A DNA stretch of 64,000 nt, taken from positions 95,679 to 159,678 of the forward strand of contig CAVQMO010000015.1 in the NCBI GenBank assembly GCA_963713605.1, given 5' to 3'. Numbering within the stretch: the stretch's first letter is position 1; each line of letters begins with the position of its first letter. The translations under genes and the position numbers were made by a program. The notes beneath the pieces are model-generated. The model worked only from the letters and a program-made list of their open reading frames with translations. It made no database searches and was not told the origin of the DNA. Source of the stretch: an uncultured Nitrososphaerales archaeon. GTDB taxonomy: Archaea > Thermoproteota > Nitrososphaeria > Nitrososphaerales > Nitrososphaeraceae. Positions 1 to 64,000 of the stretch are shown here, in pieces.

Positions 1-21
1 TCAAGAAATATTCTACTGGTT

Positions 22-411
22 ATGAACAAATCTAATTCAACTGACGCAGGTGTTGTTTCACACCTTGTCTATAGAGTACCCAAAAAGAATCATGAGGCAA
101 TGTTGCGAATCTGCAAAGAGGCCTATGATATGTTCAAGCAATACGGTATTCTCCACTATGACGCCTTCAAGCTTAGTAATACAGATGTACCAATGGAAGG
201 ATTTGCCAATATTGCAAGTGTCATTTCTGCTAATCAAGATGAGGAAGTTTGGATTGAGTCAATTTATTACAGAGATCGCCAACACATGAATGAAGTAATG
301 GCAAAGATGGAAAAGGACGAAAGAGCTGGCCAAATGATGAAACAATCAATGGATCTGCTGCCTCCGGGTGCCGAGTTCATCGTCGGTGACTTTGAACGTC
401 TGAGTGTCTAG
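22..411 (+). CDS. DUF1428 (YbaA-like) family protein
   Basis: 129-aa ORF with VYRVPKKNHEA...EEVW...Y.YRDRQHMNEV..KMEKDER pattern typical of DUF1428. Confidence 0.65.
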   Translation: MNKSNSTDAGVVSHLVYRVPKKNHEAMLRICKEAYDMFKQYGILHYDAFKLSNTDVPMEGFANIASVISANQDEEVWIESIYYRDRQHMNEVMAKMEKDERAGQMMKQSMDLLPPGAEFIVGDFERLSV

Positions 412-563
412 GTGGGACGTAGAGTATAGCTTTCGTGCTTTGTAGAAAATAATGTTTTTCGTAATTTCCGACCTAAATAGATCTTGCGTTATACGTTGCA
501 TCACTGTCATATTATTTGGGTCAGAATAATCGTGACAAGGAAGCTGGGAATTTATGGGGGTGA

Positions 564-1625
564 TTGATAGTGAGTACTACTCACTCTAGTATGTCATCTT
601 TGGATATAACTATTTCACATATTGCTACCTTATCTGTGGTATTATTTACTGTTGCTCTAATTGTTCCGCATATGGAGCAACAAAGTATAGCGCAGGAGCA
701 GCAACAGCCCCCATATAATCGAACTGCATTTAATACGGAAAATCCCATCAAAGATTTATCCTTTAGTATTAATGATGTTCCTAATTTATCCCATCATAAA
801 ACTGTTGTAAATGGAATTGAGCTTCACTATGTGATAGCTGGTGAAGAAAAAGGATATCCAGTAGTATTGCTACATGGATGGCCCCAAACTTGGTATGAAT
901 GGAGACACATAATTCCAGAATTAGTAGCTGAATAATTATACTGTAATTGCCCCAGATTCTGAGAGGCTTAGGGAATTCGGAAAAACCACAAACCGGATAC
1001 GACAAAAAAACTATTGCAGAGGATATCTATCAGTTAGTAAAGAAGTTAGGCTACGATAAAATATATCTAGTGGGTCATGATTGGGGAGGAGCTGTTGCAT
1101 ATTCATATGGCAGCTGAACATCCTGAAGATGTTATTAAAATGATTATACTTGATATCTTTTTACCAGGATTTGGATATGAAGAAGCAGGAAACTTTTCAC
1201 CAAATGGAATATGGCACCTTGCATTTCATGCAGTAAGAGATCTTCCAGAAAAATTAATTGAGGGAAAAGAAGATGTCTATCTTAACTGGTTTTATGATTG
1301 GACTTATAATCAATCTGCACTAACAACTGAGGCAAGAGAAGAATACATCAAACAATACTCAAAGCCTGGTGCATTACGTGCAGGTTTTGAATACTACAGA
1401 GCGGCTTTTGAAGATGCTCACCAGAATAAGGAATATGCTCAACAAAAACTAGATATGCCTATAATGACTATAGGTGGAGAAGCAGGTGTAGGTAATTTTA
1501 CTACAACTTCCTTTCAAATGGTTGCAAACAATGTTACGGGAATAACATTACCAAATACAGGACATTTTATCCCAGAAGAAAGACCAAACATTGTAATAAA
1601 CCTGATACTTGACTTTTTCAAATAA
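564..1625 (+). pseudogene. Secreted alpha/beta hydrolase (epoxide hydrolase-like), split by frameshifts near 935-960 and ~1080-1090
   Basis: HGWPQTWYEW motif in first ORF, GHD-W-G nucleophile region at ~1073-1090, GHFIPEE catalytic His in second ORF; N-terminal hydrophobic segment; breaks may be sequencing errors. Confidence 0.8.
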
Positions 1626-2213
1626 ACTTCTTTTCTTTAGATTTATACAATAGAATTTCATGGATATTATTGGGTTACTTTTACTCTCAAGTAGCGAGAT
1701 CTAGATTTTGAAGAAAGTATGAAAGACGTACTTGGTAGTCAGATATTAGAGGACTTCGACAGAGGAGAAGATGAAATTGATTAAGACGAAGGAAATAATG
1801 ATAAGAGATTTTGATTGTGGAGCAAATCTAGTATGTCAACTAAGTGGAGATTGGGAATGGGCAAAGGATCACTCCCTGATCCAACATTCCTTTCACTTTG
1901 AACCGTTTTTGTTAGTATTGTGCATTTCTTATTGGGCTTGAACCTAGGGTATGGCGGTCAATTCCTTGCTTGACGACCAATTCTTCATTTCGACCGCCTA
2001 TCCATTTACTTAAAGCTAACCAATGGTATGATTATTTTTGTTCATTTTAAATTCCTCGCTTTGTAATCTAATTCCTAAAAATGGTTGTGAATGGTTTGTC
2101 CTTCATAAGACAGCTACCTCTGTATTACTATTGATTTCTAGTATATATCGTCATACTCCAACAGTTAAAGAAGTCATTACTCAATCAAAAGCGTATTTAT
2201 GCTGACATGATTT

Positions 2214-2765
2214 TCATATCTTCTCTGCTAACTTGTGGCTGTTTACGAATTCTTCTAGTTTCTTTAATGTCTCAAGATGTAGATGATGCTCTATTCCCTC
2301 AGCGTCTTCATTAGCGATATCGTTTTGAACGCCAATCATTTTAAAAAAGTCTGAGAGGATTCCATGTCTCTTGTGCATGGCTTTGGCCACTTCTATTCCC
2401 TTTTCTGTGAGGCTCATTCCTCTGTATTTTTCGTATCTGAGGAATCCTTTCTCATCAAGCTTCTTCATCATACTTGTGACACTAGGCGAAGAAACATTGA
2501 GATAATCAGAAATATCAACGGTTGTTGCATAACCCTTCTGACGGACAAGTTCGTAGACTACTTCGAGATAGTCTTCCATTCTGTCTGTGCGGCTCCCTCT
2601 TACTATTCTATTGGCGTCACGAATGGATGCAAGCCTTTTGCCTGAAGCTTGGGTTCTCTGCAGTAACTGACTCTCATGATTGTCTATTGATTCGGTCTTT
2701 GAGAAATTTCCATCACCGTTTTGATCATTATCCATCAAAACATTGCCCCCATCACTATCATACAA
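2214..2765 (-). CDS. DtxR/MntR family metal-dependent transcriptional repressor
   Basis: MEDYLEVVYEL, wHTH VSSPSVTSMMKKL, RHGIL..FF, DAEGIEHHL metal-binding motifs. Confidence 0.92.
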   Translation of the reverse strand: MYDSDGGNVLMDNDQNGDGNFSKTESIDNHESQLLQRTQASGKRLASIRDANRIVRGSRTDRMEDYLEVVYELVRQKGYATTVDISDYLNVSSPSVTSMMKKLDEKGFLRYEKYRGMSLTEKGIEVAKAMHKRHGILSDFFKMIGVQNDIANEDAEGIEHHLHLETLKKLEEFVNSHKLAEKI

Positions 2766-4168
2766 GTAGGCCTGTAAGATACATTATCAAAAGGCCTGTA
2801 ATAAATCCAGCTATGACATGTCCTGATAAGAAAGATGATGATGTTCCGGATTTTTGGTGATGGGAAATCCAAGAAATTAATGAATATACTACCTGGAATA
2901 TTGCTCCAGCTCCCACTGACAAAAATATAACTGCTGCTATTGGAGAATAAAGAAAACCACCTATCCAGGTTCCGGCTATTGTTGGTACTCCTGCAATCAA
3001 TCCCATCATAACTAATCTTCTAATCATCATGCGCCTACTTCTTTCTATTTTTGCAATGGGGGCAACTATGGCCAATCCTTCAGTAGTGTTGTGCAGAGTA
3101 AAACCAACTATTAGAAACGTACTTAGTGCGACTTCGCCAAGAAGCATGGCAGCCCCTATTGCCAACCCTTCACCAAAATTGTGCAGCCCTATTCCAATTG
3201 CTATCATCATCGATATAGTCAGGGGTTTGAGTAGTTGCTGATACCTCTGCATTTGTATCTGTACTTCCTGGGTTGAGGAAGAAGATACCTTCGCAGATTT
3301 ACTGTAAATTTCGCCCTCCTGTTTTTCTATAATGGATTTCTCCGGTTTCTTTACTAGTTCTTTGACAGAAGAAGACGAAGCCAAAGAATGACTATTCTTA
3401 TTCAATACAGCCCTTTCTATGGCTCTTTGCGTTAGTCGCTCAGAAGTATAAAGTAAGATAACAAATGAGGAGATTGTTACCAGTACACTTAACGCCTGAC
3501 CATTGAATACAGCGGCCAAATTCTGATTGACAATTTCGTTGACTTCTAGCAGAGCATCAATACCCAGAAACACAAGTAATCCTGCAGTAAGACTGAGGAA
3601 AAAGCTGTACTTACCCACACTTATTCTACGTATATATGGATACCACATAAGACCGATCATTACTGGAATCACGCCAACATATACACCCAAGGATGTAAAT
3701 AGTAGTGCCTGATTTGCATCGGGACTCGGTGCCAGGGCAGCTGCTTCTACGCTTTTGCTAAACCTGGTTCCATCAGAGGTGGTTATGCCAATTTCATATG
3801 GTGTACCAGGGATCCAAGGAAATGGAATCATCGCTGTGGCTTCACCAAGCCTCGGGATCTTACTACTTGGTTCTATTGCAGCAGGCTGGATTCGGTCATT
3901 GACATCGGCCTGTGATACAACTACTTCCAAAGGACCGGTGTTACGTATAGATGCTAATATCTGATTATCATGAAATTCGATCTTCTCAATAGTAACCTGT
4001 GGTAGTGGGATTCCTGTATTTATTAGGGACTGCCCGTACGGACTAAGTAAGAATATAATCATCCCTCCCAGGTACTACGATCGGGATAAATGCTAGAATC
4101 ATAGGGGCTTTCTGGGAAATGCGTTTGCCAGCCTTGGCATTTTTATCCTCACTTAACAATTTCGGCAA
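2758..4168 (-). CDS. ZIP family divalent metal transporter with N-terminal extracellular domain; apparent 1-nt frameshift at ~4071, start approximate
   Basis: GLHNFGEGLAIG and LHNTTEG ZIP signatures; upstream frame continues ...KAPMILAFIPIVV/LGGMIIFLL. Confidence 0.88.
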
Positions 4169-4203
4169 CCACTCCCAATCATACTAGTTGCGTAACTTGA
4201 CAA

Positions 4204-5385
4204 TTACAATCGACCCCCATCAATTTCTGGCGCTCTAGTGACAAAAGAGTTATTGAGGGTATCATAGAAGGGACTATTGTCTATCCGACTTGAGTTCTGA
4301 GTTGCGCTCTTGTCATTTACAAAGAATGTACCCATCCAACCCTTCTCTGCAAACTCTGTTTTATGTGCATGAAACATATACTTTCCTGGATATTTGTATT
4401 CGAACTCCATTATTCCTCTTTCACCTTGATTCAAACTAACGATATCGGTCAATTCGTCAGGTTGAAGATTTGTTCCGCTTGGATAGTAATTGAACATGTT
4501 TGCATGTAGGTGAAGATTGTTAAGTGGGTCAAATTCCAGCATATTTACCAGATATATTCTTACTGGCTTATCCTTTTCAATCTGTATTGGATGGTGCATG
4601 TAATAATATGGTATTCCATTCACAGTGTAGAAATTATTCTCAGTATCAAAATCAGTATCGTATCCATTCATAACCATGACCATTTCGTCTGCAGGGGGTC
4701 GAGGTGTTTTGGGATCAACTATATAGACCCCATAAAGGCCATGAGCAATATGTTCTTCTAATGGTGTCATATGACAATGATACGGAAAAACACCGAAAGG
4801 TTCTGCAACAAATTCGTACATGAATTTTCCCCCTGGCGAGATCATTTCGAAAACTCCATCCATTTCAGCAGGATGAATACCATGAGTATGAAGAGAGTGG
4901 GGCATTGATCCGTTGTTAACAAAGTTTATTCTTACAATATCTCCTTCAGTAGCCCTAATCGTGGGACCTGGAACTGTCCCGTTAAATGTCCATACGTTGT
5001 AAAATACGCCAGGAGACACTTCTTTGACTAATTGGTCTGATGCTACTAGTGTGAATTCTCTCAACGTTGTGCCGTTAGGAAGCGTTGATACTCTACCATA
5101 ATTGAACTCACGGAGGTATTTATCTGGATCAACTACTGAATTCCGAGAATCAACCACTTGTTCAATTGGATCTATGATTGTCCCTGAAGTGTCCCCGATA
5201 GGATAGCCAGGTACGTGGCCACCTATTGAGGAGGCTGAACTGTTCGTTCTAGTGATGACTGTATCGCTGCTGCCACTCGAACTATTCAATATGAAATCTT
5301 TATACACGCTTGAAATTACACCTATAACGACAATTGAGCTCCCAATAACGGATAGAAGTCCAATTAATTGTAAATGCCTGGACAC
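4204..5385 (-). CDS. Two-domain multicopper oxidase, membrane-anchored, type 1 Cu in domain 1
   Basis: HSLHTHG, YHCH-x6-HIAHGL in domain 1; HLHAN and FHAH without Cys in domain 2; N-terminal hydrophobic helix. Confidence 0.9.
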   Translation of the reverse strand: MSRHLQLIGLLSVIGSSIVVIGVISSVYKDFILNSSSGSSDTVITRTNSSASSIGGHVPGYPIGDTSGTIIDPIEQVVDSRNSVVDPDKYLREFNYGRVSTLPNGTTLREFTLVASDQLVKEVSPGVFYNVWTFNGTVPGPTIRATEGDIVRINFVNNGSMPHSLHTHGIHPAEMDGVFEMISPGGKFMYEFVAEPFGVFPYHCHMTPLEEHIAHGLYGVYIVDPKTPRPPADEMVMVMNGYDTDFDTENNFYTVNGIPYYYMHHPIQIEKDKPVRIYLVNMLEFDPLNNLHLHANMFNYYPSGTNLQPDELTDIVSLNQGERGIMEFEYKYPGKYMFHAHKTEFAEKGWMGTFFVNDKSATQNSSRIDNSPFYDTLNNSFVTRAPEIDGGRL

Positions 5386-5393
5386 ATTAATAT

Positions 5394-5433
5394 ATTTATT
5401 AGATGCCTTAATAAATGTTAGCAGTATCTAACA
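5394..5433. promoter_or_regulatory. Two adjacent palindromes overlapping the TATA region of the MCO-ZIP-DtxR operon; candidate DtxR-family operator
   Basis: ATTTATTA-N7-TAATAAAT (5394-5416) and TGTTAG-N6-CTAACA (5416-5433), 9-48 nt upstream of the GTG start at 5385. Confidence 0.5.
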
Positions 5434-5879
5434 CAGATAAAAAGGCACATAATTGTTGTGTTATGTCACAAAGATACAAGATATAATGAAATTTAACGGT
5501 CATATAATGTGTGCTGAATTGAATGAAAAGAACGTGACGACCATCTGTCTGTACCTGTCTGTACTGATCTAACTGATCTATTGCGCGGTTTGCCATTGGT
5601 AATTGAAATTGATCCCAAATTCTTTTCTACTTGGGATTTCGCTAAAATGCAATAATCATTGCACTTGAATTACTGAGTCTTTAATACACAAACACGATAA
5701 TTAATCTAGCGCGCCAGCGAATCTGAAGAAAGGACATAATAATATTCAAAAATATTCCTTTACTTAATAGGTAGAATTGATATTTACATTCTAAAAATAC
5801 AAATAGACACTAGAAGTAAACAAGACTGCCCCAGATTCTTATATAGGAATAAACTACAGGGGTTGTTAGAAGATATACC

Positions 5880-6620
5880 TTGCAGAAAAATTTGTTAATT
5901 GTGGGAGTTGGACCTGGTTCCAGACAATATTTAACTTGCGTTGCTATTGACGCTATCAAGAAGTCCAAGTATATAATCGGATACAAATACACATTGGACA
6001 CCGTAGAGAGTTTAATCGATAAGACTAGACAGGAGGTTTATCATATAACGATGCAGAATCAAGAATCGATATATCAAGATGTTTACAATAAAATGAAAGA
6101 TGGAGAATATTGTGCTGTACCTTTTACTGGAGATGCCAACTTTTCTGAATCAGAAGTTGTTGATCGATTACTGGAGATTTTTGGAGATAAAACTGTTGAG
6201 ATCATTCCTGGAATAAGCTCTATCCAAGTTGCTTCTTCTAAATCCAAGATACCGTTAGATAAATCATATGTACTTTCGTTTCATGTTTCTGGCGATATAG
6301 AAGAAAAGAAGAAAGAATTGATCAATGCAATAACGGATAAGAAAAGTGTGATTTTGCTTCCTCGTCCTTGGCCTAATGATCTTTCAAAGAATTTCATGCA
6401 ATCAGACATTGTCAAATTCCTTAAACTTAATGGAGTAGATACTTCCACTCTGAAAGTATGGGTTTTTGAATACCTTACCAAATACAGTAAAGAAACTATT
6501 TTCAGGGGAAAAGCAAGCGATCTAGAAGAAATGAGCTTCAATCCCTTATCGGTAATGGTAATAGATCAAAATAAGAGACATACGTACAGAGATTTTGATT
6601 CACCAGAAAAAGATAACTAG
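5880..6620 (+). CDS. cbiE: Precorrin-6Y C5,15-methyltransferase subunit CbiE (cobalamin synthesis)
   Basis: IVGVGPGS..YLT, FTGDANFS, IIPGISSIQVA tetrapyrrole methylase motifs; VFEYLT..E..F.G. Confidence 0.82.
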   Translation: MQKNLLIVGVGPGSRQYLTCVAIDAIKKSKYIIGYKYTLDTVESLIDKTRQEVYHITMQNQESIYQDVYNKMKDGEYCAVPFTGDANFSESEVVDRLLEIFGDKTVEIIPGISSIQVASSKSKIPLDKSYVLSFHVSGDIEEKKKELINAITDKKSVILLPRPWPNDLSKNFMQSDIVKFLKLNGVDTSTLKVWVFEYLTKYSKETIFRGKASDLEEMSFNPLSVMVIDQNKRHTYRDFDSPEKDN

Positions 6621-6638
6621 AATGGTTCTTGATAACAG

Positions 6639-8306
6639 TTGAAAAAATTGACTGACCATAGTAAAAATAAAAAGCCATTCTATGATATCTTCACAGAGGA
6701 AGAAAGAACTGTACTTCAATCGCATTTTTCAAACACTGACAAGAACATTTTCGCCATTATTACACCTAAACAAGTTGATAGAGGAGCATTAATGTCTAGA
6801 TACTCTAGAACAGATAAGACTATGAGACGAGTATTTTTGGACGAATTCATTTGTAATCCTAATCGAGGTAAAGAATTTTATGATAGAGTATTGTTAGAAT
6901 ATGGAGATGATTCAGTAGCAGAATTAGGGGAAGCTCAAATTGCAATAGAGTGGATTTCAAATATTGCGGCCAAGAAACTTGAGGACCGCAGGATTGGGTT
7001 ATCTTACCTAGAGAAATCGTCTCGATATGTAGCATTGGATCAAAAGATTAGGGGTAAGTACAAATATTATCGTGAGGAGCTTATTATGTCTTCCAAATTC
7101 TCTGACAAATATATTCAGGCATGCGACCATGCCTTTGATCTATATTCTAAGAATATCAGTTCAATGCAGAAATATCTTGAAGAGATTGAACCTATTGAAA
7201 AATTCTACTTCTTTGATTCCAATACAAAACGCGATATATCGTACAGCAATCTGAGAGAGTCTAAAGATATAGAGTCGGCCAATAGAATCTATCGATTAAC
7301 CATTAAAGCCAAGTCCTTGGACATATTACGAGGCATTTTGCCAGCGTCAACACTCACTAATATTGGTATCACTGGTAATGGCAGGGCATTTGAATACCTA
7401 TTATCTATGATGTTCGCATCAGACTTGAGCGAATTAAGGAATTTAGCAAGTCAACTACATGACGAGCTTGACAAGATTATTCCTTCATTCGTAAGACGAG
7501 CAAATGATGAAAAATATGGCAAACTATTACAAGAATACTTCATAAGTACGAGAAACGCTATAACCAAACTCTCCGAACTCCATTTAAAGAATATCCAAGT
7601 AAATAGGAATCCTGAGACTATTAATTTACTCGAATTTCCCGATAATTTTGAAGGTGAAGTCAAAGTCGCAGCAGCCATATTATATGAATTTGCTAAAGGG
7701 CAGTCATTGGAGAGCATCATCAAATATGTACGATCTCTCAAAAATAACGAGCGCATAAGTATAATACGAATGTATACAAAATTTCGGTCCAATAGAAGGC
7801 ATAGACCAGGTAGAGCATTCGAGATGGTTGATTATACATTTGAACTGCTTACTAATTTTGGTATGTTTCGTGACTTGCATAGGCATAGACTTCTTACGAT
7901 TGAAAGACAATTGCTTTCTACTAAACACGGTTATGATATACCACAGGAGATTGTAGATTTAGGGATCCCTAAGGAATTTAAAGATTGTATGTATGAATGT
8001 AACGACGTTTATGAGATACTATCTAATCAGATGCCAGAACAAGCGCAATATGTAGTAAATTTTGCATTTAGATACCCATATTTTCTGAAAATCAACCTAC
8101 GTGAAGCATGTCACATGATCGAACTTAGAACCTTGCCCCAAGGACACGCAGACTATCGAAGTGTATGCCAACGGCTCTTTAAATACATAGAAGAAAAAAA
8201 TCCTATTCTTGCAGAAGGAATAAAATTTGTGGATCTTACTACATATGGATTAGAACGGTTTACCACGGAGAAGAAAACAGAAAAAAAGATACAAGAGAAA
8301 ACCTAG
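6639..8306 (+). CDS. thyX: FAD-dependent thymidylate synthase, tandem two-domain form
   Basis: [42 protein letters not shown]hyX motifs in two halves. Confidence 0.92.
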
Positions 8307-9063
8307 GGATCTTCTTTTACTGGCAGTCAATACTAATTACTAAAATTCGTAATATTACGAATATCTCCTTCAAATTAGTAAAGCATTTAAGAAAGAATGT
8401 TTTGGAATATCTTCAGAGTAGGGATAGGGCTATTCTCTAACCCTTTGACAGGGTATAAGATCTCTTATGATAATTAAGCACATATATATAATGTGTGATT
8501 TTGGAATATAATATGGTGTGGAGAGACAGGAGCCGTTTTGTTCTTTTGTGCCATGATTTATTTTGCCTGTAAGATAACTAAGTTCCGGAATACCTTTTAT
8601 GCAATTGCTTAGACTCTCTCTGAGTTGTAACAACCGATAACTTAATGGGACAACTGCTTGACTTAGGTATGGCGACCTGCTTACTGAGTCCACTTGGTCA
8701 TCAGACCTATTCTTACTTGTATTCGTCGTATTGATACTAACTATGTTTAAGAACATATTTCGTGTAATATTCAGCATATACTAGAATAAATCCTTAGGAG
8801 TTGTAGATATGAGCGATCACGATCACTTTGATTCATCTAGTCAACCTGGAAATATTCTTCAATTCGTGTCCTTATTTTTGAGTTAGTTCAGATTAAAATT
8901 GTTTTAGGTCGGAATTAAAGCAGTCACTTTATTTCAAAATTTGAATCATATACCAACCGGATAACTATTTGGATCCTCAAGTTCAATATATCATAAACAG
9001 GCTCATGACTTACGTAGCATTTAGCTAAGATTATAACAAGCATATTTCATTCGTATTCTTGAG

Positions 9064-9195
9064 ATGAAATCTAAAACAGAATATCTAACCTTTAATACTC
9101 CAACAAGACGTGCGTATGTTAATATTACTTCCAATTTGAGAAAAATAGTCGAAGAAAGCGGAATAAAGGAAGGACCTTGTTTGGTAAATGGCTAG
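9064..9195 (+). pseudogene. yjbQ: 5' half of host yjbQ (UPF0047) interrupted by an integrated element
   Basis: Translates [42 protein letters not shown] then G-stop; homology to 9456-9875 ends at TTTGGTAAATG. Confidence 0.9.
9180..9190 (+). repeat. attL core TTTGGTAAATG
   Basis: Identical to 50244-50254; coincides with the yjbQ breakpoint. Confidence 0.85.
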
Positions 9196-9455
9196 TTATG
9201 CATCGCTTTACTTGTTTTCCAGCACAAGCAAGTTATCATGACACCAGTTAAAAACAATAGCTCAAGGGCAGGAGTTCAATCCTCTAACTGCGAGGCGTTA
9301 AAAATTAAGATTTATCTCTTGTAATAAATTATGTGCTCAAACGGAGACACAGCATTCATCATGTTAAAAGCAAATTTGTGATTAAATAAGAGATAAATTG
9401 ATTTGAATAAAATTAGGCTAAGATTATAACAGACCTTATCATTGACTTAGACATA

Positions 9456-9875
9456 ATGAAATCCAAAACAGAATATCTAACCTTTAATACTCCTACAAGA
9501 CGCGCATTTGTCAACATCACTCCGAATGTAAGGAGAATAGTTGAAGAAAGTGGAACAAAGGAAGGTTTTTGTTTGGTAGCTGCTATGCATATTACAGCTA
9601 GTGTTTTTATTAATGATAACGAAAGCGGACTGCATCAAGATTTTGATAAATGGTTAGAAAAATTGGCACCCCATGATCCGACAGATCAGTATGAACACAA
9701 TGAAACAGGGGAAGATAACGCTGATGCACACTTAAAACGACAGATAATGGGTCGAGAAGTTGTAGTTGCGATTACAAATGGAAAACTAGATTTTGGCCCG
9801 TGGGAACAAATATTTTACGGAGAATTTGACGGCAGGAGAAATAAAAGAGTGATAGTGAAGGTAATTGGTGAGTAG
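9456..9875 (+). CDS. yjbQ: YjbQ / UPF0047 secondary thiamine-phosphate synthase family protein, element-borne full copy
   Basis: [32 protein letters not shown] motifs; upstream GCTAAGATTATAACA (9417-9431) also precedes the 5' fragment (9024-9038). Confidence 0.93.
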
Positions 9876-10139
9876 AAAACCTAGGACAGACCTTCAGATA
9901 TCTAAGAGTACTGAGTAAACCTAGGTTTGCTTGTCTTGACTGACTTCAAGCCTAGCCTTTCTACTAAATCATCAAGAAATATTGTCGATGTTTGCAGTTA
10001 TTTGGCGAGAGAGAAGATGATCTAAAGCCAGTCAGACATTGACGAAGAAGGGTAGGAGTTATTGGGCCTATGTTGATAGACGAGCTGATTCAACAAAGAA
10101 CAAGAGGAGAGAGTCCCAACAGGTACTTCTATGCTACTA

Positions 10140-10457
10140 CTAATGATTATTGTTTCTCTTCCTTTTTAGTTCTACCAACACTTCATCAAGATATCGTTTG
10201 ATGTCATCATCATCGATCGACGTCCTTATCCCCGTTTTGTCCTCCATGTAGTCCTTCGTCTTTTTGGAGAATCTTAATACCCTCCTCTGTATTTCTTGTT
10301 CCATTTCAGCGGTTCCGATAGCATCCAGAAATTGTTGTGATTCTTTGAATGCTACTTGTCTGATAGTTCGACGCAATCGGGCGTCTTCAGACACAGATAA
10401 TGCAGAGGAATAGATACCCAGATAAAGCAAGTATGATGCTAATCCTACGAAGCACAC
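10140..10457 (-). pseudogene. C-terminal fragment of a multicopy Nitrososphaera membrane protein family
   Basis: Begins abruptly in a TM helix; GIYSSA.SVS.D..LR..I, IGTAEMEQEI, D.K.YL.EVL pattern recalled from this family. Confidence 0.5.
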
Positions 10458-10654
10458 AGTGACAAGACCGAATGGGGGGTTGAAGCATTGAAATTCATTT
10501 CTCCAACCTCAGTCATTTGATATAATCCACGAGTATGATTATATTCAATCCAGTCCATGTCTATGAGAAATTCCACAATACCATTGATAAACCGGTTGTC
10601 ATTATCGAACTCTTCTACTAAACCTTCAACACTTCGACCGTCAACAAGTTTCAC
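10445..10654 (-). CDS. Small winged-helix-like hypothetical protein
   Basis: ...FINGIVEFLIDMDWIEY...YQMTEVG resembles a wHTH wing; similar in plan to 49453-49698. Confidence 0.4.
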   Translation of the reverse strand: MKLVDGRSVEGLVEEFDNDNRFINGIVEFLIDMDWIEYNHTRGLYQMTEVGEMNFNASTPHSVLSLCAS

Positions 10655-11185
10655 TAAAACATGCTTTGCTAATTCTAAAGCAATTGAAGTATTGATCCGA
10701 GTATTATATTCATCTATTGCCTATCATCTTGCCCACCATTGTTATGGTATACAATTCCATCGGATTTAATTATATGATTATTAGTAACACTTAAGACTGC
10801 TGGTGTAAGATTTCAACTAATATCCAATTTACGACATTAATTATAGCATATTGACTCCCATGGTTCATGATAACATGTAAATGGTCATAATCTTAACTTT
10901 TTACTGTCAAAAGACAGTGGTTGATGGGCGGGGCTACCAACTTGATCGCTCATGGGTTGAGATTGGACATTGCCATTTAATAATAAGAAATATTGAATAA
11001 AAGTATTATAAGTGTCGCCAGACCTGGGTTAGACGATAAAATTGTTTTTAAAAAATTTGTTGTAAAAAATGGCAGCAGACTAATACTTGCTGCCGCCAAC
11101 TTTATCGAGGTAATGTACGTTAAAGAGATTCTATTGTCGATGAACTAGATAATATTTATTTATGATAATAATGTCTTGCTCAAAG

Positions 11186-11317
11186 CTAACCATCGGCAAA
11201 ACCAGCATTACGCAATTTTTTGTCTTCTCTTTCGGCACTTCGATGTTCATCAAGAGCTTCAATAGTACTGAAAATGGCGCCACATTCTTCGCATGTCAAA
11301 GGCTCACTCGAACCCAT
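11186..11317 (-). CDS. 43-aa C2H2-like zinc-finger microprotein (not in ORF track)
   Basis: MGSSEPLTCEECGAIFSTIEALDEHRSAEREDKKLRNAGFADG; TTTAAATA box ~25 nt upstream. Confidence 0.7.
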   Translation of the reverse strand: MGSSEPLTCEECGAIFSTIEALDEHRSAEREDKKLRNAGFADG

Positions 11318-11451
11318 ATTCCACTTTTTCAAACATAATATTTAAACACTGACAATCTATTTGCTCAGTTCTTATTGGTCGAAGCAAGCATATGTTTGAT
11401 TATAATTATGATCATTTAGATCTTAAAAAAAGAAAAATAGGGTGGTTTGAG

Positions 11452-12046
11452 TATCAGTGTTCCGAACCCAATATTCCAGAAGCAGATAGTGTTTCGACAA
11501 CTTTCTTCACTATTATTTCTACTATTGCTTCGTCATCTTCTTCATCAATTGTGCTCTTCCCATCGTTACCATCATTCGAACCCAATGTATCGATAGACTC
11601 TTGTCAGTCTTCATTATTATCATTTGAATCTGATGTCTCAAGCGTATCTCCAGTAGTTGTTGTCTCATCATCTTGCTCGTTACTCGAACTCTGTACTCCA
11701 TCTTCATCATTAGATTCTGACGTTCCAACCAAGTCTTCAATGGTGTCAACCTTTTGCTCGTCGTTTGTGCTTTGTCCATCATTTTCTTCATGTCCGTCAG
11801 TTGAATCTGTGTCTTATACTTTGCTGGATGGTGTGTCTTGTCCGACTTCATCATCATTTGATGTCTCAGCATCGTCTTCGTCTATGGCATTATCATCTTG
11901 TTCTTCAGTTGCAGTTTCTCCGTCGCTAACTGGCAGTTGACCTTCTGAGTCGCCATCAATTGTACTGCACTATCATCATCATTATCTGAATTTGAGGTGC
12001 TAGTAGAGTCTTCATCATCTTGGTCTTCCCTTGTATATTTTGCCAT
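11452..12046 (-). pseudogene. Highly acidic low-complexity (D/E/S/T-rich) protein with frameshift and in-frame stops
   Basis: Minus-strand frame reads MAKYTREDQDDEDSTS...DDEEAIVEIIV; the Ser-rich + strand ORF 11392-11940 is its shadow; limits approximate. Confidence 0.55.
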
Positions 12047-12321
12047 TATACCATGAATATTGGAATTAATTTAATAAAAGAACTTCTAATACAAATTTAT
12101 TAATGGCTCATATCAAATGACGGATGTTATCAGACTAAAAGTTAATGCTTCTAAGATATCATATGATAATTAAAACGATATAAAATCACCGAAATAAAAT
12201 ACTCATTCTAAAATTTGATCCATTTTTCATGATAAACATGTTCTAAAAATTTAGAACAATACTGTCATAAGACTCGATCAAAACTTTAAATCTTTCACTT
12301 TAATTTGATATACTATATGCG

Positions 12322-12546
12322 ATGGGACCGGAAGAAAGAGAAAGACAGCTAGACGATCTGAGAAAGGAGATTGGTGGCAGACTTAATCCAGACGACGAGC
12401 AGGTGAAGGCTAGGATGAAAGATCATTATCAGCAGCAATTTAAGCGATTGATGACGCTAAAGCAGCACACGAAAGAGGTGATTCCTCAAATGCGATGTGG
12501 CATGAAAGGCTGGCTAGTGAAGTACATGATATTATCAAATTACTAG
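12322..12546 (+). CDS. Hypothetical protein
   Basis: 74-aa ATG ORF with TTTAAA box about 30 nt upstream. Confidence 0.4.
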   Translation: MGPEERERQLDDLRKEIGGRLNPDDEQVKARMKDHYQQQFKRLMTLKQHTKEVIPQMRCGMKGWLVKYMILSNY

Positions 12547-12652
12547 AATAATCAAGAGTTATTTTTGCGGATTTTATTCAGGGGCTTGAAGGTATATGCT
12601 GTTATTCGATAAGCTTATTATCAAGGACTATTTCATCCACCTGTAGTCATTA

Positions 12653-13255
12653 TTGTCAGGTCTCTTAACCACAGAACGACTAAAGAGCTTTAGTGACTCT
12701 GTTCTTCTTGTCGCCATTACAATACTGGCATATAATCTCGTCCCTCCATCAATTATGAATGGTGAAGTTAATCCAGATGAAATGAAGGATTTTTTTTATA
12801 ACTTATACGGGCTCATAAGTAGCTTCATAGTGATTTCTGTTTTCTGGATTTTTTCCATGTATTTTTTTGACTATCTAAAGTATCCAACTGAAATCATTAC
12901 ACTGATCTTTGTAACCTTTTTTGTATTGATACTGATAACTCCAATTACTACCGTTGGAGAATTACAATATAGAAGGTGGGAAGCGGTAGCGGTCTTGTCA
13001 TTATTACAAGTTTTTAATTCGATGATGTTGATGTTATTATGGTGGCTTTTGGGAAAAAGTAAAAATCTACAAATTAAAGAACTCGACAATGGTACTAAGA
13101 AAAGAATGTACATTAGACTAGCTGTCATTCCATCTCTTTACATCATTTCGATTGGTCTGTCTTTCTTTAATTTTAACGTGGCAGTTATTTTCCCGAAAAA
13201 AAAGATAATGATTATTCGCTACTGTACTACGACTGTACCTACTAAGAATGGATGA
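12653..13255 (+). CDS. TMEM175 (DUF1211) family K+ channel-like membrane protein, C-terminus possibly truncated
   Basis: RLKSFSDSVLLVAITIL signature; SFIVISVFW; five to six TM helices. Confidence 0.8.
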   Translation: MSGLLTTERLKSFSDSVLLVAITILAYNLVPPSIMNGEVNPDEMKDFFYNLYGLISSFIVISVFWIFSMYFFDYLKYPTEIITLIFVTFFVLILITPITTVGELQYRRWEAVAVLSLLQVFNSMMLMLLWWLLGKSKNLQIKELDNGTKKRMYIRLAVIPSLYIISIGLSFFNFNVAVIFPKKKIMIIRYCTTTVPTKNG

Positions 13256-13695
13256 AGTGTGCAGAAGTAGGTATATTTTCCTGGTTCAGTGGGCATTGTT
13301 ATGGGTTTACTTTGTTGATTTGCAGCAACATAACCTGAATCGAATTTACCGTCTGGAGTTGCTGTATCGGGGTTTCCAGAAGTAGCAGTATGAAGTGCAT
13401 TGTCTTTATTATCCCAAATTATTGTGCTACCAGGTGATACAGTTACAGTATCTGGTTCATAACCCCCTCCACTAGTCTTTGCTACTGAGCCTGCTGGCAT
13501 TGCCACGGTAACTTGGCCTCCGCTAGCCCCGGTTGCATTTGTAGCATTTGTAGCATTGGAGCCTTGTGCAAAAGCATGAGATGGACCTATGAAAACGAGT
13601 GATACAATCGCTGCTATGAATATCGCACTACACCCTGACTGCACTAGAGCCCTTTTATTTTTAAGGGTTGGTAATAACATGTCAGCTTGTTTCAT
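13219..13695 (-). CDS. Secreted plastocyanin/cupredoxin-family blue copper protein
   Basis: Signal peptide, WDNKDNALHTATSG and YTYFCTLHPFLVG type 1 Cu motifs. Confidence 0.9.
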   Translation of the reverse strand: MKQADMLLPTLKNKRALVQSGCSAIFIAAIVSLVFIGPSHAFAQGSNATNATNATGASGGQVTVAMPAGSVAKTSGGGYEPDTVTVSPGSTIIWDNKDNALHTATSGNPDTATPDGKFDSGYVAANQQSKPITMPTEPGKYTYFCTLHPFLVGTVVVQ

Positions 13696-14532
13696 TCATG
13701 CAAGTAATAGATATTCCGAAACAATGTTAACTTGTATTAAAAAAGGGAAGGCAGACGACAATGGTAAACATATGAAGCACTATTTTGTTCGTCGTCTGCC
13801 CTGAATTTTAGTATCAGCTTGTATTCATTATACTACTCATTCCTCTAAGTCTGATCCCTTCCTAACTCGGCGAAGGGTAAGAGGTGACTTGTGACCTGTG
13901 AAAATAAACTCATGTCTATCAACCAGGACCTCTATTATTACTATTCCAAGCCCACAGATCTTTTTTTATAATTTATTGTGTAAGTGGCCGCTGAATTACA
14001 GACATTCGCATGGTCTGCGGCGACGACCTGCAGATTTAATGTCCATCTTCCTTCCAGGCCGTCCTACCTTTTCATTATTAGGAGTAACCTAGTTGCATTT
14101 TTCCTAATCTCTGCCAAGTATTAAGTACCGATTGTGAGTATTTTGAGATGCCGTTAATCCCTATCGTGTGACCTTTTTGTGCGCTGGTTCCATCGACGGG
14201 TCACGAGCTGTCCGTGAGCCAACGACGGGCGGCTAGCATTAATGGTTAGGTTTCTTCTCTAGCCCTCCTACCTTGATATAGCCGCATTTCAGAAACCCTA
14301 AACTTCTCCATGTATGGGACAGACTTCTTACATAAGCAATTCTAAAATCCGTTACCATCTGCGAATTCTATGATTGTGTCCTAATGTCAAATGATCGCCT
14401 ACCTATTTTTAGTAGAATAACCAAGTTCCGGAATGTCTCTTAAAATAAAATGTAAAGGAATAGCACGGCAACTTAGTTCTGACAGAACCAAACAACCTGC
14501 ACAAGGTTAGGGCAGCGGCGGCTAAAACGCTC

Positions 14533-14694
14533 ATGAGATTAGACAAATTCTCTGGTCGCCGTACCTTCTTACTAATACTGATTGCGAAAGAAATTGACAG
14601 AGGGTATGAAAAGATATTGGCAAGAAGGAAGAGGAAAAAGTTTAAGATAGTAGAATTCTGGAACGGTAAAGCGGTAACACTACACCTTCCGTAA
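14533..14694 (+). CDS. Possible 53-aa basic protein (not in ORF track)
   Basis: MRLDKFSGRR...ARRKRKKFKIVEFWNGKAVTLHLP, followed directly by a T-rich tract. Confidence 0.3.
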   Translation: MRLDKFSGRRTFLLILIAKEIDRGYEKILARRKRKKFKIVEFWNGKAVTLHLP

Positions 14695-15229
14695 CCTTTT
14701 TTTCCTCTTTCTGTTTTACACCTAACCCCCGTACGCCTCCTTGGGTAGTTCTCTTATCTCTCAGAGATATAATCTCTCTATCTTGCGTATTCAATCAGTA
14801 CACAGCCACAAATAACTGAAGAATTAAAGAATATCTCTAACATTATTGCAGAAAGTAAGGTCACAAGATGATAAATCATAACGATAGAGTTATTCATTCG
14901 TAAACCTATTGGGAATAAAGAGCTGATGATGAAGGGAGATTGAACGCTTAATTAGTAAATAATTAGTAGGATGCGAGGAACACTGACTGTTACTATTTGT
15001 ATACATTCATACTATATTAAGACATAAATCTATTATCAAATCAATTGTGGAAGATTAACTCCTTTCCAACCTTGATCGTAAATACCTTGGTAATGTTTTG
15101 TCAGTACGTATTATGACAGTATTATTACCATTAATCATTTTTGATTGAATCGAGATTCTCAAATATGGAAGCATATGATAAAACTGTTGATTCGCTATTT
15201 TAGTATGTGTCATCTAGTCCTGCGGTAAT

Positions 15230-15420
15230 TCAGTTGTAATTCAAATGTGATTTCACAGTTTTAATCAGGTCATCCATACCTATTGGTTTTCTAATAAAGC
15301 ATTCTCCTTCCTGTAAATCTGGAAATATTCTTTTGAACTCGTTGTAGTATTCTTCATAGGCAGTCATAAAACATATCTTGGTTTTATCACCAATTTGTCT
15401 GATCTTTCCATATTCCTTGG
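15230..15420 (-). pseudogene. C-terminal fragment of a response-regulator receiver domain
   Basis: KIRQIGDKTKICFMTAYE...CFIRKPIGMDDLIKTV; N-terminal half absent. Confidence 0.7.
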
Positions 15421-15864
15421 ACCTTTTAAAAACATTGGATCCCTTCAAATTCGATATTATCTGACAACTGTAATCGCATTTTAGTTGTTCCAAGTTGTGA
15501 TATGCCACGTCATGAGAAATGTTATCGTAACAGCACAATAATGTCGATATGACAATATCTTTAGTGTGGAATGCTTCTGAGATCTGCCACAGCAAATAAG
15601 AATAGATAATTAAAGAAGAGGTAGGTTGGTGTGTTGTAGGGTCTGAGATATTATGGAAACCACACACCACACTAACCCAACCGAATATGCGTTGATTTCA
15701 ATATTTGCATACTCAACTTAATTATTAACGATAAAGATTGAATATGGACGACTTCAGTTAATAATGGCGCGGCATTAGTATTCAATCCGTTATCGAATTA
15801 TTGCGATTAGACCCTCAGAAATTTCATTCTTTCTATTACAACCGGTCGACAATACAACCAGAAA

Positions 15865-16197
15865 ATGATGAAGAACCAGCTATTGGTCGAAGCTGAGAAG
15901 CTTTATGAAAGGGTGCTTGAAAACATCACAAATAACGTAGTTAGTGATAATATATTGTCCACGTCATCAGTTGTGCAAAAAGAATCGGAAGAACAGAATT
16001 CGGATGATAAGCGAACGTCGTCAGCTTACTCATTTGTCAAAGAAGAGCGTACTTTGTTAGATCCTGAAGACAGAGAGATAGAAAGAAATTCGTTCGTAGA
16101 ACGTCCTGACGTACTAGCACTGGTCATGGAATGGTATTTTATCCATACAAAGGACAAGCATGGCATCCTAATTTTGATGCCCCAGTCTAAAACCTGA
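15865..16197 (+). CDS. Hypothetical protein
   Basis: 110-aa ORF, no recognised motif. Confidence 0.4.
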   Translation: MMKNQLLVEAEKLYERVLENITNNVVSDNILSTSSVVQKESEEQNSDDKRTSSAYSFVKEERTLLDPEDREIERNSFVERPDVLALVMEWYFIHTKDKHGILILMPQSKT

Positions 16198-16296
16198 ATT
16201 CAGATCTGCTCTCTTGTGGAACGCTGTATATTAGGTGTCGTTATATTCCTGTAGCATTAACTTACATAATATATAACATATACACGACTATACACT

Positions 16297-16878
16297 ATGT
16301 ATATATTAGTAATAGCAACATTGCTGCTTCTACCAATAGGAAATGTCCTAGCTAGTTCTGATTCTGACTTTACAGGAGAGAATTTCAAAGCATACAAACC
16401 TGATAGACCAGCTATAAACGAAGATTTTCATCCTGATAGAAGCTGCATGTTTGATGCATATCAGCTAAAATGTATTCCAGGTGCAGAACAAGATTGTCAT
16501 GAAGCAGGTTTTGGCAATAATGATGATTCAACTTGCTTCCCATATGAGGTCATTATTGGTGGATGTTCTGACGGCTATCATAGTACAGATGATGATGAAA
16601 CTGGTCAATGCTATCCTAACGAAGAGGGATGTCTGAATGATTACATTTTGCTAACAGGTAGGCCTGACAAAGGCGACCGATGTGCTGAAATGAATTACGA
16701 ATGCAATTCTGAGTCTCTGCAACGTTTTTCTTGCAGTCCAGAATTCAAGATAAATTGCGAAGATAACCAGAAACATTATCTGTGTAATGGACAAAGAGGT
16801 ATTAATGGTACTATCTACTGCGATTTGCTTCCACATAATGTGACGAGCATGTGTTTGAATAAAGACCTGGTAAAATAG
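16297..16878 (+). CDS. Secreted Cys-rich protein
   Basis: Signal peptide; SCMFD..QLKC, CFP, C.DGYH..DDDETGQC shared with 47832-49184. Confidence 0.75.
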   Translation: MYILVIATLLLLPIGNVLASSDSDFTGENFKAYKPDRPAINEDFHPDRSCMFDAYQLKCIPGAEQDCHEAGFGNNDDSTCFPYEVIIGGCSDGYHSTDDDETGQCYPNEEGCLNDYILLTGRPDKGDRCAEMNYECNSESLQRFSCSPEFKINCEDNQKHYLCNGQRGINGTIYCDLLPHNVTSMCLNKDLVK

Positions 16879-17312
16879 ATTGATAAAAATCTCTTTTTTT
16901 AACTTCTTTATGTGGCTCAAATTAATGTGGGAGGAGGGGGCACTAGTAAACTCCTCATTATTAGGTTGATCTGCACAGCAACTCCAATTTCCATTATATT
17001 TATGTATCCCGTCTTCCTGAAGGACACTATCCAAATTTATTACTATTAAATTTCTCGGCGACTTTGGCATCTCTTTAGGCCATGCTAACATACATACATA
17101 ATTTCATCAAAAATATCCTAGTGTGAAATTTGTTGTTTGTCTATACCCCCTATTTCGCCGGGCTTGTTGATACACATTCTTAGTGATATGGTAGCAAGGG
17201 AGAACTTGGTTTGTTCTTAATTATTTACTGGGGATATCCAGTACTTTACCTCATATGATTCAATGTCTGAGCCAAGGAAAATTTAATACAGTACCAATTT
17301 CGACTGTAATTA

Positions 17313-17960
17313 TTGGTTTTTAAAACCTGGTTCTCATGGCTTCGTGGTAGTGACAAAATAATAATCGGTAACTTGGAAAAACAGGGTGAAATACTTGTTA
17401 AAGCAACTTCGGCTCTGGTTACACTAATTTCTAATTATGACAAGAACGAACTAACTCAAAGAGCATCGGCTATTAAGGAATTAGAGCATGAAGGAGATAG
17501 ACTTACTCATGAACTTTTTACTTTGATTTCAGCTACATTTGTAACGCCATTGGATCGTGAAGATATCTCTGGACTTGCTAGTTCCATAGACGAGGTTTTA
17601 GATTTTACTGACGGAGTGGCGGACAGGTTTTTGCTATTCAAAATCAATAGGCCTTCTGCCTATATGACAGATCTCTCGAAGACGCTCTTTTTGGCATCAC
17701 AGGAGATCTATCATGCTCTCTGCATCCTAAGCAAAATAAAGAATTCACATAAGCTGATGGAATATTGTAATAACATAAAGAAGTATGAACACGAAGCAGA
17801 TAGCACTTACCGAAATGCAATCGCTGAATTGTTTGAGGTAAATAGTAATCCAATCGAGGTGATCAAACTTAAGGAAATCTATGAAAACCTAGAAGAATCG
17901 GTTGACAAGTGCCAAGATGTAGCAGATGTAGTGGAGGATATTGCACTCAAGTACGGATGA
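17313..17960 (+). CDS. DUF47 (PhoU-like) phosphate transport regulator
   Basis: IKELEHEGD, TFVTPLDREDI, YEHEAD, KEIYENLE..VDKC.DVA. Confidence 0.92.
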   Translation: MVFKTWFSWLRGSDKIIIGNLEKQGEILVKATSALVTLISNYDKNELTQRASAIKELEHEGDRLTHELFTLISATFVTPLDREDISGLASSIDEVLDFTDGVADRFLLFKINRPSAYMTDLSKTLFLASQEIYHALCILSKIKNSHKLMEYCNNIKKYEHEADSTYRNAIAELFEVNSNPIEVIKLKEIYENLEESVDKCQDVADVVEDIALKYG

Positions 17961-18061
17961 AAGACGACGAAAGAATAGAAAGCATGTGAGTGTGTAGAAA
18001 GCTCACTATCAACCGAAATTGTTAAGTTAATCAGACACTACAAATATCGAAGATTTTCTAC

Positions 18062-19079
18062 ATGCTCGAGGGAGCCAATGAATACGCAATATTGACATTT
18101 GCAGCAATAGGTACCGCTTTGTTTTTTGACTTTGTGAATGGATTCCATGACTCTGCTAATGCAATAGCCACTGTTGTAGGAACCCGTGTCCTCAAACCGC
18201 TTCACGCAGTCATTATAGCCGCATTTGCAAACTTTGTTGGGCCGTTCATTTTTGGAACAGCAATAGCTACAACAGTGGGTAGTGGGATAATAGAACCACA
18301 ATACTCTACTGTAGATGTTATCCTTGCTGGTCTGATAGGTGCAATAATCTGGGATTTAGTCACTTGGTATTTTGGTCTCCCTTCTTCGAGCAGTCATGCG
18401 CTTATTGGAGGTCTAGTTGGATCCGCGTTGATCGCCGGAGGTGGGGGAGCAATAATAGTTCCAGGCGTTGAGAAAGTTCTGATATTTATGATTCTATCAC
18501 CAGTAGCAGGCTTTGCGATAGCATTTGTTCTGGCTATGATTATCATATATTTCTTTAAAGACTCAAAACCACTACTCATCAATCGAGTCTTTGGGAAGCT
18601 TCAGATCGTTTCAAGTACGTTTCTTTTCGTTAACCCATGGAGCGAATGACGGACAAAAGACTATGGGGGTCATAACAGCGTTACTTATTGCCGGAGGGTT
18701 TATGGGCTCAGAGGATTTTGTAGTTCCCACATGGGTTATAATCAGTGCCGGAGCAGCAATATCAGCTGGAACACTCTTGGGGGGATGGCGAATAGTAAAA
18801 ACCATGGCGTTCCGTATTACCGAACTTAAGCCCTATCAAGGGTTTTGCGCTGAGACTGGTGGAGGAGTGATCCTCTCGGTAATGGCCGGTTTAGGAATTC
18901 CCGTAAGTACTACTCAAGCAATCTCAGGTGCTATTATCGGAGTTGGGTCAACAAGAAGGCTTTCAGCAGTTAGATGGGGTATCGGAAAGCGAATTGTATT
19001 CGCATGGCTTGTCACTATTCCTGCTAGCGCGGTAATTGCATCTATTGTAATCATAATTATTCAAGGTATCCTCTATTAG
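18062..19079 (+). CDS. pit: PiT family inorganic phosphate transporter, one frameshift in a T-rich tract at ~18620
   Basis: NGFHDSANAIAT, GLPSSSSHALIG, HGANDGQK, GIPVSTTQ motifs over two ORFs. Confidence 0.9.
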
Positions 19080-19269
19080 TAACATTGGGGTTTATTTTCA
19101 ATATTTGTTTAACTCGAAGTCATTAATTATTTGACAGTACAGATAAAAAGAAAGAGGACTAGGCATCAATTCATTTTTTTTGACTATTACAACAGGAGTA
19201 GGAGCCTCTTTCTTTGCTAAAGATACATTTTCCCATCCATGAATTATCAATGAATCTAATTGCGCTTGC

Positions 19270-19569
19270 TGCAATGTGACCATGACTTGGAATTAATAGT
19301 TCACAGTTAGACAAGTCGAAACCCAATACTCCTGCATTGTGACTAGCTGCAAATGTATCTAAACCTGAATCAAACAATGGGCTATGTTCAGTTCCATTTA
19401 CTTCTAGTTACTTAGCTGCACAGAAGCCATGCTCTGCGATAAATGGATGTACAAACCAATTTTCATTTAGAGAAGGACGAAATGCAACTTTGGTATTCGG
19501 TAATAGTATGTCCACACTATTATCAACTAAGCATGTAATTTCTGCGCTTTCAATATCTTTCAGGGGCAT
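19270..19569 (-). pseudogene. N-terminal fragment of an MBL-fold metallohydrolase
   Basis: MPLKDIESAEITCLVDN, AEHGF, LFDSG, SHGH; broken frame, truncated after SHGH. Confidence 0.7.
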
Positions 19570-19813
19570 ATCTTCAATGTTAACATCTCTTTTTGTTCTT
19601 GTCTTTCCATTTCAATCACTTCGGATGATATTTTTTCATGTATCATTACATACGGTATAGAATATATGGTGATAAATTATGGACGGGACTGCAACACCCG
19701 TATTCTACACAAATTTAGTAGCAGATGTTACATCCAACATTGCTATGGTTAGATCATTTGTAGCTAACCTTAATTGAAGCTCCCAACTATGGCAAAGTTG
19801 GTAGAGTAATTAC

Positions 19814-20002
19814 TTGGATGCCAAAGATGTAAGAATATTCTGTGAAATAGCATTCAAGGGTCTGGATTACGATTCTTTCACGGATAGACGAGTTAGCCCA
19901 TTAGCTATCCCAAGGAAGCTTGGATTAGATGAGAAGACCGTTCGGATAAGAGTAAAAAAGATGGAGGACGACGATGATACAATTCAGGCGGGGCAAATAT
20001 AA
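19814..20002 (+). pseudogene. AsnC/Lrp-like wHTH regulator N-terminal fragment
   Basis: MDAKDVRIFCE...KLGLDEKTVRIRVKKME. Confidence 0.6.
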
Positions 20003-20612
20003 AGAAAAATCTAAAAATATATTGGTGCTTAATGTAATTCATCAGTTGATTGCAATCTATCGATAACATTATTAGTACGGTAAAGTTCCATCTCCATACC
20101 GTAGTATAGATAAGTTCCCATTCTTAAAAAAAACGAAAGATTACTTAGTTCCAACTGCACCCTGTTCATATTCATCACCCGTCTCTCCTGCACCGGCAGT
20201 TCCCTTTGTCATACCGCTTCTCCTTGCTCTTTCGGCTGCTTCTTCTGGATTTGTACGAACTTGTTCGGGTTCTGTAATTCGGAGAGTAATAATCTCAATA
20301 TTTTTTAGATAGCCATATGAAACCTAGTAATATCTTACTTAACAACAGAATAGATGCGCCGGAATAAGGAATGTATCTTTGATTGCGATATTACTGATTT
20401 TGAATATATAAAGTTCAAGATAAAGGGTTCCATAATGGAATAGTATCCTTCCTCTACTACATTTAATTCCATTCAAAGAAATAAATAATATGGCATGGCA
20501 ATGAATTGTGTTTTTTTTGTTGGAAGAACGTCTAAGGCAAATTGGGTAAGGCTACTGATATTCTTTTATCTATAAATAGTTTGTAAACCACTTTCAATGA
20601 TGTACTATATAT

Positions 20613-22337
20613 ATGTCTGTAGATAAGACTGCACCCAAAATTCAGAGGGCTCTTGTTTTACAGGGTGGTGGTGCGCTTGGAGCATATGAAGCTGGTGTGC
20701 TTAACATACTATCTAGGAATCTCAGAATAGAAGACAAAGAAAATGGAGAAGAAAACAGGTTGCTCTTTGATGTTATCGCAGGGACATCTATAGGTGCGAT
20801 GAATGGTGCAATATTGGTAAGTCAATATTTGGAAACTAAAAGCTGGGAAAAAGCAACGGAAGAGCTTGAAAACTTTTGGACGGACCAAGTATCTTTAAAA
20901 TCTCTTGATATTGGTGAATTGAGTAAACCTTGGTATGACGAATGGGTGAAGAAAAATCCAAAAGCTGCCTCTGAAGAGGCTGCCAGGAGATACTATTCAG
21001 TTAAAAAATTGCTTCTGAATCAAGTGCATAATAATATGTATTACTTTCTAGGGTATGTCAAAGACGATAGGTTCTTTGATACACTACAGCTTCACACTCA
21101 ACTTCCAGCATCTTGCTTCAATAACGACTGGCTCTTGCATAGCAACAAGCCACTACGAGAAAGTATAGAGAAATATGCTAGATTTCCAATATTAACTGAT
21201 TTCAAGAATAAGCAACCTCGTCTACTTGTGTGTAGTGTGGATGCCGCCGAAGGTGTAACAGTAACTTTTGATAGCTATCCTAAGGAAGATGGCTCTAGAA
21301 AGTCAGAATATGGTAATTATAATAATGAAAGTGGATATGAAAATGTGATTGACTACAGTGATGGGGTCACTATAGATCATGTTATGGCGAGCGGTACATT
21401 ACCAGAATTCTATAACTATGCAGAAGTGTCTATTCATACAACAAATAAACAAAAGACTAAAGATCCAGCATCTCTGCCTATAATTAATAAAAGAAATAAT
21501 AATATTCGTTACTTTTGGGATGGAGGTTTACTTAGCAGTACCCCATTAAGAGAACTCTTGCATGCCCATCAAGAATATTGGAAAAACGTAGAAAATCTAG
21601 ATGAAATTCCAGAGTTGGATGTGTATATAGTTAATGTGCATCCCTCCAAGATCGACATTGGTAAGATTCCCATGGATCATAATGGAGTTAAGGATAGACA
21701 AAATGATATAATATATGCAGACAGAAATTCGCTTTATGACGAGAACATGACACGCCTAATTGGTGATTATGCTAATTTTGTTACCGAAATAAAAGATCTT
21801 CTTGAAGATGCTATCTGCAAAGTTAATGATGAAAAAGATAAAGGTGTTTTGAAGAGAAAACTTAACGATATTTTAGTAACAAATACTTCTAATATTGATA
21901 GAAAATGTGGAGCAAGAGATTACGAGGATCTTATAACGGGACAAATTAAGTTGAACAAGGTGATACGGATCGAGCGTGCAAATTATATTAATAGCATCTA
22001 TGGTAAAACAGGTGATCTAACATTTGAAACAATACATAAACTAATAAAAGAGGGAGAATGTGATGCATGGCTCTCACTTATTCAGCAATATATTCAAGAT
22101 ATAGAAGTAAGTGCTGACGCTGTCCATATAAGAGATAGTCTAATAAAAAAATTGCAAGTCATCATCAAGAACTTGGGAGATAATGACTACGAAGTAAATA
22201 ATTCTCATACACATCGTGAACTAACAAAATTTATTAACCAAATTAAAAAGAATAAAGAAATCATCGATGGCTTGAAAACAAATCAATCTACTAAACTTAT
22301 GAATTTGACAGGTAGATTTAGAACCAGTTTAGATTAA
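20613..22337 (+). CDS. Patatin-like phospholipase
   Basis: QGGGALGAY, GTSIG nucleophile, WDGG catalytic Asp. Confidence 0.92.
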   Translation: MSVDKTAPKIQRALVLQGGGALGAYEAGVLNILSRNLRIEDKENGEENRLLFDVIAGTSIGAMNGAILVSQYLETKSWEKATEELENFWTDQVSLKSLDIGELSKPWYDEWVKKNPKAASEEAARRYYSVKKLLLNQVHNNMYYFLGYVKDDRFFDTLQLHTQLPASCFNNDWLLHSNKPLRESIEKYARFPILTDFKNKQPRLLVCSVDAAEGVTVTFDSYPKEDGSRKSEYGNYNNESGYENVIDYSDGVTIDHVMASGTLPEFYNYAEVSIHTTNKQKTKDPASLPIINKRNNNIRYFWDGGLLSSTPLRELLHAHQEYWKNVENLDEIPELDVYIVNVHPSKIDIGKIPMDHNGVKDRQNDIIYADRNSLYDENMTRLIGDYANFVTEIKDLLEDAICKVNDEKDKGVLKRKLNDILVTNTSNIDRKCGARDYEDLITGQIKLNKVIRIERANYINSIYGKTGDLTFETIHKLIKEGECDAWLSLIQQYIQDIEVSADAVHIRDSLIKKLQVIIKNLGDNDYEVNNSHTHRELTKFINQIKKNKEIIDGLKTNQSTKLMNLTGRFRTSLD

Positions 22338-22679
22338 GTATTGAAAGAGAAGGAAATCTGAATTCATGTTTGAGAATATCTTGGAATGTGTTTACTTAGA
22401 GCCTATCCTAAAAATACTGTCTTCATACACTTTTAGCTCTTAGTCTGGAGTTTAAATACTAGAACCTTGAAAGAAATGATGTTGAATGTTTCTTACATTA
22501 TAAAAAATGGACTCAATCGATCCAATCAGGTCAGGAGTAAGAATTGGTTCGTAAGCCTGTATGGAGGTTAGAACTATTAACAAGATTGTCGTTTTATCTT
22601 TAGATCGTCCTCTTTGGAACCATAATAATATTACAAAGGCAACGCCGCACAATTCATTATAGAACGTCATGGCTTCATT

Positions 22680-24101
22680 ATGGTAATCAATAAACCTTTT
22701 AGAATTGTGATACTCGGCGCTGGCTACGCTGGAATGTTTTTAGCTATCAATCTATATCAATCATTAAAAGAAATGAGTAAAGGTGATAGAAAAGGACAGA
22801 ACAGTTCAGCCGTTGCCGAAATTATTCTTATTGATAGAAATTCATTTCATCAGTTGTTACAAGAAATCCATCTAGTTGCTGCAGGTTATAGGACCGCAGA
22901 ACAAATAAGCATTCCAATAACCTCTTTGATAAATAGGACAGAAATCAGATTCATCCAGTCAAATGTGAAAGAGATACATGCAGGCGAAAACAAAGTTATT
23001 CTAGATGGATCTGTAATTGATTATGACCTAGTCGTAATTTGTTTAGGATCCACTACAAAGTATTTTGGTATTGAAGGAGCTATGGCCAATACTCTCCCTT
23101 TCCGGTCAATCGATGATGCGACATTAGTTCACAACAAGATTCAATCCTTCCTGTTATCTCAGAGATCTTATATCGAGGATAAAATGAAGATAAGTGACGA
23201 CGATAAGAAGAGGAGCAATGACGGTAATAATATCATTATAGTCGGTGGGGGAGCAACTGGAGTAAGTCTAGGCGGAGCGATTGCCGATTTGTTAATAGAT
23301 CAAACAAAACCAAAAGAGCGACCTGACAGTCTTCCGCCTTTCAAAATTAGTTTGAACGTTACTATAGTCGAAGCGTTATCAGATATTCTTACAGGTTGGA
23401 ATTCAGAATTAGTTAGCAATTCAAGAACAATTTTAGGGTCAAAAGGCGTAAGGATTTTGACTAGTTCAGTAGTATCCAAGATAGAACAAGATAATCTTAT
23501 TCTCAAAGATGGTTCAATAATCACCTCATCTCTTATCATTTGGACAGCGGGCGTAAAAGGCTATGAAATCAAAGTGACACCACAAATAGACAAAACTAAG
23601 GACGGTAGAATTATTGTGAATAGATTTTGCCAGATCGACAATTATCCCAACATTTTTGTAATTGGCGATATTGCCGCTGTAAAGGATAACCTCGGAAAAA
23701 TATATCCACCTATTGCACAGATAGCGGTACGAGAGGCCAAGTATTTAGCAGATATTATACCTAAATGTTTTAGCAAACTCGATCATGAAAGTACTAATAT
23801 CAAGAATCTCATAATACTGGAGGATCAAGATGTCTTCGAATACGATATCAAAGTACAAATTATTTCATTAGGAGCTGATGATTATGTCGGCATATTTGGT
23901 AAGCATGTAATAAGTGGTAATCTTGCTAAAATGATCGACGAATTTGGCAAGCTTACTTATGTAAGATCTCTTAAAACTAGAGGAGAAGACATATCTTCAA
24001 ACCTGTATGAGAATAATCTGGTGTCAAAGATGATTGCGGGTTTCTGCTTTGCAGGTTTCGCTTTTGCAAAGTGGATAGGAGTAAAAGAACTCAAGGAATA
24101 A
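22680..24101 (+). CDS. FAD-dependent oxidoreductase, type II NADH dehydrogenase-like
   Basis: GAGYAG, GGGATG, IWTAGVK, FVIGDIA, PPIAQIA motifs; C-terminal hydrophobic tail. Confidence 0.85.
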   Translation: MVINKPFRIVILGAGYAGMFLAINLYQSLKEMSKGDRKGQNSSAVAEIILIDRNSFHQLLQEIHLVAAGYRTAEQISIPITSLINRTEIRFIQSNVKEIHAGENKVILDGSVIDYDLVVICLGSTTKYFGIEGAMANTLPFRSIDDATLVHNKIQSFLLSQRSYIEDKMKISDDDKKRSNDGNNIIIVGGGATGVSLGGAIADLLIDQTKPKERPDSLPPFKISLNVTIVEALSDILTGWNSELVSNSRTILGSKGVRILTSSVVSKIEQDNLILKDGSIITSSLIIWTAGVKGYEIKVTPQIDKTKDGRIIVNRFCQIDNYPNIFVIGDIAAVKDNLGKIYPPIAQIAVREAKYLADIIPKCFSKLDHESTNIKNLIILEDQDVFEYDIKVQIISLGADDYVGIFGKHVISGNLAKMIDEFGKLTYVRSLKTRGEDISSNLYENNLVSKMIAGFCFAGFAFAKWIGVKELKE

Positions 24102-24287
24102 CAATTCTTCCGATTTAATTGCCTAATACACAACGGAATCGATTTGGTCATTGGCATGCTGGGAAATGTATCAACAAGTCTACAGGATTCGGTTGTCAGC
24201 TTCCTCTTCATTTGTCTCTGGATGACCCAAAGTTATGCAACTCTATGACTTCATGTGAGCAAGCCAGTGCTGGAAGTAGGATAGCAT

Positions 24288-24602
24288 ATGGGGGGTTGTT
24301 ATGATAGAAATGATAATCCACGTAGTTATTGTGATGACTATGCAATAGAGGAAGCAAAAAAGGGTTTGGGTTGGTTCTGTGAATCTGTCTGTAATAACTA
24401 TAAAGAGATAACGGCTAAACATGAAGGCTGTGACAATTTCATAAGATGTGAAGATTCGCCTCCTCCACGTTTTTGTGTAAAGAAGGAACCTTCTGTAGCA
24501 TTAGTCTGTGATCTAAGTCGTAAAACTAACAGAGATTATTGTTTCTCAGACGAAGATGACTGTCTACCTCATTTAGATGGAAGTAGATGTAAATCTAATT
24601 AA
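24288..24602 (+). CDS. Cys-rich protein, probably a fragment of a secreted protein
   Basis: 104 aa with many Cys; no signal peptide; upstream frames also Cys-rich. Confidence 0.45.
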   Translation: MGGCYDRNDNPRSYCDDYAIEEAKKGLGWFCESVCNNYKEITAKHEGCDNFIRCEDSPPPRFCVKKEPSVALVCDLSRKTNRDYCFSDEDDCLPHLDGSRCKSN

Positions 24603-24721
24603 AACTCAAACACAGGTGTCACAAGGTATTTCCACCGGAAATGAGTATTTTGAACGACATCTCTCATGAAGAATAGAGCATGATTTGAACGCTATATCAA
24701 GAGATATCTGTTTAAGATTTA

Positions 24722-24765
24722 GAGCCCAAAATTTATGTCAAAAGTGGTTCACATACCCTTGGGCC
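24722..24765 (+). repeat. 44-bp direct repeat, copy 1, with internal inverted ends GCCCAA/TTGGGC
   Basis: 42/44 identical to 26334-26377. Confidence 0.9.
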
Positions 24766-24891
24766 CAATGTAATATTGCTTCTCAAATAGGATTCTCTAA
24801 CCAGAAGGAAAGAGAAACCAGATTGAGCACATAACACTTAGACTAGTTATTATTCTGGCCATCAAATTATCGGCTTTCGCTGGAAGAAGAG

Positions 24892-26175
24892 TTAGAACCC
24901 GTATTTGTAACTTCTTGAAGTCATATTACCAATAGTGGGAGAAACAAAGGAATGTGAAAGACCTGAATGTGATTCAAGCCATGCATAAAGATCTGCTAAA
25001 ACATAAGGTTCAATTGGTCCAATTTCAGTGAACCACTGAGGTGAGGGATAGAAGAGGTGTCCCAAATTAGGATAAGTTATCAACATGTGGTCAGGGTGAT
25101 TTACGTCAGTTAGCCTTTGTTGTAGGAGAAATGCTTGCTGAACTGTAGTTTGACTATCATTTTCTCCATTGAGTATTAGGATGTCTGTAAAGTTAGAGAT
25201 ATTGCCAATGATGCTTAAAGTGGGTATCAGATTAAGCTCCCATCTTAACCATACAGGACAGCCTCTAATATTGTTGCATTTGGACAGATTAAAAGCCGTC
25301 TGATTTTCATAATACTTTATCAATTCAGGTCTGATTTGTTTCTGAATACTTACATCATCAGTAGTACCAAATTTCTCGACTAGGCTGTCAGTTATAGCCT
25401 TGGTATTATTAGAATCCAAAAGGGAAGATGATACCAAATAAAACCCTAACAAAGGATCCTTTGCTATTTGCTGTATCGATATCATTCCGGTGTGATTTTT
25501 ATCCAGAACTTGCGTAGCGTACTCTAATGGGTGATCTACCACTTGGTAGCGCAGGATATCTCCGACAAGGTTCTGGGCTGGAGCGCCCATAAGTATTAAA
25601 TTCTTCACCTTGGTTGAATTATCTATTGCTAACCTCGGAGCAATAATTGTACCTTCACTATGACCAATTACACTTATCCTTTGAGGATCTACTTCAGGTT
25701 GTACTGCTAGAATATTCAAAGCATTCCCTGCATCATGAATTAGATCATCGACTGTAGCATTTCCCCATACATTCTGATCAGTTATGTGGTTTGCACCTAC
25801 GCCTCTCTTATCATATCTGAGTACTGCAAAACCTCTTTCTGATAGATATTGAGTGATTTGCCAATACGGTTTAGGAACATCATTGTGAACATCTGATCCC
25901 GTAGTTTCATTCTTATTAAGAGCACCAGAACCATGAATGAGCAGCACAGCAGGAAATGGTCCATTTCCCTCTGCGGGAAGTGTTAATTGAGCATTGGTCT
26001 TTACTCCATTTCCTAAATCTATTATGAGATCTCTATATTTTATTGTTGGAATGTATTGTTGAGCTAGCGCATGGTCTTGTTGTTTAAAAAAAGTAGTAGA
26101 CAAACAAGATAATCCAAGCGTACCTATCAAAAATAATCCCAAAGTTAGGTTCACACATGTTGTACAATAGCACAA
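24892..26175 (-). CDS. Secreted alpha/beta hydrolase (serine aminopeptidase S33-like)
   Basis: LIHGSG, RYDKRG, GHSEG nucleophile, GEND, YPNLGHLF. Confidence 0.9.
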   Translation of the reverse strand: MCYCTTCVNLTLGLFLIGTLGLSCLSTTFFKQQDHALAQQYIPTIKYRDLIIDLGNGVKTNAQLTLPAEGNGPFPAVLLIHGSGALNKNETTGSDVHNDVPKPYWQITQYLSERGFAVLRYDKRGVGANHITDQNVWGNATVDDLIHDAGNALNILAVQPEVDPQRISVIGHSEGTIIAPRLAIDNSTKVKNLILMGAPAQNLVGDILRYQVVDHPLEYATQVLDKNHTGMISIQQIAKDPLLGFYLVSSSLLDSNNTKAITDSLVEKFGTTDDVSIQKQIRPELIKYYENQTAFNLSKCNNIRGCPVWLRWELNLIPTLSIIGNISNFTDILILNGENDSQTTVQQAFLLQQRLTDVNHPDHMLITYPNLGHLFYPSPQWFTEIGPIEPYVLADLYAWLESHSGLSHSFVSPTIGNMTSRSYKYGF

Positions 26176-26333
26176 TTATAATAAAAGGAACTGATGCTTG
26201 TATTTGAGGATTTATGTTTAAAATATTGACTATAGGCTTCTCTATATTCCAGATTACTTACGTGAATTAGTCAGGACAAATAGTAAATCTAGATCAAAAA
26301 TAAGAACAGTCCCGGTCTTTAGAAATTGTGGAT

Positions 26334-26377
26334 GAGCCCAAAATTTAAGTCAAAAATGGTTCACATACCCTTGGGCC
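26334..26377 (+). repeat. 44-bp direct repeat, copy 2
   Basis: GAGCCCAAAATTTAAGTCAAAAATGGTTCACATACCCTTGGGCC. Confidence 0.9.
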
Positions 26378-26956
26378 ATTAGAGATCTAAAACTATCATT
26401 CTTACAAATTGATTCAACTTTTCGAGTCTATCGTAATGGGCAAAGATGGAAAACATGATTATTATGTAGGAATAGACATCGTATAGTAGTATAAACCAAG
26501 AATTAAGACTAAGACTTTAGCATGCCCTATTAAGTGAACTGTATTTTGGTGTATATTTCTTCTTCTCTTAAAGCATTCTTAATCATGAGTTACTAGTGAG
26601 TCGTTAACTCTGGTAGTGTTCACATTCATTATCTCTTCTTTAATCATTCATATTATGCATGTAAGAGAACATCCAACGAGACCCCGGACCAGCGGATATC
26701 AAATTTTATGGTTTAGAAAGACAAGATATGTCACTGGGAAAGAGAAATCAAAGCTGACATAGAATGGAGATAACTTGACTAGCCTAATATTCGCAAAAGT
26801 GAAGTCAAAATTATAACCATCTTTTTTATTGGGCAAGTAGCAGACAGCTGCATCAAATGTATTCAATGTAATCATTTTTATGTTTTAGTTTCATTCTAAT
26901 TTATTAAGACCAACCAGCAGCTGTAAGTCAAACGCGGAAAAGCTGGGGTAGATGAG

Positions 26957-27385
26957 ATGGATAATATTCAAGAATTAACATATAATCATAGTAATAATAA
27001 ATTTGCAACAGAAAAGAAAACAATAATGATATGTGAAGATGAACCAGACGTGCTATTATCATTTGAGCTGGTACTCAAGTCAATGTATAACATTATTCCA
27101 GTTAGTTCTGGTAAAGATTGTATAATTAAGTACAAAGAAGAAAATAACCGGGGAAATAAAATAAATCTCATACTATTAGATTACAGATTGGGTGATATGT
27201 TTGGCGACTCTGTTGCTCGTACAATAAAACAGTATAACGAAACTAGAATTATTCTAATCTCAGCATTTGATCTAGATCATGCATTGTTGAAAGAATTAGA
27301 AGATGGAGATTACATAGCAAAATACGTGGAAAAACCGATTTATGCTAATCGACTTATAGATCTAGTATCTGATACGATAAGCTAA
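26957..27385 (+). CDS. Standalone response-regulator receiver protein
   Basis: ICEDEPD, LLDYRL, ISAF, EKP; close paralog of 47389-47802. Confidence 0.9.
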   Translation: MDNIQELTYNHSNNKFATEKKTIMICEDEPDVLLSFELVLKSMYNIIPVSSGKDCIIKYKEENNRGNKINLILLDYRLGDMFGDSVARTIKQYNETRIILISAFDLDHALLKELEDGDYIAKYVEKPIYANRLIDLVSDTIS

Positions 27386-27387
27386 GA

Positions 27388-27801
27388 TTGCTTGTCTATG
27401 CAATAACAACTAAAGTTGCATGGTCCAATGTGATGTCAAGCTTACTTCATTCGCGTTTGAAGATTTTCGAGCTTCCGCTTCTCAGACTGGCCCAGACAAT
27501 AAATCAACATTACATGGTTATGGCAACTAGTAACTTTACAAAAGATGCTGGTTTTAAAGAAAGCAAGGAGGGATTGAGTACAATCCCTTATTATGGTAAT
27601 GGTAGTGTAGGCGGTGTTAATACTACTATGTCGGACACTTTTCAGGTTCTAATTAGACATAACTTGGGAGAAAATTGCTCTTATGTTTGGAATAAAATGT
27701 TCACTCAATTTTTTACACGTCTACGAAACTCCATAGAATACGAGATAGAATATGATGAGACAATGATTTCTATCAGATTAAAAGTAAAGCAAGGCGAATA
27801 A
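27388..27801 (+). CDS. Hypothetical protein, C-terminus (IRHNLGENCS..W) resembles a Nitrososphaera family; possibly a fragment
   Basis: 137-aa ORF with TTG start. Confidence 0.35.
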   Translation: MLVYAITTKVAWSNVMSSLLHSRLKIFELPLLRLAQTINQHYMVMATSNFTKDAGFKESKEGLSTIPYYGNGSVGGVNTTMSDTFQVLIRHNLGENCSYVWNKMFTQFFTRLRNSIEYEIEYDETMISIRLKVKQGE

Positions 27802-27897
27802 ATCGATAGACAGATTAATGCCAGAACATCAAAGACAACCTGAATGCATCCAACAGATCATCATGACTCGTTGCATCTTTAGTAATAGTACTAAGTG

Positions 27898-28479
27898 TCA
27901 TCCAGATGGACTAAATAAAGCAAGACCACAGTTGCTGCAATATTTGGGCTTACTATAGTAATTGTTACCACATCTGGGGCATTTGTATATACTCTTAGAC
28001 TCTTCAAGTAGAGTCTGGCGTAGACTCTTCATCATGATAACGAGCCCGTTAAAATCTTCTTCGGTCAGTTTTTCGATTCCCTCGACTTTGTCTTTTATTG
28101 TTGCCTTCGTCTCATTTGCTAATACTCTAGCCTTACCTTCGGCCTTTGGCTTTAATCTTTCCTGCATACGCTGAACTCTATCCTGCGAGATTATGCCTAC
28201 TAAGGTTACGACGATACCAATTCCTGCAAACATCACTATTACCGCTACTATTCTACCGAGCGGCGTTATTGGAGTATAATCGCCATATCCAACAGTTGTC
28301 ATCGTAGTTGCCGACCACCAAAGGGCGTCACCTAGGTTAGTTATATTCGCTCCTGGGTTGTTATATTCGGCCAGATACTCAGCAATAGCACCGAGAATTA
28401 TGACTGATAAAGTTAGGATTAGCGCACTAAGGATTGTGTTCTTTTCTTGTAGAAATGTCTTGAAGCGGGTACTTTTCAT
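27898..28479 (-). CDS. Two-TM potassium channel with C-terminal zinc ribbon
   Basis: DALWWS..TMTTVGYGD filter; CPRC-x9-CSNC tail. Confidence 0.9.
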   Translation of the reverse strand: MKSTRFKTFLQEKNTILSALILTLSVIILGAIAEYLAEYNNPGANITNLGDALWWSATTMTTVGYGDYTPITPLGRIVAVIVMFAGIGIVVTLVGIISQDRVQRMQERLKPKAEGKARVLANETKATIKDKVEGIEKLTEEDFNGLVIMMKSLRQTLLEESKSIYKCPRCGNNYYSKPKYCSNCGLALFSPSG

Positions 28480-28987
28480 AAATACACTAGCATTCCTGCA
28501 AATATTGCGTTAGTTGGTGTGTACTTGTTTGCTCTATTATTTAGCACATCGCAATGCGGCTTTCACATTTGGTTAATACAGGTTGAGTTTTTATCTTCAA
28601 GAAATATTTAATGCCAAAGTTTTAACATTTGAATGTTTCATAATTCTATCATTATTATTATTAAGTATACTTTGTTCAATACTGAGTAGGAAATCTAAAA
28701 CATTGTCTAATGTCAGAACTGCAGAGACAGCCTAAAACTGTCGAATAAGTCCCATGACTAGTTTCTTCCTTATTCCTAAAAACTGGGACTTACCAATACT
28801 ACTACCGCTGCTAATACTCGTAAGAGCAGCAGCAAGAAAACTAAGCAATGATCAGGTTCCTAGGGCACACTATTACATCACTTTGAAATTAACTGGTTAA
28901 TCTTATCAATCAACCCCTGATTCTCAACGGGCGACAAGCTCTTTAGAAATATTCTAAATATATATAAAAAATAGAACGTAGCTGACT

Positions 28988-29305
28988 TCACCAATGCCTG
29001 TTGCTGTATTTATCGAGGTAATCGGCGATTTCATCAAATGACAGACCCGAGTCATTCATTTCTATTAGTAAGTTTCTATCAATGCCAGCATATCTCAATG
29101 CAATTAGTACGCCCAATAACTTTGTAGTGGCATGCGAATCATCTTTACCATCCCATCCATAGTACGACATTAAAACACCAATTGTGCATCGACCGTTATG
29201 GCCATCAGAATACCGCTCAGTAATCTGTTTAAACTGCTTTCCGTATGTACGTAGAATCTGAGAGACAGTCAGTTGTTGTTTTAATAGTTGCTGCTGCTTA
29301 CCCAT
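28988..29305 (-). CDS. Small uncharacterised protein, repeated family X copy 1
   Basis: QILRTYGK, GRC..GVLMSY.GWDG, NDSG..FDEIADYL; paralogs at 30323 and ~38460. Confidence 0.8.
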   Translation of the reverse strand: MGKQQQLLKQQLTVSQILRTYGKQFKQITERYSDGHNGRCTIGVLMSYYGWDGKDDSHATTKLLGVLIALRYAGIDRNLLIEMNDSGLSFDEIADYLDKYSNRHW

Positions 29306-29591
29306 TGTACCATTATTATGACCTACAAGCTATTTAGAAACTATATCAAAGAGATTGCTACATTAGAATATTAGTAAGCTTTTCATGAGCATTTAAATAA
29401 ATGCCTAAAAATATTAGGTTCTTCTAGCACTGGTAATATTTTATCAGTATAATAGTCATAACAATTATCCCGGGTCAGCAAATATTAGAATTAATCATAT
29501 TCCGAGGGCAATGAAATACATACCTATATTTACACTCTATAGATACATATGATAACTAATAAAAACTAAGATTACGATCAAAAACTTTGGA

Positions 29592-29876
29592 ATGGCTAGG
29601 CTTAATTTAGTATATGACTTATTGCAAACAGCAAAGATCTCTTCTAGCACTGTAGATACAAAACGAGAGAAACATACCGATCAAATTTATTTTGTGATTT
29701 GTAATTCATGTTATTGGTGTGCAACTTACTTTGGGATTAATGTATCATTATCATTGCCACTAGCTTGTCATGCTTGTGGTTTACATAATACTGAGTTGAT
29801 GCCTATATCGACCGATGAATCATTCAGAATAGAATATAATTCAACAAGAGGCATGCAGATAGAATTCTACGGGTAA
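29592..29876 (+). CDS. Small zinc-binding protein
   Basis: CNSCYWC and CHAC motifs. Confidence 0.7.
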   Translation: MARLNLVYDLLQTAKISSSTVDTKREKHTDQIYFVICNSCYWCATYFGINVSLSLPLACHACGLHNTELMPISTDESFRIEYNSTRGMQIEFYG

Positions 29877-29979
29877 TCTATCGGGTAATGACAAGTCTAA
29901 CAAGTGTCTAATCACTTACTCTATCTGAGTGATATTGAGTAGAACTTTCACTGTCACAGTAGTGTAATTTTATCCGCAA

Positions 29980-30288
29980 TTATTCGCTAATATCAATTGT
30001 TCTATTAGCTGATATTTCAAGAAGTGGGCTAAAGGCCTTCCAAAATTCTTGACTGCTAATATTAATGATAGGGCTGTCTGTTTCTGTTTTATTTGCTTCT
30101 AACCATATTATAACTATGTGTTTATCATCTGATTCTAACTTAATATTGGTAGAATTTAATGATGATTGTGTTGAATTGTTTCGACTAATGTTATCATTTA
30201 GTGGACTTTGCTGAGCTACAGCAAATGTAGTTTCATTGAAAACAAATAGAATCATAACTGATACTACCATTATAAGGTTATTTTTCAA
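29980..30288 (-). CDS. Small secreted protein, family Y copy 1
   Basis: Signal peptide; IV..WLE...P.I.IS...FWK.F.PLLE shared with 38819-39067. Confidence 0.75.
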   Translation of the reverse strand: MKNNLIMVVSVMILFVFNETTFAVAQQSPLNDNISRNNSTQSSLNSTNIKLESDDKHIVIIWLEANKTETDSPIINISSQEFWKAFSPLLEISANRTIDISE

Positions 30289-30322
30289 AGTGTCACCTAA
30301 AAATATATGAATGATTTAACAA

Positions 30323-30613
30323 TCATAATCTACTATTATCGAATTTGTCTAGGTAATCGGCGATCTCATCAAACGTCATACCAGAATCATTCAGATCAAT
30401 CATGAAAAAATCATCATGAAGGCCAGTTTTTGCTAAGGCGGCTTGTACACTCATAGTTATATCAGAATTAGGGTTACCATCCCAGCCGAAATAAGACAAG
30501 ATGACACCCATCGCGCATCTTCCGTTAATTCCATCAGTGTATTGCTCTCTGATCTGTATATACTGCTTACCATATGTACGCAGAATCTGAGAAGCAGTCA
30601 ATTCACTTTTCAA
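30323..30613 (-). CDS. Small uncharacterised protein, family X copy 2
   Basis: Same motifs as 28988-29305; shares upstream CAAGCTATTTAGAAA. Confidence 0.8.
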   Translation of the reverse strand: MKSELTASQILRTYGKQYIQIREQYTDGINGRCAMGVILSYFGWDGNPNSDITMSVQAALAKTGLHDDFFMIDLNDSGMTFDEIADYLDKFDNSRL

Positions 30614-30900
30614 TAGTTGCTGCTGTGCAACAAGCTATTTAGAAAGTATAACAGAAGACAAAGATAACATAGTTTCTAAACATACCGACCTGAATCATTA
30701 TATAGTATTATGCCCTTGTAGAATTTGCAAGGTATCTGTAAATCCGTATTTGTTGATGTTCACTATGCAATCCTTTCAATTATTAATACGTAATTCTATC
30801 CTACCCTAATTATAGACTTTTGTTTATTGGCGTTACAAATTTATAGGAAGGGGGGATGGATGAGATGATATGAGATATCATATCCCCTAAGATAGTTGAC

Positions 30901-31116
30901 TTATAAAGGCACTTTTTCCCTTCTTTGTTTCAGCTTTTTAAAATAGATATTCAATCTCTGCCTATCTATTTTCTGTTTCCTCAGCTCAAATAATCTGTTT
31001 CTTGTGGATTCAAATATAAATTCTGGGACACTTCGATATAAACCATCTTTTATTACAGTTTTGTCAATAATATCGTGGAGTTCAGCAGGGATACTAAGAT
31101 GAATTGGTTTTCTCAA
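30901..31116 (-). CDS. Ribbon-helix-helix DNA-binding protein
   Basis: IHLSIPAEL...ID......YRSVPEFIFES pattern. Confidence 0.65.
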   Translation of the reverse strand: MRKPIHLSIPAELHDIIDKTVIKDGLYRSVPEFIFESTRNRLFELRKQKIDRQRLNIYFKKLKQRREKVPL

Positions 31117-31427
31117 CTAACTAATATTAGTAAAGTAGATGTCACTTAAATGACTTTCCTAGGCCGTCATCGTATATTTTTAATTGCATTCCCTTGATTT
31201 TGTAGTTACATGGAAACTTGCAGAACGGCAAAGTCAGAGATAATGCGTATCACAACTCCAAACCTAAACTATGACCATTCAGGAGAGTGCTTTTTATTCA
31301 GTATTGGATTTCAAAGGACCGTAGTCAGATCTGCCTTCCCTTGATATTTCTCCAACTTTTTCCTCTGCGAATAACCTTTAATAGATAACTCTACCCCAGT
31401 TTAATCTTTGTTCACTTATGGCTTCCC

Positions 31428-31745
31428 TTATCTCTGTTGTGCTCTAACTAGAGTCTTGTTTCTACCTTGACTATCAGTTATAGTTATTTCTGAACGTATG
31501 ATGTCCGCATCCGGACTTACCAAATATTCATTTGCGTTAGAATCAAAGACATCTTCATATCTGTCATATTCGTCGTATGTCCGCTCCAGCCCACTATACT
31601 CAGAAACATACGTCCTAAAAACGTCTGAATGGTTATTACTACCTAGACCAGAAGCAACACCCTTAGACCTTTTCTGAGGTTTTAAGTCCATGAAATCTTC
31701 CTTCTTATCTTTCTTGTTAGCATTAGATTTAGTATTAGATTTCAA
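31428..31745 (-). CDS. Hypothetical protein
   Basis: 105-aa ORF, no recognised motif. Confidence 0.45.
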   Translation of the reverse strand: MKSNTKSNANKKDKKEDFMDLKPQKRSKGVASGLGSNNHSDVFRTYVSEYSGLERTYDEYDRYEDVFDSNANEYLVSPDADIIRSEITITDSQGRNKTLVRAQQR

Positions 31746-32351
31746 CCCATCTATTACAGATATTAATACCTTCGGTTCATAAAAAGGTTAGACTAACAAT
31801 AGTAACTTGTTTCATCCTTATATTATGGTAGCAACGGCATATCCAATGCCAGTTTAATTTTTGCTCACCAATAGTCCCTTAAATATTCGCTAAAACATAT
31901 TGAGCATTCAAGTCTACCAAGTTCTCGGGCACAGCCGAAGTCTAGCTTGACTGCAAAAACTCGCTCTCCCGATTAGTTGTTTTCAACATACCTAACTAAA
32001 CTAGTAACCCTTTATGCCCACGTAAGCTATTCCTAATCGCCAGCATAGAAACATCGCTTGGTTTCAATTAGATTTAAGACAACATATAGCTAGCCTTAGA
32101 ACATCCAGTATCATGAAATGCTGAGTTAGTCTTATCTAAGGAATACGGATTTACGCCTTTGTTATTTGCACTCTAATATGTTGGATATTGAAATACGGGC
32201 GATAAACATAACGAAATTTGGTGTAGTAGATTAGACTTAGGGATAGAGCTTGCATATTCTTCCATATAGTATTAGTACAAGTATTTCTTCTGAACGAGTT
32301 AACCAAAGAAATGAATTCAGCGGTGATTAGTACTGGGTGAGAAATTGAAAC

Positions 32352-32677
32352 TTGATTGATGAGAAAAAAGAACAAATGGAATATAAGACTACAGTTGACA
32401 AATTACTAGGACTTTGGCACAAGACGACTAAAGCTATCGAGATACCCCACGCAGATGTAAAGAAAGGGTTTGACAAAATGTTAACTGAAGGCGAACAAGT
32501 ATTAATTAACGCAGAACAGAGCAGAATGATGCCAGGAGGTAACATAGCCACACCAAACTCAATCTATGTGACAAACAAGCGAATTATCTTTAGAAATCCA
32601 AGAATGTGAAAGAGAAAGGCATGATATCAGATAAAGAGTTCGAAGCAGTAAAGACAAGCTTTCTGAGTGAGATATGA
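32352..32677 (+). pseudogene. Bacterial-type PH domain start joined out of frame to a SHOCT tail (internal deletion)
   Basis: MLTEGEQV...TPNSIYVTNKRIIFRNP, then KEKGMISDKEFEAVKTSFL in another frame at 32606-32677. Confidence 0.65.
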
Positions 32678-33271
32678 ACTCAAAAGCGCTGCCGTATTAG
32701 CAGTATTTGGATTCAATCGTTCTGAAAATGTATGTCTTCAAAAAAGATAGTCGACTCAATGATCTAAAGTTATTGCAGCAAGTAGTTTTTCTAAACTAGT
32801 AAAACGGAATCAATGAATAAAAGTATAGGAAGCCGATCAAGCTTTGATTATACGTTATGACTGCTTAATTAGCTTTCGAATTTCCATATAGAGCTGTATA
32901 GGTAACGAAGTTTTATCGCGGAAACAAACTACACAAAGTATCACAGTTCTATAAATCAGCTGCGCGAAGAATCAAAAAAGAAACAAATGCAGTGTCTGAC
33001 TCCCAAACTGTATAGTTAATGAATGTACCACTGCTTACAATCCCTCTATGCAACTTCGCCGAGATAAATCCAGATCATTAGTTGAGATAATATCCTCTTG
33101 ATTAAATTCTGGATTTAGGATTGTGGTATTGATATTATTTTCAAGCACTGAAGGGTGTTGTTCGAGTCGACTAATAGTCTTCTGTAATCCACAGATACAA
33201 CAGACACAACGTCTTCCACCATGCTTATTTGCATGATCCGGTTGCCAAGCGATTATTGAGTTCTTAGGTAC

Positions 33272-35519
33272 TTATTTGCCAATATTCTTCCAAATAAAGG
33301 AATCATGAGTAGTCTCGCTATCTTGTACAGTCCAAAAATCATAATCTCCATACTTCCTATCTCCAAACTGGTTTAAAGTTATGTTGCCTGTGATTCCATT
33401 ATAGGAATCAGCTATCTTCACTATAGTATTTTTCAAGTAATTAATGTCATGCGTAGCATTAGTATAATTCTCGGCTAGCGCTGCTACCCACAATGTATCA
33501 TATGCAACACTAGCATAAGATCTGGGTGTTCTTTCTATCTGTTCATGGATTTGAGCTTCCACATGTTTAAGCCGTTCATCATTATCGTTTTCAACTCCAA
33601 ATATTGGAGTTGTGAAATTCGTTTTTACAGCAAACACGGCGGCTTCAGTATTTTTTATAAGTTTGTTATTTAGCGTAGAACCATCACTACCATACCATTT
33701 TACTTTTGAGAGGGTAGGATGGTTTTGTGCCTGGATAAAAATTGGTGCGATTTCATCAAATGCTACAAAGTATACCCCAACCTTATCTATACCATACTGA
33801 GATACTGCTTGGTTTACCTTTGAGTCCAAAACTTTCAGATCTTGGTCCCAGACGATAAAGTTTATTCTATTAAGGCTAGCTGCGAAAATCCCCTGTATTA
33901 GGTGTGTATCCAACGCCATTTGCAACTCTACCCCCAAGATCATGTACACTTTGTTTTGTTGCTTTAACTAAATCATTTCCATAAATATCAGTTCGCCAAA
34001 ATGGTACCTACTACCCTTATTCCATCATTCCACATCAGCCTTGATATCGCTTGTGCCTGGTGGCTATCATCAGGCACAAATCTAAAAAGGTTATCGCCGG
34101 CTGTCGCTAAAGATGGGGCAGTGCTTGATGGACTAATTAATATAATCCCATTTTTATCAGCATAGTCTTTTATTCCTTGGACTGCTGCCACTTGTTGCAG
34201 GGCCGATAACTATCTTTATACCTTTTGCTGCTAATTGCTTAATCTTTTCTAAACTAACTGATGGATCTGATTGTGTGTCTTCTATAATCAGCTCAATACC
34301 ATTGCTTGAATGGGTCTTGAAAAGATATTCATTGATATCTTTAGTTGCAATTTTTAGCGCTGCCCCCTCTGATTCACCCAAAGATGAAGATACACCTGTT
34401 ATAGGAAGGAGAGCGCCTATTTTCACCGTTTGCTGCTTAAATGCAGTGGCTGGAGCTGGTGATATTACCTCAGAACTCGGATTAGAGAACCCGAAAAATG
34501 AGGATAACGATGGCAATGAGTATAAAGAGAAATAAATTCCAATTGATACAGCAATAACTACAGTAGCTGCTACAGCGGTAAGTGCAATGGAACTAATTTT
34601 TTTGCGGTTTTTTTCTTCTTCTGATTTAGGCTTGTTAGTATAGCCACCACTTGGGGCAATAATATATGTCTCCATATGCTCTGACCTTCTATGCTCATCA
34701 ATTGGTTGATTCTGTGTAAGCAGAAATTTCATATACCATAATAATCCTGCAGCTATGACCAAATAATGAGCCGCAAAAAATGTAGCAGATAACCAAAACT
34801 GCTCGGTAATGGATACGAGAACAACGACTGCAAACCAACTATCTGATATGGCCATTAAAAATAAACCTAGTGATTCACATATCCAAGGCGTAAACCATAA
34901 TGGCTCTTCTCTAAAGCTTAACAAAATTACGATTGCAGGAACCATTAATACTGCGTCCATGATTGGGTAGGCTATTATGACTGCAAACATAGCAACACCT
35001 CTTGGAGTAGATAAAACAGATAGACTTGAGGTAAGAGCAATTATATACGCTAGAAATATTCCACAACCAATTATGCTTGCGACTAGAATTCTGCTGCCTA
35101 AATTTGAATTTCTTACGGAATTCAATATATGTTGCATACAGATAATATGCTAGAAAGCCATAGGCAGATAGCCAAACAAAATCCGCCGCCGATGGAACAG
35201 GCGGGACTATTTCTAGGACTATCTCATACATTGCCCATATAAGATCCGCACACAGCCATAATGACAATCCTATTGCAAGGGCCACATGGCTTTTGCTATG
35301 ATGATGATCTTGTGGATGATGGCTGCGTTGCTGCATATGTCTGTATACTACAAATATAGCGAGTGCTGCTGCCGTAGAGGCATTAATGCTTATTATCCAA
35401 CTTGAATAGAAAGCTTTTGTTTGTATTTCAGCGAAATAAATGAACGAGTTTGAAATAACAATGGCTAAAATTAACCCAAGGAAGAGGCTCTTTCGAGTAA
35501 GTTTTATATCTCTAATCAC
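33272..35519 (-). pseudogene. Multi-TM membrane domain fused to a branched-chain amino acid type substrate-binding domain; three frameshifts
   Basis: WLCADLIW, PVPSAADFVWL, AYPIMD TM region; KIGALLP.TG, EDTQSDP, IGPATS, SPSSTAPSLA, FRFVPDD, YDTLW across four overlapping ORFs. Confidence 0.8.
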
Positions 35520-35768
35520 TACTCCTATGGTCTAACGACGCTCATGTAGAATAATAGGAACACTACTATAATGCGTATAAATATTTTGAGTTAACATCGT
35601 CATCATTGACAGGATTTACTTTTCTTTTTACTTCTAACCTGTGTAGCCGGTCAGATAATTTATCTGTGGATTTGATTTTCCCCCATCCCTTCTAGAATCT
35701 TCAGTCTATCCTCCAAAGTCTTCATATTTAAAACGGCAGGGCCCTCCGACAGTAGTCTAAACCTTGTT

Positions 35769-36107
35769 TCAAGATATACTATCTTCAATATGAGGTACTT
35801 GTAATGTCTGAGATGATGACTCATTTAATTCCGCCCCTTCGGCTTCCAATTGATTAATAGACAGTTGGAGCTCATCTTCTCTCTTTTTTAATTCGATATT
35901 TCGATCGACGAATTGCTGATATGTTAAAGCTATATTGTTCAATTCAGTTCTCCATGAATTTATTTCAGCTTGCAGAGAGCTTTTTTCCTCTTTGAGTCTA
36001 TCGTATTCTAATCTAACCCTGGGAAGATATCCGTTTGCAATCTTGAGCAGCTCTACTACTTCGCCGTCACCCATTCTCGCATTCTGAGTCAATTGGACAA
36101 GGTTCAC
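35769..36107 (-). pseudogene. Internal fragment of a multicopy coiled-coil protein family
   Basis: M...EVVELLKIAN..LP.V..EY.RLK followed by heptad repeats; recalled from Nitrososphaera mobile regions. Confidence 0.45.
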
Positions 36108-36251
36108 ATATGGCCAGGGGTTATCCTTGATCTGGATGTAGATCTTGGTATCGAATTTAGGCGACCCCGTCTAAAATTCTCAGATTAAATAAGAAAGTGA
36201 TGCATCTAATTTATTGGAGCATAAGTTTATGTAATTGGATATCTATCGTCT

Positions 36252-36665
36252 TTGTTAATGAATACGAATCCAACTGATGACGAATATGATGAATATGACA
36301 TTCCAGAGCTAATAGATGAATTAAGAACGAATTATCCTCTGGTCTCTGCTATTTTGGACAAAGTACCCGAAATGGAATTGGAAGAAGCTGGAACTCTTGT
36401 GTTACTGGTTGATGGCGTCAGGTGGCTAGGGAAAATGCATGCCCTTCGCCTTTTGAACATGGAAGATAAGACAGTTACTGACGAGATGATGCAAAGCAAG
36501 GCTAATGAAATAAGAGCAAAGCATCCTCTTCTTGCAAATATCCTCGATAGGATACGTCAAATGAACCTTAAGGAAACTTATACAGGAATACTCGTTTTGG
36601 ACGGACTGGAGCATATATTAAAGGCTCGTCAAGTAGAGGTACTCAGAGAGAAGGGTTTGTCGTAG
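36252..36665 (+). CDS. Hypothetical protein with two-fold internal repeat
   Basis: ELRTNYPLVSAILDKV..M.L.E and EIRAKHPLLANILDRI..M.L.E, both followed by LxDG. Confidence 0.7.
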   Translation: MLMNTNPTDDEYDEYDIPELIDELRTNYPLVSAILDKVPEMELEEAGTLVLLVDGVRWLGKMHALRLLNMEDKTVTDEMMQSKANEIRAKHPLLANILDRIRQMNLKETYTGILVLDGLEHILKARQVEVLREKGLS

Positions 36666-36791
36666 TAGAATTATTCATTCCAAGAGAAGATAGGATTGAA
36701 TACCTTAATAGAACTAAGGTAAAATCTCAGCAGCCATGGATCTCGGTTTACTCAAATAACTTTATAAGAATGTCTTGCCCCTTCTATATTG

Positions 36792-36866
36792 ATGTCATTT
36801 TTTGGAACCGCTAGAAGAGTTTCACGTAGAACTTCACGTAGAACCGTAAGAAGATGGGGAGCATAG
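36792..36866 (+). CDS. 24-aa Arg-rich micropeptide (not in ORF track)
   Basis: MSFFGTARRVSRRTSRRTVRRWGA; TTTATAA box at 36761-36767; 12-nt repeat TTCACGTAGAAC twice. Confidence 0.6.
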   Translation: MSFFGTARRVSRRTSRRTVRRWGA

Positions 36867-37255
36867 AATCAAACGGCTCCAGGAGAACCTTACGAGGAAG
36901 AAATACTCCTTATCAATCGCAACCATAGGAAGCCGGCGCCGTGCGGCGTTCAATGCATCTCGAGCGTGAGTCAACTCCTTTTCTTTTTTGAGTAACCCCT
37001 TTCGATCAACTACCGCGTTACAATTTCTTGTTCAATTTTCATATTGATCATACAAAGTATTTTATATAACTGAATTGATGGCGAAACGAAGGCGGAAATA
37101 TTTCATAAAGCGATTTCTAATTTCCTTATTGATATTGTAGTGATCCAGGTGGGTAGCTACCCCTGGACAATAATATCTTTTACCATTTTATATATCACAA
37201 TTAATGTTTCGGGCTGATTCATAACAACCTAGAATTGATCCCCCCAAATTCAATT

Positions 37256-37702
37256 CTAGCAGGAACCATCAATACAGCTATTGAAGTGAAAACACTGATG
37301 CTCAGACAATTGCTGAAATAACTGATCGTCATTTAGTAAGCACATCTGACATTCGACGCCTAAAGTGACATTTCCATCTCTGCTGATATCACTGCTAGAT
37401 AAATTTTCATCGAGGAAGTAGTCTGGGTAATCACTATCAGGATTATTTGTACCAGAAGAACACACATAGAAACCGTCATTGTATCCGTCCATAAATTCAT
37501 TGGTATGAAATGACGGCCCTTTTCCTGGTTGATTGATATATCTGTCAGACGGATCAGAAATTCCAACATCGTCACATCCATGATCGCGTCCAGAGTCGTA
37601 AGTGTCGGTGGACGCAAATAATGGTGAGATCGATACAAAAATTGAAAAGACCATAACAGCAGTTGCTATTACTATTTTCATAGCTGTTACCCTCATCGTC
37701 AT
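37256..37702 (-). CDS. Secreted protein with YDSG.DHGC.D...YINQPGKGPSFHT.EFMDGYNDGF domain
   Basis: Signal peptide plus a motif recalled as recurrent in Nitrososphaera. Confidence 0.7.
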   Translation of the reverse strand: MTMRVTAMKIVIATAVMVFSIFVSISPLFASTDTYDSGRDHGCDDVGISDPSDRYINQPGKGPSFHTNEFMDGYNDGFYVCSSGTNNPDSDYPDYFLDENLSSSDISRDGNVTLGVECQMCLLNDDQLFQQLSEHQCFHFNSCIDGSC

Positions 37703-37994
37703 TAATAGATATAAAGAAAACGAGCTCCAGTCAAAAATTTCACTTATGTCGGTAGACAGACTTATAGTTATATTTGTCTATGCATAGTTTATAGCGGTCT
37801 ACTTTTGACTTTGGAATTAGATACTTTTTGACTTCGCCGTCTATTATGACCAGTTTATCTTTATATTCCGCAAATACTCATAACAGAGCTGTCGAGCATA
37901 GAAGCTTCACATAATGAATATTACTTGGGCTAGACTCGATACTTCAAATCAATACTCCCATATTGCTCATTGCCAACCGATTATCTTCATCTAT

Positions 37995-38390
37995 CTATAC
38001 TCCTTTCCCTTCGATACTGTTTTTGTCGTCGAACTCCCGTTCTACTTCGACTCTGCATTTTGCTACTAATGCCGCGATTACCCCTAGAGCTGCAAGCCAC
38101 GGCGCTAATGCTACTGTTGCTATAACCCCCGCTGTCCCCCAAGTAACTGGAATGGATATCAAAACTTTACCTTTATCATCCTTGACTACAATTCGTTTAA
38201 CACTTACATCGTGCATCAGCTCTTTTACTTTCGATATCAATCCCTCAGAGGGAATGTCAAAAATATCTTTTCTTATCCTTGTTTCAGCCCCGCAGTTAGG
38301 ACAAAATCTAGCCATTTCCGGAAGCTCGGCCCCACATTGGCCGCAAATTGTCATGATTATGATATGTTTCCTAATAGTATATATGTCCAT
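37995..38390 (-). CDS. Zinc ribbon + DUF4342 protein
   Basis: CGQCG..L...ARFCPNCG; LISKVKELMHD.SVKRIVVK...IPVTWG. Confidence 0.85.
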   Translation of the reverse strand: MDIYTIRKHIIIMTICGQCGAELPEMARFCPNCGAETRIRKDIFDIPSEGLISKVKELMHDVSVKRIVVKDDKGKVLISIPVTWGTAGVIATVALAPWLAALGVIAALVAKCRVEVEREFDDKNSIEGKGV

Positions 38391-38459
38391 CTTGAGAAAG
38401 TTTTCACAATTAGACTGGTTAATCTCTTGGCAAGTTTAAGAGTCCGACATGCACCGGAC

Positions 38460-38728
38460 ACGAATACGGAAAGAAGTTCACTCAGGTTCGGGAGCAATAT
38501 TCGGATGGGAATAATGGAAGATGCGCTATCGGTGTATTAATGAGTATTTTGGTTGGGATGGTAAGCACCGTTTTGATACAACAAATACATTACAGTTCGC
38601 ATTATATGCATTAAAAAAGTCGGGATTCACACTGGTACAGTGATAGAATTAATGATTTGGGTAAGACTTTCGACGAGATAGCAGATCATTTGGAAAACAG
38701 CAGATCATCAATACGAATCGAACTTTTG
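38460..38728 (+). pseudogene. Family X copy 3, frameshifted and lacking its start
   Basis: EYGKKFTQVREQYSDGNNGRCAIGVLMS / FGWDG / NDLGKTFDEIADHLE in shifting frames. Confidence 0.75.
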
Positions 38729-38818
38729 AAGATAATATTCTACTACTATAGAAAGAGTAGTGAATTTTATGATAAGTAAATAAATAAAATGTAGAGTTAT
38801 ATATTAAATAATTGTAGC

Positions 38819-39067
38819 ATGAGCAAACACATTATTATATTCATCGCCGTAGCTATAATAGGTTTTGCTGTCAATGAAAATATAGTTGTGACAGCTCAAA
38901 CCAATTCTACAAACTCGGACAAACAAAAAATAGTTGTGACGTGACTGGAAACAAATGATACAAAGACGAGCGACACTCCAGCGATTAGTATTAGCGATGA
39001 AGATTTTTGGAAGACTTTTAACCCACTTCTTGAACAATCAATCAATGGATCTACGGATTCATCTTAA
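38819..39067 (+). pseudogene. Family Y copy 2 with in-frame TGA at the conserved Trp (38942-38944)
   Basis: MSKHIIIFIAVAIIG...KIVVT*LETNDT..DTPAISISDEDFWKTFNPLLEQS. Confidence 0.75.
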
Positions 39068-39220
39068 TAATTTGACTTTCTTTGTAGACTAATTCAATAT
39101 ATGCCATTCCAGCTTTGATCGAAAATCTTTCTTTCCTTTATAATAGATCTCCGACTTCAACAAACTTCAAACAAAAAAATAAAGACAGGATTTGTCTCAG
39201 GGGATTAATGCAAATGTTTT

Positions 39221-39460
39221 CTAGTTATTTTCTCCGTCCCCGCCTTCTCCATCACCGTCGTCGCTTCCATCACCGTCGTCGCTTCCATCGTCACCTGTGG
39301 TTCCAGCCGCCGGCATAGTCATGTTTCCACCAGTCATGTTTCCACCAGTCATGTTTCCACCAGTCATATTTGACTGTGCATAAATAGTGGATGCAAGTCC
39401 AGTCACCAATACCGACGCAACGATTGCTACGCCGATGGCTACCAATATTTGACTTATCAT
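39221..39460 (-). CDS. Small secreted protein with NMTGG repeats and acidic tail
   Basis: Signal peptide; 15-bp tandem repeats encoding NMT four times; DDGSDDG repeats. Confidence 0.8.
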   Translation of the reverse strand: MISQILVAIGVAIVASVLVTGLASTIYAQSNMTGGNMTGGNMTGGNMTMPAAGTTGDDGSDDGDGSDDGDGEGGDGENN

Positions 39461-40279
39461 CGAATTGCAAATCAGGCTTTATCATATATAACAATTTTGG
39501 CTAGAATTTGGCTAGAAGAAAGTCTCTAGCCACAACAGTTTAATCTAATGTTGTAGAGTTAAATTAAACACTGGACATATCAAGACAGAGTTAATGGGAA
39601 TATGATTTCCCATTGACTTCTGTTTTTATAAAGCTTCCTTTATTTTATTATACACAGACTTTGCATGAATCATCGTCTCTATACGAAGTACCTTACCGTA
39701 CACAACATGAAATGTCTCGATAGGGGATACTCCAATCATGAAAAGTCTAACATTGACAGGGTAAGCACTATAGGGTAATAGTGCAGACCAAGACAATCTC
39801 GACCTAGAAATCAAACAAGAGGTTATTTAGTTGAACAATGAATGAATGCCATTTGTACTACCGGTACCGGTGCCAGGACCACCTTTAGGAACACCCTTAC
39901 TAAAGCTGCCTCTCATTCCTCTTGGAATTTAGTTTATAGGCATATACCTAATTGTCAAGATAAAATTGATTGGCGTAGTTGTTAATGGAAGACTGCTAGT
40001 TAATGAATATGAGTCCGGTGTTTAACAAGAAGTGAGGAAGCTTGGCTTAACGCGGAGTCATCTTTTCTCTGCGAGTGAACGCTTGAAACTTTATTCATTT
40101 TCTTTTGGGCACAATTCAAGCAGATCTTTATACATACCAAATAAAACTTACTGTGTATGGCCAGTATGTACCTAGAAACAACTAATCACAATGAATGCGT
40201 TTAGACTATCTTTGCAGTCTAAACGCATTTACCATAATGCGTCAAAAGAAATATGCCCCATACCTCTCTAATTACTGTA

Positions 40280-41268
40280 ATAGTCCGTCTGGTCACACTT
40301 TTCCCTCTGCAGCAGGATTCTCTACTTCAGAGATCTTTTATACCGATGACAATGGAACATATTTCTTTCCCACAAGAGATTTTCATCCACCACAGGACAT
40401 AACGGATGGAAAGGTTGATTTACAGGAATTCCTAGCGGCTCACAAATCAAGAATACGAAAAATATCTGATAAGAGATTATACACTCCAAAGGAGGAGCCA
40501 TATATGGAAGGACATAACACCTGGATAGCAAATCATGAAGGATCTACACTAGTTATTCCAGTCGGGGATTTAGCACAACACACACTTTCCGCTATTCTTT
40601 ACTATACTGTGAATCACTTACCTCTTTTTGATGACATAGCCAAGAAACAGATTCCTGGGATAGACAAGTATGATAAAATAGTCGATACCAAAAACCCGAT
40701 CCCACTGACCTACCTTGAGCAGTATAATATCTCTGAACTAACTACAGAACTTTCGACATACTGTTATGCAGGTATGTTGTTACTTCAAGCAATGGGCCTT
40801 GGAGGATGGCTATATCATGGTATAGATAGACATACAGTATTAGGCGCTACTGGAGATCCAAAAGTACCAGGTTTAGGGTTTAGATATGATACCGATGATC
40901 GCTGGTCTATTCCCAATCCAACAGGATTGCCAGGAATTTTTGAAGCATACTGTCCTCCGCATTACAAGAATATGAGAGAAGCAATTGATGCTCTAATTAA
41001 CAGAAAGTTTGGAGAAGGCGGTATGTATAACGTTGAAACGCCTGGCGCGTGGAAGGATAGTGCAAAGGTAAGAGGCAGCGCAAACCCTATCACCGAAGAG
41101 ATCAAAGAATGCGCTGCATTGCAGGCACAATATATCCATGATACTTATGGCAAATTTCCAGCGACTATTCCTAGTATCTTTTCGCTAACTTATTTACAAG
41201 CACAACATATAGACCTAGATTTCTATGATCATTATTTCAAGCCTGGTGCATATCTGGCATGGCAATAG
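40280..41268 (+). pseudogene. Truncated uncharacterised nitroreductase-like protein
   Basis: SGHTFPSAAG, LLLQAMGLGGW, GLGFR; the ORF N-terminus looks unrelated and the C-terminus ends abruptly at KPGAYL. Confidence 0.5.
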
Positions 41269-41429
41269 TTCAGGTAAGTGATGCACTGATCACCATTTAA
41301 CACGCTACCAACCTTGATGCCATATTTGCAAACTTGGTAGACAGATCTTTGTGCATACTAATGTAGTTTCAACAAAATCCTGTTTACTGCTTCTTCGAAA
41401 ACTCTGCTGCCATCCATCTGACTATGAAA

Positions 41430-41612
41430 TCAATATAGTGATTCTAAAACGTAATTACGGAATCCTCTTTCAAAGCTAGTATTTCGTGGTATCTCTCCAG
41501 TAATTAAGAGCGAAGAACGGGCATCTATCGGAAACAGCTTTACCTCACTATTTTTACGGATTGTTGCTCCAAGCTCTTTGACTTGTTTTTCATCTAAGAA
41601 TGGCAGACACAC
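41430..41612 (-). pseudogene. Internal fragment of an MBL-fold metallohydrolase
   Basis: LPFLDEK..KELGA, LLITGEIPRNTSFERGF. Confidence 0.55.
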
Positions 41613-41758
41613 ACTAATCGATGAATTTATTAAATTATTTTATCCAATAAATTAAATTGATATTAGAAAGATGCCCGTCCTGGGCGCTATTAGGTCAACT
41701 ATCAATAGAGAGAAATAATCTTATGTGGGATATAAGCGAAAATAATTAAGTAATACTC

Positions 41759-42985
41759 TTGTCTCATAGTAAGAATTACGATAATAATAAAAACAATGAT
41801 TCAAATCTAGTTGAAAATCTAAACGAAATACTATCTGTTGAAAATGCATCAATAGATAGAATAATATCAAGAATAGATCAGACATCACTACAAGAACTAA
41901 ATCATAGACTAAAGCAACATTTAGAAGAAACGTACCTACAAAAAAATAGGCTTCAGAAAATAATTACAGAATTAGGAGGAAAGCCAACTTACGCAAAAGC
42001 AGATTTATCAAGGTTAGCCCCGCCTGCTACGATTATTATGAAAAAGAGATCTATAACGACCGCTGAGTCAAAAAAAGAGGATAACGTCCGAGACAATTCT
42101 ATGCTAGAAGAAGAAGAAGAAGAATTAGTACGAATCAAGCAAGACCGCCTAATAGAATTTAATGAACTGGAAGGTTATGAATCTCTAATACAGACAGTGC
42201 AAACGATGGATATGCCGCAAAAACATGAGATTACACTCTTATTAGAACAGAGTGTGCAAGAAGAAGAATCAATGGCATATTGGTACAAAATACATTAACC
42301 CTTGGTGATTGACAAATTATGGCCAAAGATGATCCATGCTTCAATAAGACGTGGCCAAAAGTTTCTTCTTAACCACGTTAGTTCCAAGATTCCGCTCATA
42401 ATTATATACGCAGATCTGGTCGGCTCTACTACTATGAGTATGACTTTATCCATAGATAAACTTGTGGATATAATTAGAGTATTTGCACACGAAATATCGC
42501 ATGTAGTGGATAGTTATGGTGGATATGTCTTAAAATATGCAGGCGACGCAGTAATCTCATTTTTTCCGGGTGGTGTCGACAACAAAGACAAATATCTTGC
42601 TTCAGACACGTCGGTAGAATGTGGCAAATCGATGATTGATGTAATCAGTGAGACTAATGGGATATTCAATAAAAAATTTGGCTATCCAGAACTATTTACC
42701 AAGATAGGTATAGACGTAGGAGAAAATACAATTGTTCAGTACGGCTACGACCAAGAGTCGCCTATTGATATACTGGGATATAGTATGAATATAGCATCAA
42801 AGATAACTTCTCTAACTGGCGCGAACAAAATAGCTATCGGAGAGAATGTATACAAGTCATTAGACCATAAAACACAGGGAGAATTTCATGAGTTATCCAT
42901 GTCCGATAACAGATGGAAGTATATTAACTATGGGACTGATAGTCCTTACAAAGTCTACACGCTGAATACCTCAATAGGGAATTGA
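41759..42985 (+). CDS. DUF892 ferritin-like domain + class III adenylate cyclase in one frame, separated by a single TAA (42296-42298)
   Basis: LNEILSVENA..., HLEET..QK.RL; YADLVGST, KYAGDAV, IGIDVG, DILG..MNIASK. Confidence 0.8.
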
Positions 42986-43329
42986 CTGTGCATCGCACTG
43001 TTGGAATAAACACGACCACTAATGCAACCTATCTATCTCTAATTGTATATTATGATTAAATCTTGAATTGTACAACAGATAATCGTTAGTTCACACACAA
43101 ACAGCCAGCGACATCTGGATTTTCCTCACTTTTGCGAGTCGCAAATCATTTTAAACTATATTAGACTGGCAGCTTTCGAGAGTGGGCAGCCCAGTCCATA
43201 GGCGGTTTTGCAAAGTCAGGTAAATGATCCATATTTCTTTATCTTTGTCACGCATATTTTATGTACATAACCATCGCCAAACGATTAGAGCTTGACAACA
43301 AGAAAAACCATAGTAGTGATATAGTATAA

Positions 43330-43560
43330 TCAGAGATTCTTTGGAGGCTCATAGTTGCATAGAGCAAGCCTAAATGCATCAAGTATATCATCATGCGATG
43401 TTTGTTGTTTGTCCAGCTTCCATTCGTCTGATACCACTGCAGTACGTAGAGACACTACTAGCTTCTGCAATGTTGGATGGATCTTAATTAACCTCTTAGA
43501 CATCAATGTATAAGTCCATTGCAACATCCGTCTATGTCTCTTCTGAAAGTTAACAAATTT
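43330..43560 (-). pseudogene. C-terminal remnant of a terminase large subunit-like protein
   Basis: VNF...H..ML, IHP...KL..SLRTAV, LDK..TSHDDILDAFRLAL; recalled family similarity. Confidence 0.55.
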
Positions 43561-43792
43561 TCTAACAAAAGATGAATTGATGAGGTTCGACAGTTGTATG
43601 TCCACAATATGGACAGAACTTTGCATCATCTTGCGTCGGGAACACCTTTATCAATTGAAATCTTGATCGACAGGTTCTACATACATAGGTGGTTGCACTT
43701 AACATCTAGTACATTACTATACAGAACAATTTATTACGAATTCCCAATCTGCCATTCCTTTCAATGACTCAGACTCTTTCGGTAGGTAGGGC

Positions 43793-44227
43793 ATGGTTGT
43801 CATAACAACCTCAGATTACATTCAAATTATTGCAGCCGGGATATATGCAGCAGCATTATTCTACACTGTCATAACGTTTAGGCGTTCGAAGAAACTAGAT
43901 CAAATCACACAGACGAACATAATCACGTCTTCTTGGAGAGATGCAGAGGTTGAGTTAGATAAAATACCCCCTGGTTCTGAATATGACATCTCTCGAAAGC
44001 AATGGGTTTATCGTATCTTCAATGATATTGAATGGCTTTGCTTCTTAATCAATGAAAAGTTCATTAGCGATAGGAAAATCCTAAAGCAATTCGAACCAAC
44101 TTTAATTGACTACTACGAAAATACGTTTCTGAAGTATGTGTCAAAAGATGAAAAGGATTTTAAGCGCTATCCTGAATTCACTAAATTATATCAAGCAATC
44201 AAACAACAGAAATCAAGTCAGAAATAG
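43793..44227 (+). CDS. Membrane-anchored hypothetical protein (DUF4760-like)
   Basis: N-terminal TM helix, FNDIEWLCFLIN, YPEF.KLY. Confidence 0.6.
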   Translation: MVVITTSDYIQIIAAGIYAAALFYTVITFRRSKKLDQITQTNIITSSWRDAEVELDKIPPGSEYDISRKQWVYRIFNDIEWLCFLINEKFISDRKILKQFEPTLIDYYENTFLKYVSKDEKDFKRYPEFTKLYQAIKQQKSSQK

Positions 44228-44330
44228 TACTAATAATAGGAAAGGTTTAACCCGGCCTACCTACGATTGGCCCAATTTGTATCGTTTCGACTATATAGTA
44301 ACTAATTGACAAGCTGGCAATCTTATAATT

Positions 44331-45188
44331 TTATTGACGTATAAACCCTTTCTTTTCCATGTAACTCTCTCGTGCCCACCGTTCTAGTTCCCTGTCAGAT
44401 AGTTCGTTCCTCGCTTTGAAGATAGATTCTGCATCTTTTCCTACGGGATTCCTTAACTCTGGGTTAGGTGAAATCGTCGCATTTAGGATTGTGTGAGCCA
44501 CTTTGGAAGGATGAGAAGAGTAAGCACTAATTGACTCAAATCCTTGAAAGACTCGTTGCACCATATTGGCATACGGAGATTTGTTTGGATCAAAGCCTTT
44601 GGCAGTCTTCATATTATCCATAAAGTTACTACCGATAAATCCTGGTTCAATTAATATGACATTTATACCAAAGTCAGCTATTTCTTGTCTTAGGGATTCT
44701 GTGAACCCTTCTATGGCAAACTTGCTCGCATGGTATGCGGTGGTAAATGGGAACAATCCTACTGTGCCACCAACAGAACTTATGTTTACTATTGTGCCAT
44801 TACCCTGTTTTCTCATTGTTGGTATTACTGCTTTAGTGGTTCTCATTACACCGAAAACATTTGTTTCAAACTGCTGCTTTATCTCCTCAAGGCTTGATTC
44901 TTCAAGAGAGCCAAATAGGTCATAGCCCGCATTGTTGACTAGAACGTCTATCCTATCATTTTCTTTTACAATATTTTCGATAGCATCATCTACCGACGAA
45001 TCACTGTTTACATCTAATTGAGTAACATTAAGGGAGATATTTTCCTTTAATGCAATTTCTCGTAGTCTATCACTCTTGTCTATATTTCGCATAGTTGCAT
45101 ATGTTATAAATTGATTTCTCGCTAACAGTAGAGATGTTTCATAACCTATTCCACTCGAACTGCCTGTCACGACAGCCACCTTTGTCAT
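44331..45188 (-). CDS. Short-chain dehydrogenase/reductase
   Basis: TGSSSGIG, NNAG, YHASK; likely start MTKVAVV. Confidence 0.92.
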   Translation of the reverse strand: MTKVAVVTGSSSGIGYETSLLLARNQFITYATMRNIDKSDRLREIALKENISLNVTQLDVNSDSSVDDAIENIVKENDRIDVLVNNAGYDLFGSLEESSLEEIKQQFETNVFGVMRTTKAVIPTMRKQGNGTIVNISSVGGTVGLFPFTTAYHASKFAIEGFTESLRQEIADFGINVILIEPGFIGSNFMDNMKTAKGFDPNKSPYANMVQRVFQGFESISAYSSHPSKVAHTILNATISPNPELRNPVGKDAESIFKARNELSDRELERWARESYMEKKGFIRQ

Positions 45189-45273
45189 GTTTATATTGTG
45201 ACATCGCATTATATGAGCATAGCGACAAGCAAATCGACTAAACAAAGATATAGTATCTTTATTAAATCAAACT

Positions 45274-46037
45274 ATGGCTAATGTAAATCAGGCAGAGTTT
45301 GAAGGTAAAGTCGCCATTGTCACTGGCGCCGCTAGCGGTATCGGACGTGCTACAGTGACCCTTCTCAACTCCCGTGGTGCTTCGGTTGTCGCCGAAGATA
45401 TCAAGCCAGAAGTCGATGAACTTACACGCGGCAACGAACGAATTGCACCAATTATTGGTGATGTGTCTAGCGAGGAGACAGCAAAACGCGCAGTCGCTCT
45501 GGCAATCGAGCGCTTTGGCAAGGTCGACATTCTAGTAAATAATGCCGCAACTATCATCTACAAACCCGTGGTCGATATGACGATAGAAGACTGGGACTCT
45601 ATCATGGCAGTCAATGTACGAGGATGGTTCCTCCACTCCCGGGAAGCGCTCCGTGCTATGATCCCTAACCATAGTGGGTCAATTGTAAATGTTGGTTCGT
45701 TACGCCTGCTTCTATACATTTCCGCAAATCGCAGCCTATGCGGCCTCCAAAGGGGCCATTGCACAGCTGACCAGAACTTTAGCAGTTGAGAATATCTCCC
45801 ATGGCATTCGTGTCAATGCGGTTGGATCCGGTGATGTCGTAACAGATCTCCTCAACAAGATTAATCCAGATGGACGCAAATTCCTGAGTGAACATGGCAA
45901 ACGCGCTCCTATTGGGCGTGCAGCCCAGCCAGAAGAAATTGCTGAAGTCATACGCTTTCCTCGCATCAGACAGGGCAAGCTTCATTGTTGGCTCTATTTT
46001 GATGGCTGATGGTGGCTATAGTGTAATAATCCAATAG
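45274..46037 (+). pseudogene. Short-chain dehydrogenase/reductase with two frameshifts (~45700, ~45958)
   Basis: TGAASGIG, NNAA, YAASK, PIGR, ADGG across three frames; visibly GC-richer than flanks. Confidence 0.85.
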
Positions 46038-46468
46038 CACGGGCCATATCTACTAGTATGGTATCTAGATATCATTTATAGAAACTGCATAGAAATGTGA
46101 TATATTCTTCGTATCCTTACCCTATGACAGAAGGGTATTCTGATAAGAGCTATATACACGGAGGTGCATTCGATCACAATCAATAAATAAAATATAACTA
46201 TGCGTGTAGCACGTATGCATGAATTTAGAAATCTGCTTGTGACTCATCCCGAATTTGCGGCATTCAACCACACGCCTTTCTTTCGGGTTAGAAAACATAT
46301 TTATCAATAGCATATAGTAGTATGTTCTTAAGTATGCTATATGGATAGACTAGCATATAGATAGATTAGAATTCCAATTACTATGCTATAGATAACCAAC
46401 AAAATCGCGCTATACACTCTCCCTCTGCTTCGCGTACTTTACCGATTATATCGCAAATTGGCCAGTCA

Positions 46469-46681
46469 TTGGTCATGCATAAACTCATTGAGCTTCAAAA
46501 GATTGTAGATGAAAAAATCGGAACGCTCAAAGAAGAAGTAGAAATCGGAACAAATGTGAAACTGAATATGTTATACATAGATGACCGGCGGGATGAAATA
46601 CAATTTCTCCAATGGAGTACAAGAATCATACAATCAATACTTGTTGATTGTACCTTGGATGACTATTCAAACACGAAGTGA
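46469..46681 (+). CDS. Hypothetical protein
   Basis: 70-aa helical ORF. Confidence 0.4.
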   Translation: MVMHKLIELQKIVDEKIGTLKEEVEIGTNVKLNMLYIDDRRDEIQFLQWSTRIIQSILVDCTLDDYSNTK

Positions 46682-46706
46682 TTTTTAAAGTGGCAACTTC
46701 TTTAGT

Positions 46707-47117
46707 ATGAAGTGCTGCTATTCTTTACAAGGAAGAGAAGACATGTGGAACAGTGGATCAAGCTATGAATCCTATATAGGCAGGTGGAGTAGGCTTGTTG
46801 CACACCAGTTTGTACCCTGGCTTAATATTTCAGCTGGCTCCCATTGGTTGGACGTTGGATGTGGAACGGGAAACCTGAGCCAAACGATCCTTGATATGGC
46901 AGATCCGCACACGGTGCTTGGAATTGACTCTTCAGAAGAATATATTGAATTTGCTCGCAAGCAGATCAATGACCCTCGTGTAACATTTCGCCTTGGAGAT
47001 GCGCAAGTACTTCCATTTGAGTCTGCTTCATTTGATGCAGCTGTCTCCGGACTAGCGCTCAATTTTGTTCCTCAACCAAATCCAGCGCTAAGGGAGATGA
47101 TAAGAGTGTACGTGTAG
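46707..47117 (+). pseudogene. Class I SAM-dependent methyltransferase, 3' truncated
   Basis: YESYIGRWSR, LDVGCGTG, GDAQVLPF, REMIRV then ends. Confidence 0.8.
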
Positions 47118-47388
47118 GTGGAACTACATAAAATACATTACAAAATAACAGGTGGATTCAGTATGTAACAGTGAATGTTAAGACGATAACAGCTGATAAC
47201 AGACAGTAAAAGCTATCTAGTGCTAATTGCCAATAAAATATATTGCAAGCGGTATTAAACAAACCAGAGAAAGAGAAGTCAGTGATTAGACTTCATCAAG
47301 AGGGCACGACACCCACAGCAGATGCCCTCATCTTCACTTTCAGGTTTTTGTTGCTACCGGAATGAATACGTGGAAAACTTGCAAGTAA

Positions 47389-47802
47389 TTATTCTCTTAC
47401 GATTTCATCTATTAGATTAGTTAAGCTATCTGTCTCGATTGGTTTTAGTATGTATTTTGATATGTAATTACCACTTTCTAATTCTTTTACCAGTACACCA
47501 TCTATATTGAATGCTGAGATGAGAATTATTTTGGTTTCGCCGCATTTTTTTATCTTGCGAGCAACAGAATCACCCATTATGTCACACAATCTATAATCTA
47601 ATAGTATAAGATGTATCTTATTACCCCGGTTTATTTCTTCGATGTACCTCGCAATACACTCTTCACCAGATTCTACCATTATTATGTTATATTTCGACTT
47701 GAGCATTAGCTCAAATGATAAAAGCACATCTGGTTCATCTTCACAAATCATTACTGTTTTCTTTTCTGTTACAAATTTATTATTATTCTGAATATTATCC
47801 AT
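47389..47802 (-). CDS. Standalone response-regulator receiver protein
   Basis: ICEDEPD, LLDYRL, ISAF, LKP. Confidence 0.9.
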   Translation of the reverse strand: MDNIQNNNKFVTEKKTVMICEDEPDVLLSFELMLKSKYNIIMVESGEECIARYIEEINRGNKIHLILLDYRLCDIMGDSVARKIKKCGETKIILISAFNIDGVLVKELESGNYISKYILKPIETDSLTNLIDEIVRE

Positions 47803-47831
47803 CTCGTTTACTCACCCCGGCTTTTCCGTGT

Positions 47832-49184
47832 TCAACTTACAGCTGCTGGTTGGATTGCTTGTGTGTGCTGTGTTGCTGTCTGCGTCTGTGCCGGTGGCGC
47901 TACTATATTGCTATTTGCTACCGTTTCGCAAATCAGCTTCGTATTTCCAACTTGCATACAACCAGAAACAAAGCCATCATAGTATGCTTTGTCTGCAGAC
48001 GTATAAAGTCCACATGCTTGATATCTTACTGGATTAAACTTTTGTTGTATTCCATCTGCACTGCCATTAAGCTTACAGTTTGATACATCGGCTGCATTGG
48101 TATTTGCATTTGCATTTGCATTTGCAGTTGCAGTTGCGCTCTGAATTACTGTTGTTTTGTGAATAACTCTGGTCTTATCATTGTCATCATCTTTCTTCTC
48201 ACAAGTCATATAGAATGGCACATCAACATCACATTTTTGTTTCTGTTCACAGTTATCACCCCCATTTGCCATTACTGTCATGACATAGCCCTGACTACAT
48301 GGTATATTATTTCGAATACATTCACCGCTTTCGTCATCTTCATGTCCATGATAGCCATCCGGACATTCTGAGTGCTCGGGGAAACATCTGCCATCTTCAT
48401 TCATACCATATCCATCCTGACATTTGCCATCTATTGTTGCACATTTTGGTAGTTCCGTATTAAATAGACAATCATTATCTGGTGGTTCTCTTGATACTGG
48501 TTCTGGTAGTTCACATTCATGTGCAGTACTTCCAGCTGGACAGACATCTTCATACGGTGTTATACAATCTTGAAAGCTTCCGTCACATGTCGGAAGTAGT
48601 TTATCTGTTGGGGGACAATCTTCATCTACCGATACAGTTGCTCCATCTGGACATGTAAGGGTCTCTGGTTCCGGACATGCTTCGTTAACTGATACAACAG
48701 ATCCATCTTGACATGTTTGGAGTGTTCTTGTGTTGCTGTCTGGTACTGATGGACATTCTGCTTGTGTTGCAGCAGATGACCCGTCTGAGCATGTAACAAA
48801 AGTTGATACTGGTTCTGGTGGACATTCTGCTTGTGTTGCAGCAGATGACCCGTCTGAGCATGTAACAAGCGCTTCACTCTGCTCACATAATTCTTCTGTC
48901 CCCACAAGTGATCCATCTTCACATTCAACTAGTCCATCATCATTGTCGTTATTATCATCATCATTCTCATTGTCATCATCATCTTCTATTTCTCCCGGTC
49001 TGCCAGCGTTTTCCCAATCTTCTTGTGCTTGTTCTTCTTGCTCTTCTGGGCTTCCCTCATAATCACCCTCTGTCCAACCATCATCTTCTGTTGTTGGCGA
49101 CGCGTATATTGATGGTTGATTTGATGTTATCATTATTATTAATGCCAGTGCCAAGCTAACCGTCGTAAGTTTAATTATACTCAT
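47832..49184 (-). CDS. Secreted acidic Cys-rich repeat protein
   Basis: Signal peptide, acidic N-terminus, five C-x-D-G repeats, CPDGYH..EDDESGEC domain. Confidence 0.85.
   Translation of the reverse strand: MSIIKLTTVSLALALIIMITSNQPSIYASPTTEDDGWTEGDYEGSPEEQEEQAQEDWENAGRPGEIEDDDDNENDDDNNDNDDGLVECEDGSLVGTEELCEQSEALVTCSDGSSAATQAECPPEPVSTFVTCSDGSSAATQAECPSVPDSNTRTLQTCQDGSVVSVNEACPEPETLTCPDGATVSVDEDCPPTDKLLPTCDGSFQDCITPYEDVCPAGSTAHECELPEPVSREPPDNDCLFNTELPKCATIDGKCQDGYGMNEDGRCFPEHSECPDGYHGHEDDESGECIRNNIPCSQGYVMTVMANGGDNCEQKQKCDVDVPFYMTCEKKDDDNDKTRVIHKTTVIQSATATANANANANTNAADVSNCKLNGSADGIQQKFNPVRYQACGLYTSADKAYYDGFVSGCMQVGNTKLICETVANSNIVAPPAQTQTATQHTQAIQPAAVS
48750..48868. repeat. Intragenic duplication: 50 identical bp with 69-bp period (VTCSDGSSAATQAECP twice)
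   Basis: 48750-48799 equals 48819-48868. Confidence 0.9.
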
Positions 49185-49452
49185 TTCTTGTCCGCTACCA
49201 ACTGTTTAGAAGTGTATTCGTAATCATTGACATTAATATCCACTAATACCCATTACGGGGGTTACTTAATAAAATAGAATGATTACATTGAATACATTTG
49301 ATGCAGCTGCTCGTTACTTGCCCAATAAAAAAGATAGAGTCATAACTTTGACTTCACTTTTGCGAATATTTAACTGTGTTAAAATGGTTGCCTCCATTCC
49401 ACATTAGAACGCTATTAGAACGAAATAGCTGATCATCTAGTAAGTCTGTAAC

Positions 49453-49698
49453 TTAACGATCTGAATCAAACTTTTGAAGATAATTTTTACCATCTGGTGT
49501 TATAACTAGCTCGTTGAAATTATTTGTAACTATATAATGTATTTGCTTCAAAGCATCAATCCAAGTTTCTACTAGTACCGTATCTCCATCAAATCTTTCC
49601 GCGATCTGTTCTTCATTCTTCCCCTCAGAGAGAGATCTAAGTACGTAACCTAATGTTTGGCTCTCAGTTAGGCCGCGAATGTACGAGTTTTTACGCAT
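49453..49698 (-). CDS. Small winged-helix-like protein
   Basis: EEQIAERFDGD..LV..WIDALK...ITPDGKNYL. Confidence 0.6.
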   Translation of the reverse strand: MRKNSYIRGLTESQTLGYVLRSLSEGKNEEQIAERFDGDTVLVETWIDALKQIHYIVTNNFNELVITPDGKNYLQKFDSDR

Positions 49699-49981
49699 TT
49701 AGTTCATCACCCCTAGTTGCTTTATCGTTTACGACTACTAGATAACAAAGTAAATAATGGTTAACTGATTTTCTACCAAAAATTCATATTAAGACTATCC
49801 TATTAAAAATTATACCATTGTGTCATATTTTATATCAATTACTTCAATATTTTAATCAAGTCATCCGAAATCCAATCAAAATCCGCTAATTACTTCAAAA
49901 TATTGTTCAGAAACTATTATATATGTTACTACCAAAGTACGTATTAAGTAATACTAGCTTGGATGATAAGACAGAGCAAAT

Positions 49982-50206
49982 TCAAGTTATTGTCAACAAC
50001 AGAAAGTACATAAAGGGTTTATTGTTATGGAAACGCGATAATTTGTTTAACGAATTTCGGATGATATCTCTGTAATTAACACTTGGGTTAATTTCAGTCT
50101 GCATTGCATCAAAATAGTCGCTAATTATCATATCATTGGTTTTTGTTTTTATTGGAGTGCATATTGTTGGTGTTTCTGCATTTATGAATACAGGGATCAT
50201 TAACAT
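49982..50206 (-). pseudogene. Possible N-terminal remnant of a tyrosine integrase
   Basis: ISDYFDAMQTEINPSVNYR..I...L.KLSRFHNNKPF resembles recalled N-termini of Nitrososphaera integrases; starts 38 bp inside attR. Confidence 0.55.
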
Positions 50207-50243
50207 AATGTATTAATAAAACGTTGCATCGCTGCGCATTATA

Positions 50244-50547
50244 TTTGGTAAATGCAATGCATATTACAGCTAGTGTTTTTATAAATGATAACGAAAGTGG
50301 ACTGCATCAGGATTTTGATAAATGGCTAGAAAGGTTGGCACCTCACGCTCCTACGGATCAGTATAAACATAATGAAACAGGAGAAGATAATGCAGATGCG
50401 CATCTAAAACGACAAATAATGGGTCGCGAGGTTGTAGTTGCCATCACAAATGGAAAATTAGATTTTGGTCCATGGGAGCAAATATTCTACGGAGAATTTG
50501 ACGGCCGGAGAAACAAGAGAGTATTAGTAAAGGTAATTGGTGAATAG
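50244..50547 (+). pseudogene. yjbQ: attR core (50244-50254) plus 3' half of host yjbQ
   Basis: [17 protein letters not shown]...VKVIGE; homology to 9456-9875 begins at the core. Confidence 0.92.
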
Positions 50548-50927
50548 AAGACCTTATTGAACTTGATTTTATTACTAAATATTTTCTGAATTAGTTAGTG
50601 CTATTATATCTTCCGAAGGTAGATTCTCGTCTAATAAATGATTTACTTATTTGTGAGCTAAATAAAAAATAAAAAATCAGATGAAATATCAACATTGCCT
50701 CCTTTCTACATAGTTGAAATAAGGACCGTAGTGGGAACAGATCAAGAAAAGATGAAAAATATGATATTTGAAAAAAATGTTTTCTTCCATCGATCACTGA
50801 AAATGGTACTCATTTTGTGTAACTAATATGAGATTAAGCTTGGAATTGTTTAAGGAAATGTGTGAATCTCATGTTGTAATGAGCTGATATTAACGCAGAA
50901 AATATTTCGTTTTGCAGAGTTAATGAA

Positions 50928-51248
50928 TTAACCATACTTCTTCTTCCTCTTCTTTTCCTTATTTTCTACATATTCTTTCAACGAATTTAATTTATAGTCA
51001 TACATTTCTTCAAGGAATTTAACTACTTCTAACGACTTGCTTCTATTCAATGAATAAAATCTATTTTTCCCCCGTTTTTCTTCTGTGACTAGATCTGCTT
51101 CCTTTAATACACGGAGATGCGATGAAACCGCAGGCAATGTAAAATTAAAGTGTTCAGCTATTTCAGTGGGTATCATATCATTCCTCTTGAGTAGCAGAAG
51201 GATTTCTCTTCTATTATCATCTGATAATGCTTTCCAAGGTGAGCCCAT
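50928..51248 (-). CDS. ArsR/SmtB (SdpR-like) transcriptional regulator
   Basis: WKALSDDNRREIL, EIAEHF...PAVSSHLRVLKEADLV, YSLN; likely start MGSPW. Confidence 0.9.
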   Translation of the reverse strand: MGSPWKALSDDNRREILLLLKRNDMIPTEIAEHFNFTLPAVSSHLRVLKEADLVTEEKRGKNRFYSLNRSKSLEVVKFLEEMYDYKLNSLKEYVENKEKKRKKKYG

Positions 51249-51274
51249 TATACCTGATTTAATAGTAAATACAT

Positions 51275-51300
51275 TATTTAAACGTTTAAACATTTAAATA
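51275..51300. promoter_or_regulatory. Palindromic candidate ArsR operator over the TATA region
   Basis: TATTTAAA-N10-TTTAAATA, containing the perfect palindrome TTTAAACGTTTAAA (51277-51290). Confidence 0.5.
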
Positions 51301-51531
51301 TGATACAGTGATAGGAATTCTAATGGAAACAGATGTAGAAAAACAGCAAGAAGGACTCTAATTTTATACAAAAACCATTACATACTGGCAATTTATCGTA
51401 ACTAAGATACAGATTATGTTCGGCGGATAACACCATCAAAATAAATCATACTGCATAAAAGGATTCCTCGCATTCTATACGACTTTTTATTTTCTTCTTG
51501 ATGTCTCCAAATTCACTAATCACTTACATAA

Positions 51532-53349
51532 TTATTCAAACTCACGCTGGTGTTCTGGTTTGACATGTACTTCAAGCAAATCTGCTAATGGTCCTTTGAT
51601 TTCTTTAACATTCTGCTTAAACAATACCATTTCTCTGCCCTCCTTCCTACAATAGATGTTTACGACCCATTTTTCTTCATCTATCTTTGGAAAATCAGAC
51701 CGGTAATGAGCCCCTCTACTCTCTTGTCGCATCAAAGCACTTCTTAATATTGCCTCGCAAACGACTAGCGATGACTTTACATGCCAAGTTAAAACAACAT
51801 TTTCACCGTCATCATCAATTTTGAATTCTTTCAGAATATTATCTTTGGAATAAAACTCCTTTTTTAGTTTCAAAATTCTTTTCAATCCATTTTTTAGCTT
51901 TGATTCCTCTCTTATTATTCCTGCATTATGATTCATTAATTCTTGTATTTCATCACGAAACTTAACTGGTTCCTTAACTACAAAGATTACATCTTCAAAT
52001 TCTTTTTGCCTATTAACAGTCAATCGTAGCGGTGATGGTACTCCAGTTTTCCTTTTTTCTTGTACTTCCTTTATTAATTTAGCTGCTTCACCGCCAACAA
52101 TTTTCCCGAAAACTACTGTATCCAGTAGGCTATTTCCACCTAAACGGTTAGCACCATGAATCTGACTTATTACTTCCCCAACAGCAAATAGACCTCCAAT
52201 TTTAGTTCTACACTTTTCATCTACCACCACTCCGCCCATGGAATAATGTGCAGTCGGCCCAACCTCCATTTTCTCTTTGGAAATGTCGATTCCATTAATC
52301 CTTTTAAACTGTTCAAACATGGTAGGCAGTCTATCTAAGATTCTTTTCTTTGGTAGATGGGTTACGTCTAGCCAAACTCCTCCATGTTCAGTGCCTCTGC
52401 CATTGACTATTTCATTATAGTTTGCACGTGCCACTATGTCTCGTGGACCTAGCTCCATCCTTTCAGGATAGTAATTTTTCATAAACCTCTCGCCTCTTGA
52501 ATTTAGTAATATGCCTCCTTCTCCACGTATCGCTTCAGTCGCTAGAGTGCCCAATGCTTTCTCTGGCCAGACCATCCCGGTAGGATGAAACTGGACCATC
52601 TCCATATCTACCAGGTCTGCGCCTGCTTCATATGCTAGAGCCACGCCTTCCCCATAGTTCTCAAAAATTCTAGAACTACTGACCGAATAGACTCGCGTAT
52701 ATCCACCAGCAGCAAGTATCAGAGCCTTGCATTCTAATATCGTAATTTCTCTTTTTTCGATATTTATGCCAAGTGCACCTTTGACTTCATCTCGTTTTGT
52801 TTCTACTTCTGAAGAACTATCTCCAGTTACATCTTCGGATTTTAATAATCTTGTGATGTAAATATTGTCTATAATCTCAATTTTCCGCTGACTAACTTGG
52901 TCCATTAAAACACGAATTATTTCTTTACCAGTCCAATCCTCGTAAAATACAGTCCTTCTATAAGTATGAGCGCCAAAGAAGCGCTGTGTTAATTTGCCAT
53001 CTACTTCTCTATGGAATCGAGCACCCCAACTTACTAATTCATTCACAGCATCGGGTGCATTCTTACAGAGTGCCTCGACTCTTTCGTAGTCTGCAAGAAA
53101 CTCTCCTTCTTTTAGAGTATCAGCTCCGTGTACCATCCAGTTATCTTCTGGATCCATAGTACCAAGAGCCGCATTGATACCTCCTCTCGCAAGTACTGTG
53201 TGAGGATCGCCTTTTTTACTTTTACTAATTATGAGAACGTAAGCACCAGCATCATGAGCTTCAATGGCAGCTCGAAGACCTGCAGAGCCACCACCTATAA
53301 TTAGAATATCACAGGAGCGGTTAGATCTTTTTCTCAAATTTCCAGCCAT
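51532..53349 (-). CDS. Succinate dehydrogenase/fumarate reductase flavoprotein-like (SdhA/NadB family), standalone
   Basis: GGGSAG, HTVLARGG, QFHPT, EAIRGEG, HYSMGG, HGANRLGGNSL, ESRGAHYR. Confidence 0.9.
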   Translation of the reverse strand: MAGNLRKRSNRSCDILIIGGGSAGLRAAIEAHDAGAYVLIISKSKKGDPHTVLARGGINAALGTMDPEDNWMVHGADTLKEGEFLADYERVEALCKNAPDAVNELVSWGARFHREVDGKLTQRFFGAHTYRRTVFYEDWTGKEIIRVLMDQVSQRKIEIIDNIYITRLLKSEDVTGDSSSEVETKRDEVKGALGINIEKREITILECKALILAAGGYTRVYSVSSSRIFENYGEGVALAYEAGADLVDMEMVQFHPTGMVWPEKALGTLATEAIRGEGGILLNSRGERFMKNYYPERMELGPRDIVARANYNEIVNGRGTEHGGVWLDVTHLPKKRILDRLPTMFEQFKRINGIDISKEKMEVGPTAHYSMGGVVVDEKCRTKIGGLFAVGEVISQIHGANRLGGNSLLDTVVFGKIVGGEAAKLIKEVQEKRKTGVPSPLRLTVNRQKEFEDVIFVVKEPVKFRDEIQELMNHNAGIIREESKLKNGLKRILKLKKEFYSKDNILKEFKIDDDGENVVLTWHVKSSLVVCEAILRSALMRQESRGAHYRSDFPKIDEEKWVVNIYCRKEGREMVLFKQNVKEIKGPLADLLEVHVKPEHQREFE

Positions 53350-53401
53350 TGGTGTATTTCAGGTAGGTAGTATTTAACAAATCAGGATAAGCACCTTACG
53401 C

Positions 53402-53467
53402 GTTGAAGCATCTCAACACAGCGACATTTTTGATGCCTTTAGTATGTCACTGCAGTTCTGGCATTAG
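53402..53467 (+). pseudogene. Very short C-terminal remnant of the terminase-like family
   Basis: VEASQHSDIFDAFSMSLQFWH*, aligns to TSHDDILDAFRLAL at 43330-43400. Confidence 0.45.
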
Positions 53468-53683
53468 TCTACTGTCGCCGCGGGTTGTAGACGCCAATTG
53501 TGGTGCTCTATTTTTGCTTCTTGATTGCTATTCTTGTCATTGTCGCTCTGGTTTATGAACTCTAAAGTTTGTGTAATCCATTATGCTGTTACAAAAAGAT
53601 GCAAATAGTCTTCTTATCGTGAAGTATAAGGCCAATTGTCATCCAAGTATCATTACATAATTTAATTCTGAATTCTCCTGCAA

Positions 53684-54533
53684 ATGCACTATCTTTATAA
53701 ACACGATTTAGATACGTCTTATATGAAAGAGTCTTTTCAAAAGGCAAATTCTTTAATCTTAATCTGCTTAGGCATTCTACTTTTCATGGCTTTTGCTACT
53801 CTAGAAAATGAGACATTGATCATTCCGAACTCATTAGGAGATTCGTTGCCAGTGAATAATACGAATATAGTTCTAGTTCATGGGTCTTGGAGCGATGGGT
53901 CTATTTGGAGCAAAGTAATTCCTATTTTGACTGATGCTGGACACGGAGTCTTAGCAGTACAGCTCCCTCTACATTCTCGGGGAGAAGATATCGCTACAGT
54001 AGAGCGTGCAATTGAGCGAATTGGTGGGCCTACCATCTTGTAGGCCACTCATATGGAGGAGAAGTAATAACAAATGCTGGTTACAATAACCCCAATGTCA
54101 TAGGTCTTGTTTACCTTACTGCCCGGCAATGATTTCTTCGAACAGCTTCCCAAAGAAACCTCGAAAACTTTCTTTGAGAATATTGCAGTTGATAGCGCAG
54201 GATTCTTATATTTTAACCCAGAAAAATTCCATCAGTCATTTGTTCAAGATATTGACCCAAGGGAAGCAGACATCATGGCTCGCTGTTCAAAAGCCGTTCA
54301 ATCAATTAATTAGTACTGAAATATCTGGTCCTGCAGCATGGAAACAACTTCCTACATGGTATCAAATATCTGAGAACGACCGTCTTATACCTCCTGATAT
54401 CCAGCGACGCTATGCAGATCGGATGAATGCAACCACTCTCTCACTTAACTCTAGCCATATGTCGCTTGTATCACAACCAGAAGCAATTGCTGAACAAATC
54501 ATAAATGCAACAAAAGAGAGTACCAATGGTTAG
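53684..54533 (+). pseudogene. Alpha/beta hydrolase (Abhydrolase_6-like) with several frameshifts
   Basis: LVHGSWSDGS, GHSYGG at ~54043, AAWK.LP.WY, DRLIPP, SSHMS. Confidence 0.85.
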
Positions 54534-55748
54534 ATATTATCCACTATTAGAAGTAATAAATCAGAATTGCATCACGATTTAACGTTGTGGGAAAAGATTT
54601 CACAAACCATTTCACTGCAATATGACCGAGAATACCGTACTAATCAGAAGTGCGGTATAAGTTACCTTCTTATATAGCACCAAACTGTTGGAATATTGTT
54701 TCCCACTACACTAGGAATCATGTCCGCACTCATGATTAAGAACATACCTCTATGACCGTTGTTTGGACCAAAATATGCTGTGTTAATAGTGCACTTTAAA
54801 ATTTCGACAGATAACCGGCTAACTCAGAACTGTATGACTTATGTCTAGGCTCGGATTCTATTATATATACCTCAATAACTTTGTATGCAACCCACGCAGT
54901 ACCAATAATTATTCCTGTAATAGTTATTTCAAAAATTACTGATGTGGTAAACGGATCTATCAATAGAAAATAAGAATGGCTGCCCCATTATCGATGATAC
55001 TAGAGGTAGAACAACCAGGGAAGAGTGATGAACAAATACCTGGTAGCCTACCTGTTCTTTATGCTTGACGGTAAGGTTCTTTAAGAGTGATTTAAAGGCC
55101 CCAACTGCTTGCGGCTGTTTGTACAACATATTATAAAAATAGATAGAGAAGGATAGCCTACAGTTAGTTGTCAATGCAGAGAACCGTAGGCACCCTTCTC
55201 CAACATATCATACTCGACATGCATTTAAAGTGAAGAGATGAAAAGGGCAACCTATAGGTTAACATGTATGTAAGACCCGGAATTAGTCCCTATCTTGGAC
55301 TGTATTAGTTTCATTGTTACTAAAATTGGATTGTTTAGTACGTTTTCACCTAATCTTGTAAAAGTTGACGAAAATGACAACTTCATATAGTTCATGCAGG
55401 GAAATCCATTCGAATCCTGTCTATATCTCCTATGGTTGATGTGATATATGTAACTTCATAGATTCCAAGTTAAAACAGACTCCTATATTTAAATAGCATT
55501 AGAGGGGCAAGGAGAGTTAGGACTTTCAGTGAAAAATTACGGGTATTGTTATTCTGGTCTATTCCAATGAATAGTTTTTTCTCCAATGGAAAACTCTTCC
55601 GTTGACACCAAACAGCATCTTGTTGTTGATCTATTCTGAAATCAGACAATTGAAAATGAGGTAAAAAAGTACTTTTCTTGCCTACGATATAGATCTGCTT
55701 ATATCATGGAGAATCTGATCCATAGGCAGCTCCATTGGTCCAGATATA

Positions 55749-56225
55749 ATGGCAGCAGAATGGACTCATCATATATCTTATTCTCCAAGTCTGATCGCAA
55801 TTAACGTCCGTGGACATGATGCAACCGCAGAGAATATCCAATCTTCAAAGGAGTTTGGCATAAGTATAGCGGGAGAAGATCAGAATGTCATCTGTAGTGT
55901 GGCCGGCGGATATAGTGGTAGACTTGTAGACAAGATATGTCTACTTAAGGAAGCTCACATAGCTAATTTCCATGAATCTAAGAGTATCAATGTACCTATG
56001 ATTCAAGATGTAGCCATGAATGCAGAGTGCAGATTAATGAAGCAAGAACAGCTAGGTGATCATTTAATGTCTGTTGGGGAAATCATAGAGATATCAGCGA
56101 ATGAGAATATAAAACCATTAGTTTACCATAATGGAAGATATTGGAAATTAGGAGAGAATGTTCTTAGCCCCCAGCCTAAAATTAAGAGACGATCGAGAAG
56201 TTATCTGAGAAATACAGACGAATAA
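55749..56225 (+). CDS. Flavin reductase family protein, N-terminus probably broken
   Basis: MAAEW...SYSP.LIAI, T.ENI..SKEF, AEC.L....LGDH...VGE, PLVYH. Confidence 0.8.
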   Translation: MAAEWTHHISYSPSLIAINVRGHDATAENIQSSKEFGISIAGEDQNVICSVAGGYSGRLVDKICLLKEAHIANFHESKSINVPMIQDVAMNAECRLMKQEQLGDHLMSVGEIIEISANENIKPLVYHNGRYWKLGENVLSPQPKIKRRSRSYLRNTDE

Positions 56226-56461
56226 AATAAGAGCGTATTTGGTCACATTTCTTTTCGAAAAGATCTTGGCACACCGAGCGAATAGGTATAGAAGAGGTAC
56301 AGTTATAGCATGAATAGGAAGATTATATAAGATGCTCTTTCGTAATAATGAAATTCTATATGTTGATTCCAAAAAGCAATTACATTTCCCACTTTTGCCT
56401 AATCATGTGCAAGTTACCAATACGCAGTAAATGCTATTAGTTACCCCTTTCTATAAATAGT

Positions 56462-56885
56462 ATGGATAGTGATAACGGTAAACAGGAACAACCATTAGTA
56501 AACCCTCATGCAAACCTCTTGGAAAACAGGAGTAATGAAACGCAAAAAATCACACATGGACACGGAAAAGAAGTGGTTTACTATATAGAGGAACGTAGCA
56601 GAAAAGTTGCACAAATGTTAGCACAAGGACATAGTGAAACAGAGGTATCTCAATTGCTGCATGTACATGTAAGTACCATTTGCAGAGACATCAAGGTATT
56701 GAAGAAGCTGTCTCAAAAATTTGTATTTGATTTAGCCAAGGGCGATCTAACATACTACTATAACCAATGTATTGATGGAGTGGATGAAATTAGAAGAGAA
56801 GCCTGAAATGTACATAAGTATGGTGACTGGGGTCAAGGGGTTCATCTTTCAGTCAAGGAAAAGATTACAGCTCTTAGGGTATTCG
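56462..56885 (+). pseudogene. HTH protein (terminase small subunit-like), in-frame TGA at 56804-56806
   Basis: EER..KVAQMLAQG.SETE....L.VH.STICRDIK; frame continues EA*NVHKY...KEKITALRV. Confidence 0.55.
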
Positions 56886-58322
56886 TGCTCATTAAGGATC
56901 AAAAAAGTGACTTCGATATGATGGATATGGAAATAACTTAACAAAACTAAATCATCCTGACCATTTCATCATTAGTTTTCCGAACTTAGGACATGAATTC
57001 CATCCTTCATCTCAATGGTTTACCCAGAATGGACCTATTCCAGAATATGTCTTGGCAGATATTTTCTCATGGCTTGGACCCAGATCAGGGTTTACAGATT
57101 TCGGAAATAGTTCTATAACTTATCCCTTACCGTCGACCTCGCCTAAGAGTTAACGATGCGTTGAGCTTCAAGCTAGTGCCAAAACTGCAAGACATTCTGA
57201 ACGCATCAAACTACCATACAAAAAAGTACTTACCGTTCTCAACTGCGTCTTGAAACTGGCGAGGTGTAAATTTGGCTACCACTTTTTTCAAGTTCTTCTC
57301 CTTTACTTTGTCCTCTGAGTACTATGATGGGACGCATCAAATTTATCTCCTGCTTCATCGTCGCCTGAGAATACAGCAAGAGACTCTAAAGGTAACTGTA
57401 CTCCACTTACTCAAACTCCACAAGAACCATCGCAATCACCAGAAGGGCCAAGAGAACTAACACCACAAGTAGATAGTAGTCAAACTCCGGATGATCCCTT
57501 ATATGAAACTGCGGTAGCACCGGAAGTAGGAGACGAAGGTAATAATGGAGGTGGAGATGATGCAGAAGACTCCAGCAGCGGATCATGATTCGCTGTATGC
57601 GCTCATTGTGTTGTATGCGTTCTAAGTCTGGATTAACCAATTAAGTAGCTCACGTATTAGAGAAGCTAAGACCACCAAACGGCACTAAATCTCTTGTAAG
57701 AAAAATGTTACATATGTAGGATTGAACGAATTTAAGCCCAAGTGCTTCTAATCCCACTTAACACAATTTGACTTTACCAAGCTCAATTTCTAAGGTCTAG
57801 CTAGATGAAAAGAAGAAGATACTAACTAGACCATAGAATCAATGCAATCGTATAGCAAGAGGTGACCCAATATAGATTAGGTATGATATATGTATGGAAA
57901 TAGTTCCTTTTTTGGTAAAGCTCCGATCTTGTTGATAGATCCTATCAACCCTTTAGGCTTTCCAAGCAGCTTTCAAATTCCTTCTCACATATTCCATCCA
58001 AGACGAATACCTGCGATCAGATTCGTCAGATCAATTTCTTTTCCTTTTATTGCCCTGTGCATAATCGATTGCGCTTCCGCGGGTGGACAAAACAGTTGGT
58101 GTTTGAACTTGAGTTGAAACATTCTATTGATTGCGGACATGTTGACATATCTTGAAGCTATGCATTGTTATTGTTATGGTAATACCTGTTACTGTCGATG
58201 ACAAGTGACAAGGAGATGACGACCTGATTTATGCTGATGAATACCTGGATATAGCGGGAACTCCAAAAAGTGATTATACTAAGAGGCTAAGAGTCAGTCG
58301 ACTTATTTGTCGAGTTTGCAAG

Positions 58323-58922
58323 TTGAAATTTAGAACACGTCAAGAAACTCAAGCGCATATTAAGCGTGGAACATATATATCTTCAATCTTAGTGAATATC
58401 TTAAATAATCCCACTCATACTACAGAATTGTTGTCGAGTGTCGCCATACTTACAATAGTCTTATCTTGTATTTTATGTCAACCATTTCTATCATCACAAT
58501 TTTATGAAGCAGAGGGTAGTAATAGCAATCAATCATCAACCCAACCGAGTCTGCCAGAAATTGGGACAAGATTTGAGGCGGTGGGAGGAATTTTTAGTCT
58601 GCCATCTATCGACTGTCTTGAATGCGAATTTAGAGGTATAGTTGAGAAATCAACCGCATCTCAATACAATATGCGTGGAGAAGTAGTGGGAGACAGTGTT
58701 TCAATAATTATACCCGTTTTAGTTTTAGGAACATTGAACATACATGGGTCTGCGATAAATGGAATCCTTACAATCAGCGATAAACAGTACACAATAGAAG
58801 GGACAAGCACTACATACTCACCAACCTGTGGTTACTGCAAACAGACACTAGATCTAAGAGGACAGAGTGTGCAAGGCGATGACGTAATGAGTGCAAATAT
58901 CCCCTTGAATATTATTAAGTAA
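58323..58922 (+). CDS. Hypothetical exported protein with two CxxC motifs
   Basis: TM/signal segment; CLEC and CGYC; start uncertain. Confidence 0.55.
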   Translation: MKFRTRQETQAHIKRGTYISSILVNILNNPTHTTELLSSVAILTIVLSCILCQPFLSSQFYEAEGSNSNQSSTQPSLPEIGTRFEAVGGIFSLPSIDCLECEFRGIVEKSTASQYNMRGEVVGDSVSIIIPVLVLGTLNIHGSAINGILTISDKQYTIEGTSTTYSPTCGYCKQTLDLRGQSVQGDDVMSANIPLNIIK

Positions 58923-59370
58923 CTAGTTCAATCTAATGATTTTATAATTATCAATTAAGGTGAAGCAATATAAAAATTGCCAGCTGCTGATATTATGAAG
59001 GGGAACGATAGAAATGTCAAATATGTGAGAGAATATATTCAAGAATACCCTGAGAAGCGTGATTCCTATACCAACCTTGCAGATGCTTTTATAATTACGC
59101 TCCATACATGGTCACGGGTATGAAACATCAGATCTAGTTGCTGAGAAAGTGGTAGGGCATCTGCAGTATCTGAGACAACCGAAGGATGTGGAATATAATG
59201 GTACGTTCATGTGTTTTGAACGCAAATTGCAAAGATGCTCCCGAAATAAAACGTTGTCCACATTCATACTATTGGTTCGCTAATGTCACGTGAAAATTTT
59301 GATTCTGAATGAGAAGGACCAGTACGAGGGTCTGTTTCCAGTTAACAGAATCATTTTGCTGCTACTAGAA

Positions 59371-60157
59371 TTATACATTGACAGTATTTTGCAAGTGTAA
59401 TCTTTCATACTTAATGGCTTCTCTAATGATCGTAAATTCTACTTGTTCGGCCATCTTGCTCAATTTTGAAATATCTTCTTTATAGTCTTCAAAAGACGTG
59501 TGATCCTTGGTACCCATGAAAACCTCTCTGATATTACATCCTAGCATAGTAGTCTCTATTAGAAACCATACATCTATGCCCCAACCGTTAGGAGAATCAG
59601 GTATTTCTAGCATTCTCCGCCACAGCTGTCTCGTTGCACAAACCTCACCACTTAAAGGTTGCTCAAAATGAGACAGCTCTGGAAAGAATATATTTAACAT
59701 GGGCCTTGCAATAAGTTTTGTTACTGCCGCGTCTCTTGCATGTCTTTCATAAAAACCTCTCGCCATATCACAATTGTCTACTATCAACGTACTTACCAAG
59801 TTGTTAATCCATTGCGGAGATAGATTCTTTATGTCTGCATCAAGGAATAGAATGATGTCAGCCGATCGGGCTATTGCCTCTTATGCCGGCTTTCATAGCT
59901 ATTCCTTTTCCAGGGAAAATCTGCTCTGGTTGTTGGATTACAGTTGCACCTGCTCTGGTCGCTAATTCCGCTGTCTTATCATTGGAATGAGCATCAACAA
60001 CTATTATCTCTGGATTAAAACTACTTCTTGATGCTGTCGAAACTGTATTTTCGATGGTACCCTCTTCGTTCTTAGCAGGAAAGATTACTATGACTTTTAG
60101 ATCGTTTTTTGCAACATTAATGTCGTTGTTTTCAATGTAATGGAAAGTAGTATCCAT
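59371..60157 (-). CDS. GT2/GT81 glycosyltransferase, glucosyl-3-phosphoglycerate synthase-like; frameshifts at ~59800-59880
   Basis: PAKNEE, GKGIAM, FLDAD in the linking frame, VTKLIARP, QPLSGE, GWGIDV. Confidence 0.8.
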
Positions 60158-60559
60158 ATCGATTCATATTAATTATTGGCTTGATACTTACAAACTTATC
60201 CCTAAATTATCGGACTAATATTCAGAGGTATTAAACGTAAGTCATGGGGGGCTGGCGTACCTATCAGTATTGAAATAAAAATGACAGCGATTGCGCAACC
60301 AAATCAAATGGTAATTGGTCAGAAGTTATGAGTTGGAAGATAAACAAAGGAATACTTTTAGACGAATGTCATGCATTTCTAACGTCTGGAATAATACAAA
60401 TGAAATTACTGATGGAAGATTTACTCTTATATAGGAGTTTATAGGTACCTCTATTACCACAGAGGTGGTAACGTATCTTGCACAAATACCCTATACTAAC
60501 TTAGAATTTAAAGGCAGAAGAATAACTAGAAGTACAAGAATGCAGAATATAGAGTTGAA

Positions 60560-61807
60560 TTGGGTCATTCCGATGCCATACAAACAAAAGGGCTAAAGAA
60601 CAGAATACATCATGATGCGGAAAGGATCGATGAAGTTTTCAGAGTTGGAGTAGAGATTGAAGCCTGCCTGATTGACAAGAATGGAATGCCAGTTAATGCA
60701 GAACCATTGATCAAAGAACATCAAGGGTCTAGTCATCCTCTTGATTATGAGTATGGCGTATGTCAATTTGAATACATGACGTCTCCAGTAGCAATGAGTG
60801 ACCTTCTATATCTTAATTGTATTTTTGAGGATTTTATAGAACATCTTGGAAAATCCATCGAGAAAGTATACAGGAATAATGACGTGATTCCAGTCTTCCT
60901 TGGAGGTAATCCATCACCTGAGATAATAAAAAGTGTGGATCTAATCACAAATAAACCACGATACAATAAATTATCAAAATGGCACAACAAGATGCCAGAC
61001 GTGGAAATAGAAGGGCAAATATTTAAAGCGATGCATATTCCGGCTGCGATTCAAGCTTTCCATTTCCACTTACAGGGAAAGAACCCAAATTATACCGCCA
61101 TGATGTTCAATCACATACTAAATGTGATTCCATCAGCAATAACACTTGGGGCTAATAGCAGACTTTTTGCCGGTAGAGTATATTCATTTCATGAACCAAG
61201 AATTTACTTGTATGATCAGTCAGAACAACAGAATTCAGGTTTTCCAGCTATTTCAAAATACCTTGGCAGCATTGAAGATTATGTTGACTATATTAGTTCC
61301 AGAAAACCAAATATCGCAAAAGACTATTTTGAACTCGAAAAGGAAAGGCATGAGGATGCACGTATTCGTTTGAACTCAGATTTTTATCGAGTTGAAACTA
61401 GGGTAGTATCGGTACAGCCAACTATTAAAGAACTAATGGCGATGATAGAGTTCTTTATTGGCTATCTGAGCAGAGCAATATACGAAGAAAGACAGCTGAG
61501 ACCACTGTCTTCATTAAGAGAAGAAAGATTAGCCGTGGTGCGCTCAGGATATCAAGCTGAAACCCATTTTGACATCATTGAGACAATAAAATGCCAATTT
61601 GATTATGCACGTAAAGGTCTGTCTGATTTAGGTATTAGTGCAGAATTTTTCAATATTTTAGATAGACGGTTACAGAATAAAAGTACTCCTGGTGATTATG
61701 TTGCTAAACTATGGGATGAAAAGTTTAATGGTTCTATTAGGCAGACAATTTTCGAGGTTATCAGTGATATTTGGCAGAGGACGAGAAATAACCAACCTAT
61801 CATGTAA
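60560..61807 (+). CDS. Glutamate-cysteine ligase family 2 (GCS2)-like carboxylate-amine ligase
   Basis: VGVEIEACLID, QFEYMT, FHFHL, ANS, DARIR, VETR. Confidence 0.8.
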   Translation: MGHSDAIQTKGLKNRIHHDAERIDEVFRVGVEIEACLIDKNGMPVNAEPLIKEHQGSSHPLDYEYGVCQFEYMTSPVAMSDLLYLNCIFEDFIEHLGKSIEKVYRNNDVIPVFLGGNPSPEIIKSVDLITNKPRYNKLSKWHNKMPDVEIEGQIFKAMHIPAAIQAFHFHLQGKNPNYTAMMFNHILNVIPSAITLGANSRLFAGRVYSFHEPRIYLYDQSEQQNSGFPAISKYLGSIEDYVDYISSRKPNIAKDYFELEKERHEDARIRLNSDFYRVETRVVSVQPTIKELMAMIEFFIGYLSRAIYEERQLRPLSSLREERLAVVRSGYQAETHFDIIETIKCQFDYARKGLSDLGISAEFFNILDRRLQNKSTPGDYVAKLWDEKFNGSIRQTIFEVISDIWQRTRNNQPIM

Positions 61808-62346
61808 TAGATTGCGATTGACACATTTTTTGTTATAGGAATTCACTAATTTCCAAGAAACTTTAAATTCATACACCCCTGATACCCTTTAGTTCATGAA
61901 TCTCGACTCGCTATAACTAAATGTAATGAGGTAACGTGTAGGACTAGTAAGCCAAACGTATGGATCTTGTGCAGAGCAACAACAACAACGAACTCGCAGC
62001 GACAACAAGAACAACAACAGCAAGGATATGGCCTTGGCACTAGAGGCGCAACTAGTACAAACTGTTGATGTACATAAGTAGGTAGTTATTCAATCGATTT
62101 TTCCTTTCACTTTTTGCAAAGTTGGACAGTCGATATACCGGTAGAATAGTCTTACAAACAAAACTTTAGAAATAGTCTAACTTATGTTCCAGTAATCGGA
62201 AAGGAGTAGACAACTCTTTCTGACCTTTTTCTAAGAAATGATGACAGTATCGGTAATAGTTGATAGATAAAACTAAAAAGTCTAATTAATCATGAGTGGC
62301 CACACATTTACTCCGAGTGTAAAAGTAGAACATGTAATATCATTTA

Positions 62347-62730
62347 GTGATGCATATTAAGGGTTCGCACATCTCAATGGTTTATCTTAATCTTATATTT
62401 TTGCTCTTCATTACACTATTATCATTAACAACTTGTTTTATAATAAACTACTCATCGTACCAGATACCGTATATCATTTACTGGATAGTTGTAATTATGA
62501 CAAGTACATTACTTGTGTTAATTTGGTGGTATGCCACAAAAGGGCATCGATTAGTAGACAAACACATGCATCCATTATTCATAAAGGGTACCTTCTTTGG
62601 TCTTGTATCTGTACCCATAATTTTTGGGGTTTCCATAATTATCTCGTTTATTAATCTAGACGTTGCCCAATATTCCTGGTTAAGTATTATCCCAATTAAT
62701 ATCTGGATTAGACGCAAGTATAGACACTAA
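62347..62730 (+). pseudogene. C-terminal part of a TMEM175 family protein
   Basis: YLNLIFLLFITLL..TT, IWWYATK..RLVD; N-terminal FSD helix missing. Confidence 0.65.
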
Positions 62731-62945
62731 GGATATGGTTCACTGCGGGTGCCGTTTTTTATTTGTAACAGGCGAGCACATACTCGGCAAAACTAATCAT
62801 GAGTATAAGATCGCTTGCACCATAGCTTATCATAGAACAAATGTGTCAAGATTATCAGCCTCTGAGAGCAGAATAACGAACGGTTCTCAGTTATAAATAG
62901 AGCACCGCGCGAAACCCATATCTGACATGTGCGTCATAGAATGTC

Positions 62946-63299
62946 ATGTCCAAAGCCGATCTTCACCAGAGACTTAAGAGAGCATACGAGATAACACTTA
63001 GTGTTAAAGGTAGAAAGTCAGGTAGAGACATTCGTAGGCCAGTCTGGTTTGTGCATGAACGTAACACTTTATATCTGCTTCCAGTTCAGGGCTCTGACAC
63101 AAACTGGTATAAGAACCTACTAATCTATCCCACACTAAAGATTTCTATAAATGGTGTAGAAATATCTGAAAGTGGTAAACCAATAACGGACGGTAATAGT
63201 GTCGACGATATCGTGGGGAAATTCAGGTCTAAATATGGCGAAGGGGATGTGAAAAGGTATTATCCAAAAACTGATGTAGCCGTTGAAGTTCCCCTCTAA
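62946..63299 (+). CDS. Deazaflavin (F420)-dependent nitroreductase-like split-barrel protein
   Basis: GRKSG..R.PVWF, WYKNL...P, FRSKYG. Confidence 0.8.
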   Translation: MSKADLHQRLKRAYEITLSVKGRKSGRDIRRPVWFVHERNTLYLLPVQGSDTNWYKNLLIYPTLKISINGVEISESGKPITDGNSVDDIVGKFRSKYGEGDVKRYYPKTDVAVEVPL

Positions 63300-63415
63300 C
63301 AGATCCCGCTGGGAACTAGCCACCCAATCTTAAAATAACAAAAAGCCTAGGATGTCTCTGCAGTTGTGGAACTAACTAGTATATGCCAGTCATGATTCTA
63401 CTCATAGTAACAATA

Positions 63416-64000
63416 TTAATCCTGAAAGTCATTCCAGTATGTAGGTTCTGAGCGCACTAATGGTCACATGATTGAAGCAAGATCCGCTGCCGATCTATCT
63501 ACGTAACCAGTTCCGTGAAACGGCAGGACAGTTGCGACCGGTCGATCAAAAGCTAGCCATTGTCTCCGTAATTCAGCATCATCTACACTAGTATCTATCG
63601 GCCGGCCTGATCAGACGTTCCATACCGGCTTTTGCCTGGTCGACCGAGGTGCCAGTTGCTGAATCGCCGGTAAGAATAAGTCCCCCGTTATTAGTTGAAT
63701 ACAACATGGTAGAGCCGGCTGTTTGACCGGGAAATAGCAATGCCTCAACACTGAATTCATTTAGGACTCGATGACCTATAGGGTTCTCGAAATGTAAGCC
63801 TGAGGCCATTGCCTGCTGATGTCTGGCATCAATCGGATGAAGCAATAATGGAATATTGAATTCGGTCCCTACGTCACTTAAAGTATCTCCTAAACCTACA
63901 ACGTGTCTATGTGTGATCACCAAGGCAGCTGGTGAAAACCCATTATCAGACAACTGTCGAACAAAAGGAAGTAGAGATGAAACATTCGTATCCACCAGCA
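63416..64000 (-). pseudogene. MBL-fold protein running off the window end; frameshift at ~63600 and in-frame TGA at ~63464
   Basis: ITHRH, LHP.D, PGQTAGS, LTGD, then VLPFHG in the next frame. Confidence 0.7.

Follow-up and report, generated by a model that had tools for sequence, protein, structure and literature searches.

Integrated elements of Thaumarchaeota have been surveyed by Krupovic et al. 2019 (PMC6563490): of 68 elements, 39 occupy tRNA genes, 15 intergenic sites and 14 protein-coding genes. According to the sections of that survey available to us, protein-gene targets are struck in their 3'-distal region, with the reading frame restored in the worked example, att sites measure 8 bp and up (median 17), and element sizes range from 2.6 to 98 kb. 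Neither YjbQ nor UPF0047 occurs among the targets named in those sections or in four of the supplement files, where three targets are labelled hypothetical. The pNOB8-type (class II) integrases, as characterised in the accessible part of Badel et al. 2021 (PMC8371274), carry the signature R…YxxR…Y and keep their gene unsplit upon integration. For bacteria, the part of Guedon et al. 2017 (PMC5704250) at hand describes CIMEs, i.e., elements that have lost their integration genes and kept attL and attR, and states that tyrosine-integrase elements leave their target gene undisrupted. For Vibrio cholerae, the portion we consulted of a preprint (bioRxiv 10.1101/2024.07.25.605194) names yjbQ as a site at which islands insert. 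Our literature search returned no report of yjbQ as an archaeal integration target; the literature that it found on yjbQ and integrases is non-archaeal.

Here, we describe a window of 64,000 nucleotides, i.e., the whole stretch of DNA that was analysed (contig C15, positions 95679-159678, of a 4.09-Mb assembly with 15 contigs and 87% completeness), in which an island of the tyrosine-integrase type cuts yjbQ in mid-gene and carries a spare copy of the gene. This island is real and now defective. The general kind of element to which it belongs is already known. What sets it apart from the thaumarchaeal elements, as far as these are described in the available text of PMC6563490, is the mid-gene position of the cut, at codons 40-43 of 139, and the whole second gene on board; the resemblance to the Vibrio cholerae islands consists, in the consulted portion of that preprint, of yjbQ as the named site only.

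The split yjbQ gene and its att sites

The first-pass annotation had claimed that two halves of yjbQ meet at one 11-mer, and this is confirmed: TTTGGTAAATG is located at 9180-9190 and again at 50244-50254, at a spacing of 41,064 bp, and the match extends by 0 bases on either side. The 5' half (9064..9190, forward strand, ATG at 9064) comprises codons 1-42 and the first base of codon 43; its frame runs into a stop at 9193-9195, one codon past the core (…CLVNG*). The 3' half (50244..50547, forward strand) holds codons 40-139, and its match to Pfam UPF0047 supports the identity of the gene. When the interval is removed, the predicted in-frame rejoining indeed yields 139 codons with no internal stop, and 128 of 139 residues are identical to an intact YjbQ. 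Pro38 is the sole clear sign of decay in this frame, the relatives seen having Leu, Phe or Ile at this position.

Taken alone, the 11-mer is weak evidence. It occurs twice in the window and six times in the 4.09-Mb assembly, and allowing at most one mismatch gives 6 matches where 2.4 are expected. What goes beyond chance is that each gene half terminates at this 11-mer and that the non-gene arms form inverted repeats around it. attL (9178..9190, forward strand) is made up of an 8-bp central spacer (9178-9185) and the 11-bp shared core (9180-9190), and attR (50242..50254, forward strand) of the corresponding spacer (50242-50249) and core (50244-50254). The attR spacer has one mismatch to that of attL, and a near-copy on contig C1 of the same assembly has none; the shared core is 11 bp long in the window and 13 bp when the C1 copy is used.

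The left end of the element (9186..9252, forward strand) begins with a 25-bp arm (9186-9210) and resembles other left ends until about 9250. Its counterpart is a right arm of 25 bp (50217..50241, forward strand). Joined by script, the element-side arms give an imperfect palindrome of 58 bp, composed of arm, 8-bp spacer and arm, which pairs at 17 of 25 positions and is centred on the core. Of about 140 centres tried, the one on the core gave the best pairing; among the controls, 17/25 was reached by 5 of 200,000 random genomic positions and by 2 of 200,000 random chimeric joins. The symmetry is centred within codon 40 rather than on the last bases of the core, and the homology to the elements on C1, in G227 and in the unpublished genome G235 stops 3 bp before the core. 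A third match to the arm motif, at 61024, was judged to be due to chance, as it lies in coding sequence and the orthologues in G227 and G233 conserve this sequence. The left-end motif gave 0 matches in viral contigs.

Both flanks of the split gene are of the native type. The DNA upstream of the 5' half is common to G225, G227, G228 and G229. Behind the 3' half, a native downstream flank (50548..50612, forward strand) matches G225, G234 and G227:C588 over 27, 50 and 65 bp, respectively. Since this flank is common to the yjbQ genes of relatives and missing behind the inner yjbQ copy described below, the 3' half is the native one. The host gene thyX (6639..8306, forward strand; Pfam Thy1) marks the native locus: thyX or its intergenic DNA is followed by an unsplit yjbQ in G225, G229 and G227, and 2.1 kb further on in G234. 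In this respect the relatives have an empty site at the thyX locus, with a right flank that is shared for 27-65 bp only. The complete thyX-yjbQ-ArsR arrangement that the first-pass annotation had expected is not found among 13 relatives, where ArsR and the flavoprotein gene are located on other contigs. That none of the 13 holds a full empty site joining both flanks counts against the element reading, as does the fact that neither an attP nor an attB junction was seen.

Integrase stub, homologues and recurrence

Inside attR lies a stub of 55 codons (50012..50176, reverse strand, 5' end at 50176) that points into the element and represents the N-terminus of a tyrosine recombinase. It matches residues 9-63 of a 404-aa homologue at 62% (E 1e-15), and its homology to the C1 copy ends at 50010. 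A gene of this type adjoins the right arm not only in the window, but also, in full length, on C1 (frameshifted), in G227 and in the unpublished G235. The window itself holds no intact integrase, and likewise no other integrase, serine recombinase or resolvase. The description of the locus as an integrative element thus stands with respect to insertion by a tyrosine recombinase, but not with respect to present autonomy. It differs in this point from the thaumarchaeal elements of PMC6563490, which in the sections at hand carry a terminal tyrosine integrase, and is closer to the bacterial CIMEs as the accessible text of PMC5704250 defines them. An integrase of the suicidal SSV type is not in agreement with the arrangement: there is no integrase piece at attL, and the truncation lies 230 bp inside attR.

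From 185 relatives of the element's integrase, 80 loci were kept, which include 52 full-length homologues. R153, K183, Y274, R277, W299 and Y309, with the spacing Y274-x-x-R277, are invariant in 52/52. A homologue model (pLDDT 85) matches the folds of Cre, XerA and lambda Int with a best E value of 6e-8; the Pfam PF00589 score stays below the cut-off, and the integrase profile gave 0 matches to PDB sequences. The att site is located outside the integrase gene, for in G227 the right arm lies 5' of the integrase start, and in the window the stub frame is preceded by a stop. Signature and unsplit-gene att layout are in good agreement with the pNOB8 type, a likeness judged on the homologues and from signature and fold only. 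Two features differ. As described in the available part of PMC8371274, pNOB8-type att sites span 40-50 bp and lie mostly in tRNA genes, whereas here the core has 11-13 bp and ARAGORN reports no tRNA gene beside the homologues in 60 of 60 loci scanned (out of the 80; intron-bearing tRNAs may escape the program). The C-terminal double zinc ribbon of the present family is likewise unlike the enzymes described there. All homologues stem from records titled Nitrososphaeraceae, Nitrososphaerales or Thermoproteota, an origin that fits the earlier guess of an ammonia-oxidising archaeon as the probable host. The source genome contains 37 matches to the family, most of them broken.

The left-end pattern was searched in 238 family genomes and in metagenome contigs. 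It occurs in 4 of the 238 genomes, all of one genus, at five places, and the metagenome scan added contig L099. Three of the six left ends are located in yjbQ at one identical base (window, G228:C621 and L099), two (G228:C163 and G236) at the stop codon of another gene, and one (G227:C228) elsewhere. All six left arms are complementary to the right arm of the window at 17-19 of 25 positions, and their spacers differ. In G225 and G233, where the second target (the stop codon) is unoccupied, the junction sequence is GTAAAT, as in yjbQ. The right-arm pattern was found in 3 of 238 genomes and only once at yjbQ, in the source assembly, from which the single known type of attR-yjbQ junction derives; in G227 and the unpublished G235 the arm ends 5' of uspA, and the source genome has an empty uspA site on C12. 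Judged from these junctions, yjbQ appears to be a favoured site of an enzyme with relaxed specificity. A yjbQ split at the same codon, for which a scan of Nitrososphaeraceae genomes had been suggested, is seen in the sister genome G228 and in L099, which share the left junction. yjbQ is one of several targets, however, and not a dedicated one. A protein-coding target is likewise borne out for yjbQ, but is in itself not new, given the 14 of 68 cases in the available text of PMC6563490. Taken together, arms, stub, homologues and recurrence support the view that, in an archaeon of the Nitrososphaeraceae type, a tyrosine-recombinase element inserted itself site-specifically into yjbQ.

The 5' halves of G228 and L099 are 99.1% identical, and their splits may go back to a single event. 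With G228, the unsplit gene of G225 shares 95.7% identity and the window 88.8%, which points to two or more insertions or to a precise loss.

The inner yjbQ copy and a proposed history

An intact second yjbQ (9456..9875, forward strand), unmentioned in the first-pass annotation, is located inside attL. It has its own upstream type and an altered core with Ala instead of Asn42, and differs from the rejoined allele by 43 synonymous and 11 non-synonymous codons (86% DNA identity). NCBIfam names it secondary thiamine-phosphate synthase YjbQ, which is a predicted function. A second yjbQ follows attL in 3/3 split loci, at distances of 265, 446 and 1146 bp and behind unrelated spacer DNA; the core is altered in all three copies, which show two upstream types, the G228 copy being visible up to codon 70, where the contig ends. 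In G234, the unsplit yjbQ shares 200 bp of upstream DNA with the inner copy of G228 and has the native downstream flank. Such a pattern would be expected if an element had collapsed by recombination between its inner copy and the native 3' half.

We consider the following history probable as a whole. A circular element would have entered codons 40-43 of yjbQ by means of its own tyrosine recombinase, an enzyme that combines a C-terminal double zinc ribbon with the active site R…YxxR…Y of the pNOB8 type. The reconstructed 58-bp palindrome, situated just 5' of the integrase gene, would represent attP, and strand exchange within the spacer would have split yjbQ and duplicated the core. A relaxed specificity of the enzyme would account for targets that have GTAAAT beside a variable spacer. 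As the cut falls in the middle of the gene and no arm brings back the reading frame, we propose that those elements persist which bring a whole second yjbQ inside attL; this copy would rescue the function and, with a core that no longer matches the att site, would presumably be immune to the integrase. At a later stage, a deletion would have removed the integrase beyond codon 55, and accessory genes would have come to occupy the interval. What remains would be a non-autonomous island with both att ends, which could be excised only by an integrase acting in trans.

With this island, the known thaumarchaeal mobilome gains a target that is hit and disrupted in mid-gene, a whole gene being brought along as replacement. 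The island also provides a reconstructable attP for an integrase family which is abundant in Nitrososphaeraceae (the 185 relatives), shows no tRNA linkage and may be a driving force behind the large accessory genomes of ammonia oxidisers in soil. That spare copies of yjbQ recur points indirectly to an importance of YjbQ, a poorly understood protein, for the host.

The altered residue 42 allows a further comparison. Outside the genus, 63 yjbQ copies (23 search loci and 40 picked across genera) have Asn in 61 and Ser in 2 cases. The 10 unsplit copies within the genus, a count which takes in L099 and a partial copy of the unpublished G235 and omits the decayed 3' copy of G225 (Asn), comprise Asp in six, Ala in one and Asn in three cases. 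Asp or Ala in 7/10 versus 0/63 is the basis for suggesting an escape from the integrase. We put this forward tentatively, since related copies do not count as independent cases, a single origin of the change is possible, and the exact half-site is also missing in 26 of the 63 outside copies.

The 41-kb interior and competing explanations

Between the inner yjbQ and the right end extends an accessory patchwork (9900..49400), as judged from its Pfam content. It includes pieces of phosphate transporters, a patatin, an NADH-dehydrogenase-like protein, a hydrolase, ion channels, two response regulators, a cupredoxin and SDRs. Many genes of the window, including many of the patchwork, are frameshifted, and the indels may be sequencing errors. 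The Pfam scan took in 68 of 89 listed ORFs and showed no replication, transfer, virion, conjugation, casposase or other mobility families. Relaxase and type IV secretion genes, the marks of an integrative conjugative element, were found neither in these 68 ORFs nor among 18 ORFs of C1:1-20000. Short att sites, a lack of virus and conjugation genes, and a cargo of receiver domains and cupredoxin are in good agreement with the cryptic integrated elements in the available sections of PMC6563490. The interval does not represent syntenic core genome among 13 relatives, the longest match being about 1.8 kb long and matches lying on scattered contigs. Two observations count against the element reading: the right flank lacks synteny to the same degree as the interior, and the GC content of 37.3% inside equals that of the flanks. 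All in all, the 41 kb fit a non-autonomous patchwork of accessory genes with att ends kept.

Whether these 41 kb were always one unit is a different matter. C1:1-1014 repeats 50010-51033 at 96.8% and continues into the full-length integrase. Its 13 substitutions include 8 in the element end and none in the yjbQ half, and the existence of this near-copy supports attR as a real junction. C1 holds no yjbQ 5' half, and one ArsR segment is reached from C15, from C1 and from the end of C3; other contigs are duplicates at 97-99%, and the sample probably contained strain variants. Of the claimed 41-kb element both junctions are real, but its putative extent is given by one contig and C1 offers another right end. 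Together with the many near-copies of interior pieces elsewhere in the genome, this could be read as stacked or recombined islands, or as a join of haplotypes by the assembler, in which the scars are real and attL pairs with a right end of the C1 type. We regard this as unlikely. The attL and attR arms of the window fit one palindrome, the size is inside the published range of 2.6-98 kb, and the stub ends in unique sequence, with an element-type ORF 0.4 kb further inward. This ORF of 81 aa (49453..49698, reverse strand) is 81% identical over 174 nt to C1:9033-9206, is oriented as on C1, and its counterpart in the C1 element has a PriX-like ORF as neighbour.

Two further explanations do away with the tyrosine recombinase as the acting enzyme, and both are far less probable. 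Fragments and paralogues of yjbQ are common in the genus, and G225 has a decayed second 3' copy without an arm, which we rejected as an integration site and consider a paralogue. A plain duplication of yjbQ with decay in a variable region, the 11-mer being mere breakpoint microhomology without a recombinase, would account for such copies. It leaves unexplained the palindrome, an arm that borders on the integrase and recurs at other targets, and the junction shared with G228 and L099, and is largely refuted; we give it hardly any credence. The scar could also stem from a large serine integrase that has since been lost, with the tyrosine recombinase as a bystander. The attP sites of serine integrases typically have long inverted arms, and the viral contig L233 codes for a serine recombinase of 540 aa, has an intact yjbQ and shows a 5' half that ends at the base identical to ours. 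The source genome, however, has no PF07508 match, its sole resolvase is unlinked and located on C1, and the L233 enzyme has no homologue in 14 genomes of the genus. Moreover, the symmetry centre in codon 40 and the arm that accompanies tyrosine recombinases to other targets do not agree with a serine enzyme, so that this explanation, too, is very improbable.

Integration by a tyrosine recombinase thus remains our preferred reading, and the likeness to L233 calls for an explanation of its own. Both elements break yjbQ after Asn42, with AATGGC at both L233 junctions, and carry an intact yjbQ. The enzyme classes are unrelated, the arms differ, the serine-integrase elements of yjbQ belong to another domain of life, the bacteria, and no serine recombinase stands beside the window junctions. 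As a search of 14 genus genomes for relatives of this serine recombinase came up empty, the common break point appears to be due to convergence; the simplest reason would be that no other DNA of the gene is as conserved as these codons. The literature search found nothing on a serine integrase together with yjbQ, and the supplements of PMC10083194 gave 0 matches. One may speculate that the LVNAMH codons are a cross-domain hotspot, hit independently by archaeal tyrosine and bacterial serine families which carry spare genes, with the change of Asn42, elsewhere a near-invariant codon that would form the recombinase half-site, as an escape of unsplit alleles in the one archaeal genus that has the element; we consider this idea doubtful. 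If true, an att site in coding sequence would be the object of an arms race, and selection would act against the loss of YjbQ.

Outside the genus, ten further short-frame or doubtful yjbQ matches, among the matches listed, were rejected, none showing the same junction; they are due to frameshifts, contig ends or, in G045, a separate small insertion at codons 45-46. Two matches in a phage collection (H4 and H5) proved to be distant unsplit yjbQ genes.

Integrase copies and an alternative right end

A profile of the integrase family gave 37 matches in the whole assembly, the majority of them broken, and several are preceded upstream by variants of the element arm, the 25-bp end beside the att core; this suggests a transposon-like expansion of the family in this genome. 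An alternative right end of the element lies on another contig of the assembly (G000:C1:1-17000, L072). Here, attR is followed by a full-length but frameshifted integrase and by pentapeptide-repeat, TMEM175 and PriX-like ORFs, with core genes beyond. No attL partner for this attR was found on C1.

Junctions at yjbQ and arm-like sequences

Two contigs, L236 (G186:C267) and L081 (unpublished G235:C60), one of which belongs to another genus, end 1-2 bases past the yjbQ core position; an assembly fork where occupied alleles diverge from empty ones would produce such ends. On the prophage-like contig L233 (3326-6103), two serine recombinases flank an intact yjbQ together with a 5' half of yjbQ that lies on the opposite strand. 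In genome G045, an unrelated insert of approximately 0.8 kb interrupts codons 45-46 of yjbQ (L237:4940-6015).

A degenerate left arm is located approximately 20 bp past the stop codon of the second target gene, at a junction near position 1858 of L251 (G226). The exact match to the arm motif at window 61024-61036, within a weakly GCS2-like gene, represents conserved coding sequence and was judged a chance match.

Repeats and duplicated units

A 44-bp direct repeat (95%; window 24722-24765 and 26334-26377) brackets a hydrolase gene (24892-26175) as a cassette-like unit, near-copies of which occur at other places in the genome. Response-regulator genes form an inverted pair with common upstream DNA (26786-27381 versus 47396-47853 plus 49267-49370), the second copy being broken by a 450-aa low-complexity ORF. 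Perfect short tandem repeats with 18-nt and 15-nt units are located at 39248-39371, within a multicopy element. Finally, thyX (window 6639-8306) is a single 555-aa frame holding two Thy1 domains.

Follow-up and report, generated by a model that had tools for sequence, protein, structure and literature searches.

The window, by which we mean the whole stretch of 64,000 nucleotides analysed from an uncultured Nitrososphaerales archaeon, an ammonia oxidiser of soil, contains an island of about 41 kb that interrupts the host yjbQ in the middle of the gene at an 11-bp repeat. Three pieces of yjbQ are present: a 5′ half and a 3′ half on the two sides of the island, and a complete gene within it (Table 1). 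An exact 11-mer, TTTGGTAAATG, marks the two break points, at 9180 and 50244, and is found nowhere else in the window. Joining the host halves at TTTGGTAAATG gives an in-frame UPF0047 protein of 139 amino acids; attL and attR are thus direct repeats which, when joined, restore the target in frame. Neither junction by itself rebuilds the gene. The frame that enters attL meets a stop two codons past the core, and the 3′ half has no start of its own. The substitution L38P in the host 5′ half is likely a sign of decay.

Table 1. Features of the split yjbQ locus and the inserted island (window coordinates).
Feature	Position	Strand	Remarks
Host yjbQ promoter 15-mer (presumably BRE/TATA-like)	9024..9038	+	25 nt before ATG; motif also precedes yjbQ in relatives
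Host yjbQ 5′ half, codons 1-42, downstream of thyX	9064..9190	+	Carries L38P
attL core TTTGGTAAATG	9180..9190	+	Hexamer GTAAAT at 9184-9189
Element end inside attL	9191..9209	+	10/12 inverted repeat between 9198-9209 and 50218-50229; other host sites in the genus have related ends
Promoter 15-mer of element-borne yjbQ	9417..9431	+	24 nt before ATG
Complete element-borne yjbQ, 139 aa, UPF0047	9456..9875	+	About 86% DNA identity to host gene; purifying selection
Altered core in element copy, TTTGGTAGCTG	9572..9582	+	GTAAAT to GTAGCT; N42A
Cargo: cupredoxin, phosphate transporter with DUF47, patatin, oxidoreductases, response regulators, ion channel, cyclase, unknown ORFs	9876..50011		Family scan of ORFs
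Remnant N-terminus of tyrosine-integrase gene	50012..50176	-	62% identical to intact 404-aa relative
Element end inside attR, AAAACGTTGCAT	50218..50229	+	Common to related integrase elements
attR core TTTGGTAAATG	50244..50254	+	Exact repeat of attL core
Host yjbQ 3′ half, codons 40-139 and stop	50244..50547	+	Joins 5′ half in frame

A tyrosine-integrase gene starts just inside attR with only about 55 N-terminal codons left, a truncation that the original prediction for this locus did not mention. Its intact 404-aa relative matches integrase families weakly, under the Pfam cut-offs (PF00589, 21.3 bits; cut-off 27.1), and an N-terminal integrase piece on contig C1 of genome G000 reaches the cut-off of PF13495. 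The start of that contig (positions 1-4000, L207) repeats window positions 50010-51033 at 96.8%; there, beside the same attR, the integrase is longer and frameshifted, and further ORFs are present. Neither a second attL in G000 nor a matching attL on G000:C1 was found, and the contig start is read as a strain variant or as an assembly branch or mis-join. Having lost most of its integrase, the window element is probably unable to move without help in trans. At 49893-50010, where the integrase breaks off, lies a repeat of about 120 bp; similar pieces occur at G000:C15:6304 and C12:95030, and several genomes of the genus match its final 60 bases.

Among the 53 window ORFs scanned, no virion or conjugation families were detected in the island. 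The window has no tRNA genes, and searches with element ends and of viral contigs yielded no free attP. Two response-regulator genes inside the island (26957-27385 and 47389-47802) form an inverted pair of 400 nt with 76% identity. The genes for a phosphate transporter, a binding protein and a short-chain dehydrogenase are split across frames (18062-19079, 33272-35137 and 45274-46009), reflecting either decay or sequencing indels.

It had been predicted that a complete yjbQ lies about 265 bp inside attL behind the promoter 15-mer of the host gene, at near-identical spacing. Both statements were borne out: the spacer between attL and the ATG of the ORF at 9456-9875 is 265 nt, and the 15-mer occurs exactly twice in the window, at 9024 and 9417, 25 and 24 nt before the respective start codons (the mean in shuffled sequence was 0.43 at up to two mismatches). 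The promoter match was rejected as special evidence. The genus and some sister genera have this 15-mer as their usual yjbQ promoter, and it therefore says nothing special about the copy. A scan for sigma-70 promoters, which does not cover archaeal promoters, gave no match.

The copy and the host gene differ at 59 bases, 42 of them at third codon positions, and in 43 synonymous and 11 non-synonymous codons. After the MHITAS motif four residues are changed in the copy relative to the host (R69K, A74D, K80E and L133I), which agrees with the predicted excess of third-position differences and the predicted number of replacements. Across 77 conserved columns the copy departs only at N42A and L133I. 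With dS of 0.85 and dN/dS of 0.05 it is not a recent duplicate, and recent duplication within the genome was also rejected on the ground that the promoter lineage is different. From its intact motifs and low dN/dS, the copy appears to work and to replace the broken yjbQ. A search of sequencing runs for this sequence listed none of RNA. The same values, and the presence of a copy at all seven attL sites described below, uphold the claim that the element brought a whole gene and not a repair fragment; complementation by the whole gene is, on these sequence comparisons, well supported.

The layout is real and recurrent. All seven yjbQ attL sites found carry a yjbQ copy inside them on the same strand, with spacers of 176-1146 nt. 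These sites are the window, one further genome (G007) among the 14 examined from the genus, and five metagenome loci (L078, L080, L081, L082 and L083). The pattern used for the metagenome scan was a yjbQ 5′ half cut after GTAAATG, so GTAAATG was demanded of the host half in those five; of seven matches, two were due to chance and were dropped (L077 and L079), and each of the five real ones has a copy inside attL. Five of the seven copies are complete to the stop codon, and those of G007 and L080 are cut by contig ends. The seven cases are not seven independent events: the host species number about three, the element ends fall into two types and so do the promoters, L081 and L082 are near-identical, and the host halves of G007, L078, L080 and L083 look like one species. 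The same element end, promoter end and part of the spacer are found in the window and in L078, which are from different host species.

Outside the genus the same split was not present among the 150 matches listed of 199, a result that does not depend on the entries from G135, G137 and G255 among them, and nine short-frame yjbQ cases proved to be frameshifts, contig ends, truncations or breaks elsewhere. Viral contigs gave two pattern matches, both without att context, and one yjbQ relative at 72%. Two full-length yjbQ genes per genome, with no split, were seen in G069, G073, G093, G112, G117 and G253. Other odd arrangements (L241 on G093:C16, L105, and L240 on G253:C165) include a yjbQ copy that an insert of about 0.8 kb interrupts near codon 46, an entire yjbQ facing a 48-codon fragment in an Omnitrophota genome, and intact and frameshifted copies 10 kb apart.

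The function of YjbQ is poorly known. Its repeated replacement hints that it is useful to these ammonia oxidisers. Genome G009, which is 92% complete, shows only a distant paralogue with the query used, and the gene may therefore be dispensable.

The core of the element-borne gene was predicted to be recoded at 9572-9582, with LVNAMH becoming LVAAMH, and the sequence there is indeed TTTGGTAGCTG, which encodes N42A. None of the seven copies retains GTAAAT; the hexamer reads GTAGCT in the window, GTAGAT in G007, L078, L080 and L083, and GTAAAC in L081 and L082. A changed core in a single case is unremarkable, because raw divergence alone separates copy from host in 84 of the 138 in-frame two-codon windows (and changes a residue in 22 of the 138). 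The hexamer is kept in 48 of the 54 matches listed from ten genera that were picked for similar codon use, and among the matches listed for genera g14, g5 and g12 it is kept in 0 of 45, 8 of 35 and 4 of 9. Synonymous loss of the hexamer, as in L081 and L082, is thus weak evidence, since it is frequent in other genera.

Residue 42 itself is nearly always Asn. In other genera of the family, a hand count found Asn in 141 of the 150 matches listed (of 175 pattern matches in all), a result that is independent of two Asn entries from G137 and G203. Seven of the nine remaining entries are not at the yjbQ coordinates listed, and Asp, Ala, His and Tyr do not occur among the 150 listed. At 80 distant loci the residue is Asn in 76, Ser in two and Ala in two, and the solved aq_2013 protein has Ser. 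Among the 120 nearest protein clusters, a set ranked by likeness to the Ala42 query and lacking genomic context, 20 are non-Asn (12 Asp, four His, three Ala and one Tyr), so that this column is 83% Asn, compared with 95% among 100 distant sequences. Of the 77 conserved columns only one is more destabilised than column 42, and that one shows mostly a conservative Ile/Leu swap. A search for a role of residue 42 yielded nothing. Within the genus, six of nine unsplit or copy-type yjbQ genes are non-Asn at 42, and one of the nine keeps GTAAAT.

The VAAMH allele is rare, as the original prediction required (three of the 120 nearest clusters and none of the 150 matches listed), but the usual altered allele is VDAMH. 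Nor is an altered core confined to copies beside a split yjbQ. VDAMH is found at the native thyX locus in G008, G010 and G013, the last on a contig that ends at codon 43, and behind a host-type promoter in G005.

Element ends of the window type are also present at other host sites in the genus. A second hot spot is the 3′ end of a gene for a 180-aa protein without clear family (L202; and L224-L229, on G001:C5, G009:C31, G008:C377, G007:C163, G013:C238 and G004:C221). It is occupied in G001, G007 and G013, as well as in G009, where the junction is different; it is apparently empty in G008 and G004, and an attR lies at G007:C71. GTAAAT is common to the occupied, empty and attR forms, and the base after it varies; the hexamer is therefore encoded by the target, and it most likely lies within the strand-exchange overlap. 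No yjbQ match was found beside the element end at these other sites on the contigs concerned; two of these contigs are short, and genome G001 is 57% complete. On contig C228 of G005 (7389-7407; L170/L179) a window-type element end follows a sequence encoding F-C-L-V-N that resembles the yjbQ site and is not yjbQ. The yjbQ of G005 has Asp42, and this insertion is possibly a use of the look-alike site. Matches to the element end with one mismatch outside the genus looked like chance (L168 was left out).

For tyrosine integrases, mismatches in the overlap are typically strongly deleterious, though the integrase of Fionnbharth itself accepts secondary sites in which the overlap is not conserved, according to the available part of one study (PMC10865867). 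A 7-bp overlap is the convention for archaeal tyrosine recombinases in the portion seen of a review (PMC8371274). By analogy, the integrase would require GTAAAT, and it is likely that the altered core cannot be used by the element's own integrase.

We consider it reasonably probable that a complementing copy lost its core through self-avoidance and that the core-less allele later spread to the chromosome as a by-product. A tyrosine-integrase family of one Nitrososphaeraceae genus would recombine at a short overlap containing GTAAAT, at codons 41-42 of yjbQ. The layout of the locus is observed, and the reaction that would produce it destroys the gene. Elements at this site carry a whole yjbQ with its own promoter just inside attL, which would make good the loss. 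This copy always lacks GTAAAT, and self-avoidance is the likeliest reason. Were the core of the copy intact, excision would leave it in direct orientation with attP at a distance of about 390 bp on the circle. Recombination between the two by the integrase would then be expected to cut off one element end, so that only core-less copies would persist. Self-avoidance is the simplest cause of core loss because an intact core in the copy, 392 bp from the element's own site, would be a substrate in cis. Recombination between the copy and a host half may then delete the element and leave a core-less chromosomal allele; the products are observed, and their order is presumed. Such a host would become a non-target as a by-product.

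Other explanations were weighed. The original prediction had raised target immunity, in which the core was changed so that the host's only working yjbQ resists a second incoming element. The absence of the core from all seven copies fits this idea, as do the many related elements and integrases in the genus and the chromosomal genes at the native locus that also lack the core. An incoming element, however, brings its own copy (in seven of seven cases), and selection for immunity would be weak because a second insertion would be complemented in this way. Self-avoidance predicts the same sequence pattern without that assumption, and immunity as the selected purpose, which we regard as improbable, is less likely than self-avoidance. 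It is also unlikely that the copy is ordinary cargo and that codon 42 varies neutrally from lineage to lineage with no link to the integrase. In favour of this reading, other genera also have duplicated yjbQ genes, few independent lineages have been seen, and 61% of the two-codon windows differ between copy and host; site 42 tolerates change, since Ala or Ser is found there in four of 80 distant loci and Ser in aq_2013. Against neutrality stand the fixed position of the copy just inside attL in seven of seven cases, the lack of a yjbQ match beside the same element end at other sites, and four substitutes (Asp, Ala, His and Tyr) in the nearest clusters set against none in the 150 matches listed from other genera.

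The copy might also have arrived after integration as a rescue, by transfer from a relative or through a recombination intermediate, often from hosts with escape alleles. A free attP carrying the copy has not been seen, the Asp42 gene of G008 is wholly flanked by host DNA, and copies and host halves are mosaic at L080 and L083, with modest support. In L080 the 5′ coding part of the copy is host-like, and in L083 the copy clusters with the 3′ half of the window host. The trees of the yjbQ 5′ and 3′ parts have few strong branches and are therefore used only as hints. Against later rescue stand the sequences, noted above, that the window and L078 have in common across different host species; these are consistent with carriage on the element, and we give a later arrival little credence.

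Some of the altered alleles at native loci look like products of recombination with the element copy, judging from their flanks. In L081, L082 and G010 the promoter is of the element type and the downstream DNA of the host type. G005 combines a host promoter and Asp42 with a separate left-over 3′ fragment that is followed by host-type DNA. The Asp42 gene of G008, with host sequence on both sides, could be a host escape allele. The left-over 3′ piece in G008 was not accepted as a clean attR, since it lacks an element end and yjbQ-like sequence continues upstream of the core for about 20 nt; the piece may represent a truncated copy. The altered core of the copies may have either origin, as a site recoded on the element or as a captured host escape allele.

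The closest known parallel is tRNA-dependent lysogeny in Fionnbharth and other Cluster L phages. There too, in the part of the report available, a tyrosine integrase acts at a core of about 10 bp, which leaves the target unrestored, and an entire gene carried by the element complements the loss (PMC10865867); in the island this function is deduced from sequence. The phage target is an essential bacterial tRNA whose need was shown by experiment, whereas here an archaeal protein gene is split by a non-viral island, and a changed core in the carried gene was not found in the accessible text of that report (PMC10865867). With a protein gene as its target and no phage as the element, the island falls outside that class. 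Intronless homing by free-standing endonucleases and cleave-and-rescue drives likewise link a selfish element to a version of its target that cannot be attacked. Unlike these, which cut and repair or kill, the island integrates by site-specific recombination. Transposon target immunity in Tn7, Tn3 and Mu is mediated by proteins and protects the neighbourhood of an existing element end regardless of target sequence. The principle here is different, in that the overlap sequence is lost.

Integrated elements of Thaumarchaeota have short att sites (median 17 bp, down to 8) and protein-coding targets, and in the available text 14 protein-gene cases enter the 3′-distal part, with NitEve-E2 supplying a new stop codon (PMC6563490). 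The present island resembles them in host group, short att and type of target, and differs in splitting its gene in the middle and supplying a whole replacement. Neither yjbQ nor UPF0047 is named in four supplements of that paper, and a mid-gene split with whole replacement is not described in the portion seen (PMC6563490). In the tRNA and tmRNA islands of the Islander collection (PMC4383910) and in elements targeting dusA (PMC8409611), as far as the accessible text goes, the target is rebuilt at the junction by a fragment or a new promoter. Those elements and the island alike offset damage to the target; here there is no rebuilding at the junction, where attL runs into a stop, and the element supplies a whole gene separately. 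In Vibrio cholerae yjbQ is an island hotspot, and is named only as such in the part available (PMC12082036). No report of yjbQ as an integration target of this kind, or of a whole protein gene carried as a replacement, was found in a literature search that covered mainly non-subscription papers.

Complementation through an entire gene brought by the element, known from phage tRNAs, is thereby extended to a protein gene of an archaeon. The locus also illustrates how a core as short as 6-11 bp lets elements target the middle of a conserved coding motif. The alleles GTAAAT, GTAGAT, GTAGCT and GTAAAC form a natural series for mapping the overlap of an unstudied thaumarchaeal integrase family. The pattern at residue 42 points to an integrase as a possible driver of substitutions in a host protein. 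More tentatively, and with a good deal of doubt, the integrase may be driving Asp, His, Ala and Tyr at a near-invariant Asn along with host immunity, as a natural integrate-and-rescue form of allele replacement.

A separate substitution was noted close to this site. His45, which lies three codons from the core and is invariant in 100 distant sequences, is replaced by Asn in five of the 120 nearest clusters (P0048, P0055, P0091, P0100 and P0113).
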